Positions 1-64,000 of a stretch of 64,000 bases of DNA are shown here, piece by piece. Within the stretch, counting starts at the first letter, position 1, and every line of letters begins with the position of its first letter. The notes under the pieces are model-generated. The model was given only the letters and a program-made list of their open reading frames with translations. It was not told the origin of the DNA and did not search any database. Made by a program: the position numbers and the translations under genes. The stretch comes from a virus (lineage: Duplodnaviria; Heunggongvirae; Uroviricota; Caudoviricetes): the IMG/VR virus record IMGVR_UViG_3300030434_000006, positions 955 through 64,954 of that record. One strand, written 5' to 3'.

Positions 1-66
1 CCCCGCGCGTCATCAACCCTGAGCATCAACGACCCGGCGCTCAACGAACTCCTGCAGGACTAACAC

Positions 67-426
67 ATGCAAAACGAAATTGACTGCCTGATGCGCGTAG
101 ATCAGGGCGGGGTAGTGGTGAAAGCCGGGGAGTCAGACGCCTGGCTTGCCCGGCTTGAGGAATGGCTGAGGACGCCGCAGGGCAGCGTTTACGGCCTGCC
201 CGGATGGGGTAACACCATGCAGGACTACAAACATGAGCCAGTCGGCTCTGAGACCGGCCATTTAACCGAGGTCGCTATTGAGGCCGCACTGATTAAAAAG
301 CTGCGTATCGATCTGCCAGGGCTGGGGCTACGAGCTATCCGCTGCGCGCCGCAAAACGTCGATACGTGGCAGATCACCTTTATCACATCTTACGGCCCGC
401 TGGCCGTGTCCATGAACAAAAGTTAA
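67..426 (+). CDS. baseplate assembly protein, gpW/gp25-like
   Basis: 119 aa; motif LRTPQGSV..P.WG resembles P2 gpW LRTPVGSRVMRRDYGS; sits immediately upstream of a J-like baseplate gene as in P2 (V-W-J-I-H-G). Confidence 0.5.
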   Translation: MQNEIDCLMRVDQGGVVVKAGESDAWLARLEEWLRTPQGSVYGLPGWGNTMQDYKHEPVGSETGHLTEVAIEAALIKKLRIDLPGLGLRAIRCAPQNVDTWQITFITSYGPLAVSMNKS

Positions 427-438
427 CCGGGGTAAATT

Positions 439-1872
439 GTGAGTATTCAGGAATTACTGGAAAAGTTTAACGGCCAGCTGCAGGCCAACAGCTGGTGGAG
501 AAAATTCACCAACAGCCAATTCATTCAGATGATGGCCGTGTTTGGGGCGCAGATTATCTACGCCGCGCAGACTACCGCTGAGCGCGGCCTGACGGAGGGG
601 TTTATCTCCACAGCAACGAAGCGCTCAAGCATTCTGGCCGCAGCCGAAGATCGCAACTATCTCGGCCATTTAATCACACCGTCATGGGGCAGTGTGAAGA
701 TCACCAACAAAACGGATGAAGTCATTCAGCTGCCAATTTATGCGGAGTTTCTGTCCAATGCGCAGCTGCCCTATGTCACAACTGACGTGGTGATCATCCC
801 TGCTGGCGGCAGCGTCGTGGTGAACGACGTCCGCCAGATGGAACACGTCAACGTGTCATCCGCGATCGACGCTGAAGCGCCGTTTTACACGGTAATGCTG
901 CCGCGTGACATCACGGAGGAAACCGTCTCTTTGGATGTGTTTGTGACGGAAAACGAGAACAAATCGCTATGGGAAAATAACCCGCTGTTTCGTTTATCCC
1001 GTGGGTCCAGCCAACATTACGTGCTGGTTTACAAGCCATCTGAGCAGCTGGGCGTACGCTTTGGTGACGGTGCGATCGGCAAGATGCCGAAGACCGGTAG
1101 TAAGGTCGATCTGGATGTATGGTGCAGCCGTGGCGACACTACGCTGACGCAGGGCCAGAAGCTGACGCCCGCGGGCAACATTGCCGACATGAACAGCAAG
1201 ATCGAGGTTGTGACAATGACGCCAATAACGGGCGGCAGCGGCTTCGAAAGCACGGAGGAAACGCGCAACCGGGCGCAGTACTACGTGGCGTATGACGAGC
1301 AGGTTGTCTGGGGTGGTGACTATAAGTACTTCCTGAATCGTGCAGTGCCGGGTATGTCCTGGATCAGTGCCTGGGGTGAGCAGGAGCAGGAGATTTCAAC
1401 CGGCATTAAGTCGCTGAGCAACATCAACACGATCTTCTTTTGCGGGCATAAGCCGGGCTACACGCAGGCTGAGCTTGAGACCATGATCATGACGGCTATC
1501 AAGGCTATTCCGAATGAGATCAACAAGAAATTCCGCTACGTCCCGACACAGGAGGAACCATTTACGATCTCACTGACCGCGCTGGCGAAGAAGAACGTCA
1601 TACTGTCAGACGCTAAGAAAGCCGTTCAGGAGGCACTGGAGGCTCGTTTCGGACGCGATGCCACAACGTTTGGTGACAGCGATCAGAATGGCGTTGCAGC
1701 CGGTAAGCATTTCTCACAGGTGCAGGTTAAAGACCTGTGGCGCGTGATTGAAGAGCTGAACCTGTTTATCTCCTATGAGCTGACCCCGCACGATATGAAA
1801 ACGGCCCTGCAGCTGAATGATTTTATCTATCTCGATGTGGCTAACTCCACGTTTGATATTAACTACCTGTAA
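439..1872 (+). CDS. baseplate J-like protein
   Basis: 477 aa ORF with GTG start 13 nt after the W-like gene; assignment rests on position in the W-J-I-fibre order; no sequence motif recalled. Confidence 0.4.
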   Translation: MSIQELLEKFNGQLQANSWWRKFTNSQFIQMMAVFGAQIIYAAQTTAERGLTEGFISTATKRSSILAAAEDRNYLGHLITPSWGSVKITNKTDEVIQLPIYAEFLSNAQLPYVTTDVVIIPAGGSVVVNDVRQMEHVNVSSAIDAEAPFYTVMLPRDITEETVSLDVFVTENENKSLWENNPLFRLSRGSSQHYVLVYKPSEQLGVRFGDGAIGKMPKTGSKVDLDVWCSRGDTTLTQGQKLTPAGNIADMNSKIEVVTMTPITGGSGFESTEETRNRAQYYVAYDEQVVWGGDYKYFLNRAVPGMSWISAWGEQEQEISTGIKSLSNINTIFFCGHKPGYTQAELETMIMTAIKAIPNEINKKFRYVPTQEEPFTISLTALAKKNVILSDAKKAVQEALEARFGRDATTFGDSDQNGVAAGKHFSQVQVKDLWRVIEELNLFISYELTPHDMKTALQLNDFIYLDVANSTFDINYL

Positions 1873-1881
1873 GGTACGGCC

Positions 1882-2973
1882 ATGATCAGAAATTGGGTAA
1901 AAGACCGTCTTACGAAGGAAAAACAGGGCTCTGAGTTGTGGTCGGGGTTTGCTAACGCTCTGCAGGATATTTTTGAGGACACGGTAGAGCCGATTCTGGA
2001 GCGCATTACTAACCGCAAAAGCTACTACACAATGGATAAGGACGATCTGACGCTGCGCATGAGCGAATATGGCCGCTTCTTCATCGTGGCGGAGACCACG
2101 GACACCAGCAGGCCTGTGCTGCTGGCGCAGCGCCTGGACGAAGTGCATTTTAAAGGCACAGATAAGCCGATCACTTCAACGTTCTGGCGCGAGTTCGATA
2201 ACCTGCCGGTCAGCTGGCAGGAGCTGTATGCGCCTGTGGATCAGGAGCTGGCACCCTATGGCACTTTCTTTACCACAAAAGAAGGTCTGGCGATTGCAGA
2301 AGAGAAGTATGGCGAGTTCTTCCTGACGTCACGGGCGCAAATCTCTGTTGCGCTGAATGAACTTTATGAGCGGTATGGCTATATGGAGCAGGATTTAGCC
2401 GTACAGAAGCTGCTGACACAGTTTGACCGGATCATTGCGCCGCTACTACCGCTTCATATTGTGTTTGACGGCTTAGCGCTCTTTATCTCGTTTGAGCTGA
2501 GCGCCGACGCTGAGAACATCCGGCTAATCAGCGCCGGTATCGACTATCAGGCCAAATTGTCATACGCGGATCTTCAGTCTGAGATCAAAGATCTGCACAT
2601 GGCCACACAGCAGCAGTGTGATATTCCTGCAGTGCCGCTGCGGCAGGTAAGGCGCTGCGAACGTTACGACATGTTTGCCGCTGATGCCTGGACGAATGAC
2701 TACCGCGCCAAGCCGGACGCAGCGCCAGCACCCATTGATATTGCCAGCGCTGCCAGTGACAGCCGCGCCCGGTTATTCACTGACGGTGGCGTGCAGTACA
2801 TTGCCATTCAGAAGGGCGATAGCCAGGGCGTCACAGCAACCGGTACGGACGGGAGTAGCTTAACAATGGCTTTTCCCTTTGACGGGACGCCGGAGTTTAT
2901 CCTGGCGCTGCCCGACGACGGCAATGGCACCAGCACGATCGCTACGCTTTTTTATGAGCAATTTGTCGCGTAG
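1882..2973 (+). CDS. baseplate/tail protein (gpI-position)
   Basis: 363 aa, tightly packed after the J-like gene; positional inference only. Confidence 0.3.
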   Translation: MIRNWVKDRLTKEKQGSELWSGFANALQDIFEDTVEPILERITNRKSYYTMDKDDLTLRMSEYGRFFIVAETTDTSRPVLLAQRLDEVHFKGTDKPITSTFWREFDNLPVSWQELYAPVDQELAPYGTFFTTKEGLAIAEEKYGEFFLTSRAQISVALNELYERYGYMEQDLAVQKLLTQFDRIIAPLLPLHIVFDGLALFISFELSADAENIRLISAGIDYQAKLSYADLQSEIKDLHMATQQQCDIPAVPLRQVRRCERYDMFAADAWTNDYRAKPDAAPAPIDIASAASDSRARLFTDGGVQYIAIQKGDSQGVTATGTDGSSLTMAFPFDGTPEFILALPDDGNGTSTIATLFYEQFVA

Positions 2974-2985
2974 TTGACCATCGGA

Positions 2986-3003
2986 TTTTACAAACTCCAT
3001 ACC
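2986..3003 (+). promoter_or_regulatory. late-operon conserved element TTTTACAAACTCCATACC (copy 1 of 5)
   Basis: 18-mer matching consensus AATTACARACTCCRTACC; ends 32 nt before the ATG at 3035. Confidence 0.5.
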
Positions 3004-3008
3004 CTCTG

Positions 3009-3034
3009 GCCTCTTAACTCTGAGAGGCTTTTTT
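3009..3034 (+). terminator. hairpin gcctct-N8-agaggc plus T6; its 3-prime arm overlaps the SD of the next gene
   Basis: perfect 6-bp stem and TTTTTT directly before the ATG at 3035; may act as an attenuator rather than a full stop. Confidence 0.4.
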
Positions 3035-3478
3035 ATGGCTGATACTATCTCTGTCAGCAGCAAGCTGTTTAAAGCGAAGCTGCTGGATTACTACTACATC
3101 CGTCGCGCCGAATCTTCCATCGGCAAGGGTTCCCGTTTCCAGATGGTAAAAGCCTACTGGGGCAAGTCAACACTGGTCAGCAGCAACGCCGCTGGTGGCT
3201 GGAACATTGCTGATATTCCCTCCACGTTCAGCAACGACAACCTGACCGGTAAATTCACTGAAACACCTCTGATTCTCACCAGTACCGGCGCGGATATCTC
3301 GATCACTATTCAGCTGGATGATTCCATTCTTCCGGAAGGTAAAGCCTATGACCTTAATACGCTGACGCTGGTGGACGCCGACGGCAACGCGTTTGCCGTG
3401 CTATGCCTGCAGCAGGACACCGTATTTCGTGGTAAGGCCTACCGCCTTATCGTCACCATTGAACAGAAAACGGCGTAA
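3035..3478 (+). CDS. tail protein preceding the tail fibre (P1 R-position)
   Basis: 147 aa, SD GAGAGG, directly upstream of the tail-fibre gene; positional analogy to P1 R-S-U. Confidence 0.3.
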   Translation: MADTISVSSKLFKAKLLDYYYIRRAESSIGKGSRFQMVKAYWGKSTLVSSNAAGGWNIADIPSTFSNDNLTGKFTETPLILTSTGADISITIQLDDSILPEGKAYDLNTLTLVDADGNAFAVLCLQQDTVFRGKAYRLIVTIEQKTA

Positions 3479-3483
3479 TCCAG

Positions 3484-6400
3484 ATGAGTGATAACGAAAT
3501 TACCGACATCGGCGTTATGTCAGGTAAGGCGTATGGTACCGCGCCGCTGTCGGCGGATATGCAGTATCTGGAAACCTACACCAGTTCCGCGCTAAACCGA
3601 AAACTGAAAGGCATTGTGCGATCTGGTTTTTACCTGGGCTTCTCGCCGGTCGCCGGTTCCGGGCTGAATGTCGTCATTACCTCGAAAGAGGCGGAAGGCG
3701 GGCAGGGCGCGGCCTCGATCGATGTGAACGCACACCAGATTACTGTGCAGCACCTGGCCGATCTAACACTACCGGTCGTGGCGGGTAAAACCACCCGTAT
3801 TGTGCTGGAAGCTAACTACAAGCTGGGTGTTAAGACTGACCAGGTAGATATTACCTCCACAGTTGAGGCCGCACGCGTTTTTGCGCAGGATATCTCTGTT
3901 GCGCTGAAGCCGAACCAGCTGGAGCTCTGCCGCGTGCTTGTGCCAACCGGTACCTCGCAGGTTACGCAGGCGATGATCGTCACCAACTACCGTATTAACC
4001 GGCAGGTCGGGATCACGCTGGATTCCATCTACACAAGTGACGACGAGCTGATTGCGGCCAACCTTAAGGGGCTGAAAATCCTCAAAGGCATGATCGATAA
4101 CAACATGGTCATTGCCAATAATGGCTCGGATATTCATGACAAAGCGATGTTCCGTAAGAACATCGAGCTGGATAAGCTGGTCAACGAGAAGCAGCTGATC
4201 GCCGGCGAGAATCTGGCTGATCTGCCAGACGTGCCGGAGGCCCGTGGCCACCTCGGCCTCGGTACCGCTGCACTGGCAGACCAGCAGACAAACCCAATGG
4301 ATATGACGGCAGGTGCGCTGATGGCCGTGGGCGCGTTTGGCGTGGGTGCGCCGTCATTCGTACTGGACAGCAAAATCACCTTACTCACTGAAGTGTCTGT
4401 GACTGAGCAGAATGCCTTCTGGACACTAAGCGGCACCTTCAGTGACGGCCCGATTGATCTTGGCAAAACCACGCAGACGTTGCGCGGCCAGCTATTCAAC
4501 ATGCGCCGGAAATATGATGCTGACGCTGCACTCCTGCAACTGCTGGTGGCGCAGGGTGGCATGATGTATCTGCGTCTGGCAGGTAAAGTTTCAGGCGACT
4601 GGGTGTGGTCCGGGCTATCAGCAGGTGCGGATAAAAACGGCTGGCGGAAGGTGATGGACAGCGCCAGCATGACGCTGGCGGACCTGGTTAAGGCGGGCGT
4701 GGCTAAAGCAGGCGATAACAACGATATCACCAGTACTAGTCAGCTGACCAATATCAACACGCCTAAGCTGACGGTATCTAAAAATCTCGACGTCGGTTCT
4801 CAAATCAGCGCGGGATTCCGTATTGGTGTGATCCGTTCTGAACCTTCTGTACCGTCAATGACGTTTTTGCGGACCGATCAGCCGGATGACAAACCTCCGG
4901 CATACGAAACAGACATCATGCAGATCGTTGGCCGTGTGGCGGCGGTGAGCGGTGATGCCTGGAGCGGAAGGATTCTCGGTGGCATAACTACCACGAACAT
5001 GACGCACGGCGGCGGCAAAATTTCGATTGATGCGCGTACATCAACAGGTGTGATTGCGGCTCGTCTTGCTCTCAACAGTGGAGACGGCTTAGCCACATTA
5101 CAGGGCGCTGGCGGACTGGCTATCACCGGTGGCGGTGGTCTGTCGTCTGACGGCGCGGCCCTTATCACTGCTGATATGATTGCGTTGCAGCTGAAGCCTA
5201 AAACTAAAGACAAAGCCTATTACCTCCGCGGGCGAAAAGCGGACAACACGCTGCACTGGTATATGGGCCAGTCTACGGACAGTACCGATACAGTGACTTG
5301 GGGTAACTCTATCCCGAATACGTGGCTGACACTTGCAGGCGACGGTACGGGTGAAACCAACGTTTCGACGATGAACTTCCGTAATAACGCCATTGTCGGT
5401 GGCAACCTTACTGTAGCTGGCGGGGCAGACTTTACCGGCCCCGTAAACGTGCTGGCGAAAGGTGCGACAGCCGTAGGCGATCTGACAAATGCTGCGCTGG
5501 TGGTTACTGGCAGCAGTAATGATGGCACTCAGGGGATCACGGTTAACAGCTTTGCGCCCACAGTCACATTCATTGACCGCGACGCAGACGCGGCAGGCTT
5601 CCGCTTAAGAGGCGATGGCAGCAGCCTGCGTCTTGACGTTGATGGCAGGGATAACGGCGTAACGTGGAATCAGAATATCGCGCTATTCAGCGATAAAGGG
5701 CATCTTGCATTAGGCAGCGGCAGTGACAGCACCAGCCGTATGCTGACACTTGGAAGCACCACGCCCGGAAAAGGCAATATGTCCGGAGCGTCGCAGATTG
5801 TTGCGATGGCATACGCAAATATCGGAGCAGATGCGACTACACGCGGCATTGGTTTCGGTGTGGAAATGTCAGTAGGTGACGGTAATACTGGGCAAACCGT
5901 GGCTGAAGTTGTTGAGTTTTGGGGTAACAGCAGTGTTGTTAACAAAAATGCAGCTGTAGCGCTCATGTCATCGTTCCGCGGGCATGACAAAGCCAGCCCT
6001 GTTATTGCAACGGCCTATGCCTTTGAGGGGCTACAGACGGCACGCGAAGGTTTAAACCGCTGGAACCTGTTTATGCAGGGAACCGCGCCAAACTATATGC
6101 GCGGACAGACCATCATTGGCGGAACGGATATCGCATTACCTGTTAGCAGTGTGGGACTGGATGTACGCACAGACGCGCGTTTCAAAGGGCAAGTGTCTAT
6201 TGAAAAGAAAGTCACTATTGCGGATGAAATTGTTCAAAAAAATGGTGGGTTTGCTTTCCGTGCCAAGTCTTCTGATTATGCGGCCATTCTCAGAAATGAT
6301 AATGAGAGTTTTTACTTACTCGTTACAAACAAAGGTGATACTGATGGTAAATATAATGACCTCCGACCCATCGCATTCAACCTGGCTAACGGCACGGTCA

Positions 6401-7278
6401 GAATGGAGCAAGGATTAGTTGTCCTTAAGTCAATTGATGTAGACGGCAGAATTACTGCCAGTAATTTAAATGCTATCAACCGTATTTCTATTGGAAATGC
6501 CCCTTCCGGAAATTTCAATAGTGCGTCCGGTTCAATCAATATAGGCGACTCGGATACAGGCTTGCTCTGCCCTGGTGATGGCATTCTTGATGTTTATGCA
6601 AATAACACTCTAACCTCTCGATTTACTCCTAATAATCTTCTTGTTTACGGCCAGATAACTACAAAAGATGCCAATGCATTACGCATTCGCGTTGGTGACA
6701 GCCAAATGAGTATGATTCACCGATTTGATGGCTCGAATTATTACATGCTGGTTACGAATGCAAATGATCCTGATGGCGGCTGGAATAATTTGCGTCCATT
6801 TTCATTTAATGGGAGTACCGGAGTTGTCACTATGTCGCACAATGTCAATGTCGGAGGGGCGTTAAGCGTCTCAGGAAGTGGCTGGTTTGGTGGCAACGTT
6901 AGCGTGCAATGGGGCGGTCGAGGGGTAACTTATCAGGAAAACGGCGACATTGTACGCATGGGCAATGTTACTGATGGATACACGATGTTCAGTAATTTCG
7001 GGGGTAGCACGAGTCTTTCCGGTGCATTGTCCTGGATTCGTAACCAGGGTTATAACGAAATGACCAGCAATGCTATGGCCGATTTCGGACGTGGCGGCCA
7101 GCAGTATTCTGGCGGTTCTGGCAATGGTACGGGACGGGCTTATGAGGTTCCCGCTGGGTGTGTTTTAACAGGAATTAACACCAACGTCTCAGACGGTCGC
7201 GGAATGGGTGTTTATTTCAGGCAGTTGATTGGGCGTAAAATTAATGGTGGTCAGTTTGGGATTGGGGATTTTGCATAA
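3484..7278 (+). CDS. tail fibre protein (P2 H / T4 gp37-type C-terminal domain)
   Basis: 1264 aa; C-terminal GDSDTGLLCPGDGILDVYANNTL matches P2 H GDNDTGFKQNGDGILDVYANSQR; duplicated DxDG..NNLRP.(A/S)FN modules; Gly/Thr-rich repetitive shaft. Confidence 0.8.
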   Translation: MSDNEITDIGVMSGKAYGTAPLSADMQYLETYTSSALNRKLKGIVRSGFYLGFSPVAGSGLNVVITSKEAEGGQGAASIDVNAHQITVQHLADLTLPVVAGKTTRIVLEANYKLGVKTDQVDITSTVEAARVFAQDISVALKPNQLELCRVLVPTGTSQVTQAMIVTNYRINRQVGITLDSIYTSDDELIAANLKGLKILKGMIDNNMVIANNGSDIHDKAMFRKNIELDKLVNEKQLIAGENLADLPDVPEARGHLGLGTAALADQQTNPMDMTAGALMAVGAFGVGAPSFVLDSKITLLTEVSVTEQNAFWTLSGTFSDGPIDLGKTTQTLRGQLFNMRRKYDADAALLQLLVAQGGMMYLRLAGKVSGDWVWSGLSAGADKNGWRKVMDSASMTLADLVKAGVAKAGDNNDITSTSQLTNINTPKLTVSKNLDVGSQISAGFRIGVIRSEPSVPSMTFLRTDQPDDKPPAYETDIMQIVGRVAAVSGDAWSGRILGGITTTNMTHGGGKISIDARTSTGVIAARLALNSGDGLATLQGAGGLAITGGGGLSSDGAALITADMIALQLKPKTKDKAYYLRGRKADNTLHWYMGQSTDSTDTVTWGNSIPNTWLTLAGDGTGETNVSTMNFRNNAIVGGNLTVAGGADFTGPVNVLAKGATAVGDLTNAALVVTGSSNDGTQGITVNSFAPTVTFIDRDADAAGFRLRGDGSSLRLDVDGRDNGVTWNQNIALFSDKGHLALGSGSDSTSRMLTLGSTTPGKGNMSGASQIVAMAYANIGADATTRGIGFGVEMSVGDGNTGQTVAEVVEFWGNSSVVNKNAAVALMSSFRGHDKASPVIATAYAFEGLQTAREGLNRWNLFMQGTAPNYMRGQTIIGGTDIALPVSSVGLDVRTDARFKGQVSIEKKVTIADEIVQKNGGFAFRAKSSDYAAILRNDNESFYLLVTNKGDTDGKYNDLRPIAFNLANGTVRMEQGLVVLKSIDVDGRITASNLNAINRISIGNAPSGNFNSASGSINIGDSDTGLLCPGDGILDVYANNTLTSRFTPNNLLVYGQITTKDANALRIRVGDSQMSMIHRFDGSNYYMLVTNANDPDGGWNNLRPFSFNGSTGVVTMSHNVNVGGALSVSGSGWFGGNVSVQWGGRGVTYQENGDIVRMGNVTDGYTMFSNFGGSTSLSGALSWIRNQGYNEMTSNAMADFGRGGQQYSGGSGNGTGRAYEVPAGCVLTGINTNVSDGRGMGVYFRQLIGRKINGGQFGIGDFA

Positions 7279-7634
7279 TGGCTAAGGCAAAACGTTCTTT
7301 TAAAAACGTTAAATTCGCTGGAATGAAATTACATGATAAGGCATTCCCTGCTAATGAGGAATTTGGCTATCCCGGCATGCCAGTAACTTGCTTTGTTGAT
7401 GATAAAGGCCGCGACTGGTATGACGAACGGGAAGACAAAAAGTGGGGTGCTATAGTTGCCACCTGGCCGGACGGTCATATCGGTGCCTTTGAAAAAGACG
7501 CCATGAATTTCATTCCGGTTGAAGGCTACACGGTATGGGAAGTTGATCCGGCAGACATGCCAGAAACTGACAAGATGAAGTTATTTGGTTTTTATTCTTA
7601 TGACGGCAAAGTTTTCACAAAGATTGCCGACTAA
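7278..7634 (+). CDS. putative tail fibre assembly protein / chaperone
   Basis: 118 aa; start overlaps the tail-fibre stop (TAATG) and a terminator follows; positional (P2 G / P1 U slot), shorter than classical Tfa. Confidence 0.4.
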   Translation: MAKAKRSFKNVKFAGMKLHDKAFPANEEFGYPGMPVTCFVDDKGRDWYDEREDKKWGAIVATWPDGHIGAFEKDAMNFIPVEGYTVWEVDPADMPETDKMKLFGFYSYDGKVFTKIAD

Positions 7635-7664
7635 GCGCAAAATTTCAAGCTAAAAAATCTCACT

Positions 7665-7695
7665 CACAGCGCTTCCGGGCGCTGTTTTTTTCTTT
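7665..7695 (+). terminator. rho-independent terminator
   Basis: cagcgc-ttccgg-gcgctg stem-loop followed by T7. Confidence 0.75.
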
Positions 7696-7704
7696 ACCTC
7701 TCTA

Positions 7705-7722
7705 AATTACAGACTCCGTACC
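7705..7722 (+). promoter_or_regulatory. late-operon conserved element AATTACAGACTCCGTACC (copy 2)
   Basis: ends 38 nt before the GTG at 7760. Confidence 0.5.
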
Positions 7723-7759
7723 CTCTCGCCACCTGATTACCAGGTGCTAAGGGGGGTAT

Positions 7760-8077
7760 GTGACCGATGTAGAAAAAATGCTCGCGGTTTCGCTTCTCCT
7801 GTCTTTGCTGAGTGGCACAGGCGTTTTCCTGCTGGGAGTGCGCGAATACCGGATCCGACCAACTGTATTCAACTTTACTACTGAGCTTGTGCTGGCGCTG
7901 ATTACTGGCCTCACGGCCTATTTCTTTGCCCGCCAGCAGGGACTGGATGAAATCGTGATTTACCTCGCTGTGTTAGTTGCAAGCAACAACTGGCGAGAAC
8001 TCTCAACTGTATTTAAAGAACGACTCATTGCGGCAATAAACGGCGTATTTGGGTCAAAAGGAGGCTCCGGCCCATGA
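7760..8077 (+). CDS. holin-like membrane protein (P1 LydA-position)
   Basis: 105 aa, GTG start after the SD AAGGGGGG; three predicted TM segments and a charged C-terminus; first gene of an operon whose sizes parallel P1 lydA-lydB-hdf-darA-ddrA-ddrB. Confidence 0.45.
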   Translation: MTDVEKMLAVSLLLSLLSGTGVFLLGVREYRIRPTVFNFTTELVLALITGLTAYFFARQQGLDEIVIYLAVLVASNNWRELSTVFKERLIAAINGVFGSKGGSGP

Positions 8078-8529
8078 TTGATTACCAGAACCTGTTTATC
8101 ACAGCGATGGCGGCGGCGATGGTTGTCGATCGCTGCGCCTTTGCCCGTAAAAAAGTGTCCCTGCTGGGATGTGGTGTGGCTACCGTGCGCGGCAACGCGC
8201 TGGCATTCCCGGTCCGCCTGAGCATTGCCTGTGCGGGCAAACTCGCGGGAGCCAAAATTGAGTACTGGCTGCGCGACAGCAACGATCCGACAGTGGTTAT
8301 CTCCGGAAAACAGCGCACGCTGGACCTCTCACCAAAGGGTGTGAGCGAAGAGTTTCTGCTGATCGATACGCGTTATCTTGAACCGGGCGAGTGGTCACTG
8401 ACAGTGCGCGTTACCCACGGTAACAGCCGCCTGAATCCGCTTTACCGCATTTTTCCACTGCAGGATACCGTCACCAGAACCTACCAGCTGAGCAAATCAG
8501 AGGAGGGGGATTACCGTGTCGAATCCTAA
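8074..8529 (+). CDS. hypothetical protein (LydB-position)
   Basis: 151 aa; ATGA overlap with the holin-like gene. Confidence 0.3.
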   Translation: MIDYQNLFITAMAAAMVVDRCAFARKKVSLLGCGVATVRGNALAFPVRLSIACAGKLAGAKIEYWLRDSNDPTVVISGKQRTLDLSPKGVSEEFLLIDTRYLEPGEWSLTVRVTHGNSRLNPLYRIFPLQDTVTRTYQLSKSEEGDYRVES

Positions 8530-9133
8530 AACCTACGTTCTGCTGAGCTTTGACGAGCTCAACGAGAAGGGGCTGGCAAAGCTGAAAAAGGCAATCGCCA
8601 CCAGCGGCTTTGAAGTAGCCAAAATTACCAACGCCGGCGCAGCCCGGAAAAAGGATGGCGTACTCACTAAAACCTTTAGCCTCACCGGCATGGACGAGCA
8701 GGTCATGACCGTGCAGGTCAACGACAGCGGCGACATTTCCGGCCTGAAACTGAACGGTAAAAACGTGCCGTTTACCCACGTCACCACGCTGCCCGACCTG
8801 GGACGCCAGCTGGCCGCGTTATTTAAAAAAGGCTCGACGGCATTCCAGAAGGCGCTGGCGCGCAAGATGGCACGCGCCGCCGCCAGCAAGGACGACTCAC
8901 CGCAGCCAAAACGCGGAGTGAAATCGTCCGTACAGCTGCTGGCTGAAGTGCGCCAGCAGCGTGACGCGTACAAAGCAGGTATTGAGGAAACTCAGAAGAA
9001 GGCCGACCAGCTGACGCGGGATGCCGACGCGGCACAGAAAAACGCGGACAGCTTACAGACAGAGCTTAATCAGGAGCAGGCGATCACCCGCCAGCTGAAA
9101 GAGCAGATCGCCCAACTGGAAGAGGCAGCATGA
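8516..9133 (+). CDS. coiled-coil protein (Hdf-position in a dar-like operon)
   Basis: 205 aa; Q/A/E-rich predicted coiled-coil C-terminus. Confidence 0.3.
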   Translation: MSNPKTYVLLSFDELNEKGLAKLKKAIATSGFEVAKITNAGAARKKDGVLTKTFSLTGMDEQVMTVQVNDSGDISGLKLNGKNVPFTHVTTLPDLGRQLAALFKKGSTAFQKALARKMARAAASKDDSPQPKRGVKSSVQLLAEVRQQRDAYKAGIEETQKKADQLTRDADAAQKNADSLQTELNQEQAITRQLKEQIAQLEEAA

Positions 9134-11631
9134 TGAATGAGATTTTAAGCAATCGTATGGTGCTGGACTTCCAGAGCCGCACACCGGGCGCAGTGCTGGC
9201 GCAGGCAGTTTATGACGGCCTGATGACCGGCAGTAGCGCGGATATGATGCTGGAAAGCGCCACGATCGACGATATCGATCACACTTACCTGGGAAGTGAA
9301 AGCCTGGTGCCGGATGCGATGTTTGAAGCAATCAGCACTGAGCGCATGCGTCTGGCGCAAACCATGCGCGCCTTTGTGAAAGCCTTAAACCGTGGCCTGA
9401 ACGGGACCAACATCAGTGCCGGCACTGACGATGCTGGTGCGGATACGACCGGGCAGAAAACCGTGGGCGGCGCGGTGATTGGTAAAGTGCGCCGTGTGGC
9501 CAGCATACCGGTTATGAGTGCGCTGATCCCATTATCAGACGGGCAAAGCGTGTCGCTGGTGTTCCACTCTCCGACCGCTGATAACGGCAAAATCCGCAAT
9601 CAGGATACGCTGGTGGCGTTTCAGTTCCTGATCAACAAGCGCGATGTGACGCACATTGTGGCCCCGATCGGCGGACGGGATGTATCGCTGCAGCAGGTCA
9701 CGCAGGCGCTTTCTAACCTGATCGAGAAGAACACCGGCAAGTTCACAAAGCAGAAGGACGCACAGACGAAGCTGCGCGCCGAAGTGGAAACCACGCAAGC
9801 CGAAACGGACAAGCTGGCGGAGCAGCAGTCTGCACTGCTGGAGGTGGTGGATGCACAAACCGCGCGCGTGCAGATGCAGCAGGATAATGAGCAGACGCTG
9901 CGCGGCAAAGTCGCGGCACAGCGCCAGATTAATGCTGACCTTACCGGACAGCTGGCGGCGCTGCAGCAGGCGAAAGCCAGTGAGCCTGAGAGCACGGACA
10001 CTTTCAGCGATCGCACTATCCAGGTTAAAGCGCGCCTGAACATGGACGGACAGGCGACGCTGAGCAATGGCGCGACGGTCCGATATCACAGCTATGACCA
10101 TGACGGAGAGCTTAAAGGCAAAGTGATCATCATCGAAGCGGACGGGACCACGTTTGAAATGCCGTCCAAATCCAGCCAGGGCGCAGAGATGGGTAAAGCG
10201 GCTACCAAACTGCTGAAAGCCTACCGCACCGGCGCGGCGGAGCCATATCGCATTGCGGCAGGTGCGGCAGCGCCGGTAGAGCCAGAGCCAACGCCTGGCC
10301 AACGTAAGCTGTCAGCGCGTGCCACTGAAATGACCAAAGGCGAAGGTGCGGAGCGTGACGGGCGCCTGCTTATGTCTGTTGAGGGGCCAGAGGACTTCAT
10401 GCGTTATGCAGAGAAGGAGCTGGATAAAGATTTTACTAACTCTCAGACCGAAGAAGCAGGCGAGAAAGAGGGTGATATTGCGCTGTTCTATGGAGTGGAT
10501 CGTGGGGATAAATCGCTCTTTATGGCAGCCTGGAAGCAGCTCAAATCCGACTGGATGAATGGCGCTGAGTTACCTGTAAAAGAACCCGCACCACAGCCAC
10601 AACCTGAACCACAGCCAGAGCCACAACCACAACCACAGCCAGAGCCAGAGCCAGAGCCACAACCGGAACCAGTTACACCCGCAGCCGTCTGGCGCTATGC
10701 GCTGGTAAACCGGCCAGTGGGTATTGGCGCGGTACCGCCTGAATATGCTTCCGTTGCAGACCAGCCAGCAGAAGGCCAGCCATACAGCGGCTTTGCGCGT
10801 AACGGCATTATTTCCTACGACCGTCCACTTACTGACAAAGAGATTGCTGACTTTGAGCTGAAGCTGATCCCGACGCATGCGGATCTCGATGCGCTGGCCG
10901 TAACCGTGGCCGACAAGATGAGCGATTACTCCGCGCAGTATCTGGAAATGTCCGCAGAAGACCCGGACACCTATGCAAAACAGGTGCGTATGGTTGCCCG
11001 TAAAAACCTGACTGGCGTGGCCTACCCTGAAGGCGAAGACCTGACCTACTTCAAACAGGCCATTAATGCCAGATTGCAGACCCTGGCCGCAGGTGAGCCA
11101 AAGCAGGAAGAGACAGACGTGACTGACGACCGTGAAAACACTGACCCATTCTGGATGGCGGCGAAACGCCTGGGCGATCTCGTAGGCTGGGCGTCTGACC
11201 TGGTAAATGCCTGGGCCGAAGCGCTGGGTTATGGCAGTGAGCAGATCAAGCAGGCAGCGGACTACGTGGAAGCTAATCAGAGTCCTGAGTATCTGAAGGC
11301 AGCGGAGACCGCGATGATTACCGGCAAGCGTATTCCGCTGGTGGAGGAACTGAGCACAGGAGAGCCACAGCCAGAACCGCAGCCAGCACCGGAACCAGTG
11401 CCGGAAGCTGACACCGAAGCACAGAAGGCGATTGATTACCTCCAGGGACTGACCGCGCTCGATACCGACGATATGGACGTGATCCGCGCTGGGCGTAGCC
11501 AGGTCCGTGAAGCCATCGCAGCACTGACGGCCGCGGGCGTGTTCGATGAAAACGAGTCCCTGGTCAATGACGCCGTGCAGCACCTGAGCGATCTGCTGGT
11601 GGCCGTGCAGCGTAATGGGGTGGCCGCATGA
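9130..11631 (+). CDS. large internal-head-protein candidate (DarA-position) with PQPE linkers
   Basis: 833 aa; two proline-rich linkers (PQPEPQPEPQPQPQPEPEPEPQPEP and EPQPEPQPAPEPVPE); the size and order match P1 darA. Confidence 0.35.
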   Translation: MMNEILSNRMVLDFQSRTPGAVLAQAVYDGLMTGSSADMMLESATIDDIDHTYLGSESLVPDAMFEAISTERMRLAQTMRAFVKALNRGLNGTNISAGTDDAGADTTGQKTVGGAVIGKVRRVASIPVMSALIPLSDGQSVSLVFHSPTADNGKIRNQDTLVAFQFLINKRDVTHIVAPIGGRDVSLQQVTQALSNLIEKNTGKFTKQKDAQTKLRAEVETTQAETDKLAEQQSALLEVVDAQTARVQMQQDNEQTLRGKVAAQRQINADLTGQLAALQQAKASEPESTDTFSDRTIQVKARLNMDGQATLSNGATVRYHSYDHDGELKGKVIIIEADGTTFEMPSKSSQGAEMGKAATKLLKAYRTGAAEPYRIAAGAAAPVEPEPTPGQRKLSARATEMTKGEGAERDGRLLMSVEGPEDFMRYAEKELDKDFTNSQTEEAGEKEGDIALFYGVDRGDKSLFMAAWKQLKSDWMNGAELPVKEPAPQPQPEPQPEPQPQPQPEPEPEPQPEPVTPAAVWRYALVNRPVGIGAVPPEYASVADQPAEGQPYSGFARNGIISYDRPLTDKEIADFELKLIPTHADLDALAVTVADKMSDYSAQYLEMSAEDPDTYAKQVRMVARKNLTGVAYPEGEDLTYFKQAINARLQTLAAGEPKQEETDVTDDRENTDPFWMAAKRLGDLVGWASDLVNAWAEALGYGSEQIKQAADYVEANQSPEYLKAAETAMITGKRIPLVEELSTGEPQPEPQPAPEPVPEADTEAQKAIDYLQGLTALDTDDMDVIRAGRSQVREAIAALTAAGVFDENESLVNDAVQHLSDLLVAVQRNGVAA
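10590..10672 (+). repeat. tandem hexanucleotide repeat (CCACAG/CCAGAG/CCACAA)n encoding the PQPE linker
   Basis: about 14 near-identical 6-bp units read directly in the sequence. Confidence 0.8.
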
Positions 11632-12023
11632 GCCTGACCGCACTGCAAAAGCTGGACTTAGCCGACCAGCTGGACGAACTGATCATTAAAGCGCCGACCG
11701 TGAAGGGGCTGGACCTGCTGGATCTCAATGACCAGATGGAGGCGATCATGCTCCAGCTGGGTTATGGCGCTGCGCCAGCACCCGCCACCAGCGAACCGGC
11801 ACCCGCGCCGGTCACTGAGCCACAGCCGGATTCCGTGAAGGAAGATCAGCCCGTTCCCGAAGTGGTTACTGACTTTCTGGCCGGTAAGTTCACCAGCCAG
11901 GCGCAGCTGGATTTTGTTGAGACGCTGCGCCGTGTCGGGGACTACATCGGCGTTTATCTGGAGCTGGACGACGCGAGACAACAGACCGCCAGCTGGATAG
12001 CTGCCAGCGGCCTCGCTGCTTAA
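11628..12023 (+). CDS. hypothetical protein (DdrA-position)
   Basis: 131 aa; ATGA overlap with the previous gene; contains a PAPAPATSEPAPAPVTEPQP linker. Confidence 0.3.
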   Translation: MSLTALQKLDLADQLDELIIKAPTVKGLDLLDLNDQMEAIMLQLGYGAAPAPATSEPAPAPVTEPQPDSVKEDQPVPEVVTDFLAGKFTSQAQLDFVETLRRVGDYIGVYLELDDARQQTASWIAASGLAA

Positions 12024-12027
12024 TCAA

Positions 12028-12052
12028 CACCCCGTTTCGGCGGGGTTTTTTA
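12028..12052 (+). terminator. rho-independent terminator (possibly partial)
   Basis: ccccg-tttcgg-cgggg followed by T6. Confidence 0.55.
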
Positions 12053-12066
12053 TTCCCGGAATCATA

Positions 12067-13446
12067 ATGCTGAACGAGAAATTACGAAATCTGCTGAGCG
12101 ATGCTGGCAGCATATTTGCCCTGATTGGGCTGGTGGGCTCACTGCGCAAAGCGCAGACCACAACGGGGCGATCGTCATACGTCGTGACCGGTAAAGGGCA
12201 GGAAGTAAAGACGGCGTTTAAGGTGGTGGATGCGCGCCACCTGATTATCTCTAATAACCTCGACGGCACCATAAACCCGCTTTTCCCGGCTGAGCTGCAG
12301 CCACGCGACCGCACGCGCCTGACCAGTAAAGTGCAGGTCTCCAAAATCGCGGGCAACCTCCGACCGGCGAAGCTGACCGATTCAGGCATGAGCAGCCACG
12401 GCGCGCCAATCGTGGGCGCTGATAACGTGGTTGAGTCGGGCAATGGCCGCTCGATGGGGATCACCCGCGCTTATGAGCAGGGACAAGCCGACGAGTACCG
12501 GCAGTATCTGATCGACCACGCAAAAGACTACGGCCTGAAAGCGTCGGATATCGCGCAGATGGACATGCCGGTACTGGTGCGTGAGCGCATTACCGACGTT
12601 GACCGTGCGCAGTTTGCGAAAGACTCCAACCTCTCCGATTTGCAGGAAATGGCGGCGAGTGAGAAGGCCTTTGTCGATGCCGAAATGCTCGATGAGCGTC
12701 TGATGGCCATCTTCAATCCGTCCGACGACGGCAACCTTCTGGCACGCTCAAACGACGGCTTTATCCGGGCATTCATGAAAGAGATTGGCGACACAGCGAC
12801 CGCAGGCCTGCTCACCGAAGATGGGCGCCCGACGAAGCAGCTGATTGACCGTATGCAGAATGCGATCTTTGCCCGTGCCTACAAAGACGAGCGGCTGGTT
12901 AAGCTGGTATCCGAAGAGCCGGACCCGGAAATGCGCAATATCCTGACAGCGCTCAACACGGCGGCAAGCGAGTTTGCACAGATGCAGATGCTATCCGGCG
13001 ATGTTCACCGGCAGGCCGTCACCGGGCTGGTGGACGGGGTGCAGTCGGTGGATGGTCTCGATCAGCAGGCTATCGCCGCGTTGCAGGATGCTATCAAGCT
13101 GGTTCGCCAGGCTAAAGACAGCGGGCAGGCCATACAGGAAGTGCTGGCGCAACAGGGGCTGTTTGAGGAATCCAGTAAAGAGGCCGAAGCGCTGGCGCTG
13201 TTTATCGTGGCAAACAATCGCAGTGCGAAACGCATAGGGACCGCGTTTAAAAAGATGGCGCAGAAGATTAACGACGAGCTGTTACACCAGCAGCAGGCGC
13301 TGGGGGATATGTTCGGCGGCGGTGATCTGACGCTGACCGACGTCCTCACCGCTGTATCCGGGGAGATCGAAGAGGAGTTTGGCGAAGGTAAAGGCATAAA
13401 TTTTGCCATGTTCGAATCCGCAGCCGTACCTGAGAGCGTTTCGTAG
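12067..13446 (+). CDS. hypothetical protein (DdrB-position, last gene of the dar-like operon)
   Basis: 459 aa, acidic; no motif recognised. Confidence 0.3.
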   Translation: MLNEKLRNLLSDAGSIFALIGLVGSLRKAQTTTGRSSYVVTGKGQEVKTAFKVVDARHLIISNNLDGTINPLFPAELQPRDRTRLTSKVQVSKIAGNLRPAKLTDSGMSSHGAPIVGADNVVESGNGRSMGITRAYEQGQADEYRQYLIDHAKDYGLKASDIAQMDMPVLVRERITDVDRAQFAKDSNLSDLQEMAASEKAFVDAEMLDERLMAIFNPSDDGNLLARSNDGFIRAFMKEIGDTATAGLLTEDGRPTKQLIDRMQNAIFARAYKDERLVKLVSEEPDPEMRNILTALNTAASEFAQMQMLSGDVHRQAVTGLVDGVQSVDGLDQQAIAALQDAIKLVRQAKDSGQAIQEVLAQQGLFEESSKEAEALALFIVANNRSAKRIGTAFKKMAQKINDELLHQQQALGDMFGGGDLTLTDVLTAVSGEIEEEFGEGKGINFAMFESAAVPESVS

Positions 13447-13465
13447 TACCCCAGCATTTTTAATA

Positions 13466-13489
13466 TGGCCACGCAATGTGGCCTTTTTC
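13466..13489 (+). terminator. rho-independent terminator
   Basis: ggccac-gcaat-gtggcc followed by T5. Confidence 0.7.
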
Positions 13490-13497
13490 CCATCGGA

Positions 13498-13515
13498 AAT
13501 TACAAACTCCATACA
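13498..13515 (+). promoter_or_regulatory. late-operon conserved element AATTACAAACTCCATACA (copy 3)
   Basis: ends 36 nt before the endolysin ATG at 13552. Confidence 0.5.
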
Positions 13516-13551
13516 GTCAGGCTCTTCAACAACACAGAGAGCGGAACCATC

Positions 13552-14043
13552 ATGGACCAATCCCCGAACCGTAAAGCCTTTGGCGACATGCTGGCCTTTT
13601 CCGAAGGCACCAGTACACACCCGTTAACCCGTATGCGCGGCTACGACGTCATCGTGACCGGGCTGGGCGAAAAGCAGGGCGAAATCTTCACCGATTTCAG
13701 CGATCACCCGTTTGCACATCGTCAGGCAAAACAGATTAATCACAGCGGCCTGGCATCAACCGCAGCGGGCCGCTATCAGCAGCTTTACCGCTACTGGCCT
13801 GCCTACAAAAAGCAGCTGAGCCTGCCTGATTTTAGTCCCGCCTCACAGGAGCGATTACTCGATCAGCTGCTGAAAGAACAGGGTGCTTATGCCGACATTC
13901 TGGCTGGGCGGATCCGCACGGCGATCGGCAAAACCAACGATATCTGGGCATCGCTCACCGGTTCTCCTTATGGTCAGAAAACGCACAAGATTGATGTGCT
14001 GCTGACGGCCTATGTGAACGCTGGTGGCACAGTTACCGACTAA
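13552..14043 (+). CDS. endolysin, lambda R-type lytic transglycosylase (GH104)
   Basis: NRKAFGDMLAFSEGT, GYDVIV, FTDFSDHP, AAGRYQ, LSLPDFSP.SQ, IWASL and GGTV align residue-by-residue with lambda R; internal ATG at 13552 chosen (SD AGAGAG). Confidence 0.85.
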   Translation: MDQSPNRKAFGDMLAFSEGTSTHPLTRMRGYDVIVTGLGEKQGEIFTDFSDHPFAHRQAKQINHSGLASTAAGRYQQLYRYWPAYKKQLSLPDFSPASQERLLDQLLKEQGAYADILAGRIRTAIGKTNDIWASLTGSPYGQKTHKIDVLLTAYVNAGGTVTD

Positions 14044-14930
14044 TAGCAGCGAAAGCCTTCAGGCATGACTGAGTAATCCACACCCGCCGAAAAGCTGCCG
14101 CTCAATGGGTCAGAGTAGCGGCGGCCTTTCGGCTTCCTGCCACCAGCAGGCTTTGCCCTGAAGGTAGACTTCAGCGCCTGGTAGGCTTCATGCAGTACAC
14201 CGCCTTTTCGTTGAAAATCTTCAGCGCTACGTTCGTTCTGCGCAGCTGACGACGCAGCCGCCAGCTGCTTTTGCGTGTTCTGGTAGAACCCGAATTTTTT
14301 CACCGCAGCCGATTGTGATTCTGACGATTTTTCAACCACAGAGTTTAATGGCTCCCCATTTTGTATTTCTCTTTTACTGGAGGGATCTCTTAATTCTTGT
14401 TGGTCAGTTTGACCAGGGGGATCCTGTTCATTCTGACTAGGGGGGCTGTGGATAAAATCGTTTTTAAAGAAGGCGTTAGCGATGACTCTCCGGACTATGA
14501 TCTGGCGTCCGGACGGCTTCAGATTTGCCTCTTTCAGGGCTTCCAGGCTGGCCCGGACAAAGGACAGCGCTTTACTGGTAAACGTGTATTTGCTGGGCTT
14601 GCTGACGCTGTGATTTTTCTCGTCACGCTGCTCTTCATAGCTGAGGATCCCCAGCTTGACGGCTGCACGATAAGCACGCTGAACGGTAGAGATACTACAA
14701 CCGGCTTCTTCTGCCAGATTCCTGAGCGATTTGATAATGATGAAATCGGACGTGGAACCGGCCAGATTGCAGGCGAATTTTAAAACACGGGTAACTGACT
14801 TCGGGAGGGGGGAAAGTTCGATAATGTGGGTGAGATCAAAGCCTGTAATTCGGACAGATCTGTGCTCGTTATTTGAGCGAAATGCGGGAAAAGTGTTGCC
14901 GGGATCGGCGCTTTTAGCTACTATAGACAC
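14040..14930 (-). CDS. HTH DNA-binding protein with low-complexity S/Q-rich C-terminal half
   Basis: 296 aa; helix-turn-helix-like segment CSISTVQRAYRAAVKLGIL; function unknown (regulator or initiator-like). Confidence 0.3.
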   Translation of the reverse strand: MSIVAKSADPGNTFPAFRSNNEHRSVRITGFDLTHIIELSPLPKSVTRVLKFACNLAGSTSDFIIIKSLRNLAEEAGCSISTVQRAYRAAVKLGILSYEEQRDEKNHSVSKPSKYTFTSKALSFVRASLEALKEANLKPSGRQIIVRRVIANAFFKNDFIHSPPSQNEQDPPGQTDQQELRDPSSKREIQNGEPLNSVVEKSSESQSAAVKKFGFYQNTQKQLAAASSAAQNERSAEDFQRKGGVLHEAYQALKSTFRAKPAGGRKPKGRRYSDPLSGSFSAGVDYSVMPEGFRCY

Positions 14931-15293
14931 GCTTTTGAGTCCTTGATATTTGGGACATGGACATGCCTTAATTCCTTGCTACTGAGAATTAAGAGATGAT
15001 GTCCTCCACGAGACAGCAGGTGCAATGCCTGAGTCAGTGGTTTAAAAGCAACTTCCGACCAAAGAAGTTGTACGGCACAACGCCGGTGTGGTCTCGACAA
15101 CCACACAAAGTTGTTTAAAAATCGTCTGCGCTAACAGGCGATTTTTTTTCGTCCTCACATTCAGTCGCCAAACTGAATTTGAGCGCGGATAATAAACGCG
15201 ATCCGATAAAGGATCAACACTCAGTTTTTTCCTAATTTTTAGTTTTGACTAAAACGTGCCCCAGTTTTCAGGGCACGATTTCTTTTCCCCTTC

Positions 15294-16295
15294 TTATCGT
15301 GTGTTAATCCACAGCAGCGGTGCTGAGTCCACGGCTGGCGGGCGCGTCTCTGGTAATGTGTGCTGGTGGGCGGTTCCGATCGGCAGCGTGGCCGTCGCAT
15401 TTGTACCGATTGATTCCAGCATTGCCGCGACGATCTGCGCATCTTCCGGCGTGTCCATCCGGCATAGTGCCGCCTGCTGGGCTTTACTTAAAAAAAGCGG
15501 CATGTTAGCCAGCGCATCCTTCATAATCCGGCGGCGCGCCTTTGCAACAGTACCTGCACTCTCGAGCATTAGCTGCGCGTTGCGCAGACGTTCCTCCAGC
15601 TCCAGACGCTTTCCATGCTCGATGTGAAGCGCAGATTCCATCAGCGAAGAATCCGCAGACTCTAGCATTGCCGCCTGGCCGCGCAGGGTTTCAAAATGCT
15701 GGATAATGTCGGCCGCCTGGTTCTCCGAATACCCCTTTTCAATCAGGCCCGCTTGCATAGCGTCGGCGCGTTCGCTGGCCGACTCCAGCAGCAGAGCTGG
15801 GTGATCCTGACTGATATAGTTCGGATTGGTCACATAATCGAAGCCGTGGAAGCTGGTCACTTTGGAAATGGCGTTATCATCACCACCTGTCGCCCACGAC
15901 CAGCCACCAGCGCGGGAACGGTTCATGCCGTCAACGATGTTGCCAGGCTCAGTGTCCAGAATCTCCTGAACGTGAGTCACAATGCCGTTATCGTCCACGC
16001 TGACATCCAGCGTACGGTTAGACGGTACGTTTTCCAGCGTCACCGGTTTCCCATCAACCATGACAACCGCAAATTCCGGCAGATTGAGCCGCCCGGTCTT
16101 AGCGTAATAGGCGGCGCGACGTCCGTGGCCGTAATATCCGAACATTTCCCCCAGCTGGATTCTCTCCAGAGTTTCGGGGCTGGCGAACGTCTCGCGGACA
16201 GAGCGCAGCAGGTAGTTGCGATCATTCTGTGGAGTAAATCGACGAATTTTATCAATCAATGAAAAACGATCCGTCACCGTACGGAGTGCTTCCAT
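15294..16295 (-). CDS. head morphogenesis protein (P1 Pro-position; protease/scaffold candidate)
   Basis: 333 aa; adjacent to the 565-aa head gene and to darB as in P1 darB-prt-pro; preceded by a late element. Confidence 0.3.
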   Translation of the reverse strand: MEALRTVTDRFSLIDKIRRFTPQNDRNYLLRSVRETFASPETLERIQLGEMFGYYGHGRRAAYYAKTGRLNLPEFAVVMVDGKPVTLENVPSNRTLDVSVDDNGIVTHVQEILDTEPGNIVDGMNRSRAGGWSWATGGDDNAISKVTSFHGFDYVTNPNYISQDHPALLLESASERADAMQAGLIEKGYSENQAADIIQHFETLRGQAAMLESADSSLMESALHIEHGKRLELEERLRNAQLMLESAGTVAKARRRIMKDALANMPLFLSKAQQAALCRMDTPEDAQIVAAMLESIGTNATATLPIGTAHQHTLPETRPPAVDSAPLLWINTR

Positions 16296-16367
16296 AAATA
16301 CCTCATATTCACAGGGTTATGCCCCGCAGAGCGGCGGCAGCGCTGGCGATAGCCTGCGTGAAAAGAT

Positions 16368-16385
16368 GGTAGGGAGGTTGTAATT
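16368..16385 (-). promoter_or_regulatory. late-operon conserved element AATTACAACCTCCCTACC (copy 5, minus strand)
   Basis: 16/18 match to the consensus; 73 nt upstream of the ATG at 16295 on the minus strand. Confidence 0.4.
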
Positions 16386-16426
16386 TATCGGGGTAGCGAT
16401 TCTTCGATTATCAGTGGATCTAATAA

Positions 16427-16442
16427 CCAGTGGATAATTTCA
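16427..16442 (-). promoter_or_regulatory. TGAAATTATCCACTGG element (family copy d)
   Basis: 15/16 identical to the copies at 36835 and 57099; contains a DnaA-box-like TTATCCACT. Confidence 0.4.
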
Positions 16443-16504
16443 TATTAGAAATATTGAATTTATCCGCGCCGGGGATATAGTGTGCGCGCCACTGTAAAAC
16501 AGTG

Positions 16505-16722
16505 GTCGGGATTGGAACCCCGAACGAATGTACGAGGAGGCACTTAGTGCCTCCGGCGCTACCACGTCTGGAGTTTGCCAGATGTTTCAATGGTGGCGTT
16601 GGCGGGGCTACCTTCGGGTAGGCCGGTCTCCTCGTACGCCGGTAGTTCCAACCCTGTCAACGTCACCACCCGGAGATTGGAACCTCCCGTAGTGACGCTT
16701 CCTTTTGTACGAGGAGCACTCC
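16505..16722 (+). promoter_or_regulatory. repeat-rich leader with a W/R-rich small upstream ORF
   Basis: three copies (two direct, one inverted) of GATTGGAACC..GTACGAGGAG; the SD of the gene at 16723 lies inside the third copy and is complementary to the inverted copy CTCCTCGTAC; uORF at 16582..16692 begins MFQWWRWRGYLRV. Confidence 0.4.
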
Positions 16723-16980
16723 ATGCCTGATATCCCTTATACGCCGTCCCAGGCAGTGCTTAGGTTCGCCAATGCCATGCTTGCCATAAGCCAGACAGAC
16801 AGTAGCATCTGTCGCCGTGCCAAATGGGGTGATAAACCTATTCACGTATTTACGCAGGCCGACTCAGACAGCCAGATGCAATTTATATTCATGGGCGAGT
16901 CCGGCGCGTTATCAATTTATGATCCAACACCTGAAGATATTTTGTCAGCCGACTGGCAGGTTATTTCGCTTCTGCACTGA
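16723..16980 (+). CDS. small protein, possible DUF2829/Tad2-like fold
   Basis: 85 aa from ATG 16723 (SD GAGGAG); CRRAKWGDKPIHVF and DILSADWQVI resemble DUF2829 motifs KVARKGWNGKG and DLLAEDWEIV (from memory). Confidence 0.3.
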   Translation: MPDIPYTPSQAVLRFANAMLAISQTDSSICRRAKWGDKPIHVFTQADSDSQMQFIFMGESGALSIYDPTPEDILSADWQVISLLH

Positions 16981-17043
16981 GAAGGTTGGATTAGCCGCGC
17001 AGGATCAGCTCATGTGCGGCTATGAATAATATTCAGCCTGACT

Positions 17044-18741
17044 TTATTTGTCTGGTGAGGTTACAAAACGAGCAAAGGCTATGAGTTCTTCACGGGACCA
17101 GCTGGCCGGATCACTGCCGTCAGGAGCAGATTCATTCATCATGCCGCCGCCGCCCTCATCCTCCTGAGCGTCCGCTTTCTTCCTGCTCTTCTCAAACTCC
17201 GCTAGCATTTTGTCGAGCGTGCCGCCGTCCATCTTCAGCTGATCACTGAACAGGTAGCGCATGAATGTGTCGTTCTCCGCCAGCTTGTTGTTGGCCTGCA
17301 GCGCATCCATGACCTGCACCATCAGGGTAATGAAGTTGGCGCGGGCGTCCATTTCGCGGCTTTCTTCTTCCTGAATGGCGGTGTTCATCGAGTTGAACTG
17401 AACTACATAGGGCCGATCCTTAACCGGGTAAACCTTGCCGTATTTGAACGCCAGGTGAATATCGATCAGCCGGTAAATCATTTCCTGCGCGCCCTGTCGC
17501 AGCCACTGCGCCCGGAGTGCCGCCTGTATAGCCGTCTGAATCCAGCCGCCTTCACCCAGCCCGCCCGCCATCTGATCGGCCCACCCCAGCATAGTCGAGT
17601 CGATACCGAGCGCAGCGCACAGCTGGCGCAGGTGAAACATCACGTCCTCAATGCCGGTAATGTCCGCGGGTATCGACTGCGTGTCGATCGTAATGCCGTT
17701 TTTACCGTCTCCCATCACCGGGATCACATGGTTCATCACGGTTGGCATAGTGTTGCCGTTAACCGCTTTTTTCTGGAGTGCTTCGCCGTGGCGCTTGAGC
17801 GTCTGCGACACAGTGCGGGTGTAGTTCGCACCGACAACCGGATCGAGTGAGTTGGTTGTCAGGGCAATCAGGCGGTCAATTTTGGCGGCGTTGTAGCGCG
17901 TTGCCTTCAGCGCATTCAGCGCGCCGACCAGATTCAGGAAAGGCTCATAGGCATGCGCCAGGAAGCTAGTGCCGTAATTCTGCGTCTCCGCAACCTCCTT
18001 GTCCTCTTCCTCTGATAGCAGAGAGTAACCACGATTGCCGGACGTCACGGGCTGAACGTTGCGCGTCGGGGTCCAGTACGGATTTTTCATCGGGACCAGA
18101 GACCACGGCGTAGATAGTGTGCGGGTATGGGTGTCTGGCGAAAGCACATAATCCCCGCCGAAGCCCACCAGCTGATCGCCTTTGTAAAACTCCTGAATGA
18201 AGTAGGGCAACGAGTAATAGCTATTTTCCAGGCTGGTGATCCCTTTCCCTGAGCGGGCATAAGGGCGCACATAGGACACGCCGAAAATCGCCATTGTCAT
18301 AGCCAGCGACGGCAGGTGTCGGTTAATCATCGCGCCCAAATCATCCTGTAGCTCTTTGGCCCGCGCCGCGCCTTCTGCGTCGGACGGGTCAACCGGCACA
18401 ATAGAGAACGCCAGCCCGGTTTTTTTGTCCGGCGCGAGTGCGTGGCCAATGTGGATATTCAGAGCGGCTGAGCACGTTGGGCTATTCGCCATTTCTTCCA
18501 GAATCGCATAGCGCTGCAGCCTGTCCAGCGGCAGCTCCGCGCCCAGGAAAAGACTGTCGCCGGCGGAAGTCATTTCCCCGGCATTTCCCTCTTTGTAGGC
18601 CATTGCCGCCAGCCCGGAGCGCGAGACGACCACGTTCTGTCCGTTGGTCCATGCGAGGCTTTGCGGTGCTTCTGCTGCCGCGCCCCGGAATGCCTGCCTC
18701 AATGCGCTTAAAACAGACAGTGCCTTATTTTTAGTAGCCAA
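17044..18741 (-). CDS. portal protein candidate (or major head protein)
   Basis: 565 aa minus-strand structural gene between the 333-aa head gene and darB (P1 prt position); no motif certain. Confidence 0.35.
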   Translation of the reverse strand: MATKNKALSVLSALRQAFRGAAAEAPQSLAWTNGQNVVVSRSGLAAMAYKEGNAGEMTSAGDSLFLGAELPLDRLQRYAILEEMANSPTCSAALNIHIGHALAPDKKTGLAFSIVPVDPSDAEGAARAKELQDDLGAMINRHLPSLAMTMAIFGVSYVRPYARSGKGITSLENSYYSLPYFIQEFYKGDQLVGFGGDYVLSPDTHTRTLSTPWSLVPMKNPYWTPTRNVQPVTSGNRGYSLLSEEEDKEVAETQNYGTSFLAHAYEPFLNLVGALNALKATRYNAAKIDRLIALTTNSLDPVVGANYTRTVSQTLKRHGEALQKKAVNGNTMPTVMNHVIPVMGDGKNGITIDTQSIPADITGIEDVMFHLRQLCAALGIDSTMLGWADQMAGGLGEGGWIQTAIQAALRAQWLRQGAQEMIYRLIDIHLAFKYGKVYPVKDRPYVVQFNSMNTAIQEEESREMDARANFITLMVQVMDALQANNKLAENDTFMRYLFSDQLKMDGGTLDKMLAEFEKSRKKADAQEDEGGGGMMNESAPDGSDPASWSREELIAFARFVTSPDK

Positions 18742-18820
18742 AGTTATACGCCCTATTTAATAAACCTTTAGAATCAGATAAAGCATATTCGCTTTATGCA
18801 ATCTGAGGAAAAGTTACACA

Positions 18821-21800
18821 GTGGAAAATCCAGTAAACAGGGCTGTGCAGGAGGCGGGATCGGTTGAGGAACTGATCCGGCTGGTCATGCGCCTGCACAA
18901 ACAGCGAACCGTAGTAGCGTTTGGCGTGACCAAGCGTGAAGGCGTGAGCCTGCAGCGTGAGCGCCGGAATGCAAACGACAATGCGATCGAGCTGCTTAAC
19001 TCACTGCCCCAGGGCTTCGACGGCAATAAACTGACCGACGATCAGCGCCGGGTATTGGCGGGCTACAGCGGCGAGGGCGGTCTGGAAGGCAGCGGCGGCA
19101 GTCAGTATGAGTACTACACACCGCCATTCATGGCGGAAGGTATCTGGGATCTGTTTTCCGATTACGGTATTACCAGCGGTCACATGCTGGAGCCGTCTGC
19201 CGGTACTGGCGTTTTTCAGGAGACAAAACCGGCTGGCGCCATGATGACGTCGGCCGAGATTTCGGACACGTCGGGACGCATTAACCAGCTGCTGCACCCG
19301 GAGGACGATGTTCGCCTGGGCGCGTTTGAGAAGCTGGCGGCATCAGTGCCGGATAACAGCTATGACCATGCCGTAGGCAATGTGCCGTTTGGCGACTCGC
19401 GCACTGGCTTTGCCGAGCTCGATCCCGCTTACCGCGATGAAACTAACGTCGGCCACTACTTTGTGATGCGCACCATCGACAAGGTGAAGTATGGCGGGCT
19501 GGTGGTGCTGGTGGTGCCGAACGGCATGACCGACGGCGGCGGCAACAACAAAAAGCTGCGCGATCGCGTTTCCCGTGTGGCGGAGTTCCTGGGCGCGCAC
19601 CGCATGCCGTCCGGCACGTTTGCCGAAAGCGGTACCGCAACGGTGGTGGATGTGTGGGTACTGCGAAAGCATACCGAAGCGCTGATGCAGCTGGTGCATG
19701 ATAGCGATGAACAGTCGCTTGAGGCGGCAAGCGTGCTATGGCCAACGTTCATCCGGGGCAAATGGTTCGAAACCGAAGGCCGTCGCTTTGTTCACGGTGA
19801 AACTGAGCGATCTGACTTCAATAACATCCTGGTGGTGAAGAAAGATGGCCAGCTGACCAATGCGGCAATGAAGGCCGCGCTGTCGCGCCGCTTTGATAGC
19901 CGTATCGACTGGGATCGGCTGGGTACGCCTGCCGCTGTCTGGCAGTCGCCGGTTGAAGGTGATAAGCGCCTCATGGCTGGCGTCTGGCACACCTATGACG
20001 GCACACGTTTTATCAAAGACGCCACCACCGCATCGAGCGGGATCGACGCGGAGCGGTTCGGCGCGGCGACGTTTGGCGACCTGCAGACAAAAACGCGCAC
20101 CATCAACGGCATGCTGTCGCTGGACAGCCGCGCCCTGTATGCCGCCAGCATGGAATACCCGCAGCTGTTTGACGATCGCATTCACGCCGCGATCCGTTTC
20201 GCTATGCAGCAGAAGCCCGGCCACCGATGGCGCGTTATGCGTGCCTCGATTATCGGTCTGCGCATCAATGACGCGCTGAATACGCAGATGCTGGGCGGCG
20301 ACGCCAGCGGCATCATTGCCGACGCTGCCCGCCTGGTGAGCGAAGAGGTGGGCCAGTACGGCACGCCGAAAGGCCTGAAACTGGCGGGGCTGTCTGACGC
20401 CAGCGCAAAGGGCTGGCTGAGTTTTCAGGCCAACGTCAGCCGTGAAGGCGATCTGTCGGCGCTGCTGAACGGCACCATCGACCGTAGCGAGGCTGTGGCA
20501 GTTGATTTCGCCAGCCCGGAGCAGGTGGTATCACATCTTTTCAGCGACGTTGATCTGGTTCCGGTTGCACTGGCCGCCTTCCGCGCCGCGTTTACCGGCC
20601 AGCTGCCGGAGGATGACGACGCGCTGCTGGCGCACCTGGCGACCTTCCCGGAGATCGCCCTCGATGGCAACGGCAACGTCATGCCACTGGCCCGCGCCAC
20701 CAGCGGGAACGTGCGCGGCAAAGTCTCCCGCCTGGCGGGGCTGATTGACGACGCGCCGGATGGCCCGGTAAAGGCGAACTATGTCCGCCAGCTGGAAGCC
20801 ATTAACGAGAAGCGCAATCACACGCCGATCGAAGACATTACGGTTAACCTCAATGCCCGCTGGCTGGACCGCCGCCTGATCAAAGAGTTTCTGATCGAGC
20901 AGGGCTTTGATGACTTCAAATACACGCAGGACCTGGAAAACGACAACGGTTATCTGACCGCAGAAGACAATTACGCAGGCAAAGACGGCGTTTTCTCTGG
21001 CTACCAGGTTCGCTCTGTCAACAGCAAAGGCGGCGTGACCGAGTTCAAGCGCGCCAGCTACAAAGACGGCTTCTACAATCAGCTGGAAAACTACCTGAAT
21101 GGCGTGAAGCCACGCGGGATAAATGCCAATGCGTACCTGAAGCGCATCAGCGATCTGGAGTCACATTTCAACGACTGGCTGCGCACGCACCCGGATGTGG
21201 AAACCGTCGTCAGCGACTACAACGACGCCTTTAACGGCTACGTTCCGTTTGAGCACTCGTCTGCCTCGCTGCAGCTGCAGCAGATCAGCGGCAAACGTAT
21301 TCCTCTGAGCTATCAGAATGCGGAAGTCCGGCGCCTGTCGGAAGACGGCCGCGGCATCATGGGCTTTGGCACGGGTCTGGGTAAAACCACCACGGCGCTG
21401 GCGCTGGAAGCCTATAACTACGAGGTGGGGCGCAGTAAGCGAACTGTCTACGTTGTGCCAAAAGCGGTCCTCCAGAACTGGTATCACGAAGCCCAGGGCT
21501 TCTACAGCGCCGAGGCCTTCCAGAACATTCTGTTTGTCGGGCTGGATGAAGTGCGCGGCGAAGATGGCCAGATCATGCAGGCCCAGGAGCGCGACGAGAA
21601 CAACGAGCCGAAACTGGACAAAGACGGCCAGCCGGTGATGCGTAATGTCGTGAAAGAGTCCGCGGCCGCAACCGTGCTTGAGCGCATGAATATGATCCCG
21701 GTTTCCAACTACCGCGCCGTGGTGATGACCAAAGAGCAGTTTGGCGATATCCCGATGCGCCCGGAGACAATCGAGGAAAACTCCAGCCAAGCGGTCTTTA

Positions 21801-24800
21801 ACCAGATTGAGAATGGCCGCACGGACCTGATGAAGTCCACGCACCGCGCCGCCACGTCCCGTAACAAACTCCGCGACAAAGCCGCCGATACCGGCACGAA
21901 GAAAAAGAGCCAGATCCCGTACTTTGAGGATATGCACTTTGACAGCGTGATCGCAGACGAAGGGCATAACTACCGCAACTCGCACAGCGCCGGACGTGAA
22001 GCAGGCCAGCTGGCCTACCTGCCTAATCCGTCTGTCTCCAAGATTGCCCGCGATATGGCCGTAAAAAGCCAGTACATGATGAAAAAGTACAACGGCCGTG
22101 GCGTCGTTATGCTGACCGCCACGCCGCTGGTCAACTCCCCGATTGACGCCTTTAACATGCTGTCACACGTCGTGTCGCTGGATGAATGGAAGGCGATGGG
22201 GATTCTGACGCCGGATGACTTTGTGCGGGTGTTCGGTGAAACCGAATCCGTGACGGTGCAGAAGATTTCAGGCGAACTGGAGGACAAGCAGGGGCTGGTG
22301 GGCTTCAAAAACCTGGACGGTCTGCGCGGCATCTTCCATCGCTGGACGACGCTCAAGTCTGCTGCTGACGTGAAAGACAGCGTGAAGATACCAGGCCTCG
22401 ACGAGAAAACCGTGGGTGTGCCGATGACCCGCGACCAGAAGGAGCTTTATGAAGAGCTGCGCCAGCGCGCCAGCCGTATCGGGCAGCAGGAATCCCTGCA
22501 GGACAATGGCGACGGTACTATGTCCATCGTACAGAACGACGACGATTTCATTTTCTCTGTTATCCGCGACATGGATAAGGTGGTTATCGATCCGGACCTG
22601 TACCGCTCTGCTATAACGTTCCGCTTCCGTGAAGAGGACACTGAGCTGGCGAAACAGGTGGCGCGGGCGCTGCCGGGTGAGGCTGGTGGCCAGCTGCTTG
22701 CCGGTGATGATGAAGAGACCGCTGAGGACGCGGAAACCGGTCTAACCGACACGCGCACCAGTAAGGTAGTCAAGACCACGCTGAAGAATCGCGGGGGCGT
22801 CGTGGAGCTGGTGGTGAGCGACACGCTGGAGCAGCAGGTACTGGATGCGATCGCCGCTGCCGGTATCAGCATGGAAAACGTCTCGCACCCGGTACCGCCG
22901 AAGTATGCCGCGCTGATTGAAAACCTGAAGGCAGGCCTGCCAGACGGTAAGCAGATCATTTTCATGGATGAAAAGTCCCAGCACAACAAGCTGCGCCGCA
23001 TCATCGCCAGCGCCCTGGGCCTGGCGGAGCAGCAGATAGGCATCATCAACGCCACAACAGTCAGCAAAGCGTCTGGCGTGAAGTTGAAGCCCGTGAAGAA
23101 ACCGGTTGAGCCGGTGGAAAAAGCGGACGGTAGCTTTAAGGAAGGCGCATGGGATAAGTACTATCAGGATCTGGCGCGCTATGAGGATTATCAGGCCGCG
23201 CAGAGTGACGCCTCGCTGGCCGGTATGGAAGGGATCGCCGCCGACTACAACGAAGGCCGCACGCCAATCATCATCTGCAACAAAAAGGCCGAAGTGGGGA
23301 TCAACCTGCACAAAGGCACCGCCGATACGCACCATCTGACACTCCCCTGGACGCCAGCCAGTATCGACCAGCGTAACGGACGCGGCGCCCGCGTGGGCTC
23401 CGAGCGCGACACCATGCGCGTGCATTACTACTGTGGCAAAGGGTCATTTGACGAGTTCCGTCTGGAGACGCTGCAGCGCAAGAAAAACTGGATCAACGAC
23501 GTCATGAAATCCGACGTATCCAGCATTAAAAACGGCGATGTGGAGTCGAAAGAAGAGCAAAGCCTGCTGCTGGCCGCTAATCCGGAAGAGCGCCGCGCCC
23601 GCGTCGATGCACAGCTGAAAGCGAAGCGTGAAGCCGACCGTCAGCAGGCCGAGCGCGAAGCTGCTGCCGCGCTGGATATCTATCTGAAGGCAAGCGTCGC
23701 CGCTGCTACACCTGTTGAAGTGCTTGAAGACAATATTACCAAGCTGTCTGCTGCCTTTGATGCGATCAACGGCGAGATTGCTGGCTATCGCGAGGACGTC
23801 ACCGAAGCGGAAGCAGCCTATAACCTTGAAGTTGAGAAGTATGGCAAACGGTCAGCAGATCAGTGGCGCGGTCAGGACCGTCGCGTAGCGCGTGCTGCAC
23901 TCCGTGATGGCCTGGCGAAGCAGAAGAAGCTGGAGCAGGAGCTGGGCGGCGCACGCAAGGCGCTGACTCGCTCCAAAAGTGCATCCAGCACCATCAAGCG
24001 CTCCCGCGGGGAAGTCGAACGCGCAATTAAGTCCGGCGCGCTGGAAGTCGATCCGGACGTGCTGCGCGCCCCGGAGCAGTACATGAAACTGCCCGATGGT
24101 CAGCTGGTGCGTATTGGCGCGACCTATGAAATCTGGCTCAACGATGACCGTGAAGAAAAGGGCGTATTCCAGATCCGCAAATTCTTCCCGGAGAAAAATA
24201 CGGTTGAGGTTGAGCTGATCCACAAGCCGCTGCGCAGCTATACCGGTCCGAATGTCGGTGGCTTTGCTGAAATGCCTTCTGCGCTGGTGGGCGACCGCGT
24301 GGATATCACCAGTGACCAGGCAAAAGCGCTTCAGACAGCAGCGAAGGGCATCGAGCCGATAGACCTGGCGGACAGACTGAGCCGTGCTGACTTTTACGCG
24401 GCCATTCACGCTGGCGTGCTGAATGTGCGCACGGACGGATGGCTGTACCGCGACAGCGACGGCAGGCTGAAACTGGCATACCTCAGCGGCACGATCAGCG
24501 CCAGCGAAGAGCGACCGGCTGAAACGTGGCTGTACCCGGACCACACCGACGAGCAGTTGAAGCGTGAGCTTTATCAGTACAGCGTGGACAACAACATCTA
24601 CAGCGCGCAGGGCTTCTTTAAGGCAATGTTTGGCCGTAACTACGACACAGCATTGCAGGCTTACGGGAAGCAGGCGGGCATGGCGGACGTGGTTAAAGTC
24701 TTTAACAGACTAGTGGCCGAGTTCGAAGCGAATGACCCCAAAAAGCGGTCAGTGACCGGCGCGAATGATGAAGAGGCTCATGCCGCCTTCCTGGATTCGG

Positions 24801-25690
24801 CGCAGGACCGTTACTACTGGAGCAACGTTATCAGCCTTCGTCAGTTCCGTAACGGCATGGAGGGCTTCTCTAACCGTCATGAGTACGAAGCGCTATTCGA
24901 ACAACTGCGTAACGAGATGGCCGACGGCAAGGTGCAGGCTGTCAAATCACTGACAGAACAGTATGCCGCCGCCGCGCTGCAGCAGTTCCGCCAGATGAGC
25001 GAGAGTGATAGCCAGGCCGGTATTGCCGTGCTGCTGGTGAAGTCTAAGTTTGATGCTTACAGTGACGTTGACCGGGCAGCAACCGTAACGGAGTCACCGG
25101 CAGCAATTTATCTGCGCGCCGGCGTTTCACTGGGTGCGCTCGATGACGCCGGAATCAACGTCGAAACGTTCGCCTCATCCAGCGCTATTAAGCGGCAGCT
25201 AACGATGGTTTATCTGTGGCTGGATCGAATGGAAAAAGGCGATTACCGCGAGTACGCGACGACGTGGGACGACTATAAAGCGCTGATGACCGGCAAGCTG
25301 TCGCCTGACGTTGTGGAGGCCCGCCGTGAAGAAACCAACAGACTCGCGGCGGCCGCGGCAACGACCGTGCGTACCGTTCAGGCAGAGAAGCAGTCCGATG
25401 GCTTCCTGGTCATGACAAACGAGCAGGAGCTGGTGGCTTCGCGCAAGTGGAAGAACCGCACCTTTAAAATCGACTTCCCGGCTGGTGGCGCTTATGTCCT
25501 GACGGACACCAGTGATAAGCCGGTGCTTAAGCGCAAAGCGGTGCGTGATCTCATCAAAGAGAAGTACGGCGCGAAATTCTGGAATTTTGAAGAAGATCCG
25601 GTAGCCGGAAACGAGTTTACACAAGCCGCCTGGCTTATCCCTTCCTCCCACGATCTCAATGCGTTACGCAACGATATTGTAAACGCATAA
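18821..25690 (+). CDS. DarB-like antirestriction protein: N6-adenine methyltransferase fused to SNF2-type helicase
   Basis: 2289 aa; MTase motif I LEPSAGTGVF and motif IV GNVPFG; helicase Walker A GFGTGLGKTTTA, DEGH box IADEGHNYRN, motif VI QRNGRGARVG; size and domain order match P1 DarB (2255 aa). Confidence 0.7.
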   Translation: MENPVNRAVQEAGSVEELIRLVMRLHKQRTVVAFGVTKREGVSLQRERRNANDNAIELLNSLPQGFDGNKLTDDQRRVLAGYSGEGGLEGSGGSQYEYYTPPFMAEGIWDLFSDYGITSGHMLEPSAGTGVFQETKPAGAMMTSAEISDTSGRINQLLHPEDDVRLGAFEKLAASVPDNSYDHAVGNVPFGDSRTGFAELDPAYRDETNVGHYFVMRTIDKVKYGGLVVLVVPNGMTDGGGNNKKLRDRVSRVAEFLGAHRMPSGTFAESGTATVVDVWVLRKHTEALMQLVHDSDEQSLEAASVLWPTFIRGKWFETEGRRFVHGETERSDFNNILVVKKDGQLTNAAMKAALSRRFDSRIDWDRLGTPAAVWQSPVEGDKRLMAGVWHTYDGTRFIKDATTASSGIDAERFGAATFGDLQTKTRTINGMLSLDSRALYAASMEYPQLFDDRIHAAIRFAMQQKPGHRWRVMRASIIGLRINDALNTQMLGGDASGIIADAARLVSEEVGQYGTPKGLKLAGLSDASAKGWLSFQANVSREGDLSALLNGTIDRSEAVAVDFASPEQVVSHLFSDVDLVPVALAAFRAAFTGQLPEDDDALLAHLATFPEIALDGNGNVMPLARATSGNVRGKVSRLAGLIDDAPDGPVKANYVRQLEAINEKRNHTPIEDITVNLNARWLDRRLIKEFLIEQGFDDFKYTQDLENDNGYLTAEDNYAGKDGVFSGYQVRSVNSKGGVTEFKRASYKDGFYNQLENYLNGVKPRGINANAYLKRISDLESHFNDWLRTHPDVETVVSDYNDAFNGYVPFEHSSASLQLQQISGKRIPLSYQNAEVRRLSEDGRGIMGFGTGLGKTTTALALEAYNYEVGRSKRTVYVVPKAVLQNWYHEAQGFYSAEAFQNILFVGLDEVRGEDGQIMQAQERDENNEPKLDKDGQPVMRNVVKESAAATVLERMNMIPVSNYRAVVMTKEQFGDIPMRPETIEENSSQAVFNQIENGRTDLMKSTHRAATSRNKLRDKAADTGTKKKSQIPYFEDMHFDSVIADEGHNYRNSHSAGREAGQLAYLPNPSVSKIARDMAVKSQYMMKKYNGRGVVMLTATPLVNSPIDAFNMLSHVVSLDEWKAMGILTPDDFVRVFGETESVTVQKISGELEDKQGLVGFKNLDGLRGIFHRWTTLKSAADVKDSVKIPGLDEKTVGVPMTRDQKELYEELRQRASRIGQQESLQDNGDGTMSIVQNDDDFIFSVIRDMDKVVIDPDLYRSAITFRFREEDTELAKQVARALPGEAGGQLLAGDDEETAEDAETGLTDTRTSKVVKTTLKNRGGVVELVVSDTLEQQVLDAIAAAGISMENVSHPVPPKYAALIENLKAGLPDGKQIIFMDEKSQHNKLRRIIASALGLAEQQIGIINATTVSKASGVKLKPVKKPVEPVEKADGSFKEGAWDKYYQDLARYEDYQAAQSDASLAGMEGIAADYNEGRTPIIICNKKAEVGINLHKGTADTHHLTLPWTPASIDQRNGRGARVGSERDTMRVHYYCGKGSFDEFRLETLQRKKNWINDVMKSDVSSIKNGDVESKEEQSLLLAANPEERRARVDAQLKAKREADRQQAEREAAAALDIYLKASVAAATPVEVLEDNITKLSAAFDAINGEIAGYREDVTEAEAAYNLEVEKYGKRSADQWRGQDRRVARAALRDGLAKQKKLEQELGGARKALTRSKSASSTIKRSRGEVERAIKSGALEVDPDVLRAPEQYMKLPDGQLVRIGATYEIWLNDDREEKGVFQIRKFFPEKNTVEVELIHKPLRSYTGPNVGGFAEMPSALVGDRVDITSDQAKALQTAAKGIEPIDLADRLSRADFYAAIHAGVLNVRTDGWLYRDSDGRLKLAYLSGTISASEERPAETWLYPDHTDEQLKRELYQYSVDNNIYSAQGFFKAMFGRNYDTALQAYGKQAGMADVVKVFNRLVAEFEANDPKKRSVTGANDEEAHAAFLDSAQDRYYWSNVISLRQFRNGMEGFSNRHEYEALFEQLRNEMADGKVQAVKSLTEQYAAAALQQFRQMSESDSQAGIAVLLVKSKFDAYSDVDRAATVTESPAAIYLRAGVSLGALDDAGINVETFASSSAIKRQLTMVYLWLDRMEKGDYREYATTWDDYKALMTGKLSPDVVEARREETNRLAAAAATTVRTVQAEKQSDGFLVMTNEQELVASRKWKNRTFKIDFPAGGAYVLTDTSDKPVLKRKAVRDLIKEKYGAKFWNFEEDPVAGNEFTQAAWLIPSSHDLNALRNDIVNA

Positions 25691-25720
25691 TTCAGGAGCG
25701 GCCCGCGAGGGCCGTCGAAC

Positions 25721-26149
25721 ATGACGACACTCATTGATACCATCAAGCCAACCGAAACCTACATCGAGAGCCTGCTACCGCTGGCGCTGGACGGGCGAAC
25801 CGAAGAGGCCTTTTTAGTAAACTATCTGGAAAATTTAGTAAAGCGCGTGAGCAGTGCGAGGTTTGCGTACCGGGCTTTTGGGCCGTGGTGGCCTGCCGTC
25901 AAAACGTTATTGCTGGAACGTGCTACTACTAAATTTGGGCAGATAGTCGAAAGCGATGTAGCTGAAATATACTCGCTTTCACGTCCTGCTCTTACGGTCA
26001 TAGCTGCGCACCTGTACGCTGACGACCGTACCGAAAACGATGCCGTATTCAGCGCGGTACATCTGCTTCCCGTGATGCCTTCGGCGGATGATACTGAACC
26101 TTACATGTATGTCAGCTATGATGAATCCATAGAGAAAAGAAGATTTTAG
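25721..26149 (+). CDS. hypothetical protein
   Basis: 142 aa ORF downstream of darB. Confidence 0.3.
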   Translation: MTTLIDTIKPTETYIESLLPLALDGRTEEAFLVNYLENLVKRVSSARFAYRAFGPWWPAVKTLLLERATTKFGQIVESDVAEIYSLSRPALTVIAAHLYADDRTENDAVFSAVHLLPVMPSADDTEPYMYVSYDESIEKRRF

Positions 26150-26157
26150 GAGACACC

Positions 26158-26439
26158 GTGCCGCGAGAGAACAAGTACCTTAAGCTGGAGGAACTGGAAG
26201 CCTATGCCTATGCCAATGGTGCTGAGCTGAATTTTTACCCCCCGACTGGGGTATTTACGATGCGTAATCGCCAGGATCATGAAGCATGGGTATGGGTCAT
26301 TAATCCCTACACACAGGAGAGAGTTAAGCGGGTACGGGAACTGGATAAAAGTAGCTGGATTTCTGCGCTGCAGGATGCGTTAAATCGGCTGAAAAATGCC
26401 GGAGAAGCCTTGCCGCAGGTGAAAAGTGACGAAAAGTAG
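26158..26439 (+). CDS. hypothetical protein
   Basis: 93 aa, GTG start after the SD AGGAGA. Confidence 0.3.
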   Translation: MPRENKYLKLEELEAYAYANGAELNFYPPTGVFTMRNRQDHEAWVWVINPYTQERVKRVRELDKSSWISALQDALNRLKNAGEALPQVKSDEK

Positions 26440-26504
26440 TTATTTTAATTGACGATAAATTAGAAAACCCTTAGATTGCGTTAAGCAGCTAAGGCAGCGA
26501 CAAA

Positions 26505-26536
26505 GAAAAAGCCCGACCATAAGGCCGGGCTTTCAC
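26505..26536. terminator. bidirectional hairpin terminator
   Basis: agcccgacc-ataa-ggccgggct; T-run on the minus-strand side, weaker T-run on the plus side. Confidence 0.5.
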
Positions 26537-26593
26537 TTTGCAGGGGTTCAGTTTGGCGACGTACACCCCTGCACCTAACAAAGAGAATATACC

Positions 26594-26758
26594 ATGAATA
26601 ATTTTGCGCAGCGTGATTTTGTTAATGCCACCTCAAACAAGGCTCTTTCAGCAAAAGCCACGCCTTTTTCTAATGTGATCGGCAGGTTCCTTGTACTTTG
26701 CTTCAGTACGCTCGGTATCGTTTACAGCCTTGCGTTCATGTGGATGGCCCACCAGTAA
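26594..26758 (+). CDS. small hydrophobic peptide (54 aa), not in the ORF track
   Basis: MNNFAQRDFVNATSNKALSAKATPFSNVIGRFLVLCFSTLGIVYSLAFMWMAHQ; single C-terminal TM helix; weak SD. Confidence 0.3.
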   Translation: MNNFAQRDFVNATSNKALSAKATPFSNVIGRFLVLCFSTLGIVYSLAFMWMAHQ

Positions 26759-26894
26759 AAAGATAACTGCCTGTAATAACTATCTTTCAAAGATGTAGAT
26801 TACAGGCTTGTTTTTTCCCGTCTCAGCGTTAAAAATACCCCCCAACGCAGATCCACTTTTTAGACTAATTAATCATCGGTTGGCAATTTCGGAT

Positions 26895-27485
26895 ATGCGC
26901 TTCAGTGAAGAGTGGTTGCACTCCTATAAAAAAAATCAAAAAAACCGCACCAAAGCAGCTGTTAAATCTGCTGGTGGAGCGTCGGTAAAATCCGGCAAAA
27001 CCTCTGCCTGGTTAGCGGCAGCTTTAGAAATATCGGTTCACGCAAAAGCGCTGGCCGCTCTCGTCAAAAATCCCGATCTGCGCAAAGGCAAACAAGAGCA
27101 TTACGATCAGGTTCGAATCTTTGACCATTTTCACCGTCACAACAGGGTTATTTATGACCATCTGTATGCCGTACCAAACGGAGGATTTCGCTTAAAGGCG
27201 ACCGCCGCAGCGATCGAGGCTGAGGGCGCAAAGCGGGGCGTTCCGGATATGTCCCTGGAAATACCGGCAGGCATCTATCACGGAATGCGGGTAGAGCAGA
27301 AACACGGTAAGAATATGCCTTCTGAGTTTCAGCTGACGTGGATGCGTCGCCTGAAAGAGCAGGGGTACTACGTTCTTTTATCATTTTCACCTGAAGAGAC
27401 GATCAGCGTGATGGAACAATACGCAGTTCTCAAAGCAGGCGAAGCAATGCCAGCGCATGAGAATGACGGTTTCTGGAGCGAATAA
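26895..27485 (+). CDS. VRR-NUC domain nuclease
   Basis: GVPDMSLEIPAGIYHGMRVEQKHGKN gives the PD-(D/E)xK signature and ...SEFQLTWMRRLKEQGYYVLL matches the VRR-NUC consensus; internal ATG chosen (ORF begins 26808). Confidence 0.55.
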   Translation: MRFSEEWLHSYKKNQKNRTKAAVKSAGGASVKSGKTSAWLAAALEISVHAKALAALVKNPDLRKGKQEHYDQVRIFDHFHRHNRVIYDHLYAVPNGGFRLKATAAAIEAEGAKRGVPDMSLEIPAGIYHGMRVEQKHGKNMPSEFQLTWMRRLKEQGYYVLLSFSPEETISVMEQYAVLKAGEAMPAHENDGFWSE

Positions 27486-28004
27486 GTGCTTTTTGACGCG
27501 CAGTTTTTTACCGGATGCCCCACCTTTGAGCAGTATGCGCGCCGTAAAAAGACGCGCGACGGCTTGGGCCGTGGGCTTTCGGTTTTTGCCGACATGGCTA
27601 TGGACGTCGGCATTTTCAAAGTACCGAAGCAGGAGCTTATGTCGCGCAGCGGCATGAGTAACCGCCAGCTGAACTATTTCGGCGGCGTGAAGGGGATCAG
27701 TTACATCTTGAGAAAATCATTAACAGAAGGACGCGGACGCATGACTACGGCACAGATCGAAGGTTTGAGCAAAATTGGAATCGGTGCCATTACGTGCAGC
27801 TATGACCGCGCCTTGCTGAAGATGAAAGAGGATCCGGAATTGCTGATGCGCCGGGAAGCGTGGGAGGCGGGTTACTTTGTGTCGCTTGAGCAGGAGCATG
27901 AAGGCTGTGACGTGCTGATACTGACCCGACCGGACGGCGGCGTTGAGATACACGAACTGAGCATTAACGATATGCGCGTCAGCGACTGGGTAGTTATCAG
28001 CTGA
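27486..28004 (+). CDS. hypothetical protein
   Basis: 172 aa, GTG start; stop overlaps the next start (ATGA). Confidence 0.3.
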   Translation: MLFDAQFFTGCPTFEQYARRKKTRDGLGRGLSVFADMAMDVGIFKVPKQELMSRSGMSNRQLNYFGGVKGISYILRKSLTEGRGRMTTAQIEGLSKIGIGAITCSYDRALLKMKEDPELLMRREAWEAGYFVSLEQEHEGCDVLILTRPDGGVEIHELSINDMRVSDWVVIS

Positions 28005-28300
28005 TGGGCCAGGATAAGCCATACCACTACCATACTGTCTGCTACATGGGCGACAACGGGAAGATGAGATCCGGAATCGTCCAGCTGGCCACACGTCAGA
28101 TTTCCCGCCAGACGCTTGAAAACGTCCGGGCTACGCTTAGCTTTGACGAAAACGCAGTGCTGATCTCGCACAGCTACCTGGGCAGGATGACGCAGACAGA
28201 GTATGAGACCGGCGAGATCAAGGTGCCGTCTGTACTGCTGAACGTGCTGATGATTATCACTGTGGCCGCCATAGCCGTAACGGCGCTGAAACTGCTGTAA
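28004..28300 (+). CDS. tail-anchored small membrane protein
   Basis: 98 aa, C-terminal TM helix VLLNVLMIITVAAIAVTAL. Confidence 0.3.
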   Translation: MGQDKPYHYHTVCYMGDNGKMRSGIVQLATRQISRQTLENVRATLSFDENAVLISHSYLGRMTQTEYETGEIKVPSVLLNVLMIITVAAIAVTALKLL

Positions 28301-28363
28301 CCCTCTGCTGGTGGCGGAGTCCACGATAACGCCACCAGCAATCTCGCCTTAATTGTTTAATCA

Positions 28364-28384
28364 AATCTAAGAAAACTCTTAGAC
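28364..28384 (+). repeat. 21-bp element AATCTAAGAAAACTCTTAGAC (left copy of a perfect inverted repeat; internally palindromic)
   Basis: exact reverse complement found at 29754..29774. Confidence 0.85.
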
Positions 28385-28398
28385 AGTGGTTAATTTCG
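28383..28398 (+). promoter_or_regulatory. ACAGTGGTTAATTTCG element (family copy a)
   Basis: 14/16 identity to the copies at 36835 and 57099; abuts the left IR. Confidence 0.35.
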
Positions 28399-28441
28399 AG
28401 TTATCATCCGCCGCAAATTACACGCGGATCTGATTCTCAAT

Positions 28442-29731
28442 ATGACTACACTCGCTCCACTCCAGCAGCTGCAAAATCTCCCTGTATGCAACGTCGATGA
28501 CGATGTTCTGCACCAGGCGTTTGTCACCGCTTACAGCCAGCTTAATTCCATCCGTAAACGCCTGACGCTTGATGACCTGGAGCTGCGCCTCCTTGATAAC
28601 TGCACGAACGCTCTGGAGCAGATCCAGATCGATATCGGCATGCGGCTCAATCATGAGGCTGATACCTACAACCTGCTATTAGACACACTGGAGCAGGTAC
28701 AGCAGCAGCTGGGTGCGCAGTCCGCACTGGTCAACGAAGTAACGAAAATTCGTCTCGATGCCGAGAGCGCCATTGAAGAGGCCCGTGAGTCGGCTACTCA
28801 GCGAGTGCTGGAGGCGGACAACCGCGTAATCAATGCAGAGAATCAGCTTGAGGGTATCAGGTCTGCCCTGACCACCGCGCAGCTGGCGTTTACCTCTGTC
28901 TCACAGGAATATGAACAGTATCGCCGCAAGAATCCTGAGCGCCTGGCGCGAGACCTGAATGAGCGTGACAAAACCATTTCACAGCAGCGCGCCGATCGCA
29001 AAAAAGACAGCCTTAAGCGGCAGGAGCTACAGAGCAAACTCAATATCGCGGATAAGGTTGTCGGAGAAGAGCGCCGCCAGCGCGCCGCAACAGCCAATGA
29101 CCTGATGAAGACGACCGCTCTTTATAACCACCTGAAGGAACGCGTTGAATTTCATGATGGCCGGGAAGATGTGCAGCAGTTCCTTCTTCAGCTGCCGGAT
29201 GGCTCTGGCGACGTGGGCTGCTACATCTACAACTTCCACTTTGGCCTGAGCGTTTTCCACGGTGTCCGGGATGTGTCTATCGAGACGGCTGATTTCCACT
29301 TCCAGATCCGTACCGCGATGATGCTGGCAATGGACGTGGTGCCGGGGATATGGGGCAACCCGGTCTTCCGCCTGCTGCCTGAGCTTGCGCCGATGTGGGA
29401 CACGGCTATCAATGACGAGCTGCACACACGGATCATGAAGCGTCTGGCGCAGGATTTCCCGCGTCTTCACCAACGCATTCTTGACGGCAAGGCTGCGCCT
29501 GTTTCCGAGCTGGCCATACCGACACGCCTCCTTAACGTTCTGACAAAGGCCGGGTATGAGACGGTTGCAGATGCTGGTGGTGAGTTACCTGACGAGCTGG
29601 CAAAAGTGAGGGGGCTGAGTGAGGCCTCAGTCAATGATATTCGTGCTGCCGTGAACAGCTGGTGCATAAAGTGGGCGCAGGCGAACGGCGACATTGAGAA
29701 CATCAGAAACCCCAAAGTAAAACGCCGCTAA
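28442..29731 (+). CDS. coiled-coil protein with C-terminal RNAP alpha-CTD-like helix-hairpin-helix domain
   Basis: 429 aa; long Q/E/R-rich heptad region; C-terminal IPTRLLNVLTKAGYETVADAGGELPDELAKVRGLSEASVNDIRAAV parallels the RpoA CTD (RSANCLKAEAIHYIGDL...LGKKSLTEIKDVL). Confidence 0.4.
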   Translation: MTTLAPLQQLQNLPVCNVDDDVLHQAFVTAYSQLNSIRKRLTLDDLELRLLDNCTNALEQIQIDIGMRLNHEADTYNLLLDTLEQVQQQLGAQSALVNEVTKIRLDAESAIEEARESATQRVLEADNRVINAENQLEGIRSALTTAQLAFTSVSQEYEQYRRKNPERLARDLNERDKTISQQRADRKKDSLKRQELQSKLNIADKVVGEERRQRAATANDLMKTTALYNHLKERVEFHDGREDVQQFLLQLPDGSGDVGCYIYNFHFGLSVFHGVRDVSIETADFHFQIRTAMMLAMDVVPGIWGNPVFRLLPELAPMWDTAINDELHTRIMKRLAQDFPRLHQRILDGKAAPVSELAIPTRLLNVLTKAGYETVADAGGELPDELAKVRGLSEASVNDIRAAVNSWCIKWAQANGDIENIRNPKVKRR

Positions 29732-29753
29732 CCCCTCCCTTCATGCTTTGAAA

Positions 29754-29774
29754 GTCTAAGAGTTTTCTTAGATT
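29754..29774 (+). repeat. 21-bp element GTCTAAGAGTTTTCTTAGATT (right copy, inverted)
   Basis: perfect reverse complement of 28364..28384. Confidence 0.85.
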
Positions 29775-29956
29775 TTCATTGCTTCATTACTCCGTATTGT
29801 GTACATTCCTCCCCGCTGACAAGAGCTTTACGGCTCCGTGCAAAAATCATAATAGGCATTTGGCGGATTACTCATAACTGTCTGTTTAATCCGCTCTTTT
29901 TTCACAAATCAGAGTCTATTCCAGAGTAGGCTTTGCTGTGTGTAGTAGGGTTTTTG

Positions 29957-29982
29957 GCCCGGTAGTTTCCGGGCTTTTTTTT
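29957..29982 (+). terminator. rho-independent terminator
   Basis: gcccgg-tagttt-ccgggc followed by T8. Confidence 0.7.
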
Positions 29983-30160
29983 CAGGTTCAGCCGTGAGTG
30001 CATCAGGGTGTGCTGACGGCTGAAACGGGGAAAACGCTTTAGCAAGCGAGGCAAACGCACTGCAAATCTGGCGAGGTTTCCTGACCTCATACGTGACGCA
30101 AGCGGACAGGTTGACCAGATACCTAAGTGTCCGCGCCGGGTATGCACCGGCAAGTATTCA

Positions 30161-30224
30161 GCAGGTTTAGCTCAGTCGGTAGAGTGTTCCATTGTCGGCG
30201 GTTCAATTCCGTCAACCTGCACCA
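30161..30224 (+). pseudogene. truncated tRNA-like element (acceptor, D-arm and T-arm present; no anticodon arm)
   Basis: 7-bp acceptor GCAGGTT/AACCTGC, D-arm TAGCTCAGTCGGTAGAGT, T-arm GGCGG-TTCAATT-CCGTC, then ACCA; only 11 nt where the anticodon arm should be. Confidence 0.35.
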
Positions 30225-30396
30225 GTTCGTAACGGGCCGCCCCCGGTTATTAGCTTTTTCCGGGTGTGTTATGAGTAGGGTGAACGGCAAGTAGCCCCTC
30301 CTGTCATGGCAGTGAACGCGGTTGATGGACTAATCCCGCGCATAGAACGCCCCATGAGGCTTAAACACGTTCCCGCCTGATCCTCGTAAGGGATCA

Positions 30397-30478
30397 CCAT
30401 TTGTGAGCGCGCTGGTACATCTGACGTTTTACCTGGCGTTTGGCGAAAGATTACCTCTTACAGCGTGCTCACAAATGG
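30397..30478 (+). other. long imperfect hairpin (18-bp arms CCATTTGTGAGCGCGCTG / CAGCGTGCTCACAAATGG) inside the ORF-free GC-rich region
   Basis: 17/18 complementary arms with a 46-nt loop; further long-range complementarity at 30701/30766. Confidence 0.4.
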
Positions 30479-31174
30479 GGGAATGCGGCTATGCGCACGC
30501 GGGACGGAACAGTTACCTGACGTTTTGCAAATTCCTTTACATGACCCGTCCGTAGATTCCGTATCGGACAGCTGGTGGCACCAGCCCCCCATGCGCTACA
30601 CGTCAACACCAGGCGGTGCCCTGTTTACTGGCTAATTTGGCTGGTGGCGGGGCAGGGTATCGGCAGGCCTCAACACGCCGTGGCTGCTGGGAAAGACCAG
30701 CCCACAACGGCGAGGACATTGAAGGGTGACTTAAACGAGCACCCGGCGCGTGGTTGATCAGTGTTCTCGGCCGTTGTGGTGATCGCTTTAACACACCGTA
30801 GGAGTTGTGGATCCGGAATCCACGGGGCGGAAGCCTTGCCTGTGAATTAACACGGGCGGTCAGCGATGGGCTGCGAAAGCAAAGCGGGTTTAAGTCCCGC
30901 CTCAGTGAACAATCGCGTTAACGGGAAACGGTCACCGCAACTCTATTGAACCCGGCCAGTAACGACAAGCCAGCGATCCCTGCTGGTGGCTGAAAGTGGG
31001 GCATTTGGGACATGTGGGTGCGGAGCCTGGGCGTTTTATTTCCTTTTCGTCTATTTGGTTATCCGGTCAACACAGAATGTGCCAGCCAGCGGGATAACGT
31101 CATTGCAGGTTGAGCGCCTGGGCGATTAGTTCTGACAGCTGGAAGAGACAGCATTCCTCCACAAAGGACGCATT

Positions 31175-31303
31175 ATGTCGTTATCAGAGTTTGCTGCAGA
31201 GCACCCATTTCTCACCGTGATTTACGCGCTGGTGGCCATCTATGGCATTGAGACGTTTGTAAAAGCATGGCGAAGTGGGTTGAAAAGAAAACGTCGTCGG
31301 TAG
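31175..31303 (+). CDS. small membrane peptide (42 aa), not in the ORF track
   Basis: MSLSEFAAEHPFLTVIYALVAIYGIETFVKAWRSGLKRKRRR; SD AAGGA; one TM helix and a basic tail. Confidence 0.3.
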   Translation: MSLSEFAAEHPFLTVIYALVAIYGIETFVKAWRSGLKRKRRR

Positions 31304-31376
31304 TGCCTATAGAAAAGGGCGTTGCGCTGTTTTGCATAGTGTCCCTCTCTGAATGTATTACTTGTGAGGACGCAGT

Positions 31377-31580
31377 TTGGCTGGCTTTTACTTGAAACTT
31401 CTTTGCCTGTTATTTATTGGATTCATGGCTTACGGCCATTTAGCGCCGTGGTTAATATCCAGTAAAGACACCGTTCTTTGCATAGCCGGATTTTTTTTAC
31501 TGGCAACCATGCCTGTTTACGCATGGTTAATTTTGAAATGGGTCAGAAAAGTTATTTCTGTATTACTGAAAAGGCATTAA
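31377..31580 (+). CDS. small two-TM membrane protein
   Basis: 67 aa, immediately upstream of the SPFH gene. Confidence 0.35.
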   Translation: MAGFYLKLLCLLFIGFMAYGHLAPWLISSKDTVLCIAGFFLLATMPVYAWLILKWVRKVISVLLKRH

Positions 31581-31583
31581 AGC

Positions 31584-32423
31584 GTGAAAACTAAATTAGT
31601 AATGGCTTCACTGGCAATTGGATCAGCTCTGCTGCTGTCCGGCTGCGAGCGCGTGACCGTTCCGACCGGCTATGTAGGCGTAAAAGTTGAGCTTTATGGT
31701 GATGATAAAGGCGTTCAACAGCAAGAAGTTGGTACCGGGCGTTACTGGCTATCCATGAACGAAGAAATTTATCAATTTCCAACATTTAATCAGCTGTACA
31801 ACTATGATGCACCGTTTGTATTTCAGACAGCAGACTCAATGGATATTAAGGCCAAAGTAGGTGTTGAGTATTACGTTGACCCGACTAAAGTCACGTCAAT
31901 TTTCCAGAAATACCGAAAAGGCGTTGAAGAAATAACCGAAATTAACATTCGCCAGAACATTAGCGATGCGTTAATTAATCACTCTGGCCGTATGGATATT
32001 AATTCCCTTGCTGCTGGTGGCAAAACTGAACTGCTAAATGCAGTTACAGCTGATTTGAAAGCTAAACTCGATCCGCTGGGGATTCGCATCGTTAAGCTGT
32101 CATGGATTAGCGATCTCGAATACCCGCAAAAGGTTAAAGAGTCGATTAACGCTAAGATTGAAGCAACTCAGCGCGCTCTGCTGCGTGAAAACGAAATTCA
32201 GCAGTCAAAAGCGGAAGCACAAAAGGCTATCGAGATCGCCCGTGGTGAAGCGGATGCAACGATGCTGCACGCTAAAGCTGAATCAGCTGCTATCGCTATG
32301 CGTGGTGAAGCCCTGCGCCAGAACCCTGAAGTTTTGCAGCTGGAGGGCATTAATAAGTGGAACGGTACACTGCCACAATACATGGGTAATGGCACACCAA
32401 TGCCATTTATCAGCGTTAAGTAG
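31584..32423 (+). CDS. SPFH/band-7 domain lipoprotein
   Basis: 279 aa; signal peptide with lipobox LLSGC; stomatin/HflK-like core and a C-terminal coiled coil. Confidence 0.65.
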   Translation: MKTKLVMASLAIGSALLLSGCERVTVPTGYVGVKVELYGDDKGVQQQEVGTGRYWLSMNEEIYQFPTFNQLYNYDAPFVFQTADSMDIKAKVGVEYYVDPTKVTSIFQKYRKGVEEITEINIRQNISDALINHSGRMDINSLAAGGKTELLNAVTADLKAKLDPLGIRIVKLSWISDLEYPQKVKESINAKIEATQRALLRENEIQQSKAEAQKAIEIARGEADATMLHAKAESAAIAMRGEALRQNPEVLQLEGINKWNGTLPQYMGNGTPMPFISVK

Positions 32424-33163
32424 TGATTCAGGGCTTCTCCGGAAGCCCGATACTTCACAACAGGTAATAGCATTGGCGTGACAGCCTCATAAGCTAATCC
32501 ATGCAGCCGACGGATAATCCCCAGTCGATCCGTTCAGTGCTATTTCCGTTGTGGTGCATTCGCAGTTGCTGCTGCGATCGCAAGACTGGCCCCCGCTTCT
32601 TCAGTCGCGTACACAGGGGTTAAAGCCGCCAGTAACCAGGTTGACCAGTCACTTGAGAGGTTATTTGCCGGGTATGGCACCGGCCACCACTAACGCTTTG
32701 CCTGATATATCAGGCATCATCAGTGACCATACAGTCAGTTTATCCGGATGCAGAGCGCATGAGTGACAGCACTTACACAAAGACCATCAGAGCCATGCAG
32801 TTTGTCATGTTTCACTGTCTGCTTAATGCCGGACTGTTTGCCGGTCACAAATGGCTTATCGCGCAGCTGGTTGCGGGGTGAGACAGGACAACAGGTAAGA
32901 GCGCCAGCAATGTGCTTTTACCGTTGTGTTGTCGCTTAAAGGAAGCAACCGCCGTTCCATGTAACAGCCGTAAGGCCTGATGGGGACAGACGGACGGTAG
33001 CCGGTTCGAATCCGGTCAGCACAATGCCATTACAGCCACCCGGCCACGCGCCGGCGCAGGCTTCAAATTATCGCCGTGCGTATCCCACGCCGGATTTAAC
33101 CAGGTGAACTTTAATCACCGGCGCCTGCCGGGGATTCTGCACGCCTGCAGGAAGAGAAAACGC

Positions 33164-33391
33164 ATGAAGAAGATCGCACTGATGGGCGCAATTATGGGAA
33201 GCCTCAGCTGGGTTGCCCGCCGTCCGCCGACCGTTCCGGTCCCGCAGGTAAGAACGCTGCTGGTGGATGAGACCCGTCCACCCGTGCAGGAAGAGATCGA
33301 ACAGGGAATACGTCGTTTGGCCACAAGCAATACAGACGTGAAGAAGCAAAGACAGGCAGCGCAGAAGCGCAAGCAGAAACGGGGCTACTGA
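33164..33391 (+). CDS. small basic protein
   Basis: 75 aa from internal ATG (SD AGGAAGAG); KKQRQAAQKRKQKRGY tail. Confidence 0.3.
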   Translation: MKKIALMGAIMGSLSWVARRPPTVPVPQVRTLLVDETRPPVQEEIEQGIRRLATSNTDVKKQRQAAQKRKQKRGY

Positions 33392-33393
33392 TA

Positions 33394-33978
33394 ATGATGA
33401 CCGCTCAACAATTAAATGCAACGATCGCCATGATTGCAGACGCAGAAGCCGACTATGCAGGCGATTACATGGCGCTGCTGGCTGTCATTGCCCGCTTGGG
33501 ATACACCATTACAGAGACGTCTGAGACCAAAACTGACGGATACGCAGCCGTTATCAGCAAAAGCGGCCTGACTATGACCGGTTTTGGCGAAACCCTGAAC
33601 CACGCCGCCTGTGCCGCGCTGATTAAGCTGAATGATCTTATCCTGCGCAACGAAGCGATGATTGATACCGGTGAACTGAGTTTCAGGCAGGAGCAAGCAC
33701 CGCTGGCCGTCGCGCAGCTGTGGCTGTCTGAGGGCTGCAAAGTGGCGAGGGCAACATGGGGGAAGGGCGTTCATCTGCGCCTCACCAGAGGGCTGACACG
33801 CGCAGCACTGAATGGATCAGACATGTATGGCGTACCGGCCCGCTACTTTGATTGCAGCCAGGATGTGGCCGTAACGCAGATGCCCCAGCTTTTGCTCATT
33901 GATACCGAAAAGCTAACGGTTTCCGACTGGGCGCCAGCCTCAACAGATCTTCTCGCAAGCGACTGGAGGCTGGTGTAG
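33394..33978 (+). CDS. two-domain protein with C-terminal DUF2829/Tad2-like domain
   Basis: 194 aa; EGCKVARATWGKGVHLRL and SDWAPASTDLLASDWRLV resemble Tad2 motifs QGKKVARKGWNGKGMYL and PWLASQTDLLAEDWEIV (recalled). Confidence 0.4.
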   Translation: MMTAQQLNATIAMIADAEADYAGDYMALLAVIARLGYTITETSETKTDGYAAVISKSGLTMTGFGETLNHAACAALIKLNDLILRNEAMIDTGELSFRQEQAPLAVAQLWLSEGCKVARATWGKGVHLRLTRGLTRAALNGSDMYGVPARYFDCSQDVAVTQMPQLLLIDTEKLTVSDWAPASTDLLASDWRLV

Positions 33979-34376
33979 TGGAAACAGTTAAAATCAGTGA
34001 CCTGCCAGCGCTGGAATGGCGCGCTGCCAACTGCCAAATTACGTCTGTCTCCTGTAAACGCAGTTATCCCAGTGCCGGTACAGAAACTTCGGCTATGAGC
34101 GTCGGAGGCACGGTGACGCTCGAACTCCGAAAGAACTGTGGTGTGCGTTTCGCATGGCGGGCAGAGCAGCTGGTGGAGCATTTCGGTTCTACTCCCGGAT
34201 TTGCCTACAGCGTGGACGCCGCGAAAGCTGGTACATCTCAGCAACTGATTTTTGTGGGTGATGCAGGGGGGCATGTGCCATTAAGCGATTACAGCGCAGT
34301 CATCCAGCAGTTAGGAAGTGACATAGTAACTTTGTGGTCCCCGACCGTCAGCCACTACCTGAGAAGCCTCCGCTGA
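33978..34376 (+). CDS. hypothetical protein
   Basis: 132 aa, start overlaps the previous stop. Confidence 0.3.
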   Translation: METVKISDLPALEWRAANCQITSVSCKRSYPSAGTETSAMSVGGTVTLELRKNCGVRFAWRAEQLVEHFGSTPGFAYSVDAAKAGTSQQLIFVGDAGGHVPLSDYSAVIQQLGSDIVTLWSPTVSHYLRSLR

Positions 34377-34728
34377 CAGCCTGATACATGATCTACCGGG
34401 TGAAGATGCTCACCCGGCACCGGCAGCAATCCACACATCGCATAAACTCTAAGTAAAAAATTCGGGTTTACAGTGATAATCCCTCTGAAAACTATATTTA
34501 TAGGCGGTCCAGTTATGCGGTATCGAGCGTACTGAAATGCACTGCCAGTACTGCGATCGTCATTCACTCATACAGCCACCAGCCAGTTTAGGCATGCGCC
34601 GTTCGCCCCCGGAATCGTCTCTAAAACGCACTTATACCTGCTAATAATGGCGATATTTAAACCATTACCACTTGTGCAGATTATACAATCCTTAGAATTG
34701 CTTGTAGTAAATTCAAGCGGAGCAGTAT

Positions 34729-35136
34729 ATGGAGCAAAAGGTGAGCAGTATAGAGGTGGCCGATCTGTTGATTCGCAGAAAGGACTACATGACCGTGGCC
34801 GAAGTCACTAAGCTGGTGGAAACGGAATACCCGCACCTGTTGGTGAACACCGGCATTATCTCGAATATCCTGCGCTCCTTTGTCCGTTCGCCGTTCGCAC
34901 AATGCCGGGTACATCCCGATGCCTATCCCCGGCAGTATCGCCTGGAGGCCATGAACGGCTACATCTTCAAGGTGCGGGGAAGAAAGGATCTTAATTACGA
35001 CTCGCTGTGTGTGGAAAGCGCCACAAAGCGTGTGCTGCAGAAGAAGGAAATGGAACAGCTGTCGGTATGCGCGCTGGCGCGGCAACTGATGGATATGTGC
35101 AGACGGGGAAGGATGGAAAATGCCCCGCTCATGTGA
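34729..35136 (+). CDS. hypothetical protein, possible small DNA-binding regulator
   Basis: 135 aa; same orientation as, and upstream of, the pacA-like gene. Confidence 0.25.
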   Translation: MEQKVSSIEVADLLIRRKDYMTVAEVTKLVETEYPHLLVNTGIISNILRSFVRSPFAQCRVHPDAYPRQYRLEAMNGYIFKVRGRKDLNYDSLCVESATKRVLQKKEMEQLSVCALARQLMDMCRRGRMENAPLM

Positions 35137-35151
35137 ACGGGGCAGAGCGGC

Positions 35152-35694
35152 TTAGCCTGAAACTCTGTGGCGTTGCAGCTTTAAGGCGCTTGATGTAACA
35201 CCTTTGGGTGCTTCTTCTACACGCTTGGATGAATTGTCATCCGGATTATGAGTAACGCTAACCGCCTCCGGCTGACTCTCGGCCTGTGCTGGTTGAGCAG
35301 CTTCGCTGGAAGGCTTCTCAGCCTGTACCGGTTGAGCCTTTTCAGCTGGTGACGCTCCAACGACAGCGGCTGCTGGTTCTGCCACTGGTGCCTGTACCGG
35401 CTGCATACCCGGCGTCGTTGGAGTGATTTCACCCAGCGTGACGCTGATTAGCGAAAGCAGACGCTGCAGCCGCTCACGCTTGGTCATTGTCATGAACGTA
35501 TCACCATACGTCTCTTCCATCAGCGCGAGGATTGGTGCAAGCCCCATCTGCTCCACTGCATAGCCCGAACGAATAACGTTTATCACAAAGGCGCGCTTTG
35601 CGGGATTCGTCTTCAGCTTGTTATAGTCTTCGAGCATAGAGCGGCTGAACAGCCCGCCTTCCTCCAGCCCGGTAAATTTAATCACCTGTGCCAT
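35152..35694 (-). CDS. parR: ParR-like partition adaptor
   Basis: 180 aa directly downstream of parM, separated by 2 nt; structured N-terminus, then a disordered P/A/Q-rich C-terminus. Confidence 0.45.
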   Translation of the reverse strand: MAQVIKFTGLEEGGLFSRSMLEDYNKLKTNPAKRAFVINVIRSGYAVEQMGLAPILALMEETYGDTFMTMTKRERLQRLLSLISVTLGEITPTTPGMQPVQAPVAEPAAAVVGASPAEKAQPVQAEKPSSEAAQPAQAESQPEAVSVTHNPDDNSSKRVEEAPKGVTSSALKLQRHRVSG

Positions 35695-35696
35695 AG

Positions 35697-36824
35697 TTAG
35701 CCCTTCTCGTTGGTCCGGCTACGAATATCGCTTACAGACGCCGCACTACTGATATCAGCCAGAATATCGGCCTCAGAGGCCTGCAGCGCCAGATAGACGC
35801 CACGCGCAATAGCCATTTCAGGGTTATTCGGCACAACAACAACATCATGCCAGCCATCGGTGTGATCGGTCAGTCCTGGCAGCTTGCCAGCGATATAGTT
35901 AGCGCCGCCACCAACAACCAGAACAACGTCAACATCGCGGGTATTACGGTGAAGCGCACGCACGTCCTGCCAGATTTTCTCTGCCAGCTCAGATGCGGCC
36001 TGGTTGATGACTTCACTGATATCAATACGCTTCGATTTAGCGCTTTCCAGACGGGAGCCGATATAGCCCTGACGAATGATGGCATCAACGCTATCAACGC
36101 TGAGATCGGATGCGCCGAACGATTTACCCAGCTTTTCTTCAAACTCTGGCAGCAGCGCATGTACACGCTCGATCATCTTCTGAACGCCGTGCTCATAGCT
36201 GGCCTTTTTCACAGGCATCAGGTCTTTATCAACCAGGGCGATATCACAGGTAAAGCGTCCCAGGTCTACTACCAGCGTCTGCTCAGCGTCAGCCAGCTCC
36301 GGATTATCAGCCTGTGCCGAAACGATGGCAGGAACGGCTTCAGGGAATACTTCGACGTGAATGATGTTAGCCGGTTCGCTACCGTCGCGGTAATTGGTGA
36401 CAGGCGTCTTCAGGCTGGCAACCTTCTCACGGATACGGGCTTCGTTAATCACACCCATAGCGCTGTAGAACTGATTCACCGGCAGCGTTTCACCAATGAT
36501 CACATCACGGCCGCCGAGGCCAGCACGGTGCAGTGCATCGGCAATCAGGACGCGGTGAGCGGGTGAGACCTGATAGTTAGGGTCGCAGGTGTCATACAGG
36601 TCATAGCCTTTCTTCATGACGGTGTAGGCGCGTTCTTTGCCGCTGGCATCCGTTGTCAGCCACGTTGACTGGGATTCAGCCGCGAAAGACTGCTGGTGGC
36701 CTTCCAGTATCAGTGAAGGGGTGACAGAGGTGATCCAGCGCCCTGTGCCATCTTCAGCATAAGTCAGCGCTACGTTGCCAGAGCCTGCGTCTACTGCCAC
36801 TAAAACAGCTTTATTCTTAGTCAT
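35697..36824 (-). CDS. parM: ParM/StbA actin-like plasmid segregation ATPase
   Basis: 375 aa; N-terminal VAVDAGSGNV phosphate-1 motif and actin-fold spacing (DLGRFTCD, VVGGGANY). Confidence 0.65.
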   Translation of the reverse strand: MTKNKAVLVAVDAGSGNVALTYAEDGTGRWITSVTPSLILEGHQQSFAAESQSTWLTTDASGKERAYTVMKKGYDLYDTCDPNYQVSPAHRVLIADALHRAGLGGRDVIIGETLPVNQFYSAMGVINEARIREKVASLKTPVTNYRDGSEPANIIHVEVFPEAVPAIVSAQADNPELADAEQTLVVDLGRFTCDIALVDKDLMPVKKASYEHGVQKMIERVHALLPEFEEKLGKSFGASDLSVDSVDAIIRQGYIGSRLESAKSKRIDISEVINQAASELAEKIWQDVRALHRNTRDVDVVLVVGGGANYIAGKLPGLTDHTDGWHDVVVVPNNPEMAIARGVYLALQASEADILADISSAASVSDIRSRTNEKG

Positions 36825-36834
36825 TTAATTTTAT

Positions 36835-36850
36835 CCAGTGGTTAATTTCA
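36835..36850 (-). promoter_or_regulatory. TGAAATTAACCACTGG element 10 nt upstream of the parM start (family copy b)
   Basis: identical to the 57099..57114 copy. Confidence 0.45.
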
Positions 36851-36931
36851 TACTACGAACGAGGAATCAAAGTACCACATATTCCGGTTTTGTCCATTAG
36901 TAAGGCACCAAAACGGCGCGTTAGCTGCGAT

Positions 36932-36953
36932 AGTGATCATTAATGTGATCACT
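36932..36953. promoter_or_regulatory. palindrome AGTGATCA-TTAATG-TGATCACT with two GATC sites
   Basis: perfect 8-bp arms; lies in the parM / pacA divergent intergenic region. Confidence 0.4.
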
Positions 36954-36956
36954 ACA

Positions 36957-36974
36957 AATTACAGACTCCATACC
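36957..36974 (+). promoter_or_regulatory. late-operon conserved element AATTACAGACTCCATACC (copy 4)
   Basis: ends 35 nt before the pacA-like ATG at 37010. Confidence 0.5.
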
Positions 36975-37009
36975 ATCCCGGTTTATTGGCCTCTTTTGAA
37001 CGATAAACC

Positions 37010-38284
37010 ATGTCCAAAGTTAACTGGGATGACCACAGAAAAGCCTTCATCGAGCAGAAGGCGCAGAACGGGATAACCGTCAAAGAGTACTGTGAGCACT
37101 ACGGTCTGCCGTTTAACACCGCACGCCGGGAGCTGAACGGCAAAGCGCTGGCCGCAATGCGTGATCTGGCTGGTGATCACAATCATGATCATTCGAGTGA
37201 TCACGCTTCTGATCATCAAAATGATCACACCAGACAAGAAGACCTGATCATCCGCCGAAACGGGCGCAAAGTCAGGCACAGCGCAGCTTTAGAGGGGGTA
37301 CTGGAACCACGCGCTGACGCAGCAGCGCAGCCAGGCGGGAAGAAAAAGCCCAATGCTTCACATGCCAAAAAGATCATAAATGCCAGTGATCAGGATTCCG
37401 GTCGCCCTAAGCACACCCCAAAGCCACGCGGGGAGGGAAAACCGTTTGAGGAAGGGCATGAAACCAAGCTGGTGGCCAACCGGCGCGGCTACCCACGGCC
37501 AGAGGATTATGAATCAGCATTAGAGGTGCTGGGCGAGGGCGTGGAAGCCAGCGCCATGACGGTGCTGTTTGACTCGCTGGCTCACATGGACCTTCTGAAG
37601 CGCACCACGGCGCGGGCGGTCGAACTGTTTGAGCTGGAAGCCAGTAACCTGAAGAACGGCGGCAAAAAGGATGATGACGAAGGCGGCGGCGGGCCACACC
37701 CAATCCTCAAGATGACCAAGCTGATGATCGAGGTCGGTTATCTGGTCAATGACCACGCTACGCGGGTGGCGGCAATCGCCAGCGGCACCGATAAGAACCG
37801 GCGCGACAATGAGAAGCATGCACTGACGCATAACGCCGGTGAGGTGATCAGCCGTGCCTACCAACTGCGCGAGGAAAAGGACTGGGATTTACTGGAGACG
37901 GCGGAGTACATCGAGCGGCACGGTATCAAACTGCCAGAGTCACTATCCAGACGCCTTGAGAACGAGCTCAAGAACGCCGAACCGCCAGTTGATGAAACCG
38001 GCGCGGTTACAGAGGACCAGCTGGACCAGGATGCACGTAAGTTCCGGGAACAGCAGGCCACCAGCGCGGCGTTTGTTGAGGCGCGCCGTGCGGAAGTGGC
38101 AGCGCTGGTGGATGGCAGCGGATTCGGTGACGTCCAAGCAGACGGAGAGAACCGCGCCGGCGAAACAGCGGGCGAGGGTAATCTCAGCGGCAACTTTGAC
38201 TACATGGCCACGGCGGAGCTGTACGGAGACGACGACGATATCCCGCCTGACATAGACGTCATACAGGGCGAGGACGACGCCTGA
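37010..38284 (+). CDS. terminase small subunit, PacA-like
   Basis: 424 aa directly upstream of, and overlapping, the large terminase; N-terminal DNA-binding-like segment; contains the TGATCA hexamer array. Confidence 0.55.
   Translation: MSKVNWDDHRKAFIEQKAQNGITVKEYCEHYGLPFNTARRELNGKALAAMRDLAGDHNHDHSSDHASDHQNDHTRQEDLIIRRNGRKVRHSAALEGVLEPRADAAAQPGGKKKPNASHAKKIINASDQDSGRPKHTPKPRGEGKPFEEGHETKLVANRRGYPRPEDYESALEVLGEGVEASAMTVLFDSLAHMDLLKRTTARAVELFELEASNLKNGGKKDDDEGGGGPHPILKMTKLMIEVGYLVNDHATRVAAIASGTDKNRRDNEKHALTHNAGEVISRAYQLREEKDWDLLETAEYIERHGIKLPESLSRRLENELKNAEPPVDETGAVTEDQLDQDARKFREQQATSAAFVEARRAEVAALVDGSGFGDVQADGENRAGETAGEGNLSGNFDYMATAELYGDDDDIPPDIDVIQGEDDA
37162..37250 (+). other. pac-like site: TGATC(A/T) hexamers at 12-bp periodicity inside pacA
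   Basis: hexamers at 37162, 37174, 37186, 37198, 37210 and 37222, plus 37245; together they encode GDHNHDHSSDHASDHQNDH. Confidence 0.55.
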
Positions 38285-39795
38285 TGAGCGGTAAGAAGCG
38301 CATAAAGAGCGTTACTACAGACCCGCGCTGGCGCGACATGGTTATCCGCTACCGCTATAACTGGGCGCTGGCCGTCGTTGAGCTGTTTGGCATGATCCCC
38401 ACCTGGCAGCAGGAAGAGATCATGAACTCCGTACAGGAGACGGGGAGCCAGACTACCGTGACGTCCGGACACGGAACGGGTAAATCATCCCTGACGGCCA
38501 TGATGCTGCTGATCTACATGATCATGTACCCGGATGCCCGCGTAATCATCGTGGCCAACAAAATCGGGCAGGTTAAGACCGGCGTTTTCAAGTACGTCAA
38601 AACCTACTGGGCGAACGCCGCCAGACGTCACCCGTGGCTTCAAAACTACTTCACCCTGACCGACACTATGTTTTACGAGAAGTCGCGTAAGGGCATCTGG
38701 GAGGTGCTCTGTAAGGGCTATCGCCTGGGTAACGAGGAAGCGCTTGCCGGTGAGCACGCAGCACACATTCTGCTGATCCTTGATGAGGCGTCGGGTATCT
38801 CTGACAAAGCGATCGCAATCATGCGTGGTGCGCTGACAGAAGAAGATAACCGCATGCTGATGATGTCGCAGCCTACTCGCCCCAGTGGTTACTTCTATGA
38901 CTCGCACCATTCGTTAGCCAGACACCCGGATAACCCTAACGGCTTCTGGAATGCCATTGTCCTCAATTCCGAGGAAGCGCCGCACGTTACCCTGAAATTC
39001 ATCCGTGAAAAGCTGGTGGAGTACGGGGGCCGCGATTCACTGGAATACATGGTGAAGGTGCTGGGCCGCTTCCCGCGCAACGTCAGCGGCTATCTGCTGG
39101 GGCGTGACGAGTGCGATCGCGCAGCGCGCCGGAAAGTGTATCTGGAAAAGGGCTGGGGATGGGTGGCCACCGCCGACGTCGGTAACGGGAGGGATAAGTC
39201 GATCCTCAATATCTGCAAGGTATCCGGGTACGGCGATGCGCGCCGCGTCGTGTCGTTTAAGCTGCTGGAAATGCCCGGCACAATGGACCCGATCTCGTTC
39301 GGTGACTACATCGCTAACGAATGCACCCAGGAGCGATATCCGGGCATCACCATTGCGGTAGATGGCGACGGCGTGGGTTCAGGTACGCTCAAGCAGCTGG
39401 AGCGCCGGGGCGTTAATGCAATCAGTATCCGCTGGGGCCAGCCGCCTTTCAGTAAGAAGGTGAGAGAGCGATTCAAGAATCAGCGCGCCTGGTCGAACAT
39501 CATGGCCGCTGACGCGATCCGGTCGGGCCGGATGCGCATTGATATGTCACAGCACACGGCAGAGCAGGCCTCAAAGATTCCGTACTTCATGGATGAAATG
39601 GGGCGAATTATGATGGTGCCGAAGCCTCAGATGCGTCAGAAACTTAACATCAAATCACCTGACCGCTGGGATACCTACTGCTTCATCTTCCTGATTGGCT
39701 ACCGTCCGGCAGAGGCCGAACTGAGCGAAGATATGGCTGACTTTACGCAGAGCAAACTGGATGAGCTGTCGGAGCTGGACGCGCTGCTGGGCTGA
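38284..39795 (+). CDS. terminase large subunit, PacB-like
   Basis: 503 aa; Walker A VTSGHGTGKS; Walker B-like ILLILDEASG; size matches P1 PacB. Confidence 0.75.
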   Translation: MSGKKRIKSVTTDPRWRDMVIRYRYNWALAVVELFGMIPTWQQEEIMNSVQETGSQTTVTSGHGTGKSSLTAMMLLIYMIMYPDARVIIVANKIGQVKTGVFKYVKTYWANAARRHPWLQNYFTLTDTMFYEKSRKGIWEVLCKGYRLGNEEALAGEHAAHILLILDEASGISDKAIAIMRGALTEEDNRMLMMSQPTRPSGYFYDSHHSLARHPDNPNGFWNAIVLNSEEAPHVTLKFIREKLVEYGGRDSLEYMVKVLGRFPRNVSGYLLGRDECDRAARRKVYLEKGWGWVATADVGNGRDKSILNICKVSGYGDARRVVSFKLLEMPGTMDPISFGDYIANECTQERYPGITIAVDGDGVGSGTLKQLERRGVNAISIRWGQPPFSKKVRERFKNQRAWSNIMAADAIRSGRMRIDMSQHTAEQASKIPYFMDEMGRIMMVPKPQMRQKLNIKSPDRWDTYCFIFLIGYRPAEAELSEDMADFTQSKLDELSELDALLG

Positions 39796-39866
39796 CCACC
39801 AGCAGGCAACCACTATAGTCAGTAAACGAATGAAATTCGGTCAGGCTGACTGATTTACGGCCACAA

Positions 39867-39895
39867 AAAAGGGCGCTTATGCGCCCTTCTGTTTT
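39867..39895. terminator. bidirectional terminator
   Basis: aagggcgc-ttat-gcgccctt; T-run on the minus side (aaaaaa on plus) and ctgttttct on the plus side. Confidence 0.7.
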
Positions 39896-39921
39896 CTCTG
39901 CTGGTGGCAGAGCATTGATTA

Positions 39922-41001
39922 TTATTTGCTCTGATTTTTCAGGTTACTTTCCAGCTCACGCAGCAGGCTATACATGTTGCGCATGTTCTTTCCGGCGCGT
40001 GGCTCTTCGCCACCGTAACGCTTGCGGATCTCCGGCATGGTCAGCTGTTCGGTATCGCCTGCAGCCACCTTCTTATCCAGCAGCGCCCAGTCGTATGCTT
40101 CCAGCTTTTCCAGCAGGTCACGGTTTTCGTCAATTTCAGCCTTAAACAGGCGTGCTTCCTGCGCGTCCTTTGCCTTAGCAATCTTCGCCTTCGCCCTGGT
40201 CTCAAACTGAGTGCGGCGCGTGTTCACCGTATACGCCACAGAAGAACGCTGAGCGGCCAGCTGCTTGCTGTAATCCACGTCTTCCATCGTGTACAGCTTG
40301 GCATTCGGCAGTACTGAGCATGCCACGGGAGAAATCGCGTCGTAAGAGGACGTGTACCCGCCGTTACTGTTAACGTTCAGCCTGATATCACGCTCTTTGT
40401 TCAGGTTTTCACCGTAGATAAGCATGCCGTGCGCGCCATAACGGAACGATTCGCCCTCATCTTTTTTGTCGTCGGTGTAGCGCGCAGTCACCTGAATGTC
40501 AGAGTAGTTGCTGGTGCGGGCGCGGTACATTGCGCCTGGCGCTGCGGCTTCAAACGCCTTCATTTCGTCTTCCAGCGACATGATGGCACCGGCAGCGAAC
40601 GGAACCTTACGCAGCTTGCCGATCTGCTTTTCGTAGCGCTTCAGGATATCTTCACGGGTGTGGTTCGCGGTCGCCGTAGCGCGGAAGCGGTTGATAGTGA
40701 CTTGCTTCGGCTCAACGATCAGGGTCGGCACCGGCAGGTAAAGGTTAGTCGTGATCGCGATAGAACGCGCCTGGCGTTTCTCTTCTGCCAGGTCGGCAAA
40801 GCTCTGCCAGTCGGCCAGCAGGTGTTCTGCGCGCTGAAAGGTCTTCTTATCAGTGATAAAGCCGATCGGGCGGCATTCCTCACCCATAGCGTTTTTATCA
40901 ATGAAAATCTGGTTGTCCGTGATGAGAGTCAGCCACTCTTTTTGTACCTGTAGAAAATGTTTATAGCGCTTCTCAAATTCTACATCGCTGAAGTTAGGCA
41001 T
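39922..41001 (-). CDS. hypothetical protein divergent from the lox/cre-like locus
   Basis: 359 aa; occupies the position that c1 holds relative to loxP-cre in P1, but shows no recognisable similarity. Confidence 0.3.
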   Translation of the reverse strand: MPNFSDVEFEKRYKHFLQVQKEWLTLITDNQIFIDKNAMGEECRPIGFITDKKTFQRAEHLLADWQSFADLAEEKRQARSIAITTNLYLPVPTLIVEPKQVTINRFRATATANHTREDILKRYEKQIGKLRKVPFAAGAIMSLEDEMKAFEAAAPGAMYRARTSNYSDIQVTARYTDDKKDEGESFRYGAHGMLIYGENLNKERDIRLNVNSNGGYTSSYDAISPVACSVLPNAKLYTMEDVDYSKQLAAQRSSVAYTVNTRRTQFETRAKAKIAKAKDAQEARLFKAEIDENRDLLEKLEAYDWALLDKKVAAGDTEQLTMPEIRKRYGGEEPRAGKNMRNMYSLLRELESNLKNQSK

Positions 41002-41386
41002 AATTGTATTCCAAAAAAATTAATGAGCGGTGCAAGTCTCTCTGGACTTAATGGAGGCGAATATAGACAGAATCAGTAGCCATGTAAAATTAACTCTCCT
41101 TAGAATTGCAATAATAAGAATAGTCTGCATTGTGCATCTGTCAGATATTTCCGCTGTACACGCTTATTAACAAACTGTGTGTTCAGGGTTGTGTAACAGG
41201 TATCAGGTGCAAAGCGCCTGGGCAAATGGTCCCGACTGATAATAGTTACCTTTAGCAATCAATTTGCATGCCAAATGATCATATATGAAGGTATGGTGCC
41301 GATCACGAACAATAACGTAACGAATTTGCAAATTTTTCGATTTGGCTACTCTTTCAGGCAGTCGCTTTACAAAAAGTGTCAAAATA

Positions 41387-41422
41387 GGAAACTTTAAATA
41401 ATAAGTCTTATATAAAGTTTCC
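41387..41422. other. lox-like recombination site candidate (14-8-14)
   Basis: GGAAACTTTAAATA-ATAAGTCT-TATATAAAGTTTCC; arms 13/14 complementary, 8-bp asymmetric spacer; 190 bp upstream of the Cre-like gene. Confidence 0.5.
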
Positions 41423-41611
41423 CCTGATTCATGTATGCTTGATCAGTGGTTGATGATCAAATGATCAGGTAAACGAAGCCGCTGGCAAAATGTATGCTTT
41501 CTGAGCGGTTTTGCATCAGGCGTCGCTACGTGAAATCTGACGTATCACACCCCTGCTGTTTTCGTAGATTTCGCGTAGCGTTGTCTCTCTGATTTGGGAT
41601 GAAATATATAA

Positions 41612-42643
41612 ATGAAACATCTGGCTCAAATAAAGACCGGCGCACTCCCGGCAGAATTAACGCAATTAACGCCGGAAGACATTGCAAATAACCTGCGCAG
41701 ATTCATCGCAGATAAGGCCGCTTATTCCGAGAATACTTTCCGCGACCTGTTATCCGTTATCCGGCGCTGGGCCTTCTGGTGCAACGAGCGCGATGTGGGC
41801 TACCTGCCGATCGACCCCGAGCTGGCGCGGGAGTACTTTCTGCAGATGGCAGAAAGCGGCCTGGCATCGAGCACGATCGACAAACACTATGCCATGATGA
41901 ACATGCTGTGCCGGGAAAGCGGCCTGCCGGATCTCCGGGGAAGCGTGGACCTGAAACGTTCCATGAAACGCATCCGCCGCGAGGCCGTGCTGCAGGGTGA
42001 ACGCACCGGCCAGGCTGTGCCGTTCCGCCTGCCGGACCTGCAGCTGCTGTCGCACCTCATGGGCCGCTCCGACCGGCTGACCGATCAGCGAAACCTGGCA
42101 TTTCTGTTTGTGGCCTACAACACCCTGTGCCGTATGTCCGAACTCAGCCGCATCCGGGTGCGCGACCTGGATATCAGCGACAGTGGCCATGTGGTGATCA
42201 ACCTGTCACACACTAAAACGATGGTGACGGCCGCGGGCGTGGTCAAGCACCTCAGCCGCGCCGCTGCCGGTCATCTGATGCACTGGCTGGAGCTGTCCGG
42301 GCTGATTCATCATCCGGACGCGATGGTTTTCGGTCCGGTCCGCCACAACAACACGGCTGGCGTGTCGGAAAAGCCAATGTCTGCACCGGCGACCGAGAAG
42401 ATTTTCAAAGACGCATGGGATCTGCTGGGGAAAGAGCCGGTGCAGGATAACAAAGGCCGCTACGCCAAATGGTCCGGCCACAGCGCCCGCGTGGGTGCCG
42501 CGATGGATATGGCCGAACGTGACGCGACGATTACTCAGATCATGCAGGAAGGCACCTGGCAGGATCCGAAAACCGTTATGCGCTACCTTCGCCGCTCTGA
42601 AAGTCAAAAAGGAAAAATGTCTGGCATACTGGACGGAGAATAG
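41612..42643 (+). CDS. Cre-like tyrosine site-specific recombinase
   Basis: 343 aa (same length as P1 Cre); NLAFLFVAYNTLCRMSELSRIRVRDLD matches Cre NLAFLGIAYNTLLRIAEIARIRVKDIS; WSGHSARVGAAMDMA matches WSGHSARVGAARDMA; catalytic Tyr in VMRYLR. Confidence 0.85.
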   Translation: MKHLAQIKTGALPAELTQLTPEDIANNLRRFIADKAAYSENTFRDLLSVIRRWAFWCNERDVGYLPIDPELAREYFLQMAESGLASSTIDKHYAMMNMLCRESGLPDLRGSVDLKRSMKRIRREAVLQGERTGQAVPFRLPDLQLLSHLMGRSDRLTDQRNLAFLFVAYNTLCRMSELSRIRVRDLDISDSGHVVINLSHTKTMVTAAGVVKHLSRAAAGHLMHWLELSGLIHHPDAMVFGPVRHNNTAGVSEKPMSAPATEKIFKDAWDLLGKEPVQDNKGRYAKWSGHSARVGAAMDMAERDATITQIMQEGTWQDPKTVMRYLRRSESQKGKMSGILDGE

Positions 42644-42646
42644 AGA

Positions 42647-42668
42647 TTTAGATTTATTGAAATCTAAA
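42647..42668. promoter_or_regulatory. perfect 9-4-9 palindrome TTTAGATTT-ATTG-AAATCTAAA
   Basis: begins 4 nt after the cre-like stop; shares the AATCTAA half-site with the IRs at 28364/29754 and the palindrome at 62359. Confidence 0.45.
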
Positions 42669-42736
42669 GAAATAATAATTGTAACGTTAACATTTATCCC
42701 CCACAATTCGGGCCATCCCGCATCCTGCGAATACCG

Positions 42737-43069
42737 ATGGCCAGACAACAAATCTTACTGACACGAACGTTCACCATTGACGGCCACCAGCTGACCTTCA
42801 CCGCAATCAAGCGCGGCGTAGTGGCACTGGTGGAATATGGCGTGTCTACGCTGTCAGAAGCCGTCCCGCTGCTAACCCTCGAAAAACCCAGGATCGACCA
42901 ATATAGCGCCTGCTACTACGTGGAAAACATCACCGAGCGCGCTGCAAATAAGCTACTGGAGTATTTCAGAAGCGAATTTGCAGCCGTTGTCGGGCTGGTG
43001 GACCGCGCTTTCACCCGGCAGGAAACCAACACCTTAAGCAGCCGGGAACGGCTCTTTACGGGGAAATAA
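42737..43069 (+). CDS. hypothetical protein
   Basis: 110 aa. Confidence 0.3.
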   Translation: MARQQILLTRTFTIDGHQLTFTAIKRGVVALVEYGVSTLSEAVPLLTLEKPRIDQYSACYYVENITERAANKLLEYFRSEFAAVVGLVDRAFTRQETNTLSSRERLFTGK

Positions 43070-43527
43070 TGTCTGTAACCGGCAACGTCGTTAACTTCTT
43101 CGTGGCTGTGGCAATGGCACACGACGTCTCTAACCCTATCGGCACCTATTCCAGCGGCTCTTATGTCGATTCCTGCACCGGCCAGTACTGGGGCGAGGAA
43201 ATATTCAGGCACCCCAAAACCGTCGCATCACTCGTTAAATTCGGCGCGATCGAATACGCCCGCGATCCGGACCAGGGCGAAATCATCCGCTTTGAGGACC
43301 GCCGCGAAGTGCTCAGCGAGTTTGCGCGTGGCTATGCCGACGCAGAAGACGGCCAGTGTACCGAGGAAGGCGCGATCGAGTCCGTCGTGCCGCATGCCTA
43401 CCTGTCAGGCGCGCAATTCTGCCGCAGGCGCAGCAAGCTGGGCGGTATGGCTTTCAGGCTGGATCAGGGCCGCGTGTGTCACGGCGTGCTATGCGTTGAT
43501 ACGGGCGAGAAGTGGACACAGGACTAA
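43069..43527 (+). CDS. hypothetical protein
   Basis: 152 aa, start overlaps the previous stop. Confidence 0.3.
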   Translation: MSVTGNVVNFFVAVAMAHDVSNPIGTYSSGSYVDSCTGQYWGEEIFRHPKTVASLVKFGAIEYARDPDQGEIIRFEDRREVLSEFARGYADAEDGQCTEEGAIESVVPHAYLSGAQFCRRRSKLGGMAFRLDQGRVCHGVLCVDTGEKWTQD

Positions 43528-43537
43528 AGAAAAAGGG

Positions 43538-43561
43538 AACCATTGCTGGCTCCCTTTTTCC
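43538..43561 (+). terminator. rho-independent terminator
   Basis: gggaacc-attgct-ggctccc followed by T5. Confidence 0.55.
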
Positions 43562-43634
43562 GTTCGTTCTGGTTCAGACGTTAACCACTGGATGTAGGTA
43601 TCCGAAATAAACCAATGGCAAGGATAACAGAACA

Positions 43635-44126
43635 TTGAAGCGCCTTTTACCAAAACTTAAAGTTTTTCGCGCCCGATATCCGGAAACGGCCTCAGCTGTG
43701 CTGATGCTGCTGAAGGATGAGCGTATCGCCACGCGCCGCCGCTTTACCCGCGCCCTGCCGGACACATCAACGCACGTCATCCGGGGAACGCTGCTGGACC
43801 TCCTGAAAAACGGACTGATCACGCGATCCATTGATAACGAGTACAGCCTGGCGGTGACGCCCGCTTATGCCGCCAGACTGACGCCCCTGAAAATGGGGAA
43901 GACCGAAGAGTACATTCTGATGCTGCTCGATCAGAACCGGTACATCACCGCCAGACAGGTACGCCAGGAGTTTGACGTAAGCCATTCCCTCTTTCTGCAG
44001 TCCGTGAAGAAACTGATTGCTCGCGGGCTGGTGGAGTACACAGACGTCCCTCTCTATGAGAACTCTGTCCGCAAACGCCGCCATTACACCTTTAAATCAC
44101 CGGAGTTAAGCCATGCCTCAAATTAA
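43635..44126 (+). CDS. putative winged-helix DNA-binding protein
   Basis: 163 aa; two MarR-like wHTH-looking segments (RGTLLDLLKNGLI and QSVKKLIARGLV). Confidence 0.3.
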   Translation: MKRLLPKLKVFRARYPETASAVLMLLKDERIATRRRFTRALPDTSTHVIRGTLLDLLKNGLITRSIDNEYSLAVTPAYAARLTPLKMGKTEEYILMLLDQNRYITARQVRQEFDVSHSLFLQSVKKLIARGLVEYTDVPLYENSVRKRRHYTFKSPELSHASN

Positions 44127-44697
44127 GATCAAACGTCTCACACCAGACGCAAAACTGCCGTTCCGTGGTTCGGACGGCGCTGCAGCGTGGGATATCACCG
44201 CGCTGGACGTGAAAAATAACGTCGTACTGACTCAGGGCGCAACCCGTCAGCCGCGTGCGTGGTGGGTCACGACCGGGCTGGCCGTGGAGATCCCATCAGG
44301 CTACTGCATGAAGATTTATCCTCGTTCCGGGCTGGCTGTGAACAACTTCCTGCGCCTGGCGAACAACGTGGCCATCATCGACAGCGATTACCGTGGCGAG
44401 ATCAAATTGCGCATGATTGCCGATGAAGGCGGTCAGTTCATTGAGCCGAAGGCTGGCATGGTCATCGCGCAGGCAACGATCGAGAAAGTTGAGTCAGTCA
44501 CCTGGAAAGAAGTCGATCAGCTGTCAGAAACTGCCCGTGGCGATGGCGGCTTTGGGTCTACTACGCCGGTACAGACCAACCCGACGCCTGTCGAAGACGA
44601 TACCAGCACGACCCCTGCCGACTCGCAGGAACCCGCTCAGGTTGAAGAGTCAGCGGTGAACGAAACCAGCACCAGCACTAAGACCACCAGCAAATAA
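44113..44697 (+). CDS. dut: dUTPase
   Basis: dUTPase motif 3 IDSDYRGEI, motif 5 RGDGGFGST, plus an acidic P/T-rich tail. Confidence 0.8.
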   Translation: MPQIKIKRLTPDAKLPFRGSDGAAAWDITALDVKNNVVLTQGATRQPRAWWVTTGLAVEIPSGYCMKIYPRSGLAVNNFLRLANNVAIIDSDYRGEIKLRMIADEGGQFIEPKAGMVIAQATIEKVESVTWKEVDQLSETARGDGGFGSTTPVQTNPTPVEDDTSTTPADSQEPAQVEESAVNETSTSTKTTSK

Positions 44698-44706
44698 GGC
44701 GCTATC

Positions 44707-45501
44707 ATGACTCAGTACATTATCAGTAAGACCACGGCCATTGAGGTCAATGAGAAGAACGAGATCGGCCCGGAAAACCTTGAGATTGCGCTTGTGGCCG
44801 CGCTGGGCTTTGAGCCGCAGGAAGTTGAAGGCGTCACTGTATGGGCTAACAAAAATGAGCGCTTCTGGCTGCTGCACAGCCTGGAATTGCCGCAGGATGC
44901 CGCTAAACGTCAGGAAGCGGTAAACGCCATCAATGAGAAGACCGGCGCGCTGCCCTTGGCTCCGACGTTGGATAAGAGCTTTGCGCAGCTGCTCATGCGT
45001 CAAATGTCGATGAATATTAGTGGCGAGGCATTTGTGGATGGTTCGCTTACCGGCCTGTGGCGCGTGGAGACGGTCAGCCCGTACATGCCCCATAACGCAC
45101 AGCTGCACGGCATTCTGACCGGCAGGTTACAGCATGTCAGCGTGGCGCACACCTCTCTGCCACTGGCCGTGTGTGTCCTGTTCCTCCAGGCGTTAGGCGT
45201 TGGCCAGCATGCTTATGTGTATATCCCGGACGGCGTAGAGGCCGAGCCACAGCTGATCTACATCACAGTTGAGAATGAGAAAGCCCTGAAGGCAATTGCC
45301 CCGGAAGCGAGTCTTTTCCGCATGGAAGGCCTGGACAAGTTTGCGGTTGTCGGACTGGATGCTGATATGGTGAAAGAGGCCATCGAAAAGGCGCAGCTGC
45401 AGCGCACTATCCTGCTGGCAAAGGCGAAAACCAACGCCCCACAGCCTCAGCCGGAGCTGGTGGCCGCAGCGGCAGCGGCTGAACCGCAAAAAGCGGAATA
45501 A
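44707..45501 (+). CDS. hypothetical protein
   Basis: 264 aa. Confidence 0.3.
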   Translation: MTQYIISKTTAIEVNEKNEIGPENLEIALVAALGFEPQEVEGVTVWANKNERFWLLHSLELPQDAAKRQEAVNAINEKTGALPLAPTLDKSFAQLLMRQMSMNISGEAFVDGSLTGLWRVETVSPYMPHNAQLHGILTGRLQHVSVAHTSLPLAVCVLFLQALGVGQHAYVYIPDGVEAEPQLIYITVENEKALKAIAPEASLFRMEGLDKFAVVGLDADMVKEAIEKAQLQRTILLAKAKTNAPQPQPELVAAAAAAEPQKAE

Positions 45502-45640
45502 AAGGCGTTAGTACCTGCCAGAATTAGCAGGTAAAGATGCTTCAGGCTGGTGATGAAATGGCTTGTATAAATCTAAGGGTTTGGTAATTTACAAACCGGA
45601 TGTTTCTTGATTGATGTTGCCATTAGCCTTTGCTCTCCAA

Positions 45641-45666
45641 AGCCCCTTAATCGGGGCTTTTTTTAT
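45641..45666 (+). terminator. rho-independent terminator
   Basis: aaagcccc-ttaat-cggggctt followed by T7. Confidence 0.7.
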
Positions 45667-45754
45667 GCCTGTCGATACCCGGAAGGCATTACCTCTGTTG
45701 CGTCTTATACTCATCACAGGAGCTGTATAACGCTAATCAGAATGGAGCATTGCA

Positions 45755-46132
45755 ATGGCCTTTCAGAGCCCCGCCCAGAACTACACTGAAACGCGCCTGA
45801 ACCTGGGCGATCTGGTATCTCTTTCCCCCTTCTCAACCTATCTGATGCGCAGCGAATCCGACTGCCCCGGCGCCGGGATTGTCAAAGGGTCCGTGCTGGC
45901 CATCGATCGCGCCCTGACGCCGGCGCACGGCCAGCTTATAGTGGCGGAGTTCGAAGGCGACCTGACACTGAGGCGGCTGTTGCTCAATCCGGTTCCCGCC
46001 CTCCAGGCACTGGACGCGGACGAGACAGTAACACTGCTCGATGTGAGCCAGGAGCTTCCTGTGTGGGGTGTGGTGGCTTATGCCTTAACCGATGTGGCCG
46101 GGATCGGCTTTAATGGGCCTGCAGGAGGTTAA
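45755..46132 (+). CDS. UmuD-prime-like protein (pre-processed form, P1 HumD-like)
   Basis: 125 aa; S24 peptidase C-terminal fold without the N-terminal cleavable arm; SD GGAG; directly upstream of umuC. Confidence 0.55.
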   Translation: MAFQSPAQNYTETRLNLGDLVSLSPFSTYLMRSESDCPGAGIVKGSVLAIDRALTPAHGQLIVAEFEGDLTLRRLLLNPVPALQALDADETVTLLDVSQELPVWGVVAYALTDVAGIGFNGPAGG

Positions 46133-46134
46133 GC

Positions 46135-47397
46135 ATGTTTGCGCTGGCAGATGCCAATAACTTCTATGCCTCCTGTGAAACCGTGTTCAGGCCCGATCTG
46201 CGCGGTAAACCGATTGTCGTCGTTTCGAACAACGACGGCTGCGTGATCGCACGTTCGGCGGAGGCAAAGCGCCTGGGTATCAAAATGGCGGCGCCGCTGT
46301 TTCTGAATGAGCGTTTTTTCAGGCAGAACGGCGTGCATGTGTTCAGTTCCAATTATGAGCTGTACGGCGATATGTCAGCCCGGATGATGGCCATACTGGG
46401 CGAGATGGCTGCTGGACAGGAGGTTTACTCTATCGACGAGTCATTTCTGGACGTCACCGGCATCAGCAATGTGATCCCGCTTGAGACGTTCGGACACCAG
46501 ATGCGTGAGCGTATCCGAAAGGAAACAGGGCTGATAATTGGCGTAGGGTTCGGACCAACGAAGACGCTGGCCAAGCTGGCTAATCATGCTGCGAAAAAAT
46601 GGACGCAGACAAAGGGCGTGGTCGATTTATCCAGCCGGACCCGGCAGCGAAAGCTGCTTCACCTGACCGACGTCGGCGATATCTGGGGTATCGGCCCGCG
46701 CATTACCAAGCGCATGCACCAGCTGGGCATCACCACTGCTCTGCAACTGGCGGACAGCAATATCAGCATGATCCGGAAAAACTTTGACGTCATCGTTGAG
46801 CGTACCACCCGCGAGCTCAATGGCGAGTCCTGCATCGCACTGGAAGACGCGCCGCCGCCAAAGCAGAACATCCTTAACTCGCGCTCATTTGGTGAGAAGA
46901 TCACGGACCTGGAGGACATGAAGCAGGCCGTCACACTCTACGCCACCCGTGCCGGAGAAAAGCTGAGAGAGCAGAACTCGCGTTGCCGACATATCAGCGT
47001 GTCGATCTCTACCGCTAGGCACGCAAACGAGCCTCAGTATTCGAATACCGCCTCATGCGTCTGCGACTACCCCACCAGCGACACTCGGGACATTATTGAG
47101 TCTGCGCTGCGCGGGCTGAGCACTATCTGGCGCGACGGCTACCGGTACGCAAAAGCAGGCGTCATGCTGGGGGATTTTTACCAGTCTGGCGTGGCGCAGT
47201 TTGACATGTTCAGTGAGCAGCAGCCGCGTGCAAATGCAGATGCTCTGATGGCCGCGCTGGACGCTATCAATCGCTCCGGGAGGGGAAAGGTATTCTTCGC
47301 GGGACAGGGAGAGCAAGACAGCGCATGGCAGATGAAGCGAGAAATGCTGTCGCCTCGATATACCACGCGGCTGAAAGATATACCACGCATAAAATAA
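46135..47397 (+). CDS. umuC: Y-family DNA polymerase subunit UmuC-like
   Basis: MFALADANNFYASCETVFRPDLRGKPIVVVSNNDGCVIARSAEAKRLGIKM is near-identical to the UmuC N-terminus. Confidence 0.85.
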   Translation: MFALADANNFYASCETVFRPDLRGKPIVVVSNNDGCVIARSAEAKRLGIKMAAPLFLNERFFRQNGVHVFSSNYELYGDMSARMMAILGEMAAGQEVYSIDESFLDVTGISNVIPLETFGHQMRERIRKETGLIIGVGFGPTKTLAKLANHAAKKWTQTKGVVDLSSRTRQRKLLHLTDVGDIWGIGPRITKRMHQLGITTALQLADSNISMIRKNFDVIVERTTRELNGESCIALEDAPPPKQNILNSRSFGEKITDLEDMKQAVTLYATRAGEKLREQNSRCRHISVSISTARHANEPQYSNTASCVCDYPTSDTRDIIESALRGLSTIWRDGYRYAKAGVMLGDFYQSGVAQFDMFSEQQPRANADALMAALDAINRSGRGKVFFAGQGEQDSAWQMKREMLSPRYTTRLKDIPRIK

Positions 47398-47461
47398 CGT
47401 GACTGCTTAGTAAGTCTGCTAACTATAGTGAACGTTCCGCCCCATCCGCACGCCGGGTTAC

Positions 47462-47878
47462 TTACGTCCGGCGCTGGTTAATTTCTTCTCGCAGCGCGTC
47501 GCGCTCCTTCTCTGCGTCCACCAGCCGCTGTGAGAGCATCATCAGGCCATTATGGTGCGAGTATGCCTCCAGCTGGGCTTTTACTTCTTCCAGCTGCGCC
47601 TGCAGCGCGCCCCACTGCTCCGCATGCCGTCGTGTCACCGCCTCGATAAATATTTCCGCTGCAGCGTCGGGATCGCCTTCAAACGTCACCCTGCCCTTGT
47701 TCACTGTAAGCTGCGCCCGCGTGCCGTCTGTTGCGCAGAAAGTTACCACCAGCGGCGCCGGGGCGATCGGCAGAGAATATGCTGCGCCGGCGATTAACGT
47801 AAATTCGCCGGCGTTGAATGTATCGAGCAATGCGGCCGCATCGTTGGCAGTGCTGTTTAAGTCGGTTGGGGTGGTCAT
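47462..47878 (-). CDS. hypothetical protein
   Basis: 138 aa, coiled-coil C-terminus. Confidence 0.3.
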   Translation of the reverse strand: MTTPTDLNSTANDAAALLDTFNAGEFTLIAGAAYSLPIAPAPLVVTFCATDGTRAQLTVNKGRVTFEGDPDAAAEIFIEAVTRRHAEQWGALQAQLEEVKAQLEAYSHHNGLMMLSQRLVDAEKERDALREEINQRRT

Positions 47879-47943
47879 GCTGGTGGCCTCTGAGTCATTG
47901 TGACGGCCAGGATAAGCGGTTTGTGATTTAGAACGAGAGCGCC

Positions 47944-48327
47944 TTACTCAGACGCAAACTCGACTGTTAATGTTCCACAATCCAGCATGCCGAACTGCTT
48001 CTTATCAGGGAATTTTCCGTCATAAAACGGGATCAGCCAGATTTTGTCCGGGCCTTTGATTTCGTTATCTATGAACCTTATGCCATTTTGATTGGCGACC
48101 TTAGAAGCATCCCCCCAGCTCTTCCAGCCATTCGGCTGTTTGAGACGTGCGCTTAGCACTGCTTCTTTTGCCTGGTCATTAGTATAATTTTTACACTCTT
48201 CCAGGTTTGATACGCTGTAATACTGATCGCCCGTTTTGAGGTAAAGCAGAGTACCAACGCCACCCAACGCTAATAAAACACCACCAGCTAATACCAAAGC
48301 GATTCCTTTAACCACCCGTCCTGCCAT
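47944..48327 (-). CDS. membrane-anchored hypothetical protein
   Basis: 127 aa; N-terminal TM helix then a soluble domain. Confidence 0.3.
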   Translation of the reverse strand: MAGRVVKGIALVLAGGVLLALGGVGTLLYLKTGDQYYSVSNLEECKNYTNDQAKEAVLSARLKQPNGWKSWGDASKVANQNGIRFIDNEIKGPDKIWLIPFYDGKFPDKKQFGMLDCGTLTVEFASE

Positions 48328-48592
48328 AACGCCCTCGCTTACTGATATTCATTAGCCCACATTATATACAAATAGCAATCATTATCAATTACAGTCAATA
48401 ACACTACCATAACTCACTGTATTTGTTTGTTTTTTTATTTTTAGACTTCTCAAACCCTGCCGCCTAGTTTTTAAAGCAGTTAGATATACTAAATTATACT
48501 GTATAAATACCCATATGTTTCTGGCCGATGCTTAGTCGGCATTGTTATCCTCTTTACCGCATTAACACGATGATAAACATAAGGAGATACAT

Positions 48593-49402
48593 ATGAGCGA
48601 AGGCACTATGGTAGTAACCGCACCCCCTGTAAGTTCTGGCGGAGCTCCTGCCGGTTTTGGTAGCTATAACCCAGGCGGCGCTACCTCTGTCCCGCCTGGT
48701 CAGGCACAAGCACAGATGTTTCATGAAGTTCTCAATGGTAGCTTTTTCAATAGCCAAAATGCTGTGGATTACGTTAATAAGAACGATCTTACGTCTCTAC
48801 TACAGTGGGTTAAAAACAATTGTTATCTGAACGATTGCATCGTAGGCCCGACAATGGGTACTACTGGCATTTCAGCAATGGCGGGTAATGGTGCTCAGTG
48901 GCGTGACTGGCAATTAGGCAATATGAGCGATCAGTTAAGTGGTGGTCCTTATAGCGTAGTTTCTGCACTGGCTAATTTCTTTTGGGGTAACGGTCGTCCA
49001 ATGAATGTTGATATCAACAACATTGGTTTACAGCTGGCACCGCAGAAAATTCTTGGCTTTAACGATCAGTTAATGGCTATGAGCGCACCGGGCAGCTACA
49101 ACTTCAGCCTTAAATTTGCTTATGACACCGGCGTAGACAGCCTTGTATCAAATTACTATCTCGGAAGTATTACGCTTCAGATGGAAGGCACGTTAAACCG
49201 TGATGCGTCTGGTCAGTGGACATTCAACGGTGTGGTCCGTGGCTATCAGGATAAGTATGACTTCAATGCCTCCACGCACCGTACTAAGACTAATGAAGAC
49301 ATGACAACTATCGGTAACTTTCTCGGCCAGCAATTTCAGGGCGTAACTTACCCGATCAATATTAATGGCCAATTAGATGGTGTTTCTTTCTCCGGTCAAT
49401 AA
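48593..49402 (+). CDS. hypothetical protein (low-GC island)
   Basis: 269 aa, strong SD AAGGAG; Gly/Asn-rich, beta-rich composition. Confidence 0.35.
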   Translation: MSEGTMVVTAPPVSSGGAPAGFGSYNPGGATSVPPGQAQAQMFHEVLNGSFFNSQNAVDYVNKNDLTSLLQWVKNNCYLNDCIVGPTMGTTGISAMAGNGAQWRDWQLGNMSDQLSGGPYSVVSALANFFWGNGRPMNVDINNIGLQLAPQKILGFNDQLMAMSAPGSYNFSLKFAYDTGVDSLVSNYYLGSITLQMEGTLNRDASGQWTFNGVVRGYQDKYDFNASTHRTKTNEDMTTIGNFLGQQFQGVTYPININGQLDGVSFSGQ

Positions 49403-49421
49403 AATCGGGCTTCTTTAATGT

Positions 49422-49450
49422 TAAGCCTGCCATGTGCAGGCTTTTTTTTA
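49422..49450 (+). terminator. rho-independent terminator
   Basis: agcctgc-catgt-gcaggct followed by T8. Confidence 0.75.
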
Positions 49451-49554
49451 TGGCAGGTACGGAAATCGTAAGGAAATTGTAAAAACAGGCTTAAGCATAC
49501 GGTACAATTCCACCCTATAGCTTTGAAAATGACGCAAGAAAGGTTTTCCCGCCA

Positions 49555-50442
49555 ATGATTTACGATTGTTTCCTGTACTACGACGAAGATATGCTTTTAG
49601 AGCTCCGCCTCAATACGCTTTATGAGCATGTTGATCGGTTCGTGATCGTGGAATCGCTATACACGTTTACCGGCAAGCGGCGCGACAAACTGAGCTTTGA
49701 TATCGAAAAGTTTGCGGCTTTTCGTGACAAGATTATCTACGTTGTGAATGACTCTGTGCCAACCATATATCAGCATGAGTTTGTGTCCGGTAGTTCTGTA
49801 GTAAAAGCCGGTGAGTCGGACCCATGGGAAAACGAGACAATAGCGCGTAATTCCATCATGCGCGGCCTCGACTCCGCCCAGGACGACGATATCATTATGA
49901 TATCTGACGTTGATGAAATACCCCGCCCGGGAGCCCTGAAGCAGTTCAGCCCGCGTCTTCTCTGCACGACGCTATATCTGAATTTCTATAACTATAAGTT
50001 CAACGTCCAGGTGCTCAACGACGACGGTTCTGCGCGTCTTTGCCGTCTTCCGAAGATGACCACAATGAAAAACCTAAAAGGCTTCTTCCACGGCCAGCCA
50101 GAGCTGCTGCGCAACGTTAAACGCAAAGGTACACCCATAAGGGAAAGCTGGTGGCGTTGGAAGCTGCTGAAGATGCGTACCAAGATAGTTGAAGACGCTG
50201 GCTGGCACTTCTCATGGGTAATGACCGATGCCCGGATAAGCGAGAAGATGGAGACGATTTCCCACACGGAAAACAATCTCCCGGAGTTCAATAATCCGGA
50301 TCACATCCGCCGCTGTGTTGAGCAGAATATAGATATCTGGAACCGGCCCCGGAAAATGGTTATCAGGCCCATAACGATTGAGTTCATGCCCGCCTGGCTG
50401 GTGGTTAATCAGGCCCGATTTAATGACTTTATAAAACGATAA
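49555..50442 (+). CDS. glycosyltransferase family 17-like (GnT-III-like)
   Basis: N-terminus MIYDCFLYYDEDMLLELRLNTLYEHVDRFVIVES and a DVDEIP DXD motif, as recalled for the bacterial GT17 family; low GC. Confidence 0.5.
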   Translation: MIYDCFLYYDEDMLLELRLNTLYEHVDRFVIVESLYTFTGKRRDKLSFDIEKFAAFRDKIIYVVNDSVPTIYQHEFVSGSSVVKAGESDPWENETIARNSIMRGLDSAQDDDIIMISDVDEIPRPGALKQFSPRLLCTTLYLNFYNYKFNVQVLNDDGSARLCRLPKMTTMKNLKGFFHGQPELLRNVKRKGTPIRESWWRWKLLKMRTKIVEDAGWHFSWVMTDARISEKMETISHTENNLPEFNNPDHIRRCVEQNIDIWNRPRKMVIRPITIEFMPAWLVVNQARFNDFIKR

Positions 50443-50651
50443 GCAAATCATCGTAACCCGCTCTAAGCGGTTGTTTTTATGTGTTAAGCAGGTAATAAAA
50501 GGCTAGTTCTGAATTCAGGATAACTGGCTTAAGCATTATCGAAGGCCTTGCGGCAAAAAGTATCTTATGTAGGTGAGCTTACAGCCTCTAAAGCATCTGT
50601 AATGTGTGTATGATGACGAAAAATTAGACATCTAAAATGGTATTTACTACG

Positions 50652-50687
50652 CAAAAAGTAATACAAAAAGTAGTACAAAAAGTACTA
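50652..50687 (+). repeat. 3 x 12-bp tandem repeat CAAAAAGTA(A/G/C)TA
   Basis: read directly; followed by the hairpin caaaccgg-ttgt-cggtttg; lies upstream of the gene at 50781. Confidence 0.7.
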
Positions 50688-50780
50688 CAAACGCACTTTA
50701 TGTAATACAAACCGGTTGTCGGTTTGCTATTGTCAAATCCAATAGGAAATTCATATAAAAAATTCAGGATAGAAATCGAA

Positions 50781-51422
50781 ATGCCAGTACTCAAACAGGG
50801 GGACTCCAATATGTCGGTAATGCCAATGACATACAGCCCGAGCACAATACAGCGTCGATTTGAAATCTTAGATGAGCTTGTCATCCGTGGCGAGACTTAC
50901 TGGATTGCTTTCGACAGCAAAACTCCTTTTGCCGCAGTCATTAACGCCAATCCATCGAGTGTTAATGGTGAACTGCGTCACAAGTCTGTTGCTATGCTGG
51001 AATTGGCCCGCCCTGCGAGTTTTGATGGCGTTCTGAGTGTTAAAGATTTCTGGGCTGATACTGATGCCGTTCAGGTTGATGGCGTAGTAGTAGATGGCGC
51101 TGTACAGGACGTGGGTTTAGCAACTCGCCTCTATGAGACCCTTGTTCTTAAAAAGAACATTACGCTTATGAGTGATAACACTCATTATGCAGGCGGTCAG
51201 GCGCTGTGGAAACGTATTGCGGCCAAATCAAAAGACCTTATTGTTTTCGTATTCGATACCGATGAAGGCAAATTTTATCCCTATGATGGGCAACGTGTTC
51301 AGTATGACGGCGCAGTCATTCCAGACGACAAAATCTGGAGCGTACATCCTGACACAAGCTGCTATGGTGTGATCCTAGTGGCTGAAGATGTTAAGCGCTA
51401 TCCTCAAATGGTAGCAGCATAA
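50781..51422 (+). CDS. hypothetical protein
   Basis: 213 aa from internal ATG with the SD AGGA; ORF begins 50724. Confidence 0.35.
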   Translation: MPVLKQGDSNMSVMPMTYSPSTIQRRFEILDELVIRGETYWIAFDSKTPFAAVINANPSSVNGELRHKSVAMLELARPASFDGVLSVKDFWADTDAVQVDGVVVDGAVQDVGLATRLYETLVLKKNITLMSDNTHYAGGQALWKRIAAKSKDLIVFVFDTDEGKFYPYDGQRVQYDGAVIPDDKIWSVHPDTSCYGVILVAEDVKRYPQMVAA

Positions 51423-51423
51423 A

Positions 51424-51449
51424 AAAGGGCCGCTTAATGCGGCCCTTTT
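51424..51449. terminator. bidirectional terminator
   Basis: A6-gggccgc-ttaat-gcggccc-T5. Confidence 0.75.
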
Positions 51450-51455
51450 TGTATC

Positions 51456-51896
51456 TTAACCCGCGCAATTCTCCCGTAAAAACGTATCGCCGCACTTACT
51501 GCAATACCACTGCCTATCGTAATTCTCCCGCGCCCTGCGCCGGTTATGCCGGTTGATGCGCGCCACCAGCGCGGTTAGCAGCAATGCGACTAATACGCCT
51601 GCTATAGTTGCTCCTGTCACTGTGGTTGCCGGTATATCGAGTATCAGCCAGGTAGACAGCAGGAACGAAGCGACAAACGTAAATACCTCCAGTTTGCCGC
51701 CCGCTGGTGCATTGCGCGAAGCAGCAACCGACTGCCGCGTTGATCTGCCCTGCCGCCTGCTTCCACCCGATCCGCGATTCGATATCCAGCCTGTGTGGCT
51801 GACGCTGCGCGTGTTAGAGGTTCCCTGCTCATAGACCGCCCTGCTGCTCTTGACGCTTCCTGATCCGCAGTGCGGGCATTTAATCCTGCTTTCCAT
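51456..51896 (-). CDS. membrane protein with N- and C-terminal zinc-ribbon motifs
   Basis: 146 aa; CPHCGS at the N-terminus, a central TM pair, CSKCGD at the C-terminus. Confidence 0.35.
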   Translation of the reverse strand: MESRIKCPHCGSGSVKSSRAVYEQGTSNTRSVSHTGWISNRGSGGSRRQGRSTRQSVAASRNAPAGGKLEVFTFVASFLLSTWLILDIPATTVTGATIAGVLVALLLTALVARINRHNRRRARENYDRQWYCSKCGDTFLRENCAG

Positions 51897-51971
51897 TTTC
51901 TGCCGTTCTGAATTGCTTAAGTTGATAACCGGCCACCAGCCGGAATGCTGGTGGTCAGTCAGTGAGAAGTG

Positions 51972-52334
51972 TTAACGCCATTTTGGCAGGCCCAACTGGT
52001 CAAACTCAACGTAAAGCGGGATGCCGGTTGTGTGCCGGTGGCCCACCAGAGACTCCCGGCGCTCTGGTATTTCGTCAACTTCGACAGCTGTTTTATACAG
52101 GTGGACTGCCTCGCTCGGATCTTCAAAGCACCAGCGATACTGATAAACGTCCGTTGGCGTGATCCCCATGCAGACGCTGAGCGTATACAGAAGACGGAGA
52201 AGGCCTGACCAGCTGCCATCCGGCAATTTGCGGGCGTGAATGATGCCGCATTTAGTGGCGAGATAGTCATGAACTTCACTGTCCGGCCAGTCCTCAAAAG
52301 ATAGCCAGCCGTACTTACTTAGCCGGTCGTCCAT
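51972..52334 (-). CDS. hypothetical protein
   Basis: 120 aa. Confidence 0.3.
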   Translation of the reverse strand: MDDRLSKYGWLSFEDWPDSEVHDYLATKCGIIHARKLPDGSWSGLLRLLYTLSVCMGITPTDVYQYRWCFEDPSEAVHLYKTAVEVDEIPERRESLVGHRHTTGIPLYVEFDQLGLPKWR

Positions 52335-52642
52335 CAGCGCCCGGATGCCGGATTTTTGCTGGTGGCCAGCGCGGAGGTTTTCGACGGCTTGCGCATGATA
52401 TAGGTCGGAAACTCTATGCTTGCCGCCTTATCGTAAAACAGCGCCATCGTGCGCGCCTCTGCGCCACCACCAGCGGCGATCTCGACATTCCCAGCCGGTT
52501 GCCCGTAAAGATCGCTAAACCACTCTGAAAGCGCCTGAGCAACGCTGTAGCAGGCGGGATTTACATCGGTACTGCCATCAGGCTGCTGCTCCAGTTTGAA
52601 GCCGTGCGCCAGAAACAGCGCCCTGATTTCCTGTTTAATCAC
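52334..52642 (-). CDS. hypothetical protein
   Basis: 102 aa. Confidence 0.3.
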   Translation of the reverse strand: MIKQEIRALFLAHGFKLEQQPDGSTDVNPACYSVAQALSEWFSDLYGQPAGNVEIAAGGGAEARTMALFYDKAASIEFPTYIMRKPSKTSALATSKNPASGR

Positions 52643-52859
52643 TGGTGTTCTTATCCTGTTGCTTTGCTTCGCCCGCCGACAGGCATACAGCGTCGAGGTG
52701 ATGCTGTATCCATTCTGACAGTTTCATCCCTTCCCGCTGTGCCTGCGCGACATAGCGGTTTTTAACATCGGGATCTACGCGCATCTGAATCTGAGCCGTC
52801 GCGGGGGCGGCTCCTTTAACTGAGTTTAAAGCCCGTGGATCGCGTGCTTTATCGGTCAT
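52635..52859 (-). CDS. small DNA-binding protein, possible ribbon-helix-helix
   Basis: 74 aa; N-terminal basic strand then a KLSEWIQHHL helix. Confidence 0.3.
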   Translation of the reverse strand: MTDKARDPRALNSVKGAAPATAQIQMRVDPDVKNRYVAQAQREGMKLSEWIQHHLDAVCLSAGEAKQQDKNTSD

Positions 52860-52861
52860 GA

Positions 52862-53818
52862 TTAGCCTCGGTTAATTGCCCCTTCTGCCGGGGCATATTG
52901 TTGATAGACGTCAGTGAAATACTCATTACAAAATCCCAGCGTGCAATCCATTTCCTGTAACGCCGTCAGCGCATCAAGCGGGCTTCCATCATATTCAAAC
53001 AGTGAGAACTCATACGGCAGGGTAAACCGGGCCGCCGTGATGTACACCATAAACGGCAGGTTATACTGTTCGGCCTTTTCGCCCATGACCATGTTCCACT
53101 CAAACGCGAACTGATATTCGCCTTCGGTGTCTGTCATGGTGGCCGTGCCGGTAACGGTATCCGCAGTATGTGATGTGATCACGATCTGCTGAGGGTCCCA
53201 CCAGTCCAGCTCAAACATATTGCTGAGCACCATCCGGTGCGCCGGTGCAGTACCCGGACGCCAGCCTGATTTAAGGATGAAGTCGATGTGATCGCGGTAG
53301 CCCAGGTTGATCTCTTCAAACGTGTGTTCATCGCCACTGTAGCCAAAACAGAGGTGATTACGCAGCCAGACAACGGTCGCCAGGTCGGTGCAGCTGGTGG
53401 CCACCAGCTCGTAATTGGTTTTGATATCTGCGTAGGCTTCCGCCGTGATAAAGCCAGGCTGCTGGCTCTGTTTGATTGCACCGGTCAGAGTGTAAGACAT
53501 GTGCTGAAGCGCAGCGGTCGCGGTCATTTCGCTATGGGCTGGAATGGAAGCAACAGATTGCGGTGCAGCTGTGGTCTGCTCTTTGAGTTTGCTCACAATT
53601 TCTTCAAACCATGCCTTAAAGCGCTTACGAAATACGCTGGCGGTAAGAGGGCTACAATCACGCACCGAATACAGCTCTTCAACATAGATTCTGTCGCCGT
53701 CGGTCCATGTGATTGAGCCGTAGCTCGTCAAATTAGAGGCATTCAGAGAAGGTTGGATACCACGGGCCAGCAGATCATTAACGAGAGAGAAAAAGGTCGC
53801 TTTCAGCATCGGTTTCAT
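52862..53818 (-). CDS. hypothetical protein
   Basis: 318 aa; no motif recognised. Confidence 0.3.
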   Translation of the reverse strand: MKPMLKATFFSLVNDLLARGIQPSLNASNLTSYGSITWTDGDRIYVEELYSVRDCSPLTASVFRKRFKAWFEEIVSKLKEQTTAAPQSVASIPAHSEMTATAALQHMSYTLTGAIKQSQQPGFITAEAYADIKTNYELVATSCTDLATVVWLRNHLCFGYSGDEHTFEEINLGYRDHIDFILKSGWRPGTAPAHRMVLSNMFELDWWDPQQIVITSHTADTVTGTATMTDTEGEYQFAFEWNMVMGEKAEQYNLPFMVYITAARFTLPYEFSLFEYDGSPLDALTALQEMDCTLGFCNEYFTDVYQQYAPAEGAINRG

Positions 53819-53933
53819 TGTGGGGAGGTCCTTAGTGCCTGGAGCCGCCAGGGCGGTGGCGCTAAAGCAGCGCCATGAAGTGAAATATACAGGTGGTGAT
53901 TTTGCTTGTCAATACAAGCAAATTAATTTGCTA

Positions 53934-54233
53934 TCAATCTCGCGGTTTACCATTCAGCACCAGCTGTTTCACTTCACTAATCGTCTCTTCGGCCCAGTCA
54001 CGATCGAAACCCGGCATAGCGTCAAATGCACCAGCGATATCAGCCGGGATTGCGTCGATATACTCCAGCCCTGCCATTGCCACCTCAACCAGCTCCGAAC
54101 CGGAACGGCGTAACGCCAGCAGCTCTCTGGCCATCATCTGCGCCAGCGCATGATTGGGCGCAAATACCAGGTTGTTCTGCGGCTCAGCGGCGAACATTTC
54201 CAGCTCTTTATCAGTCACGCGATCGTTGATCAT
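53934..54233 (-). CDS. hypothetical protein
   Basis: 99 aa. Confidence 0.3.
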   Translation of the reverse strand: MINDRVTDKELEMFAAEPQNNLVFAPNHALAQMMARELLALRRSGSELVEVAMAGLEYIDAIPADIAGAFDAMPGFDRDWAEETISEVKQLVLNGKPRD

Positions 54234-54243
54234 TGCGGTTTCC

Positions 54244-54597
54244 TCAGCTCTCAGTGGCGATCATGTTTATTGCGGGCTCAAAGTCTGCAGGCACGGTATG
54301 CCCTTCTATGAATGCCAGGCGCATAGCGATGTTATGACGGCCGCGGGACAGCAAAAACGCTACTGCGCCGGCGCAATGCGCTTCTTTCCCTGACGGGGTG
54401 TAAACTTCGCCGTCTTCGCCCTCTTCCTCGCCAGTGTGGTGCGTGGTTTTGTGGCAGTAGAATGACGAGTAATCGTCCCGCAGCAGGTGCGCTTTGATGC
54501 CCTCAAGGCGTCCGGGATTCAGCTTGATGCCACCAGCTTTCAGGAACGGACAGTTAGCGCAGGGCGCTTTGAGGCGGAAGAACTTACGCAGGTCCAT
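54244..54597 (-). CDS. Cys/His-rich putative zinc-binding protein
   Basis: 117 aa; CANCPF...FYCHKTTHH...HCAG. Confidence 0.3.
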   Translation of the reverse strand: MDLRKFFRLKAPCANCPFLKAGGIKLNPGRLEGIKAHLLRDDYSSFYCHKTTHHTGEEEGEDGEVYTPSGKEAHCAGAVAFLLSRGRHNIAMRLAFIEGHTVPADFEPAINMIATES

Positions 54598-54928
54598 GAC
54601 TGTTCTCTTTTGTGAGTGGTGGCTGCGACGGCGCTATTTTGTGCTCCAACGTTATTTGTGAGGTAACTGCTGAATCCACAAAGCGGCGGCGGTCGATAAT
54701 ACGTTGCGCCTGACGTATGCGGTTTAGCTGCCGCAAATTGATTAGCTCGTCAGCCATAGCCTTAACGATGGCTGGTGGAGCATGGCGATCATTCAGGTCG
54801 TCATAAAGGCGACAAATGGCTGTGCTGTTATCCGGATGAACGTCATCGCTTTTACCAGCAATGGCTTTGATCACGTCGTCCGCGCTAGCGCTGACTTTCA
54901 GCAAAACCGACAGGTTTAGTTTGCTCAC
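54584..54928 (-). CDS. hypothetical protein
   Basis: 114 aa. Confidence 0.3.
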   Translation of the reverse strand: MSKLNLSVLLKVSASADDVIKAIAGKSDDVHPDNSTAICRLYDDLNDRHAPPAIVKAMADELINLRQLNRIRQAQRIIDRRRFVDSAVTSQITLEHKIAPSQPPLTKENSHGPA

Positions 54929-54932
54929 TTAA

Positions 54933-55130
54933 TCACCCTGCATTGACTGAGACTGAGATAGGCCCGTAGTGGATAGCAAGCCAGAGAATAAGAGAGCTAC
55001 AGCCAGCAGCTACAATGCTTAAATATGAGGTTCGTCCACTAAAAGAAATGGCTACCCAAAAGTTACCGACGCTCAAAACTAATAGAAATAGCCCGAAACA
55101 GAACAAAACGATCTCACCAAAAATTGCCAT
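54933..55130 (-). CDS. small two-TM membrane protein
   Basis: 65 aa, hydrophobic. Confidence 0.3.
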   Translation of the reverse strand: MAIFGEIVLFCFGLFLLVLSVGNFWVAISFSGRTSYLSIVAAGCSSLILWLAIHYGPISVSVNAG

Positions 55131-55799
55131 TCAATCCTCTACCACGCGCTTAAACTCAATCACCCATACCCACGGGTTTGCCTGCCAGCTCTCCTCTCCA
55201 TAGATAGACTTCCATAACGTCACGAAGGAACCGCGTGCGCTCAACTGGTGCTGAGTCCAGGCAGGCTGATAATGACGCCAGAAACCGCCCCGCAACTGCT
55301 CCACACCGTCCGCACGTGCATCGGCCTCACTGATGTTATTCAACCTCTCCACACGAACGCCGGTAATCTCCAGCGTTATGCGGGAAGCCCAGCGCGGCAT
55401 GTGGATGGATGGTCGCCAACGAAGTTGACCTTCCCACTGACGCCCAATGTCGCTTTCGCGATACCAAACAGCACCAGGTGTATATTCCGATGGCTCAACC
55501 CGGATTGAATGCGTCTCACGGACCCAAAGGCGATCACCTACTGCACCGAACGGGCAGGTGTAGCCTTCATCCTCGCTGGCCACACCAAATACCTGCTTCT
55601 TAGAAGACTGCAAGTAACCGTCTTTATCGACAACGCCTGGCGTATACCAGCGCGAGGTAAAGTCCGTTTCCAGCTCCATATTCATCGGAGAGAAATCTTC
55701 AGATGGTTGAACCTTCATGATCCGGCGCGTCTGCGTCTTCCTGCCGTCGAGAACTGCACGAACCATGTCGCCATTTAAGAAAATTGGACGTTCTTTCAT
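55131..55799 (-). CDS. ASCH/PUA-like domain protein
   Basis: N-terminal MVRAVLDGRKTQTRR matches the ASCH GRKTxTxR motif; 222 aa. Confidence 0.5.
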   Translation of the reverse strand: MKERPIFLNGDMVRAVLDGRKTQTRRIMKVQPSEDFSPMNMELETDFTSRWYTPGVVDKDGYLQSSKKQVFGVASEDEGYTCPFGAVGDRLWVRETHSIRVEPSEYTPGAVWYRESDIGRQWEGQLRWRPSIHMPRWASRITLEITGVRVERLNNISEADARADGVEQLRGGFWRHYQPAWTQHQLSARGSFVTLWKSIYGEESWQANPWVWVIEFKRVVED

Positions 55800-56275
55800 T
55801 GCTGCTCTCCGTCTTTGATGAAGGTAAACCAGTGCGTTAAGCCACGCTTGCCGCTGATGTGGCCAAACAGGGGTTTCTGGTCAGTCAGCGCCAGAATGTC
55901 CCGCGCCCGGATCTGCGTTTCATTCCATTTAAAAATCAGCAGGCCGTTCGGCCGCAGCACGCGGAAAGCCTCAGTAAAACCGGCGCGCAGATCATTGCGC
56001 CAGGTCCCGCGATTGAGCACTCCATACTTGAGCCGTTGCCACCCCTTTTCGCCAGCCCGCTCCAGGTGCGGCGGGTCAAAGGCAATCACGTAAAAAGAGT
56101 TATCCGGGAATGGCAAGGATCGGAAGTCGGCTATCACGTCCGGGCTAATGACAAGCTCCCGGTCGGGCAGCTGGTGGGTCTCTTCCCGGATATCGGAATA
56201 CAGCACGCGGGGATCGGCTTTATCGAACCACATCATTCGCGGGCCACAGCACATGTCTAATACGGCCTTATCCAT
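55796..56275 (-). CDS. small phage-type N6-adenine DNA methyltransferase
   Basis: motif I LDMCCGP and motif IV FDPPHL; internal ATG chosen (ORF extends to 56473; alternative start at 56323). Confidence 0.5.
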   Translation of the reverse strand: MDKAVLDMCCGPRMMWFDKADPRVLYSDIREETHQLPDRELVISPDVIADFRSLPFPDNSFYVIAFDPPHLERAGEKGWQRLKYGVLNRGTWRNDLRAGFTEAFRVLRPNGLLIFKWNETQIRARDILALTDQKPLFGHISGKRGLTHWFTFIKDGEQQ

Positions 56276-56912
56276 GCGTACGCGCTCCCGCACACTGCCA
56301 GTCAGCGCAGCCTTCAAAGACATACGGATTGAGTTGCCAGTGAATGCGCCCACAGTCCGGGCAGTTGAGGCGCGTCTTTCCTGTGCCTGGCTTGCGGCGG
56401 CGGGCGCGGCTGATGTGCGCCGGTACTCGCAGACCAGCACCCTGCACCATGCGGCGATGATCCAGCATGGCAATGGGGAACGTGCGGCGCTTTACTGCGT
56501 CAGCCGTGGCGAACGGTAGCCAAACCAGCTCAGCCGTATCGCCCGGTCTATCGAAAATGGTCGCTTGTGTGAAGTCGGTCGTCGGCAGGCCGCCGTTGCG
56601 GAGCCAGTACAGATCATTGCCATCCCAGCGCCCTTTCTGAAATGCAACGTACTTACTGCAATCAGGAGTAATGACCGACTCACCGGGTACGTGCTGGTGG
56701 TCAACGTGAACGACGGCTAGCGCATCCACGCTGTCTGCGCAAACGGGTTGATCGATAGTGCGGCCTGTATTCCAGCGGCTCTGTGCTTCTGCCAGGGTAT
56801 AGACGTGTGCTTTTTCGATATTGGTGTTGTAGCCGTGACCATCGTGGCACCAGAAAGAGGCATTACTGCCTACCGTATCTCTGGTACAGATCATGTAAAA
56901 GCGGTCGCTCAT
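56268..56912 (-). CDS. hypothetical protein with C-terminal zinc ribbon
   Basis: 214 aa; FWCHDGHGY and NCPDCGRIHW...CADWQCAG. Confidence 0.3.
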   Translation of the reverse strand: MSDRFYMICTRDTVGSNASFWCHDGHGYNTNIEKAHVYTLAEAQSRWNTGRTIDQPVCADSVDALAVVHVDHQHVPGESVITPDCSKYVAFQKGRWDGNDLYWLRNGGLPTTDFTQATIFDRPGDTAELVWLPFATADAVKRRTFPIAMLDHRRMVQGAGLRVPAHISRARRRKPGTGKTRLNCPDCGRIHWQLNPYVFEGCADWQCAGARTHG

Positions 56913-57088
56913 CAGGCATCACCACTTTCACGGCTAAAGGCAATTACTACATGGTTTACAGCCTCCACAACGGCAGCAAACTGCGCCTTATTGACGCTGG
57001 TACCGGGATGGAGTCTTGCTATTTCAGCGAGTAAAGCACTGATGAGTAACGGCTGGCTCAGATTGAGGGATTTAGCAGTGCCGGTCAT
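56912..57088 (-). CDS. small alpha-helical protein, first gene of the minus-strand accessory operon
   Basis: 58 aa from ATG 57088 (the ORF track used TTG at 57115). Confidence 0.3.
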   Translation of the reverse strand: MTGTAKSLNLSQPLLISALLAEIARLHPGTSVNKAQFAAVVEAVNHVVIAFSRESGDA

Positions 57089-57098
57089 GTGTAATATT

Positions 57099-57114
57099 CC
57101 AGTGGTTAATTTCA
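57099..57114 (-). promoter_or_regulatory. TGAAATTAACCACTGG element 10 nt upstream of the ATG at 57088 (family copy c)
   Basis: identical 16-mer to 36835..36850. Confidence 0.45.
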
Positions 57115-57594
57115 ACCAGAAGTTTATTACATTCTAAAGATTATTTAAATTTAATGTTAACCTTGATTTTGACAGACAAAACTGAGACCCGCTGGCTTGA
57201 ACTGTAGCCAGCAGGGCATCAGATAAGCATAAATTTAAAACGGGATGTATCGGGGGATCAGCTTAAGGTATTCGATTTAGCTATGTAGGCGTCAAACGCG
57301 CGCAACATCGCGGGCAATCCGCACAAGGTTGCGACAGTTGCCAGCGCCAGTAATGCAAAGAAAAGCGTCATTAAAACAAAAGCAAAGTTTGCTGTGTCAG
57401 TCATATCCGTACAACTCCAAGCCAGAAAAAGTTAACGCATTTCATTGATTTATGCGCTTTCGGTTTTTTCTGATTGTATGCACACTCTAAGAGGCGATCA
57501 AGAAGTGATCAGCGCTACTACTAAAAGTAGTGGCACTAATCACTTTGAAGTTACACTTAAGTTAAATTACTGATAATGATGTACTTATCTCAAA

Positions 57595-58860
57595 TTATTT
57601 CATCCTTACGATGGGTAACTCTTCCCACCGCGTCAGATAGCGCGGAGATAACATTTCCCTCTTCATCTGGTAGGCCGGATTGACACCCTGACCGGCAATA
57701 AAAAGTGTGCCGCGCTGGTAGCTATTCAGCTTGTCCATCACGGCCATCAGCTTATCGCTGCCGGGGCGCGGCGGTGACTCGTCAAAAAGGTTCAGTTGCT
57801 GCTCTGAGCCGCAGAACTCCCCAAGCATCACTCCGGCCTTCGCATACTCATAGCCGTCCCGCCAGATAGCTCTGAGGCCGCGCACGGCTGCATCAATCAG
57901 ATCGCGGGTATCCTGTGTGGCCGTCGTAAACGAATGGCTGGCGCCGCGTGAATAATACGGGCGGCGCGGATCGTGTTTGCTGGTCTGGATGAATACCGTG
58001 ATATTCCGGCAGTACTGCTTTTCACGCCGCAGCTTTTCACCGGCGCTGGTGGCAAAGAAGCACACGGCGTTACTTACTTCATCCAGGCTGGTGAGGCGTT
58101 TGCCGAACGAACGGCTTACCACCAGCTGCTGCTTAGTCGGCGGGTTCTCTTCGAGCTCGAAGCAGCGTTCGCCGCGCAGCTCCCGTACGGTGCGCTCCAG
58201 CATCACATTGAAGTTTTTGCGGATCATGGTTGTGTCAGCGCGGGCAAGGTCGAGCATCGTCTTGATGTTCATCAGCTGCAGCCTGGCCCCTATCTTTCTG
58301 CCGACGCCCCACGTCTCGGAGACGTCGAGCAGTGATAGCAGCTTGTCGCGCCGTTTCGGGTCGGTCAGCACCACCACGCCGCCTGTTTTAGGCCAGGTCT
58401 TTGCTGCGTGCGTGGCTACCTTGCAGAGCGTCTTTGTCTCGGCTATCCCTATTCCGCACTTCATCGTGGTGTGCTGGATAACGGTGCGCCGGATCTCTTC
58501 TCCGAATGTCTGGAAGTCCACCAGCTTTTCCATGCCGTCCAGAGAGCCAAACACTTCGTCGATCGAGTACGCTTCCAGGTTCGGGACATACTCGCCCACT
58601 ATCGTATGGAAACGCTTGCTGAATGCGTCATACAGCGTGTAGTTGCTGCTGAACACCACCACGCCGTAGCGCCGGATGGTATCGCGGATTTTAAACAGCG
58701 GATCGCCCCGCTTCAGGCCTACGTTTTTCGCCTCGCGGTTCAGCGCCGCAATACAGCCGTCATTGTTGGTCGCCACCACGACAGGACGCCCGTACAGGTC
58801 CGGCCTGAATGCCAGCTCGGCCGACACGTAGAAGGCGTTAACGTCACTGTGCAGGAACAT
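57595..58860 (-). CDS. umuC: Y-family DNA polymerase subunit UmuC-like (second copy)
   Basis: MFLHSDVNAFYVSAELAFRPDLYGRPVVVATNNDGCIAALNREAKNVGLKRGDPLF. Confidence 0.85.
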   Translation of the reverse strand: MFLHSDVNAFYVSAELAFRPDLYGRPVVVATNNDGCIAALNREAKNVGLKRGDPLFKIRDTIRRYGVVVFSSNYTLYDAFSKRFHTIVGEYVPNLEAYSIDEVFGSLDGMEKLVDFQTFGEEIRRTVIQHTTMKCGIGIAETKTLCKVATHAAKTWPKTGGVVVLTDPKRRDKLLSLLDVSETWGVGRKIGARLQLMNIKTMLDLARADTTMIRKNFNVMLERTVRELRGERCFELEENPPTKQQLVVSRSFGKRLTSLDEVSNAVCFFATSAGEKLRREKQYCRNITVFIQTSKHDPRRPYYSRGASHSFTTATQDTRDLIDAAVRGLRAIWRDGYEYAKAGVMLGEFCGSEQQLNLFDESPPRPGSDKLMAVMDKLNSYQRGTLFIAGQGVNPAYQMKREMLSPRYLTRWEELPIVRMK

Positions 58861-59290
58861 TGTCAGTACGGTGGATGACGTATGTCACCACCCCCCATAT
58901 TTCCAGACCATCAGGCTCGACAGGGATCGGCTTATAGCGCGGGTTCATGGCCAGCAGCATCGGTACTGGCCTCAGCTGCAGCTTTTTTACCGTAAACTCC
59001 CCGTCCACAGAGGCAATCACGATCTGGCCGTCTGCCGCCGCCTTCGATTTATCCACCACCAGCAGATCGCCGTCAAAAATACCGGCCCCGATCATTGACT
59101 CACCCTCGCAGCGCACAAAATAAGTGGCCGTTTTGGCCCTGACGCAATACTCGTTCAGATCCAGCGGAGTGTCTTCGTACCCGATGGCAGGAGACGGAAA
59201 ACCCGCTGCTACCGTTTCAATAAACTGCCTGAAAGCCTGTCTGGGCGCGGCTTCGTCAGGTATTGCTATTATCTCTAAGCGCATAATCAC
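58844..59290 (-). CDS. umuD: UmuD-like S24 peptidase (full length)
   Basis: 148 aa, GTG start; Ser/Lys dyad context GESMIGAGI...VVDKSK; overlaps umuC by 17 nt. Confidence 0.6.
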   Translation of the reverse strand: MIMRLEIIAIPDEAAPRQAFRQFIETVAAGFPSPAIGYEDTPLDLNEYCVRAKTATYFVRCEGESMIGAGIFDGDLLVVDKSKAAADGQIVIASVDGEFTVKKLQLRPVPMLLAMNPRYKPIPVEPDGLEIWGVVTYVIHRTDNVPAQ

Positions 59291-59301
59291 CCCTCCTTTA
59301 C

Positions 59302-59320
59302 ACTGTATAAAAATACAGTA
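59302..59320 (-). promoter_or_regulatory. LexA box ACTGTATAAAAATACAGTA
   Basis: CTGT-N8-ACAG with an AT-rich spacer, 12 nt upstream of the umuD-like start. Confidence 0.7.
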
Positions 59321-59403
59321 TAAGTTTAGAAGTATGGAATTGACCAGTGGATGATTTCATATAAGAATATGTACATTCTAAAATTTTATGAATTTTTGCA
59401 CTT

Positions 59404-59619
59404 ATGAAATTAGGTTTGAAGCAGATCGAATTAGACAAAATGCGCGGCTATTGGAAAGCAAAAGGCTTTGTAGAAGCAGGCAGAACTGAGCCGCTGCGTA
59501 TCAACCGCACCGACTGCTACATCACGTTTCAACGTAAAAACTGGGTATGTATAGACCTGAAGGGTAATACCATTAATAGCAGGCCAATGCTTTTTGCTCT
59601 GCTAAAACACACACTCTAA
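59404..59619 (+). CDS. hypothetical small protein (low-GC segment)
   Basis: 71 aa. Confidence 0.25.
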   Translation: MKLGLKQIELDKMRGYWKAKGFVEAGRTEPLRINRTDCYITFQRKNWVCIDLKGNTINSRPMLFALLKHTL

Positions 59620-59967
59620 ACTTCCACACAATTCTGCGTTTATCTCTGCCTGCGCAAGTCATGTTCTCATAGCTTGCGCTACCTTCCTCACGACTAATCA
59701 TCAGGGGGCTTTTTTAGTCCTTTTTTTGGTCTGTGACATTTACAAAAACATTTTTCGGGCTGCAAGGTGCATCGTGGCTGGCTTTGCTCATCTTGCATGA
59801 TTACAGAACGTAAAACCCTATATATGGCGGGCTTGCGCGAGAATAACTGCTACACATATCATCCTGTTTAAGAGAGAGATGGATAGTGCTGTGCCGGTCA
59901 ACACGGACTCCCTGAAAAGCAGGGTAAGATGATTGCAAAAGCCGAGGAAATAGCCTTATTTCAGGCA

Positions 59968-59995
59968 CAAAAAAACCGCCCAAAGGCGGCTTTTT
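59968..59995. terminator. hairpin terminator
   Basis: A8-ccgcc-caaa-ggcgg-ctttttt. Confidence 0.6.
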
Positions 59996-60152
59996 TGAAA
60001 GTGATGCAGCCAGAAGGCTCCACCCTTCTTTCTGCTCACCGGCGAAATTTTTTCTATCCCGCAGGCGATTACTTTGCTCAGGCTCAGTATACGCATAGGG
60101 GTTACGATAACAAGGTCCGTAACAAAATAAGATACACGTCACGTATGTCTTA

Positions 60153-60209
60153 TGTGGATAAACACTACAGCCACGTTCATGGTGAGTAACGTTGTGGATA
60201 AACACTACA
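60153..60209 (+). repeat. two direct 17-bp repeats TGTGGATAAACACTACA, each with a perfect DnaA box (TTATCCACA on the minus strand)
   Basis: copies at 60153 and 60193; a degenerate iteron-like TTCATGGTGAG lies between them. Confidence 0.6.
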
Positions 60210-60517
60210 TCTTGGGGTTATTGAGTATTACACCATCAATATACAGGCCTGAACTAGATGATTTATTGATATGCGGCAAGCGATATTTATACCTAAATCG
60301 CAAATATACAGTTAGGTAACATTGCATTTGTAGGTAATCATATATCTGTTCCACGTCACCAGGCACTCCAATCCTGGCACCGGTGAACGCATGGCGTGGC
60401 CACTAAAATTCCGTAAAGCTCGTAGGCGATTACTTTGCTCAAAGTATCTCTGCGGGTCTGATGTAATAACGTCGCCGGTGGCGCGATTCATCAGCGGAAC
60501 GACAGAGGAAAGGCCAA

Positions 60518-60655
60518 ATGAGTCGATTAAAAATCGTCTCCCTGTCTGTGTCAGTACTTTTGACACTTGCAGGAGTGGTTGCAGCTTCTGGTAGTGCTGG
60601 ATGGTCTGTAACGACAAACATCATTACCCAAATCACCGTTAACCACGGCAAATAA
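60518..60655 (+). CDS. small secreted-peptide candidate (45 aa), not in the ORF track
   Basis: MSRLKIVSLSVSVLLTLAGVVAASGSAGWSVTTNIITQITVNHGK; SD GGAAAGG; signal-peptide-like N-terminus; terminator follows. Confidence 0.3.
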   Translation: MSRLKIVSLSVSVLLTLAGVVAASGSAGWSVTTNIITQITVNHGK

Positions 60656-60656
60656 A

Positions 60657-60684
60657 ACAAGCCGCCTTCGGGCGGCTTTTTTTA
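60657..60684 (+). terminator. rho-independent terminator
   Basis: gccgcc-ttcg-ggcggc followed by T7. Confidence 0.75.
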
Positions 60685-60699
60685 TGCTCTTTCCGCCAT

Positions 60700-61135
60700 G
60701 TTGTCAGATTCATGGTAGTCAGCGCCAATGTTGCTCTGTTCATGGTGAAGAGCCTCTATTCCCGGAAATTCAGCATAACTCCAGCCGTAGCTGGTGGACT
60801 TACCATGAATCCAGCAACATCCCCATGAAACCAGCAACATTCTCCGTTAAGCATGGCCTAAGCTCTTTGAGTGCTTTCGTCATGGTCATAGCCTTGCATA
60901 GCTACTGTGTCAGAGTTGTTGCTGGTTTCATGGTGAGTGCCTGAAGGAGCATGGTGTACATTGCTGGTTTCATGGTAATTCGCTATATAAATCACAGTAA
61001 ATGTTGTTGGTTTCATGGTAACGAAGGGCTTTCGAGCAAAAAATACTCTGTATCGAATGACCACTAGCATTAATCGCCGGTACTCCAGCAACGCTTCCAT
61101 GAAACCAACAACACCAGCCATGAAACCAGCAATTA
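60700..61135. repeat. incA-like control locus: 7 clear plus about 2 degenerate iterons CCATGAAACCARCAAY, in both orientations
   Basis: copies at 60802(+), 60823(+), 60917(-), 60961(-), 61005(-), 61096(+) and 61118(+); lies immediately 3-prime of repA, as in P1. Confidence 0.75.
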
Positions 61136-62017
61136 TTATTCTTTGTGTGGCAGAAGGTCAGGCTTACGTGAGTGAATCTGGAAGTAGACCGCGCCATTCT
61201 TCTTAACTTCTGTAAACGACAGGTATCCAATGTCAGCCAGCTCTTTCATGGCTTTACGGACAACGTTGTTCTGAGTGCTGATAGTGGAGTTCAGGTTGAG
61301 GCGATCACGAAGACGCTCTAACGACACTTGTAGGAAGCCGGTAGGCAGACTCTCAATGTACACATAGAGAGCCTGTGCCGACTCTTTACGCGGCAGTGCC
61401 TGGATTGCTTTTAGCTGGAGTAACACCTTGTGATCAAAGGCGTAAAGCTCCCATAGCCGGGAATCCCCTTCCAGAGTGATGATGTCTTTCTCAGTATCAA
61501 AATGGGCGCTATTAAGCAGGTGCGTAATCGTCGCTTTACTGCCGTCTTTATTTTTAAACGAGACAACAAGCGAGGCCAGTCTTAGAAATGAGTTGAAGAA
61601 GCGATCACGCGAACGCTGGTTAATATCATCGACGGCGATTCCACAGAGCTTTGCAAATTCGGTAAACGGTAGCTTAATGCGGTTGCTATCAGCGCCGTAC
61701 TTACTGAATGCCCGGATAGCACCAATCCACGTCTTAAAATCAGTGCTCATATCGAGCCTGCTGCCCTTAATCATGATATTGGTGTAACCCTCAGCTTTCG
61801 CTATCTCAAGCTGGCCGAAGTCTTCAGAGGCATCAATAGTAGCATTGCCACGCTGGGGCTTATTGCGGACGGCTGGCACAAATACACCCAAACGCATCAA
61901 CGCTATCGGCTGCACAGTCCGATTTGCTGTAGGTGTCAGTGTATAACTTTTAGCTTCCTGCTCAGCGCTATACACCAGAGCATCGCCTATCGTCTTGATT
62001 TCTTCGTCGTTTTCCAT
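61136..62017 (-). CDS. repA: P1-type plasmid replication initiator RepA
   Basis: 293 aa; NRTVQPIALMRLGVFVP, FGQLEIAKAEGY, RLDMSTDFKTWIGAI, WELYAFDHKVLLQ, LPRKESAQALYVYIESLP and HSRKPDL align with P1 RepA (286 aa). Confidence 0.85.
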   Translation of the reverse strand: MENDEEIKTIGDALVYSAEQEAKSYTLTPTANRTVQPIALMRLGVFVPAVRNKPQRGNATIDASEDFGQLEIAKAEGYTNIMIKGSRLDMSTDFKTWIGAIRAFSKYGADSNRIKLPFTEFAKLCGIAVDDINQRSRDRFFNSFLRLASLVVSFKNKDGSKATITHLLNSAHFDTEKDIITLEGDSRLWELYAFDHKVLLQLKAIQALPRKESAQALYVYIESLPTGFLQVSLERLRDRLNLNSTISTQNNVVRKAMKELADIGYLSFTEVKKNGAVYFQIHSRKPDLLPHKE

Positions 62018-62057
62018 CGAAACAACCTTCTATCGGTCAATGTGGGTAATTAGCTGT

Positions 62058-62300
62058 CCTACCATGAAACCAGCAACACCCTACCATGAAACCAACAACA
62101 TTCACCATGAAACCAACAATGTTTACCATGAAACCAGCAATGTCTACCATGAAACCAGCAACGCAAAACGTGAAATTTATATTTAAAATCATGTAATTAC
62201 ATCAACGGTGATCTTCTTTGATCTAAATAGGATCTATATAGGATCGATTTATATGATCTATCCAGTGGATAAGTGGATAACCTGCCGTGCTGATTAACTA
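62058..62300. other. oriR-like origin: 5 direct 21-bp iterons, AT-rich segment with 5 GATC, two DnaA-box-like repeats
   Basis: iterons at 62061, 62083, 62104, 62125 and 62146; GATC at 62210, 62220, 62231, 62242 and 62255; AGTGGATAA x2 at 62263..62280. Confidence 0.75.
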
Positions 62301-62358
62301 AGTGCCATAACCAGTGGACAATTACGGATTGCTTTACAGATTCCGCGAGGTGATCAAC

Positions 62359-62380
62359 AATCTAAAAAATATTTTAGATT
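62359..62380. promoter_or_regulatory. perfect 9-4-9 palindrome AATCTAAAA-AATA-TTTTAGATT
   Basis: 11 nt upstream of the ATG at 62391; same half-site family as 42647 and the IRs at 28364/29754. Confidence 0.45.
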
Positions 62381-62390
62381 TGGTTAAATC

Positions 62391-63047
62391 ATGGAAAGTG
62401 CAGATTTTCAGGCCGCACGGGAAAAGCAGGTAAAAGCACAGCAACGCCAACGAGAAAGACACGCAGCAAAACTAGCTGACCCGGAGTTTCGCCAGCAGCA
62501 GTACGCAAAGCAGAAAGCCAGCAGTAGCAGGATGCTTGCCAAACAAATTGAAAAGCGTAATTCCCCGGAGTGGATCGCACAGCAAAAAACCAAAGCGGCA
62601 AAACGCGCTGTAAGCGCATCTGAGCGTCTGAAAGAAAAAAAACCAGCACCAGTAGCAGCGAAACGGCAAACACGCGCCAGCACGTCAGGCAGAGGCCTTA
62701 AAGGACGCACACCGACCGCTGCCGAGCGCGTTGTTATGGATGCGCTGGGAAAGCTGCCCTGCATTGCCTGCCTCCAGCACGGGAAAGAGTCATTGCTTAT
62801 CAGCCTGCATCACATCGAAGGGCGAACTAAACCAGGCGCGCACCTTTTGCAGATCCCCCTTTGTGATCACCACCACCAGCACGCGGCACCAGCCGCAATT
62901 CGTGCAGATTTCCCCTGGCTAGTACCTGTACATGCGGACGGAATTACAGGCGGCAAGGCTGAGTTCTCCCGGCATAACGGCACTGAGAGTGAATTAATGG
63001 CTAAAGCCTATGTGCTGGCGGGTATAGATTTGATGCTGAATAACTAA
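62391..63047 (+). CDS. HNH-like nuclease-domain protein, possibly Ref-like
   Basis: 218 aa; disordered K/R/Q-rich N-terminal third, then a Cys/His cluster CIACLQHGKESLLISLHHIEGRTK...CDHHHQH; architecture recalls P1 Ref. Confidence 0.3.
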   Translation: MESADFQAAREKQVKAQQRQRERHAAKLADPEFRQQQYAKQKASSSRMLAKQIEKRNSPEWIAQQKTKAAKRAVSASERLKEKKPAPVAAKRQTRASTSGRGLKGRTPTAAERVVMDALGKLPCIACLQHGKESLLISLHHIEGRTKPGAHLLQIPLCDHHHQHAAPAAIRADFPWLVPVHADGITGGKAEFSRHNGTESELMAKAYVLAGIDLMLNN

Positions 63048-63117
63048 GTTTGTGAGTAGACGCTGAAACTAAACTCATTATTATACTTAACGTTTACTCA
63101 ACAATCTGGAGATTGAA

Positions 63118-63546
63118 ATGGCGATACTGGCAAGGGTGAAATGGAAAGCAGGCAACTATCCTAATTCGGATGGGGGCAAATACTTAGCTGAACTGTTCTA
63201 CTATGACGGTAAAAATCTGGTTAAAAAAGATACCAACACTGATCTAACAGAGCACTTAAACTATGAGTGTAAAATCCAGCTTTATCGCAGCCAGCAAACT
63301 ACTGCGCCAGAAACCATCTATAAAAATACGTTCTCAAGCCTGCAATCAGCTTTAAACTTTTTTAACAGTCTAGTTAGTGCCACAGGTGCGCAACATTGCG
63401 ACGCTACAAGAGAACATGATTTCATTGCTCCAGTTTTTACTAACAAAGAACTAACCAATACCATTATTGAAAAGTTAGACGAAGCAGTTCAGCGAATAAC
63501 TGGCAGTATCGAAGAGTTGGCAGAGGCTACGGCCCGCAGCAAATAA
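63118..63546 (+). CDS. hypothetical protein
   Basis: 142 aa, AT-rich gene; terminator follows. Confidence 0.3.
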   Translation: MAILARVKWKAGNYPNSDGGKYLAELFYYDGKNLVKKDTNTDLTEHLNYECKIQLYRSQQTTAPETIYKNTFSSLQSALNFFNSLVSATGAQHCDATREHDFIAPVFTNKELTNTIIEKLDEAVQRITGSIEELAEATARSK

Positions 63547-63560
63547 GCACGAACTCTTAA

Positions 63561-63588
63561 AAGGCCGCTAATCAGCGGCCTTTTTTAT
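63561..63588 (+). terminator. rho-independent terminator
   Basis: aaaaggccgct-aatc-agcggcctttt followed by a T-run. Confidence 0.7.
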
Positions 63589-63768
63589 TTTCAAAAAAAC
63601 TTCTTGACCCGTAACTACGCAAAGTACAAACCGCTTACAGTCGCCCCAAGCTGTTAGCGGTTCCCTGATGGAATTTTTGACAACTTACCTAATCTGCAAC
63701 GCGCGGTTGGGAACGTTAAAAGCCAGAGAGGCCGCTATATGCGGCCTTTCGCCTTTTCAGGGGTACAG

Positions 63769-64000
63769 ACGTGAAACAGAAAATCGCAGTAATCAGCCTT
63801 TCCACCAGCCAGCCGATGGCAATCACCGCCATTTACGAGGATCACACGCTCGTTATGTCAAAGCCGCAGACGCTGCCAAAGGGCATGCGAAAGCAGCTGG
63901 TTAAACTTGCCCCTTTCGTCGAGGCACTTCGCAAGCAGGGCTTTAAAGTGCTGGTGGATGAAGCCACTGGCAAAGTGGCAAACGAGGTAGGCGGCAACCA
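63769..64000 (+). CDS. hypothetical protein, truncated by the window end
   Basis: GTG-initiated ORF running off the end of the window. Confidence 0.2.

Follow-up and report, generated by a model that had tools for sequence, protein, structure and literature searches.

Putative Lpa-dependent late promoters with a diverged, asymmetric activator box in a P1/D6-like phage-plasmid of Pantoea

The window, by which we mean the whole 64,000-nucleotide stretch of DNA analysed (positions 955 to 64,954 of IMG/VR record IMGVR_UViG_3300030434_000006), belongs to a temperate P1/D6-like phage-plasmid of Pantoea. It carries a set of late operons preceded by copies of a short repeated element, together with a homologue of the late promoter activator gene lpa. 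The features are given below; each element is written as box, 4-nt spacer and -10 hexamer, and its position is named after the corresponding P1 promoter.

2985..3005, + strand: putative late promoter before the R-S-U tail-fibre operon (LPs position), ATTTTACAAAC TCCA TACCCT
3035..7634, + strand: tail-fibre operon (R, S, U-like), presumably served by the 2985-3005 promoter; synteny with P1 R-S-U
7704..7724, + strand: putative late promoter before lydA-lydB-hdf-darA-ddrA-ddrB (LPdar position), AAATTACAGAC TCCG TACCCT
7760..13446, + strand: lysis/dar operon (lydA, lydB, hdf, darA, ddrA, ddrB-like), putative promoter 7704-7724; gene order identical in P1 and D6
13497..13517, + strand: putative late promoter before the endolysin gene (LPlyz position), AAATTACAAAC TCCA TACAGT
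16366..16386, - strand: putative late promoter before pro, head processing (LPpro position), AAATTACAACC TCCC TACCAT
18782..18802, - strand: possible degenerate late promoter before the portal gene prt, ATTGCATAAAG CGAA TATGCT
34729..35136, + strand: lpa homologue, presumed late promoter activator, 135 aa (tblastn, Pfam, PHROG)
36956..36976, + strand: putative late promoter before pacA-pacB (LPpac position), AAATTACAGAC TCCA TACCAT
37010..39795, + strand: pacA-pacB packaging operon, presumably served by the 36956-36976 promoter
47909..47929, - strand: putative variant late-type promoter before a 138-aa accessory ORF (47462-47878, - strand), AAATCACAAAC CGCT TATCCT
63621..63641, + strand: putative variant late promoter before the mat operon (LPmat position), AAAGTACAAAC CGCT TACAGT

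PHROG matches bore out the gene identities proposed in a preliminary description of this DNA, namely an R-like tail-fibre assembly protein (phrog_2032), a LydA-type holin (phrog_1527), an endolysin (phrog_90/17029), the head-processing protein Pro (phrog_1801) and the terminase PacA (phrog_1711). From the end of the -10 hexamer to the start codon there are 29 nt at R (ATG 3035), 35 nt at lydA (GTG 7760), 34 nt at lyz (ATG 13552), 70 nt at pro (ATG 16295) and 33 nt at pacA (ATG 37010). The mat gene starts at GTG 63771 and extends past the window end. Terminator-like hairpins lie at 7666-7685, where one would insulate the lydA promoter, and at 13467-13483, just upstream of the lyz promoter. A C4-RNA region on the opposite strand separates pro from prt, and for this reason pro appears to have a promoter of its own.

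The accessory ORF and prt sites stand somewhat apart. The element before the 138-aa ORF lies 30 nt from its start, and no P1 or D6 homologue of this ORF was found; a variant copy thus precedes an accessory, non-morphogenesis gene, which sits less well with a late promoter. The prt site, 40 nt before TTG 18741, is likewise discordant in that its box matches at 5/10 positions only, and its assignment as a late promoter is uncertain on sequence grounds. The prt block is conserved in Pantoea relatives, and D6 prt has a good box and an identical -10, TATGCT.

Searching the whole window for the 18-mer AATTACARACTCCRTACC with up to three mismatches returned exactly five matches (2986-3003, 7705-7722, 13498-13515 and 36957-36974 on the plus strand, 16368-16385 on the minus strand). 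The mean expected by chance is 0.05, and none of 100 dinucleotide-preserving shuffles gave five. All five strict copies are intergenic and oriented towards the downstream gene, with 32, 38, 37 and 36 nt from the end of the 18-mer to the start codons at 3035, 7760, 13552 and 37010, and 73 nt to that of pro at 16295. The five near-identical copies, their shared orientation and their distances (32-38 nt, 73 nt for pro) had all been correctly given in the preliminary description, although its total of five proved an undercount. A relaxed pattern, TACA[AG][AC]C-N4-TAnnnT, matched six times in the window versus 0.33 expected and revealed a sixth, variant copy (63621-63641, +; matched at 63622-63641), and a position weight matrix (PWM) revealed a seventh (47929-47909, -; matched at 47909-47928). 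That accessory genes lack the element holds for the strict 18-mer but not for the variants, one of which precedes the accessory ORF and another the mat operon. All six matches of the relaxed pattern lie between genes and point towards the gene that follows. Two weak PWM matches were judged to be chance: one (49465-49484, -) faces a bidirectional terminator and has no downstream gene, and the other (31804-31823, -) lies inside an ORF of the opposite strand.

The conserved block exceeds the 18-mer by 1 nt upstream and 2 nt downstream, and the full unit begins with an 11-bp box, AAATTACARAC; 4 nt, most often TCCn or CGCn, separate it from a -10 hexamer, TAnnnT, and a -35 is lacking. The box spans about -27 to -17, and its core, ACAnAC, is invariant. 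The last four bases of the 18-mer and the next two form the -10 (TACCCT, TACCCT, TACAGT, TACCAT and TACCAT in the strict copies); the two variant copies have TACAGT and TATCCT, so that TAnnnT follows the 4-nt spacer in every copy. A comparison of 20 sites, drawn from three lineages, showed little or no variation in the A at -11, the T at -7 or ACA..AC. A sigma70 consensus scan of positions 2500-17200 found no full promoter with a -35 at the R, lydA, lyz and pro copies; the remaining copies, pacA included, were checked for a -35 by eye. The element had been described as having no sigma70-like -35/-10. The -35 hexamer, to be expected at 16-18 nt, is indeed missing, but a -10 of the form TAnnnT is present, although the hexamers match TATAAT poorly except for TA...T.

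A tblastn search of the window with P1 Lpa identified the lpa homologue at 25% identity (E 1e-11). Its product matches Pfam PF25716 (BPP1_LPA) with 103.8 bits against a cutoff of 35 (E 1.1e-29) over nearly the full length (residues 3-131 against profile positions 2-129 of 131), and it matches phrog_1704 (E 5e-53); the PGAP name of its orthologue is 'late promoter activating protein'. In the AlphaFold model (pLDDT 83), a predicted winged helix at residues 7-75 is followed by a long C-terminal helix. Foldseek returned PadR, Fur, MarR and FOX winged-helix matches, all weak (E >=0.02). The protein is predicted to be a winged-helix protein because the topology is consistent and the matches are uniform, no single match being significant.

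The 18-mers very probably mark Lpa-dependent late promoters of this phage-plasmid. Late promoters are an expected feature in a P1 relative, and here their recognition sequence has diverged from that of P1. The earlier proposal of a phage-specific, activator-dependent late promoter like that of P1 Lpa but with a different sequence is supported by the P1 positions of the copies, the lpa gene and conservation. What was described as analogous to P1 is indeed alike, but the resemblance is one of homology rather than analogy only, because the activator is an Lpa homologue. By homology with P1, lifting of the prophage repressor would lead to expression of the early gene lpa (34729-35136). The winged helix of Lpa would bind the box, located where a -35 contact is otherwise needed, and Lpa and the presumed host RNA-polymerase-associated SspA would recruit or activate the host sigma70 holoenzyme. 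Transcription would start about 7 nt downstream of the -10, giving predicted leaders of about 22-28 nt (R, lydA, lyz, pacA, orf138), about 63 nt (pro) and about 122 nt (mat).

The late promoters of P1 are LPs, LPdar, LPlyz, LPpro, LPpac, LPmat, LP23, LP26, LPsit, LPpmgL and LPhot; PMC10695390 describes 11 of them in this phage, with an inverted repeat to which Lpa binds. PMC1891329, citing Hansen et al. 2003, presents P1 Lpa as an activator that binds DNA sequence-specifically and acts together with host SspA. The annotated P1 promoters (AF234172) consist of a 9-bp box, AAGTnACTT, 4 nt and a -10, and end 19-86 nt before the start codon. The box lies at about -25 to -17, centred near -22, and there are roughly 10 copies per genome, as here. 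Both systems have a TAnnnT -10 (P1 LPpac, like two copies here, has TACCCT), no -35 and an upstream box separated from the -10 by 4 nt. The genomes are syntenic, and the operons shared are R (LPs), lydA (LPdar), lyz, prt-pro, pacA and mat.

Judged as P1-type promoters, the window sites thus have the TAnnnT, the missing -35, the late-operon position and an encoded Lpa, but not the 9-bp inverted repeat. Their box, 11 bp long, lacks the symmetry of an inverted repeat and may therefore be bound in another way than in P1. Lpa also differs, with 25% identity only and another putative recognition helix. A P1-type box, AAGTNACTTNNNNTANNNT, has no match in the window with one mismatch allowed, and P1 in turn lacks the window-type box. 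The left parts of the boxes are similar (AA(G/A)TnAC in P1, with AAATGAC at LPsit and LP26, versus AAATTAC in the window), but the shared part lies 2 bp further from the -10 in the window. Only these left seven bases (AARTnAC) align between the P1 and Pantoea boxes, with the 2-bp shift, which is suggestive.

Orthologous promoters are conserved in the 90% and 83% relatives, even though the flanks just upstream of the lydA, lyz, pacA and orf138 elements are unrelated. The R promoter is kept in both of these relatives and in relative L094, the lyz promoter is identical in relatives despite unrelated upstream flanks, and the orf138 promoter is conserved in a relative although its upstream flank is unrelated. 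The pacA promoter is kept before PacA homologues of 72-98% identity, and the sequence of the mat variant also precedes mat in the 90% relative and in Citrobacter. With seven late promoters proposed in the window, three more were found in the remaining genome of a close relative. Among representative genomes of other species, exact matches to the element occur in Enterobacter sp. BRE11, Pantoea sp. GD03673, Ca. P. borealis, P. conspicua and others. These lie 33-36 nt, measured from the end of the 20-nt element, before the start of a pacA, lydA, lyz or R homologue, and the spacing holds even where PacA is only 72% identical.

Lpa proteins are also encoded by phage D6 (41% identity to that of the window), a D6-like E. 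coli plasmid (41%) and Citrobacter pCfr13-1 (36%), and PLSDB contains about 700 plasmids that bear Lpa. In D6, the D6-like plasmid and pCfr13-1, boxes of the form AAATCACAnAC or AAAKTACARAC, followed by N4 and a -10, stand before lyz, R, lydA, prt, pmgB-sit, ddrB, pacA, mat and darB. D6 and the D6-like E. coli plasmid prophages have AAATCACAnAC-N4-(T/C)AnnnT before lyz, R, lydA, prt and pmgB-sit; these putative late promoters were derived here and carry no annotation in GenBank MF356679. The window sites fit the D6-type class so derived, with AAAT(C/T)ACAnAC, 4 nt, a -10, late operons and an Lpa whose helix motif, TNIxRxF, is shared with D6. They differ from D6 in that box position 5 is T rather than C in the strict Pantoea copies, whose TCCn spacer is strongly conserved, and in that the host genus is another. 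A full-text literature search, with the D6 and P1 genome papers outside its scope, returned no description of late promoters of D6 or Pantoea P1-like plasmids; the D6-type consensus may have been published earlier. In an Lpa alignment, the predicted recognition helix, at residues 41-53, reads (V/I)(T/S)N(I/V)xRxF in the Pantoea, D6 and Citrobacter clades and DVYLRLK(A/S)I in the P1 clade.

The asymmetry of the box, as opposed to the 9-bp palindrome of P1 Lpa, could mean that these are host-polymerase late promoters activated by some other factor, the Lpa homologue having another target. The position of lpa could be taken in the same sense: it is parted from pacA by a ParM-type module, and in P1 and D6 the two genes are adjacent. 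However, in P1, D6, Citrobacter and Pantoea the type of box varies together with the Lpa clade. The late operons showed no further repeated motif, and the box has the position that it has in P1, with the P1 spacing to the -10. We therefore regard a different activator as improbable. It is less probable still that the elements serve as operators, bound by a C1-like or other repressor or by some other DNA-binding protein, rather than as promoters. The C1 operators of P1 are likewise 17-bp, asymmetric, oriented, multi-copy and located beside promoters, but they precede early and immunity genes such as ref, ssb, c4, kilA, dmt, ban and lpa, not R, lydA, lyz or pacA. The window copies are found at late operons, at P1 late-promoter positions, and not at early genes; they face their genes and have an invariant TAnnnT at fixed spacing. 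The 18-mer is also unrelated to the P1 C1 operator consensus, ATTGCTCTAATAAATTT. Upstream of lpa, a C1-operator-like motif, ATCCTTAGAATT, was not enriched (4 matches versus 3.07 expected).

Strong conservation over 18-20 bp with no -35 is also seen in promoters of single-subunit polymerases, and AATTACAGACTCC-ATAC is loosely similar to the T7 promoter, AATACGACTCACTATA. Promoters of a phage-encoded or alternative RNA polymerase or sigma factor, T7-type in format, are nevertheless hardly credible here. Across lineages it is the box and a TAnnnT -10 at sigma70 spacing that are conserved, and an Lpa homologue is encoded. The preliminary description had left open dependence on an activator or an alternative polymerase. 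The Lpa homologue favours the activator, and the polymerase is unsupported because the complete 94-kb relative has no annotated RNA polymerase or sigma gene, the only related call being an RNAP alpha-CTD-like domain in a PmgS-like head protein. The idea of a T7-like promoter was rejected on these grounds. Equally hard to credit is a 5' leader RNA motif acting in processing, stability or translation of read-through transcripts: the block does lie 30-70 nt before start codons and hairpins follow several copies, but it has no conserved pairing, TAnnnT at fixed spacing rather than structure is conserved between lineages, Rfam at the gathering threshold finds no family at the sites, and the terminator-like hairpins upstream of the lydA and lyz copies mean that little read-through RNA would contain it.

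Lpa-dependent promoters of the kind proposed here can be set beside other phage systems. In T4 middle promoters, a MotA box at -30 is combined with a sigma70 -10 and, with AsiA, the activator box replaces the -35 contact. Like the promoters proposed here, they use a phage activator box, the host sigma70 holoenzyme and a normal -10, but Lpa is related to neither MotA nor AsiA, the box has another position and sequence, and the co-factor is a phage anti-sigma rather than host SspA. The Ogr/Delta proteins of P2/P4, activators of the zinc-finger type, bind a dyad near -55, and lambda Q acts by antitermination from one promoter only. Both provide positive late-gene control via the host polymerase, but neither has the box-at-minus-22 layout or many dispersed late promoters.

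The Lpa family may be split into two DNA-specificity classes, a proposal that we see as evenly balanced. The P1 class would recognise the palindrome AAGTnACTT, and the D6/Citrobacter/Pantoea class the asymmetric AAATYACAnAC, 2 bp further from the -10, through a switch in the recognition helix (DVYLRLKAI versus TNIxRxF). If this is true, P1-like and D6-like plasmid prophages that share a cell would have mutually orthogonal late-gene circuits. The P1 'inverted repeat' would also not be essential for Lpa action, because the left half, AARTnAC, alone is common to both classes. The elements provide a predicted late-transcription map for the little-studied Pantoea/Enterobacter phage-plasmids. Together with D6 and Citrobacter, Pantoea points to at least two box specificities of Lpa-type activators, which track the putative recognition helix. 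This would amount to a naturally occurring set of specificity swaps in a small activator that, together with host SspA, operates instead of a -35 contact, and such a series could aid dissection of Lpa/SspA, prediction of cross-talk between co-resident P1-like plasmids and the design of orthogonal promoter-activator pairs.

The preliminary description had proposed five copies of an 18-bp element as phage-specific late promoters. A search of the 64-kb window with AATTACARACTCCRTACC, allowing up to 3 mismatches, returned exactly those five (2986-3003 +, 7705-7722 +, 13498-13515 +, 16368-16385 - and 36957-36974 +), compared to a mean of 0.05 in shuffled sequence. All five are intergenic and directed at the next gene, and PHROG profiles agreed with the downstream genes assigned: tail-fibre assembly (R-like), a holin of the LydA type, endolysin, the head-processing protein Pro and PacA. 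The reported distances from 18-mer to start codon were right when rechecked. The core of the element held as well, but its boundaries were cut short, omitting the -10 end and one conserved A upstream. Taking the last four bases of the 18-mer together with the two that follow gives TACCCT, TACCCT, TACAGT, TACCAT and TACCAT, by sequence a TAnnnT -10 hexamer. Given the conserved A upstream and the TAnnnT downstream, the unit therefore comprises an 11-bp box (AAATTACARAC), a 4-nt spacer (TCCn) and the -10, an arrangement observed directly in the DNA. The -10 ends 29 (R), 35 (lydA), 34 (lyz), 70 (pro) and 33 nt (pacA) before the start codon. No -35 was called at the R, lydA, lyz and pro copies in the scanned stretch 2500-17200; the remaining copies were inspected by eye.

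Further copies were sought with a PWM and with the relaxed pattern TACA[AG][AC]C-N4-TAnnnT, which has six matches in the window compared to 0.33 expected. Five is not the total: two variant copies were added. For prt, the sole candidate is a degenerate match.

63621-63641 (+): variant copy before the mat operon, AAAGTACAAAC CGCT TACAGT
47929-47909 (-): variant copy before an accessory ORF, AAATCACAAAC CGCT TATCCT
18802-18782 (-): degenerate candidate for the portal gene prt, ATTGCATAAAG CGAA TATGCT

The first occupies the position of P1 LPmat; mat has a GTG start at 63771, and its operon extends past the window end. The second lies 30 nt upstream of a 138-aa ORF with no homologue in P1 or D6. 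Beyond the window, the genome of a 90% identical Pantoea plasmid carries this variant upstream of the capsid gene, a PAAR-containing operon and mat. Together with the window copies, that brings the late promoters of one genome to about ten, compared with eleven in P1 (PMC10695390). A weak match at 49465-49484 (-), TTTTACAATTTCCTTACGAT, scores 13.5 by PWM against about 30 for real copies; it would fire into a bidirectional terminator without a downstream gene and is probably chance or a relic.

Terminator-like hairpins lie between promoter and gene at R and at mat. One, with T6 (3008-3029 +), lies between the R-promoter -10 and the R start codon and has the Shine-Dalgarno within its 3' arm; because the predicted transcription start (~3012) is within its 5' arm, only transcripts reading through from the operon upstream would fold this hairpin. 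A comparable anti-SD hairpin precedes R in D6. The other (63730-63746 +, followed by TTTCGCCTTTT) lies in the 129-nt leader between the mat promoter and mat, is overlapped by a 78-aa ORF (63668-63904) and may be a leader terminator or antitermination target.

The window is a plasmid prophage resembling P1 and D6. Plasmids of ~90-95 kb from Pantoea agglomerans and P. eucalypti match most of it at ~90% identity, and one from Pantoea sp. PSNIH1 matches at 83%; remoter relatives are present in Leclercia and Citrobacter. Gene order is P1/D6-like: pmgA, bplA, 16; R, S, U; lydA, lydB, hdf, darA, ddrA, ddrB; lyz; pro; prt; darB ... lpa ... pacA, pacB; c1; cre ... ref, mat. Whereas lpa and pacA are adjacent in P1 and D6, here they are split by a ParM/StbA-type partition module of two opposite-strand genes (35152-36824 -). 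Unlike in P1, pro and prt are parted by a C4 antisense RNA encoded on the other strand (16586-16673 +; Rfam RF01695, 81.8 bits), with a sigma70-like promoter (16454-16481) and a 91-aa ORF downstream (16705-16980); an immI-type immunity region thus sits inside the head-gene cluster, and pro has its own promoter because this region separates it from prt. A direct repeat that may be a repressor operator, ATCCACTG(G/A)T(T)A (16412-16435 -; two copies 16 nt apart), separates the c4 promoter from the late promoter of pro; ATCCACTG recurs at 59345-59352 and 62263-62270. Inside pacA, five TGATCA at exact 12-nt spacing (37174, 37186, 37198, 37210, 37222) resemble a pac site of the P1 type, Dam sites included; others lie at 37245 and 37387, and two, 12 nt apart (36934, 36946), directly precede the late promoter of pacA. 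At the corresponding place in Citrobacter there are four GTGATCA repeats. A 61-nt tRNA-like sequence (30161-30221 +; Rfam tRNA 47.4 bits, no ARAGORN call), with acceptor, D and T arms seemingly intact and the anticodon arm seemingly truncated, lies near tciA/TerB-like genes, where P1 and D6 have tRNA genes. A PmgS-like head morphogenesis or scaffolding protein (28442-29731 +; phrog_1660) has a C-terminal domain resembling the alpha-CTD of RNA polymerase (PF03118; residues 351-404, 29 bits).

Lpa-dependent late promoters are textbook knowledge for P1. As annotated in AF234172, they consist of a 9-bp box (AAGTnACTT), 4 nt and TAnnnT, a layout shared by the window units, and end 19-86 nt upstream of the start codon. 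They precede R (LPs), lydA (LPdar), lyz, prt-pro, pacA, mat, 23, 26 and pmgC-sit, and the window copies are their positional counterparts; the -10 of LPpac, TACCCT, recurs in two window copies. The activator, P1 Lpa, is described in PMC1891329 (citing Hansen et al. 2003) as a sequence-specific DNA-binding protein acting with the host RNA-polymerase-associated SspA.

With P1 Lpa as query, tblastn found ORF 34729-35136 (25% identical, E 1e-11), which matches Pfam PF25716 (BPP1_LPA; 103.8 bits, cutoff 35) and phrog_1704 'Lpa-like transcriptional activator', and whose orthologue PGAP names 'late promoter activating protein'. We found no solved structure for the PF25716 family. An AlphaFold model (32-sequence alignment, pLDDT 83) predicts three helices with a beta-hairpin wing over residues 7-75, then a long C-terminal helix. 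Foldseek gave weak matches only (E >= 0.02), nearly all to winged-helix DNA-binding domains (PadR, Fur, MarR, FOX), the best-aligned included. About 30 nt upstream of lpa is ATCCTTAGAATT (34688-34699 +), a candidate C1-type operator with a 1-mismatch copy near c1 (41096-41107 +); the motif also precedes lpa in Citrobacter pCfr13-1. At 4 against 3.07 expected in the window, it is not statistically enriched.

Lpa of phage D6, of a D6-like E. coli plasmid and of pCfr13-1 is 41%, 41% and 36% identical to that of the window, and in these genomes AAATCACAnAC or AAAKTACARAC, followed after a 4-nt spacer by a -10, precedes lyz, R, lydA, prt, pmgB-sit, ddrB, pacA, mat and darB. Twenty sites from three lineages give AAAT(T/C)ACAnAC (T/C)(C/G)Cn TAnnnT, in which C-A of ACA, A at -11 and T at -7 never vary; AC and the initial A of ACA are almost as constant. 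Searches found no P1-type box in the window and no window-type box in P1. At residues 41-53, the predicted recognition helix, Lpa has (V/I)(T/S)N(I/V)xRxF in the Pantoea, D6 and Citrobacter clades and DVYLRLK(A/S)I in the P1 clade, so the type of helix varies together with the type of box. The left seven box bases are alike (P1 AA(G/A)TnAC; AAATGAC in LPsit and LP26), and lie 2 bp farther from the -10 in the D6/Pantoea type, a likeness in sequence that hints at common ancestry rather than demonstrating it.

Orthologous promoters are kept in the 90% and 83% relatives; those of lydA, lyz, pacA and the 138-aa ORF persist where the sequence directly upstream is unrelated, and substitutions leave ACA, AC and TA...T intact. 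A species-level scan (one genome per species, 596 Gb) found exact matches in 107 stretches, nearly all lone chance matches in unrelated phyla. Nine also encode homologues of window late proteins; their identified sources are Pantoea and Enterobacter contigs, mostly ~87-93 kb, in which every match is correctly oriented and stops 33-36 nt short of the start of pacA, lydA, lyz or R, even at a PacA identity of 72%.

From P1 we infer promoter activity, start sites, Lpa binding and SspA dependence. Lifting of C1-type repression would allow lpa expression; Lpa would bind the box at about -27 to -17, replacing the -35 contact, and with SspA would activate host sigma70 holoenzyme at the TAnnnT hexamer, transcription starting ~7 nt downstream. 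Readings in which the elements answer to some other activator, or are operators, promoters for a phage polymerase or RNA motifs, are each very improbable.

The activator family, with its Pfam model and PGAP-named orthologue, is already known; the differing, non-palindromic box is unannotated in the sources searched. The D6 GenBank record has no promoter features, and the literature searched, the D6 genome paper apart, gave no description of a D6-type box, so an earlier one is possible. The window box is set apart as a variant because it lacks the inverted repeat that defines the P1 box. Unsurprising as it would be to a specialist, the assignment is correct and useful as annotation, and the possible switch in specificity gives it a neat aspect.

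Follow-up and report, generated by a model that had tools for sequence, protein, structure and literature searches.

A predicted complete Dar system with an expanded DarA in a P1/D6-like phage-plasmid of Pantoea

Introduction

Hdf of phage P1 is the partner of DarA on the inner surface of the capsid. The Dar (defence against restriction) proteins of P1 travel inside the phage head and leave it together with the DNA (PMC12810830, PMC9024508), and DarA is trimmed by the protein Pro during head maturation (PMC12810830). In the infected cell they block restriction by the host. In the cryo-EM work of 2026, residues 70-382 of P1 DarA are capsid-bound, while residues 383-639 are flexible, unresolved and without an assigned function (PMC12810830). 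Data on the antirestriction function come only from E. coli, with EcoA, EcoB and EcoK as the type I systems (summarised in PMC12810830).

DarA-N, DdrB-ParB, the methylase-helicase dyad and the 2H phosphoesterase are described as components of the phage-type polyvalent proteins, in which several domains enter the cell on one polypeptide along with the invading DNA (Iyer, Burroughs, Anand, de Souza and Aravind 2017, PMC5512222). The 2H fusions described in the available part of that text are to MuF or portal domains, and the same part of the main text describes no swapping of cargo on a DarA scaffold, no PQ/PE repeat linkers and no family corresponding to the DarA module 1 of this work. Acb1 of phage T4, an anti-CBASS 2H phosphodiesterase, is described as a free-standing cytoplasmic early protein, and the description gives no fusion to a head protein (PMC9117128). 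The closest characterised phage to the locus discussed below is D6 (MF356679 / NC_050154), with an identity described as 45-77% and, for ddrA, 37%.

The Dar gene set and its replicon

The window, i.e. the whole stretch of 64,000 nucleotides analysed, is a P1/D6-like phage-plasmid of Pantoea, with about 91% DNA identity to plasmids of P. agglomerans. The matching plasmids are non-mobilizable Pantoea replicons of approximately 90-95 kb, which have 90-91% nucleotide identity and carry portal, head-processing and tail genes. Examples from P. agglomerans and P. eucalypti are NZ_CP134741.1, NZ_CP141613.1, NZ_CP134736.1 and NZ_CP045723.1, where this identity extends over 97% of the region. These phage-plasmids share the gene set, including the 2289 aa DarB, ulx (annotated 'olxA'), ddrA and the Tad2-like ORF; they differ in their DarA of 729-743 aa, which lacks module 1 and has both linkers at other lengths, in a long DdrB of 970 aa in one of them, and in variable accessory genes between ddrB and lyz.

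Table 1. Features of the Dar region, with positions in the window and the evidence for each assignment.
Feature	Positions	Strand	Size	Evidence and remarks
Intrinsic terminator	7666..7695	+		Stem-loop ACAGCGCTTCCGGGCGCTGT, then T-run; kept in relatives
Late-promoter-like element	7704..7724	+		AAATTACAG-ACTCCG-TACCCT; 36 nt upstream of lydA
lydA homolog (holin)	7760..8077	+	105 aa	BLASTP 45% D6 LydA (6e-20), 35% P1 LydA (1e-15)
lydB homolog (holin antagonist)	8074..8529	+	151 aa	Pfam LydB 78.8 bits (cut-off 28); 49% D6, 35% P1
hdf homolog	8516..9133	+	205 aa	Pfam DarA_N 51.9 bits; 52% D6, 37% P1 Hdf
darA homolog, expanded	9130..11631	+	833 aa	Pfam DarA_N 128.3 bits, DarA_C 46.7 bits (cut-off 27 each)
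DarA module 1	10297..10575	+	aa 390-482	Presence/absence, DNA junctions; uncharacterised domain of ~80 aa
DarA linker 1, (PQ/PE)n	10576..10680	+		TRF 10591-10661, period 6, 11.8 copies
DarA module 2	11143..11361	+	aa 672-744	Alignment; additional segment, specific to this Pantoea lineage
DarA linker 2, (PE/PQ)n	11362..11406	+		TRF 11368-11406, hexanucleotide repeat
ddrA homolog	11628..12023	+	131 aa	41% P1 DdrA (8e-34), 37% D6
ddrB homolog, short form	12067..13446	+	459 aa	Pfam ddrB-ParB (PF18763) 141 bits
pro homolog (head-processing protein)	15294..16295	-		Context gene, not Dar; 59% D6 Pro, 45% P1 Pro
prt homolog (portal)	17044..18741	-		Context gene; 64% D6, 50% P1 Prt; divergent from darB as in P1
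Second promoter/operator-like motif class	18754..18774	+		TATTTAATAAACCTTTAGAAT; 47 nt upstream of darB
darB homolog	18821..25690	+	2289 aa	N6-adenine methyltransferase, SNF2/SF2 helicase, divergent C-terminal region
ulx homolog, sixth Dar component	25721..26149	+	142 aa	65% D6 Ulx (2e-69), 46% P1 Ulx (3e-41)

All eight genes of the P1 set, i.e. those of the six Dar proteins (Hdf, DarA, DdrA, DdrB, DarB and Ulx) plus lydA and lydB, have homologs in the window in the same order (Table 1). The initial annotation had listed plus-strand ORFs of 105, 151, 205, 833, 131 and 459 aa at 7760-13446 and of 2289 aa at 18821-25690, which are present exactly as listed, and had interpreted them as Dar-like; BLASTP and HMM comparison with the P1 Dar proteins was positive for every gene. 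BLASTP E-values of the six Dar proteins ranged from 2e-29 to 0 against P1 and D6, and the Pfam families LydB, DarA_N (in both hdf and darA), DarA_C and ddrB-ParB scored above their curated cut-offs. DarA_N in Hdf and DarA, DarA_C, ddrB-ParB and the methyltransferase and SNF2 domains are common to the P1 system. LydA of the window also matches P1 LydC in BLASTP. The genes lydA to ddrB lie behind the late-promoter-like element, here in a lineage variant, and the darB-ulx unit is divergent from prt, in synteny with P1 and D6. The set had been called complete within 7760-25690, and this is so for all components except ulx, which is found beyond that end, directly after darB, the place it also has in P1 and D6. 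Because of the BLASTP and Pfam results, the DarB motifs and the synteny with P1 and D6, we consider it very probable that this P1-like phage-plasmid of Pantoea has a complete Dar system of the P1/D6 type here; the identity to P1 of only 35-63% speaks against the assignment.

Judged from sequence comparison, the gene set is closer to D6 than to P1. The series of gene sizes, which had been taken to mirror P1, does so in part: the products of lydA, lydB, hdf, darA, ddrA and ddrB have 109/147/203/639/121/995 aa in P1 and 108/148/206/645/124/454 aa in D6, so that DarA is 194 aa longer here than in P1 and DdrB is of the short D6 type. The inter-operon region has been rearranged relative to P1, without IS1, ssb and isaA/B and with a c4/Tad2-like cassette between pro and prt. 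In D6, unlike in the window, prt and pro are adjacent; the window and D6 share a RepL-like gene downstream of pro. In a phage-plasmid of the P1/D6 kind a Dar set comes as no surprise and in itself adds little; this one is an ordinary set of homologs except for the extra linker-bounded modules of DarA, and the useful part is this natural variation of DarA.

DarB and DdrB

The 2289 aa ORF had been described as a DarB-like protein with N6-adenine methyltransferase and SNF2 helicase motifs, which we can confirm. Methyltransferase motifs I (LEPSAGTGVF) and IV (GNVPFG), the Walker A motif (GTGLGKTT) and the DEGH motif are near-identical to those of P1 DarB, and Pfam detects N6_Mtase, SNF2-rel_dom, ResIII and Helicase_C. 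Both parts of the methylase-helicase dyad are present, with methyltransferase motifs I and IV on one side and Helicase_C and the SF2/SNF2 motifs I and II on the other. A tblastn search with DarB matched 132 phage records, of which D6 and P1 ranked highest. In BLASTP, aa 3-1949 are 43.5% identical to P1, and the identity to D6, which can be aligned over the full length, is 53%. Over aa 1600-2289 the identity to P1 and D6 is only 15-35%; the C-terminal stretch of about 700 aa has no P1 counterpart, and the P1 alignment is lost beyond aa ~1950.

DdrB is 77% identical to the 454 aa DdrB of D6 and 63% identical to that of P1, the latter only over P1 aa 10-444 of 995. It has the N-terminal DdrB-type ParB domain and ends at aa 459, and the C-terminal zincin-like metallopeptidase half (P1 DdrB aa ~450-995) is absent; D6 DdrB is likewise short. 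Since the metallopeptidase half of P1 DdrB is lacking, processing and packaging of DdrB may differ from P1.

Could the set be kept in Pantoea mainly for capsid morphogenesis and lysis timing, with no antirestriction and with DarB as a general DNA-modification or remodelling enzyme? The C-terminus of DarB and the architecture of DdrB, both unlike P1, would fit this, as would the restriction of functional data to E. coli type I systems (PMC12810830). However, all six Dar components are intact here and are present in each close relative examined, including ulx and ddrA, for which no morphogenetic role is known, the catalytic motifs of DarB are preserved, and an anti-defence-type gene, the Tad2-like ORF, is nearby. 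We regard this explanation as unlikely and continue to read the set as a putative antirestriction system.

Architecture of DarA and its linkers

In a survey of 78 homologs, the canonical DarA of Enterobacteriaceae had 620-665 aa and was composed of DarA_N and DarA_C. The DarA of the window departs from this architecture with its 833 aa and two extra modules. It begins with a propeptide-like region, followed by a part with DarA_N that is helical and penton-binding (aa ~63-381) and by a short linker; then come module 1, linker 1, the DarA_C region, module 2, linker 2 and a conserved C-terminal tail. In BLASTP the N-terminal ~380 aa are 40% identical to P1 and 47% to D6, and the C-terminal tail is 60% identical to P1. 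The capsid-anchoring part (aa ~63-381) is conserved, and the flexible C-terminal half has been expanded by two globular modules. The P1 protein (639 aa) has neither the two modules nor PQ/PE repeat linkers, and that of D6 (645 aa) lacks modules 1 and 2 as well as (XP)n tracts of at least four repeats. The region matching P1 DarA 383-639 is where this lineage gains, loses and moves modules between repeat-encoded linkers; that the DarA C-terminus carries cargo is an idea which can be tested.

The (PQ/PE)n tracts of DarA (aa 485-514 and 745-759) are encoded by tandem hexanucleotides. The initial annotation had placed such linkers in both the 833 aa and the 131 aa proteins. TRF identifies the two tracts of DarA and finds no tandem hexanucleotide repeat in ddrA (11628-12023), the product of which does have a proline-rich stretch. 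Slippage had been proposed as a source of length polymorphism, and the comparison with five close plasmids bears this out, as both linkers vary. The linker 1 tract measures 30 aa in the window and 36, 22, 22 and 26 aa in the four relatives compared, and linker 2 has 15 aa in the window versus 21-29 aa in relatives, with lengths changing by whole dipeptide units among plasmids that are ~90% identical in DNA. These natural variants could be used to study effects of tether length.

Module 2 has no Pfam family and is not found in the DarA of P1, D6 or Leclercia, and by tblastn it matches only six plasmids, all of this lineage. A segment related to it comes after module 1 in the DarA protein P0003.

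Module 1 and the Acb1-carrying DarA of a relative

The four closest plasmids lack module 1, although most of their DarA sequence on either side of it is 90-99% identical. Searches with module 1 gave no Pfam, PHROG or PDB family and no significant fold match. Its relatives number 18 among 1.84 billion representatives and form a family of 25-65% identity with conserved residues; some are inside DarA homologs and others are free-standing proteins of 81-97 aa, and the contigs of the three that were looked up have either small phage-type ORFs in arrays or a region resembling a prophage. In P0001 (847 aa) module 1 is at the same site and has diverged about as much as the adjacent segments, which favours loss of the module in relatives rather than gain here.

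Both junctions of module 1 lie in CCA-GAG/CCA-CAG linker-coding repeats and its distribution is patchy, as would be expected of a neutral passenger, a functionless piece of DNA that entered the repeat-rich linker by illegitimate recombination. Such an origin without function appears highly improbable, in view of the conserved residues of the family, of an AF2 model which predicts a well folded domain (pLDDT 81.7), and of the fact that at least four distinct DarA proteins (those of the window, P0001, P0003 and CCBC3-3-1) have kept module 1 in frame.

The last of these, a 1038 aa DarA homolog on plasmid NZ_CP034366.1 of Pantoea sp. CCBC3-3-1, carries a linker-bounded Acb1 anti-CBASS domain at aa 689-828 (PF23474, 79.9 bits, cut-off 27), in addition to its module 1 homolog, which is at a different position. 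The fusion is a singleton in PLSDB and is on a different plasmid from the window, whose own DarA gives no match to Acb1 (Pfam PF23474). Acb1 is here a DarA module, in distinction to the free-standing T4 protein. With respect to the polyvalent proteins, the window DarA has several linker-bounded modules, which have no assigned activity, and the DarA of a relative carries Acb1.

The extra modules and linkers of DarA may instead be structural, serving as in-head spacers or interaction surfaces which tune head size, DNA packing or Dar recruitment. In P1, normal head morphogenesis depends on DarA and Hdf, as does the packaging of all other Dar proteins (PMC12810830), module 2 is fixed across the Pantoea lineage, and module 1 is without similarity to any known anti-defence protein. 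We nevertheless find a structural role doubtful, given that module 1 is dispensable in four plasmids with DarA flanks of mostly 90-99% identity, differs in position between DarA proteins and also exists as a small protein outside DarA, and that the equivalent module slot is occupied by the Acb1 enzyme in a relative.

The Acb1 domain of the CCBC3-3-1 protein, the free-standing relatives of module 1 and the module 1 of P0001 speak for cargo, and the DarA of the window probably delivers swappable cargo. Since module 1 has no family, structure or fold neighbour and is only mildly acidic, it is its context which suggests an anti-defence role, and we consider this small uncharacterised domain family a candidate anti-defence module. 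A broader reading can be offered as a tentative possibility: the C-terminal half of DarA would be a plug-and-play delivery arm, at ~55 copies per virion and with domain swapping through PQ/PE linkers, module 1 would be a new anti-defence family, either free-standing or tethered to DarA, and the CCBC3-3-1 DarA would represent the first pre-packaged anti-CBASS nuclease.

Proposed mechanism

By homology with P1, where 55 pairs are present per head, Hdf and DarA would bind to the inner surface of the procapsid, Pro would trim the N-terminus of DarA, and DdrA, DdrB, DarB and Ulx would then be recruited into the head. At infection the Dar proteins would exit with the DNA; the methyltransferase-helicase DarB, encoded with Ulx in a separate unit divergent from the portal gene, would act in cis on the incoming DNA, and the Dar proteins would jointly shield it from type I restriction. 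The PQ/PE linkers are most likely flexible tethers and at the same time substrates for recombination and slippage, and the DarA modules are probably cargo co-injected at ~55 copies per virion, with anti-defence roles. A possible engineering use is the head loading of proteins as DarA fusions in P1-type phagemid vectors.

Regulatory elements and neighbouring genes

The terminator upstream of lydA closes the upstream tail-fibre operon and delimits the lydA-ddrB unit on its 5' side. The late-promoter-like element which follows it is conserved in Pantoea and Leclercia plasmids although the flanks diverge, and it probably drives the lydA-lydB-hdf-darA-ddrA-ddrB operon, because it precedes these genes. 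It resembles LPdar of P1, AAGTTACTT-TGCA-TACCAT, and differs in box and spacing, being AAATTACAG-N6-TACCCT here and AAGTGAYTT-N4 in P1. A loose scan with the P1 late consensus AAGTGAYTT-N4-TANNNT gave 6 matches versus 5.4 expected, and no match lay upstream of lydA. The pattern of the element itself gave 15 matches versus 6.3 expected. Copies with 0-1 mismatch are found upstream of lyz (13497), pro (16366, minus strand) and pacA (36956). Of the late element proposed at this operon, a recurring promoter-like element stands, in the form of a lineage-specific variant and not of the P1 consensus.

The cassette between pro and prt contains a Tad2-like ORF (16705/16723-16980, within 7760-25690) which matches Pfam PF11195 with 31.5 bits (cut-off 25) and is a putative Tad2 (Thoeris anti-defence 2). 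A C4 antisense RNA (RF01695) matches its covariance model with 81.8 bits versus a gathering score of 45. Complementary stretches of 7 and 10 nt flank it on the upstream and downstream sides, the Shine-Dalgarno sequence of the Tad2-like ORF being part of the one downstream; the covariance model match and the paired target sites, including a downstream ribosome binding site, are consistent with a C4 immI-type control. The TATTTAATAAACCTTTAGAAT motif class upstream of darB may act as a promoter or operator. Its pattern, AAATTANNAAACCYTTAGAWT, had 6 matches versus 0.01 expected, including one at 34678, upstream of an lpa homolog, and one at 26457.

Dar gene set

The lydA-lydB-hdf-darA-ddrA-ddrB series is composed of ORFs of 105, 151, 205, 833, 131 and 459 codons on the plus strand, and the darB ORF has 2289 codons, all present exactly as described in the initial annotation. 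BLASTP of the window proteins against the annotated proteins of phages P1 (NC_005856) and D6 (NC_050154) matched a P1 homolog to every gene (table). Pfam independently identified LydB, DarA_N in the 205-aa and 833-aa proteins, DarA_C, ddrB-ParB, and N6_Mtase, SNF2 and Helicase_C in the giant protein. The catalytic motifs LEPSAGTGVF, GNVPFG, GTGLGKTT and DEGH are common to the window DarB and P1 DarB, and its description as a P1 DarB-like methyltransferase-helicase holds.

The set had been called complete, and all components are present, with ulx falling just past the end coordinate originally assigned (25690). Given Ulx at this position, all six Dar components known from P1 (listed in PMC12810830) are therefore found. 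The size series had been likened to that of P1 (109/147/203/639/121/995 aa) but fits better to D6 (108/148/206/645/124/454 aa). With these corrections the Dar interpretation is supported; the gene set is a further member of the known Dar system and, as a set of Dar homologs, an ordinary one.

Between the two Dar units are found the genes for lysozyme, a RepL-like protein, Pro and Prt. The RepL-like lytic replication protein, encoded downstream of pro, is 31% identical to D6 RepL (E 4e-16) with a weak HTH_36 match; in related plasmids this ORF is annotated as hypothetical only.

Positions of the features in the window, with BLASTP identities of the proteins to P1 and D6
Feature	Position (nt)	Size or residues	P1	D6
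lydA to ddrB	7760-13446 (+)
LydA		105 aa	35%	45%
LydB		151 aa	35%	49%
Hdf		205 aa	37%	52%
DarA		833 aa	40% over first ~380 aa, 60% over last 87 aa	47% over first ~380 aa
DdrA		131 aa	41%	37%
DdrB		459 aa	63%, only to P1 residues 10-444 of 995	77%
DarB	18821-25690	2289 aa	43.5% over residues 3-1949	53% full length
DarB C-terminal region	23600-25690	aa ~1600-2289
Ulx	25721-26149	142 aa	46%	65%
RepL-like protein	14040-14930 (-)	296 aa
DarA module 1	10297-10575	aa 390-482 (93 aa)
DarA module 2		aa 672-744 (~73 aa)
DarA linker repeats (TRF)	10591-10661; 11368-11406	11.8 copies (first repeat)
Late-promoter-like element	7704-7724
Its near-exact copies	13497 (lysozyme gene); 16366 (-, pro); 36956 (pacA)
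AAATTANNAAACCYTTAGAWT copies	18754-18774; 26457-26477; 34678-34698; 45570-45590 (-); 57131-57151 (-); 59375-59395 (-)	21 nt
CCAGTGGWTAAT examples	16422-16438; 36830-36846; 59339-59355; 57099-57110
immI-like cassette	16400-16980 (+)
C4 RNA (RF01695)	16586-16673	88 nt
Upstream C4-complementary sites	16512-18; 16530-39
Downstream C4-complementary sites	16677-83; 16707-16
Tad2-like ORF	start ATG 16723
ddrB-lysozyme gene junction	13446-13552
tRNA-like match	30161-30221 (+)	61 nt

Replicon and relatives

By megablast the window DNA has essentially no match among phage genomes, and its relatives are found among plasmid deposits. Over 97% of the region it shares 90-91% identity with plasmids of ~90-95 kb from Pantoea agglomerans and P. 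eucalypti, which are non-mobilizable and encode portal, head-processing and tail proteins; because of this match the window is, by its sequence, a P1/D6-like Pantoea phage-plasmid. One hit (H7), a plasmid deposited as Acinetobacter venetianus (CP060164.1), matches at 86% coverage and 84.5% identity, the same values as pPSP-26e of Pantoea sp. PSNIH1, and points either to a host from another order or to an assembly that was mislabelled or contaminated.

In the related plasmid loci L004-L007, the ddrB-lysozyme gene junction is a hotspot for accessory genes. One plasmid carries genes for an ImmA/IrrE peptidase, a thymidylate synthase, a restriction endonuclease and an alpha/beta hydrolase, another a 569-aa ORF, another a Vat acetyltransferase, and one a long 970-aa DdrB with a 100-aa ORF; the window has no inserted gene at this junction. 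The tRNA-like match (Rfam, 47.4 bits), for which ARAGORN made no call, is possibly a tRNA that is truncated or of unusual form; the equivalent part of the D6 genome contains tRNA genes.

Modular structure of DarA

The window DarA is 194 aa longer than that of P1. In a survey of 78 DarA homologs the canonical form, found in Escherichia, Salmonella, Citrobacter, Klebsiella, Enterobacter and Leclercia, has 620-665 aa and consists of DarA_N and DarA_C only; the expansion is therefore unusual, and the window DarA represents a new form of this known protein. It was aligned with the DarA proteins of four close Pantoea plasmids, Leclercia, D6 and P1. Module 2 is present in the whole Pantoea lineage and absent from P1, D6 and Leclercia DarA.

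The (PQ/PE)n linkers are encoded, as had been proposed, by tandem hexanucleotides. Tract lengths in the window and the four relatives are 30, 36, 22, 22 and 26 aa for linker 1 and 15, 21, 23, ~29 and 21 aa for linker 2. All these changes are dipeptide steps among plasmids otherwise 91-94% identical in DarA, which directly supports the predicted length polymorphism by slippage.

Module 1 is present in the window DarA and missing from all four closest plasmids; at the DNA level it is bordered by GAGCCAGAGCCA upstream and by a long CCA-GAG/CCA-CAG array downstream. This difference could reflect a recent gain in the window or a loss or replacement in the close relatives. P0001, an 847-aa database protein, carries module 1 at the same site, 65% identical as compared with 63-68% for the neighbouring segments; since the module has diverged about as much as its surroundings, loss or replacement appears more likely than recent gain.

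Used alone as a query in a word-indexed search, module 1 gave no match, and an exhaustive HMMER scan of 1.84 billion representatives returned only 18 relatives. These lie inside DarA homologs (P0001 and a second database protein, P0003), at the N-terminus of ~360-aa proteins whose partner domain belongs to no Pfam family, or stand alone as proteins of 81-97 aa. Alignment A3 shows a clear pattern of conserved residues across the family, and comparison of module 1 with Pfam, PHROGs and PDB sequences gave noise only. An AlphaFold model from 10 homologs is confident (pLDDT 81.7, pTM 0.76) and predicts a beta-beta-alpha-beta-beta-alpha fold, for which Foldseek found no significant neighbour in PDB (best E 0.13, generic ACT/PII/ferredoxin-like folds) or in BFVD (best E 3.9e-3, uncharacterised proteins). 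A DNA mimic of the Ocr/ArdA type was rejected as an idea because the acidity of the family is only mild (pI 4.7-5.8, with 8.8 for one member). The contigs of three free-standing members show either long co-directional arrays of small ORFs without known domains or a prophage-like region that also encodes LexA-type and HTH repressors.

Outside the close lineage, module 1 matches a single plasmid, NZ_CP034366.1 of Pantoea sp. CCBC3-3-1. Its DarA homolog (3439-6555) is a 1038-aa chain of at least four modules bounded by proline linkers. Residues 689-828 form an anti-CBASS domain of the Acb1 type (PF23474, 79.9 bits with a cut-off of 27, E 2e-22). The module 1 homolog is placed elsewhere than in the window protein, directly ahead of the conserved C-tail. 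This protein would be a head-anchored, pre-packaged anti-CBASS nuclease; a search of PLSDB gave no other instance of Acb1 within DarA.

In a 2026 cryo-EM study, P1 DarA residues 70-382 bind the inner capsid with Hdf at 55 penton-hexon junctions, residues 383-639 are flexible and unresolved, and the DarA-Hdf pairs are missing from heads after DNA ejection (PMC12810830). The module variation is directly visible in the aligned proteins, and all of it, linkers included, maps to the half corresponding to the flexible P1 region. The best reading is that the conserved N-terminal part of DarA would be a capsid anchor and the C-terminal half a tethered arm of co-injected cargo, whose domains would be exchanged at the repeat-encoded linkers. 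Anchoring and ejection are established for P1; for the window modules we infer a cargo and anti-defence role.

The Dar system and its domains are already known, as is the general idea of multi-domain 'polyvalent' proteins that enter with phage DNA (PMC5512222). That article counts DarA-N and 2H domains among the phage-type polyvalent components, with 2H fused to MuF or portal domains. The searchable literature gave no description of a DarA scaffold with module swapping, of linkers made of PQ/PE repeats or of the family to which module 1 belongs. The modularity of DarA, the uncharacterised domain family and the Acb1-carrying relative lift the interest of the locus above that of an ordinary Dar homolog set.

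DdrA, DdrB and DarB

A tandem hexanucleotide linker had also been claimed for DdrA; the protein does have a proline-rich stretch, but TRF detected no tandem repeat in it at a score of at least 30. DdrB is a short form lacking the C-terminal half of P1 DdrB, a metallopeptidase according to Iyer et al. (PMC5512222). The methyltransferase and helicase parts of DarB are 45-82% identical. For the ~700 C-terminal residues identity is just 15-35%, even with D6, and residues 1950-2289 have no alignment to P1 DarB. Pfam detected no domain in these ~700 residues, which may be a partner- or capsid-specific packaging region.

Promoter-like and operator-like elements

A late element had been noted before lydA. 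The P1 late-promoter consensus (AAGTGACTT with at most 2 mismatches, N3-5, TANNNT) has 6 matches in the window against 5.4 expected, none upstream of lydA, where a lineage-specific element, AAATTACAG-ACTCCG-TACCCT, is present instead. Found through conservation, it is shared by Pantoea and the more distantly related Leclercia plasmid, with diverging sequence on either side. The lysozyme gene, pro and pacA each have a near-exact copy 30-55 nt upstream; in P1, late promoters precede operons of the same kind. The element matches 15 times where 6.3 matches are expected, and no shuffle gave as many as 15. We read this element as the putative late promoter of the lineage.

A second, distinct motif class, the promoter-like AAATTANNAAACCYTTAGAWT, has 6 matches against 0.01 expected and occurs upstream of both darB and the lpa homolog, from which we infer that darB-ulx may be under different control from the lydA operon.

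The motif CCAGTGGWTAAT is also enriched (21 matches against 6.3 expected, with 21 reached by no shuffle). In intergenic regions it often forms overlapping inverted pairs, including just upstream of the C4 cassette and upstream of pacA, and it is a candidate repressor operator.

C4 RNA and Tad2-like cassette

Between pro and prt, which are adjacent in P1 and D6, the window carries an immI-like insertion with a C4 antisense RNA (81.8 bits against a gathering score of 45). The RNA loop CTCCTCGTAC and a GTTCCAA element are complementary to paired sites on both sides of the RNA (cassette sites: GTACGAGGAG), and the Shine-Dalgarno sequence of an ORF similar to the Thoeris anti-defence protein Tad2 (PF11195, 31.5 bits) lies within the downstream site. 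The arrangement looks like c4-RNA translational control of a putative anti-defence gene, which would replace icd/ant of P1. In relatives, RefSeq labels this ORF 'MW1434 family type I TA system toxin'.

Follow-up and report, generated by a model that had tools for sequence, protein, structure and literature searches.

Which factor reads a short asymmetric element that recurs upstream of scattered operons in a 64,000-nucleotide viral sequence (the window, positions 955 to 64,954 of IMG/VR record IMGVR_UViG_3300030434_000006), and with what effect? The genes present and their arrangement mark the window as a P1-like phage-plasmid of Pantoea, with prt, pro, repL, darB, pmgS, lpa, pacAB, c1, cre, ref and repA genes together with a C4 RNA (c4 RNAs were located by Rfam).

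The sequence TGAAATTAWCCACTGG has three exact matches, all on the minus strand (16427-16442, 36835-36850 and 57099-57114), against an expectation of 0 from 100 shuffles, and 11 matches with up to three mismatches are present in the window where 0.70 are expected. The recurrence described in the original prediction is thus borne out, and the 16-bp element is real and non-random. A position weight matrix (PWM) scan of the window leaves a clear gap between family members and background, with a strong class of five sites at 22-25 bits (16427, 28383, 36835, 57099 and 59344) and a weaker class at 43603 (17 bits), 62311 (16 bits) and 43576 (15 bits). The family has seven members in the window, every one intergenic, and eight in each complete relative. 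In each site an AT-rich arm (YGAAAT) is separated by three loosely specified bases from the core CCA-S-TGG; across 23 sites GAAAT and TGG are invariant, the central core base alternates between C and G, and the 16 bp account for the information content, a second half-site being absent and position 17 onward adding almost nothing. Searched by k-mer counts for a second dispersed motif, the window yields only RepA iterons, Chi and this element. The RepA iterons were considered as a source of the motif and rejected, their sequence (TTGCTGGTTTCATGGTA) being unrelated.

The two identical copies (TGAAATTAACCACTGG, minus strand) end exactly 10 nt before an ATG, as originally noted: that at 36835-36850 lies in the parM/pacA divergent spacer, before parM (36824), and that at 57099-57114 precedes the first gene (57088) of a 13-gene minus-strand operon. 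The latter occupies about +11 to +26 of a predicted promoter, TTAACA-N18-TAGAAT, and a promoter search at parM found no consensus match; here and below, all promoter assignments are consensus matches only. A ParR/parC-type centromere was also considered and rejected, with a single copy upstream of parM, no iteron array in 34600-37050 and the other copies scattered. The copy at 16427-16442 (TGAAATTATCCACTGG, minus strand) lies between pro (15294-16295, minus strand) and the c4 antisense-RNA unit (plus strand), 12 nt upstream of the predicted Pc4 -35 box and 66 nt before the a1 target, and is kept in the relatives pFC61912-B_D and pPSP-26e. The 14/16 copy at 28383-28398 (CGAAATTAACCACTGT, minus strand), correctly listed in the original prediction, is between pmgR-like (28004-28300) and pmgS-like (28442-29731) genes and falls within the spacer of a predicted promoter, TAGACA-N16-TATCAT. 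Adjacency to start codons, claimed for the element in general, is true of only two among the five strong copies; the remainder are elsewhere, the 16427 copy being 131 nt upstream of pro and the 28383 copy 43 nt upstream of pmgS on the opposite strand. Likewise, overlap with the ribosome-binding region applies to two of the copies listed earlier and to none of the others.

The fifth strong copy, at 59344-59359 (TGAAATCATCCACTGG, minus strand), lies in the intergenic region that separates umuD from a cra-like gene, within the spacer of the predicted plus-strand cra-like promoter and over the -35 box of the predicted umuD promoter, and has a weak inverted partner with the same CCAGTGG core. A weaker copy at 43603-43618 (CGAAATAAACCAATGG, plus strand) lies 16 nt before the TTG start of a 163-aa winged-helix gene (43635-44126), the first of a winged-helix/dut/isaA-like run, and its counterparts in relatives score higher, at 22-25 bits. 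A possible auxiliary partial copy at 43576-43591 (AGACGTTAACCACTGG, plus strand) has an intact core and no GAAAT arm, and its membership is uncertain. This pair and the 59344 copy had been overlooked. The sequence at 62311-62326 (CGTAATTGTCCACTGG, minus strand), which borders oriR on its outer side and precedes ref (62391) by 64 nt, matches Oref of P1 and the D6 site in position and orientation; its orthologues are TGAAATTGTCCACTGG in pFC61912-B_D and TGAAATTGTCCAGTGG in pPSP-26e, scoring 21-25 bits in relatives, and by sequence comparison it is a true but degraded family member. It was one of two weaker relatives originally placed in oriR; the other, at 62262-62277, belongs instead to a tandem pair of DnaA boxes (62262-62280, TTATCCACTTATCCACTGG) that is homologous to an annotated DnaA site in P1 oriR and, on that homology, is a genuine pair inherited with oriR.

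The sites are strongly conserved among relatives. The same eight places carry the motif in pFC61912-B_D, whose C1 protein is 93% identical to the 359-aa C1 homologue of the window, and in pPSP-26e (46%), and the motif is also present in relatives whose C1 is 62%, 50% (Enterobacter) and 42% identical, such that it is retained across C1 proteins spanning 42-99% identity. Orthologous sites are 98% identical at 11 informative positions and 61% identical in their flanks (Fisher p 5e-24), and in a PGAP-annotated relative all eight fall within the intergenic 13.7% of the plasmid (P about 1e-7). Among 80 viral loci around C1 homologues, three motif types partition exactly by C1 clade, a pattern that is confounded by whole-genome relatedness. 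Locus L212 (C1 40% identical) has none of the three motifs, and is too short for reliable de novo motif discovery. An exact-word scan of viral contigs returns at least 117 stretches, most of which are probably random matches, and about a dozen contigs in the size range of P1 (88-97 kb) are probably relatives.

The 359-aa protein (39922-41001, minus strand), encoded divergently from cre, was originally put forward as a candidate repressor, and several lines of evidence identify it as a C1 homologue. Its gene occupies the immC position, between pacB and a lox-like site followed by cre, as in P1, within the order pacA-pacB-c1-lox-like-cre; tblastn matches it to D6 C1 (30% identity, 3e-34) and to P1/P7 C1 (22-24%); and the family PF27008, Phage_P7_repressor_C1, matches homologues of the 359-aa ORF at 40-50% identity and is listed for all 17 of 17 database homologues. 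The second candidate, a 296-aa helix-turn-helix protein, is in fact a homologue of the RepL lytic-replication initiator. The C1 operators of P1 have been defined experimentally and are annotated in NC_005856. A PWM built from 14 P1 operators reaches at most 14.4 bits in the window, with 24 matches of at least 7 bits against 19.8 in shuffles; the window has no match above chance to the P1/P7 consensus, ATTGCTCTAATAAATTT, and any C1 operators in it must therefore belong to a different specificity class.

From these comparisons we think it likely that the element is the operator of the C1-family immunity repressor encoded at 39922-41001, a network of known type with a new specificity, and the analogy to the dispersed C1 operators of P1 that was originally drawn is supported both by the C1 homologue and by the sites at positions homologous to those of P1 and D6. 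In the plasmid prophage C1, probably as a monomer, would bind about eight dispersed asymmetric 16-bp sites lying within or just upstream of sigma-70 promoters, or between promoter and start codon. Occupancy of these sites would silence the c4/immI unit, pro-repL, pmgS and the 13-gene early operon, along with the winged-helix/dut operon, cra, umuDC and ref, and a gene adjoining the capsid gene, outside the window, would be a further target. The predicted promoters put the sites where repressors act, and we infer both that C1 is the binder and that it represses upon binding. Since the motif is unchanged at C1 identities of 42-50%, either a conserved recognition surface or a different, more conserved binder is required.

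Further observations run against the C1 reading. The copy in the parM ribosome-binding region would repress the partition genes in just the state where they are required, and no copy is found at the c1 or lpa promoters. The c1-cre spacer (41002-41611) and the region upstream of lpa (34377-34728) hold no copy of 8 bits or more, none of 13 bits or more is near c1 in 16 related loci, and the conserved islands upstream of c1 have no further occurrences. TTAGAAT, considered as an alternative C1 operator, occurs five times, about the composition-based estimate, and resembles ordinary -10 boxes; a 13-mer common to the lpa and c1 upstream regions, TCCTTAGAATTGC, is within chance for a 64-kb window.

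An alternative binder could be another phage-encoded DNA-binding protein, the best candidate being the 163-aa MarR-like protein itself, acting also on its own gene. Its winged-helix domain, the one or two copies that every relative has 16-43 nt upstream of this gene, and a palindromic CCA-S-TGG core that would suit a dimer all fit such a role. However, just one half of the site is conserved, unlike a symmetric dimer site; P1 has no homologue of the protein, yet has C1-bound operators at homologous positions in equal orientation; and in D6 the homologous operon is preceded by the operator type particular to D6, which is the pattern of an ordinary regulon member. We regard this alternative as unlikely. 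An improbable one is that the element is part of a promoter or the binding site of a positive factor. Many copies are followed within 0-2 nt by a TA-rich hexamer (TAAAAT, TATTAC, TATTAG or TATACC), and P1 late promoters join a 9-bp box to a -10 hexamer, but there is almost no information beyond the 16 bp, the P1 Lpa-type box (AAGTGACTT) is unrelated, and at parM and the early operon a transcript from such a -10 box would begin beyond the ATG, for which reason a late-promoter reading is rejected.

It is very improbable that the element acts in mRNA, as a translational operator or ribosome-binding determinant for an RNA-binding protein or small RNA. Three genes, in three genomes, have their start codon 8-10 nt beyond the end of the element with no Shine-Dalgarno sequence between, and six of the eight sites are in sense orientation; however, the copies next to pmgS and ref run antisense to those genes and are equally conserved, other copies lie within promoter spacers or upstream of -35 boxes, and the C/G flip at the center preserves the DNA palindrome while altering the RNA. 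The resident C4 RNA, rejected as a trans-acting partner, is complementary to its own a/b targets only, and not to the element. Control by host DnaA through boxes or box-like sites, which the original prediction raised, is hardly credible: the 16427 copy contains TTATCCACT, an 8/9 match to TTATCCACA, and the tandem oriR boxes end in CCACTGG and adjoin the 62311 copy, but the bases equivalent to T2-A3-T4 of a box (within the TTAT of TTATCCACA) are the least conserved positions across the 23 sites (0.8-1.1 bits; variants AA, GT, GA and AC), the conserved GAAAT arm and TGG lie outside any box, the C/G flip breaks C8, only the 16427-type copy is within one mismatch of TTWTNCACA, with genuine boxes limited to the separate tandem pair, and the motifs at homologous P1 and D6 positions have no DnaA-box likeness.

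The only significant PDB structure match to a model of C1 is Tus, over most of its length and with TM-scores of only 0.36-0.43; searches of PDB sequences and a BFVD fold search gave no match, and C1 and Tus share no protein sequence similarity. Tus is a monomer that reads an asymmetric site, and TerB autoregulates tus. The TerB site is separated by 10 nt from the tus ATG, an arrangement that the parM and early-operon copies share. At their best, P1, D6 and Pantoea operators align to TerA/TerB no better than shuffled operators do (p 0.3-0.9), and a 10-mer, AGTGGTTAAT, that the element's reverse complement has in common with sequence flanking TerB is treated as coincidence.

If C1 were a Tus-fold monomeric clamp on an asymmetric site, its operators would be polar. 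The AAATT arm points toward the promoter in eight promoter-overlapping P1 operators and in two between promoter and start codon, with three further P1 operators being exceptions or ambiguous. It does so at all eight gene-assigned Pantoea sites, although at 59344 this is true for the cra-like promoter and not for the predicted umuD promoter, which is on the opposite strand. The order is core-arm-gene for operators within a promoter or upstream of one, and arm-core-gene for those between promoter and start codon. We tentatively propose, as a reading with somewhat less than an even chance of being right, that C1 repressors of the P1 family are Tus-fold monomeric clamps on polar operators whose core has switched at least three times (P1, D6 and Pantoea) with positions and orientations kept, and that the Pantoea network extends to plasmid partition through parM, to SOS mutagenesis through umuDC and to the edge of the plasmid origin. 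Such a fold, if true, would explain a long-standing oddity of P1, i.e. a monomeric repressor with no recognizable helix-turn-helix and an asymmetric operator, and would pose the question of whether C1-operator complexes may act as polar barriers.

The element is a putative immunity operator for an entire clade of P1-like phage-plasmids in Pantoea and Enterobacter, and would provide a map, open to testing, of the regulon repressed in the prophage, as well as a simple immunity-typing marker. The system resembles P1/P7 in having a C1-family gene between pacB and lox/cre, and many dispersed, asymmetric operators of 16-17 bp located at or just downstream of the promoters of c4/immI, pmgR/S, ref and the pmgT-containing operon, with equal orientation and a common AAATT arm; P1 shares these site layouts too, for example with OpmgRb and Ossb at 14 nt and 19 nt, respectively, before a start codon. 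The Pantoea operator is unrelated to that of P1/P7 outside the arm, its core being a small palindrome. P1 has 17 or more operators, including those at c1/coi and lpa, whereas the Pantoea phage has about eight, none of them at those two loci, with additional sites at parM, umuDC/cra and the oriR edge, and its C1, which has a long helical extension at the C terminus, is 359 aa as compared to 283 aa in P1. D6 C1 is the closest outside the Pantoea group, at the 30% identity noted above, and D6, which is grouped here with the D6-like plasmid prophages of E. coli and Salmonella, carries a 12-copy dispersed asymmetric motif, AAATTAGTTTTCTAACAY, at homologous places in the same orientation, with one copy preceding the orthologue of the capsid-divergent gene by about 14 nt; D6 differs in having one copy about 10 nt before c1 and none at the parM/stbA gene. 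Through the common AAATT arm the three operator types align in place and orientation at c4, pmgR/S and ref, and those of D6 and the Pantoea phage are in the same register at the capsid-divergent gene, the orf117/winged-helix operon and the early operon. Across P1, D6 and the Pantoea phage, roughly 8-17 operator positions and orientations appear fixed with the recognition sequence replaced, and operator replacement at fixed positions would make these phage-plasmids a tractable case of repressor/operator co-evolution.

No close phage record was found for the window, which shares ~87% identity with Pantoea plasmids of 87–95 kb and 96–97% identity with a contig of Pantoea sp. GD03673. It contains homologues of the P1 genes bplA, S, darA/B, prt, pro, repL, pmgS, lpa, pacA/B, c1, cre, ref and repA in P1-/D6-like order. 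Of the two candidate repressors named in the original prediction, the 359-aa ORF divergent from cre (39922–41001, minus strand) is a homologue of the C1 repressor, with 30% identity to C1 of phage D6 (3e-34) and 22–24% to those of P1 and P7, and the "296-aa HTH protein" is a homologue of RepL. All database homologues of the 359-aa ORF carry PF27008, named Phage_P7_repressor_C1, and conservation among the C1 proteins covers the first 25 residues, at the N terminus, and several blocks in the centre.

Between c1 and cre there is a lox-like site of 13-8-13 architecture (GAAACTTTAAATA-ATAAGTCT-TATATAAAGTTTC; 41388–41421), and beyond it a strongly conserved block (41436–41480) in which GATC occurs three times. 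TGATCA-containing hexamers clustered in pacA (37150–37260, plus strand) resemble the Dam-methylated pac site of P1, and a conserved GTGATCA..TGATCAC pair upstream of pacA (36925–36955) may be part of a late promoter. The lpa and pacA genes, neighbours in P1 and D6, are separated in the window by an inserted parM/parR-like cassette (34729–36824, minus strand), with no centromere of the iteron type found beside it. Chi (GCTGGTGG) occurs 77 times in the window, 51 on the plus and 26 on the minus strand, versus ~2.5 expected from shuffles. A tRNA is called at 30161–30221 (plus strand; Rfam, 47 bits), and ARAGORN finds no tRNA in the window.

The 16-bp element TGAAATTAWCCACTGG is present in three exact copies in the window, all on the minus strand, at 16427, 36835 and 57099, where 100 dinucleotide-preserving shuffles give an expectation of 0; allowing up to three mismatches there are 11 matches, versus 0.70 expected. 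A position weight matrix (PWM) scan yields a strong tier of five sites (22–25 bits) at 16427, 28383 (reading CGAAATTAACCACTGT), 36835, 57099 and 59344, and a second tier at 43603, 62311 and 43576; a match at 38882 is within pacB and its conservation is that of coding sequence only. The copy at 59344, in the spacer separating umuD from a cra-like gene, and those at 43576 and 43603, upstream of a 163-aa winged-helix gene starting at 43635, were missed originally, and the "head gene" reported near 16427 is pro. Reading of the sequence bears out the placement proposed for two copies, one ending exactly 10 nt from the parM ATG (36824) and the other exactly 10 nt from the ATG of the first gene in the minus-strand operon (57088). 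The limits and asymmetry of the element also stand as first drawn: across 23 sites the 16 bp hold all of the information (YGAAAT, three loose positions, CCA, a C/G centre and TGG) with no conservation outside them, which makes it an asymmetric element whose core is a small palindrome. Comparison of different sites in the window gives 95% identity at the 11 informative positions and 32% in the flanks; they are therefore not duplicated promoter cassettes. An inverted repeat (CTAAGAgttttCTTAGA, 28366–28382) adjoins the pmgS copy, overlaps its predicted -35, and is kept in both of the relatives described below.

The element is found at the same eight places in the Pantoea plasmids pFC61912-B_D and pPSP-26e, whose C1 proteins are 93% and 46% identical to that of the window. 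These are upstream of pro/c4, upstream of pmgS, 8–10 nt before the parM ATG (with ParM only ~60% identical), upstream of the winged-helix gene, upstream of the early operon with 10 nt to the start codon, in the umuD/cra spacer, at the ref/oriR edge, and, outside the window, 8 nt before the ATG of a gene divergent from that for the capsid. At the 11 informative positions, orthologous sites show 98% identity, versus 61% in the flanks (p 5e-24). Loci with C1 proteins of 62%, 50% (Enterobacter sp. BRE11) and 42% identity likewise have the element. In the PGAP-annotated relative, intergenic DNA makes up 13.7% of the sequence and holds all eight sites (P ~1e-7), by which the element survives the refuting condition first set for it, a lack of enrichment at gene starts. 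The observation of a recurring element is confirmed and extended.

Promoters were assigned by consensus scans, a weak form of evidence, and the copies adopt more than one arrangement relative to them. The 57099 copy spans ~+11 to +26 of a predicted promoter (TTAACA-N18-TAGAAT), and the 28383 copy occupies the spacer of another (TAGACA-N16-TATCAT) upstream of pmgS. The 59344 copy lies in the spacer of the predicted promoter of the cra-like gene (TTGACC-N17-AAGAAT) and also over the -35 of a predicted umuD promoter, the -10 of which overlaps a canonical LexA box; the 16427 copy is 12 nt upstream of the -35 of a predicted promoter leading into c4 (TTGAAT-N16-TATAGT). No parM promoter was called by the scan. 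P1 shows two layouts of the same kind, in that Oref, Oc4, Odmt, OpmgRa, OpmgT and Olpa overlap the -35 or spacer, and OpmgRb and Ossb are downstream of the promoter, 14 nt and 19 nt from the start codon; operators that overlie the ribosome-binding region are thus not unusual for the C1 family. The LexA box (TACTGTATTTTTATACAGT, 59302–59320, minus strand) is between the 59344 copy and umuD, such that LexA and the phage repressor would both control umuDC (57595–59290). A further humD/umuC-like pair is present at 45755–47397 (plus strand).

A complete C4 antisense module (16509–16980, plus strand) is inserted inversely between prt and pro, with a1/b1 targets at ~16509 and ~16521, the C4 antisense RNA at 16586–16673 (Rfam) and a2/b2 targets at ~16675 and ~16707. 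In place of icd/ant it is predicted to control an 85-aa Tad2-like/DUF2829 ORF (16724–16980), whose Shine-Dalgarno is within the b2 target. D6 has two C4 RNA genes.

The P1 record annotates both C1 operators and promoters, and a PWM built from these operators yields no matches beyond chance level in the window. The Pantoea element is likewise absent from D6 (NC_050154.1), which has its own asymmetric motif AAATTAGTTTTCTAACAY in 12 copies (199, 8919, 9075, 10324, 11367, 21269, 54210, 64116, 75980, 76639, 80731 and 89948), one of them ~10 nt before c1, and this motif is presumably the D6 C1 operator. When the three operator types are aligned on their common AAATT arm they occupy homologous places in the same orientation. 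In P1, D6 and the Pantoea phage there is an operator 66–98 nt upstream of the a1 target of c4, upstream of pmgR/pmgS, and 61–98 nt upstream of ref; D6 and the Pantoea phage share operators upstream of the orf117/winged-helix/dut operon and of the early operon, and D6 and the Pantoea plasmids share one 8–14 nt before the capsid-divergent gene, whose products are 34% identical. Across 80 viral loci surrounding a C1 homologue, the type of motif tracks C1 clade with no exception, a correspondence confounded by overall relatedness: Pantoea-type C1 (46–99% identical) is found with the Pantoea motif only, D6-type C1 with the D6 motif, and P1-type C1 with P1 operators.

C1 is the most economical candidate for the protein binding the element, given this clade tracking, the positional register, and the experimental status of the P1 operators as C1 sites. 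The winged-helix protein is the only alternative candidate encoded in the window, but it has no homologue in P1. Control by DnaA, which the original prediction raised alongside a phage repressor, finds no support in the 23 sites, in which the would-be TTAT is the most variable part, the invariant GAAAT and TGG fall outside the DnaA box, and the centre alternates C/G; the repressor half of that interpretation stands. By sequence, the dispersed element is distinct from the tandem DnaA boxes of oriR, where the copy at 62262–62277 (TTATCCACTTATCCACTGGATAGATC) is homologous to the annotated tandem DnaA site of P1 (TTATCCACATTATCCACTGGATAGATC). The plasmid origin (60690–61140 and 62049–62280) is arranged like that of P1, with RepA iterons (TTGCTGGTTTCATGGTA) flanking repA on both sides, matching incA and incC, followed by an AT stretch rich in GATC and by tandem DnaA boxes.

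An AlphaFold2 model of C1 (17 sequences, mean pLDDT 84.5) has a single significant PDB match, the E. coli replication terminator protein Tus bound to its Ter DNA site (Foldseek E 1e-8, probability 1.00, ~310 aligned columns, TM 0.36–0.43). We found no sequence-level similarity between C1 and Tus, no solved structure of a C1 relative, and no paper linking the two in the literature searched, and the operators are no more like Ter than expected by chance. Tus is a monomer that acts on an asymmetric site as a polar barrier, and TerB is 10 nt before the tus start codon. In ten P1 cases, as at all eight gene-assigned Pantoea sites, the AAATT arm points toward the promoter under control, the exceptions or ambiguous cases in P1 being Omat, O26 and Ossb; at 59344 it faces the promoter of the cra-like gene, not the predicted umuD promoter on the opposite strand. 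This polarity fits a Tus-like fold, and we suggest, as a hypothesis rather than a result, that C1 may fold like Tus.

Some features fit less well. A repressor bound to the parM copy, which sits on the ribosome-binding region, would be expected to shut down partition in the plasmid state; the role of this copy may instead lie on the divergent pacA side, or its repression may be only partial. Neither the c1-cre spacer nor the region upstream of lpa has a copy, in the window or in 16 related loci, whereas both places are C1-controlled in P1, and D6 has a copy ~10 nt before c1. The motif is unchanged with C1 proteins just 42–50% identical, which implies a conserved recognition surface, and P1 and P7 provide a precedent for common C1 specificity. 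No earlier description of the Pantoea-type operator class was found in the literature searched. The sequence comparisons point to a system of known kind, a phage-repressor network of the P1 C1 type with a new specificity class.
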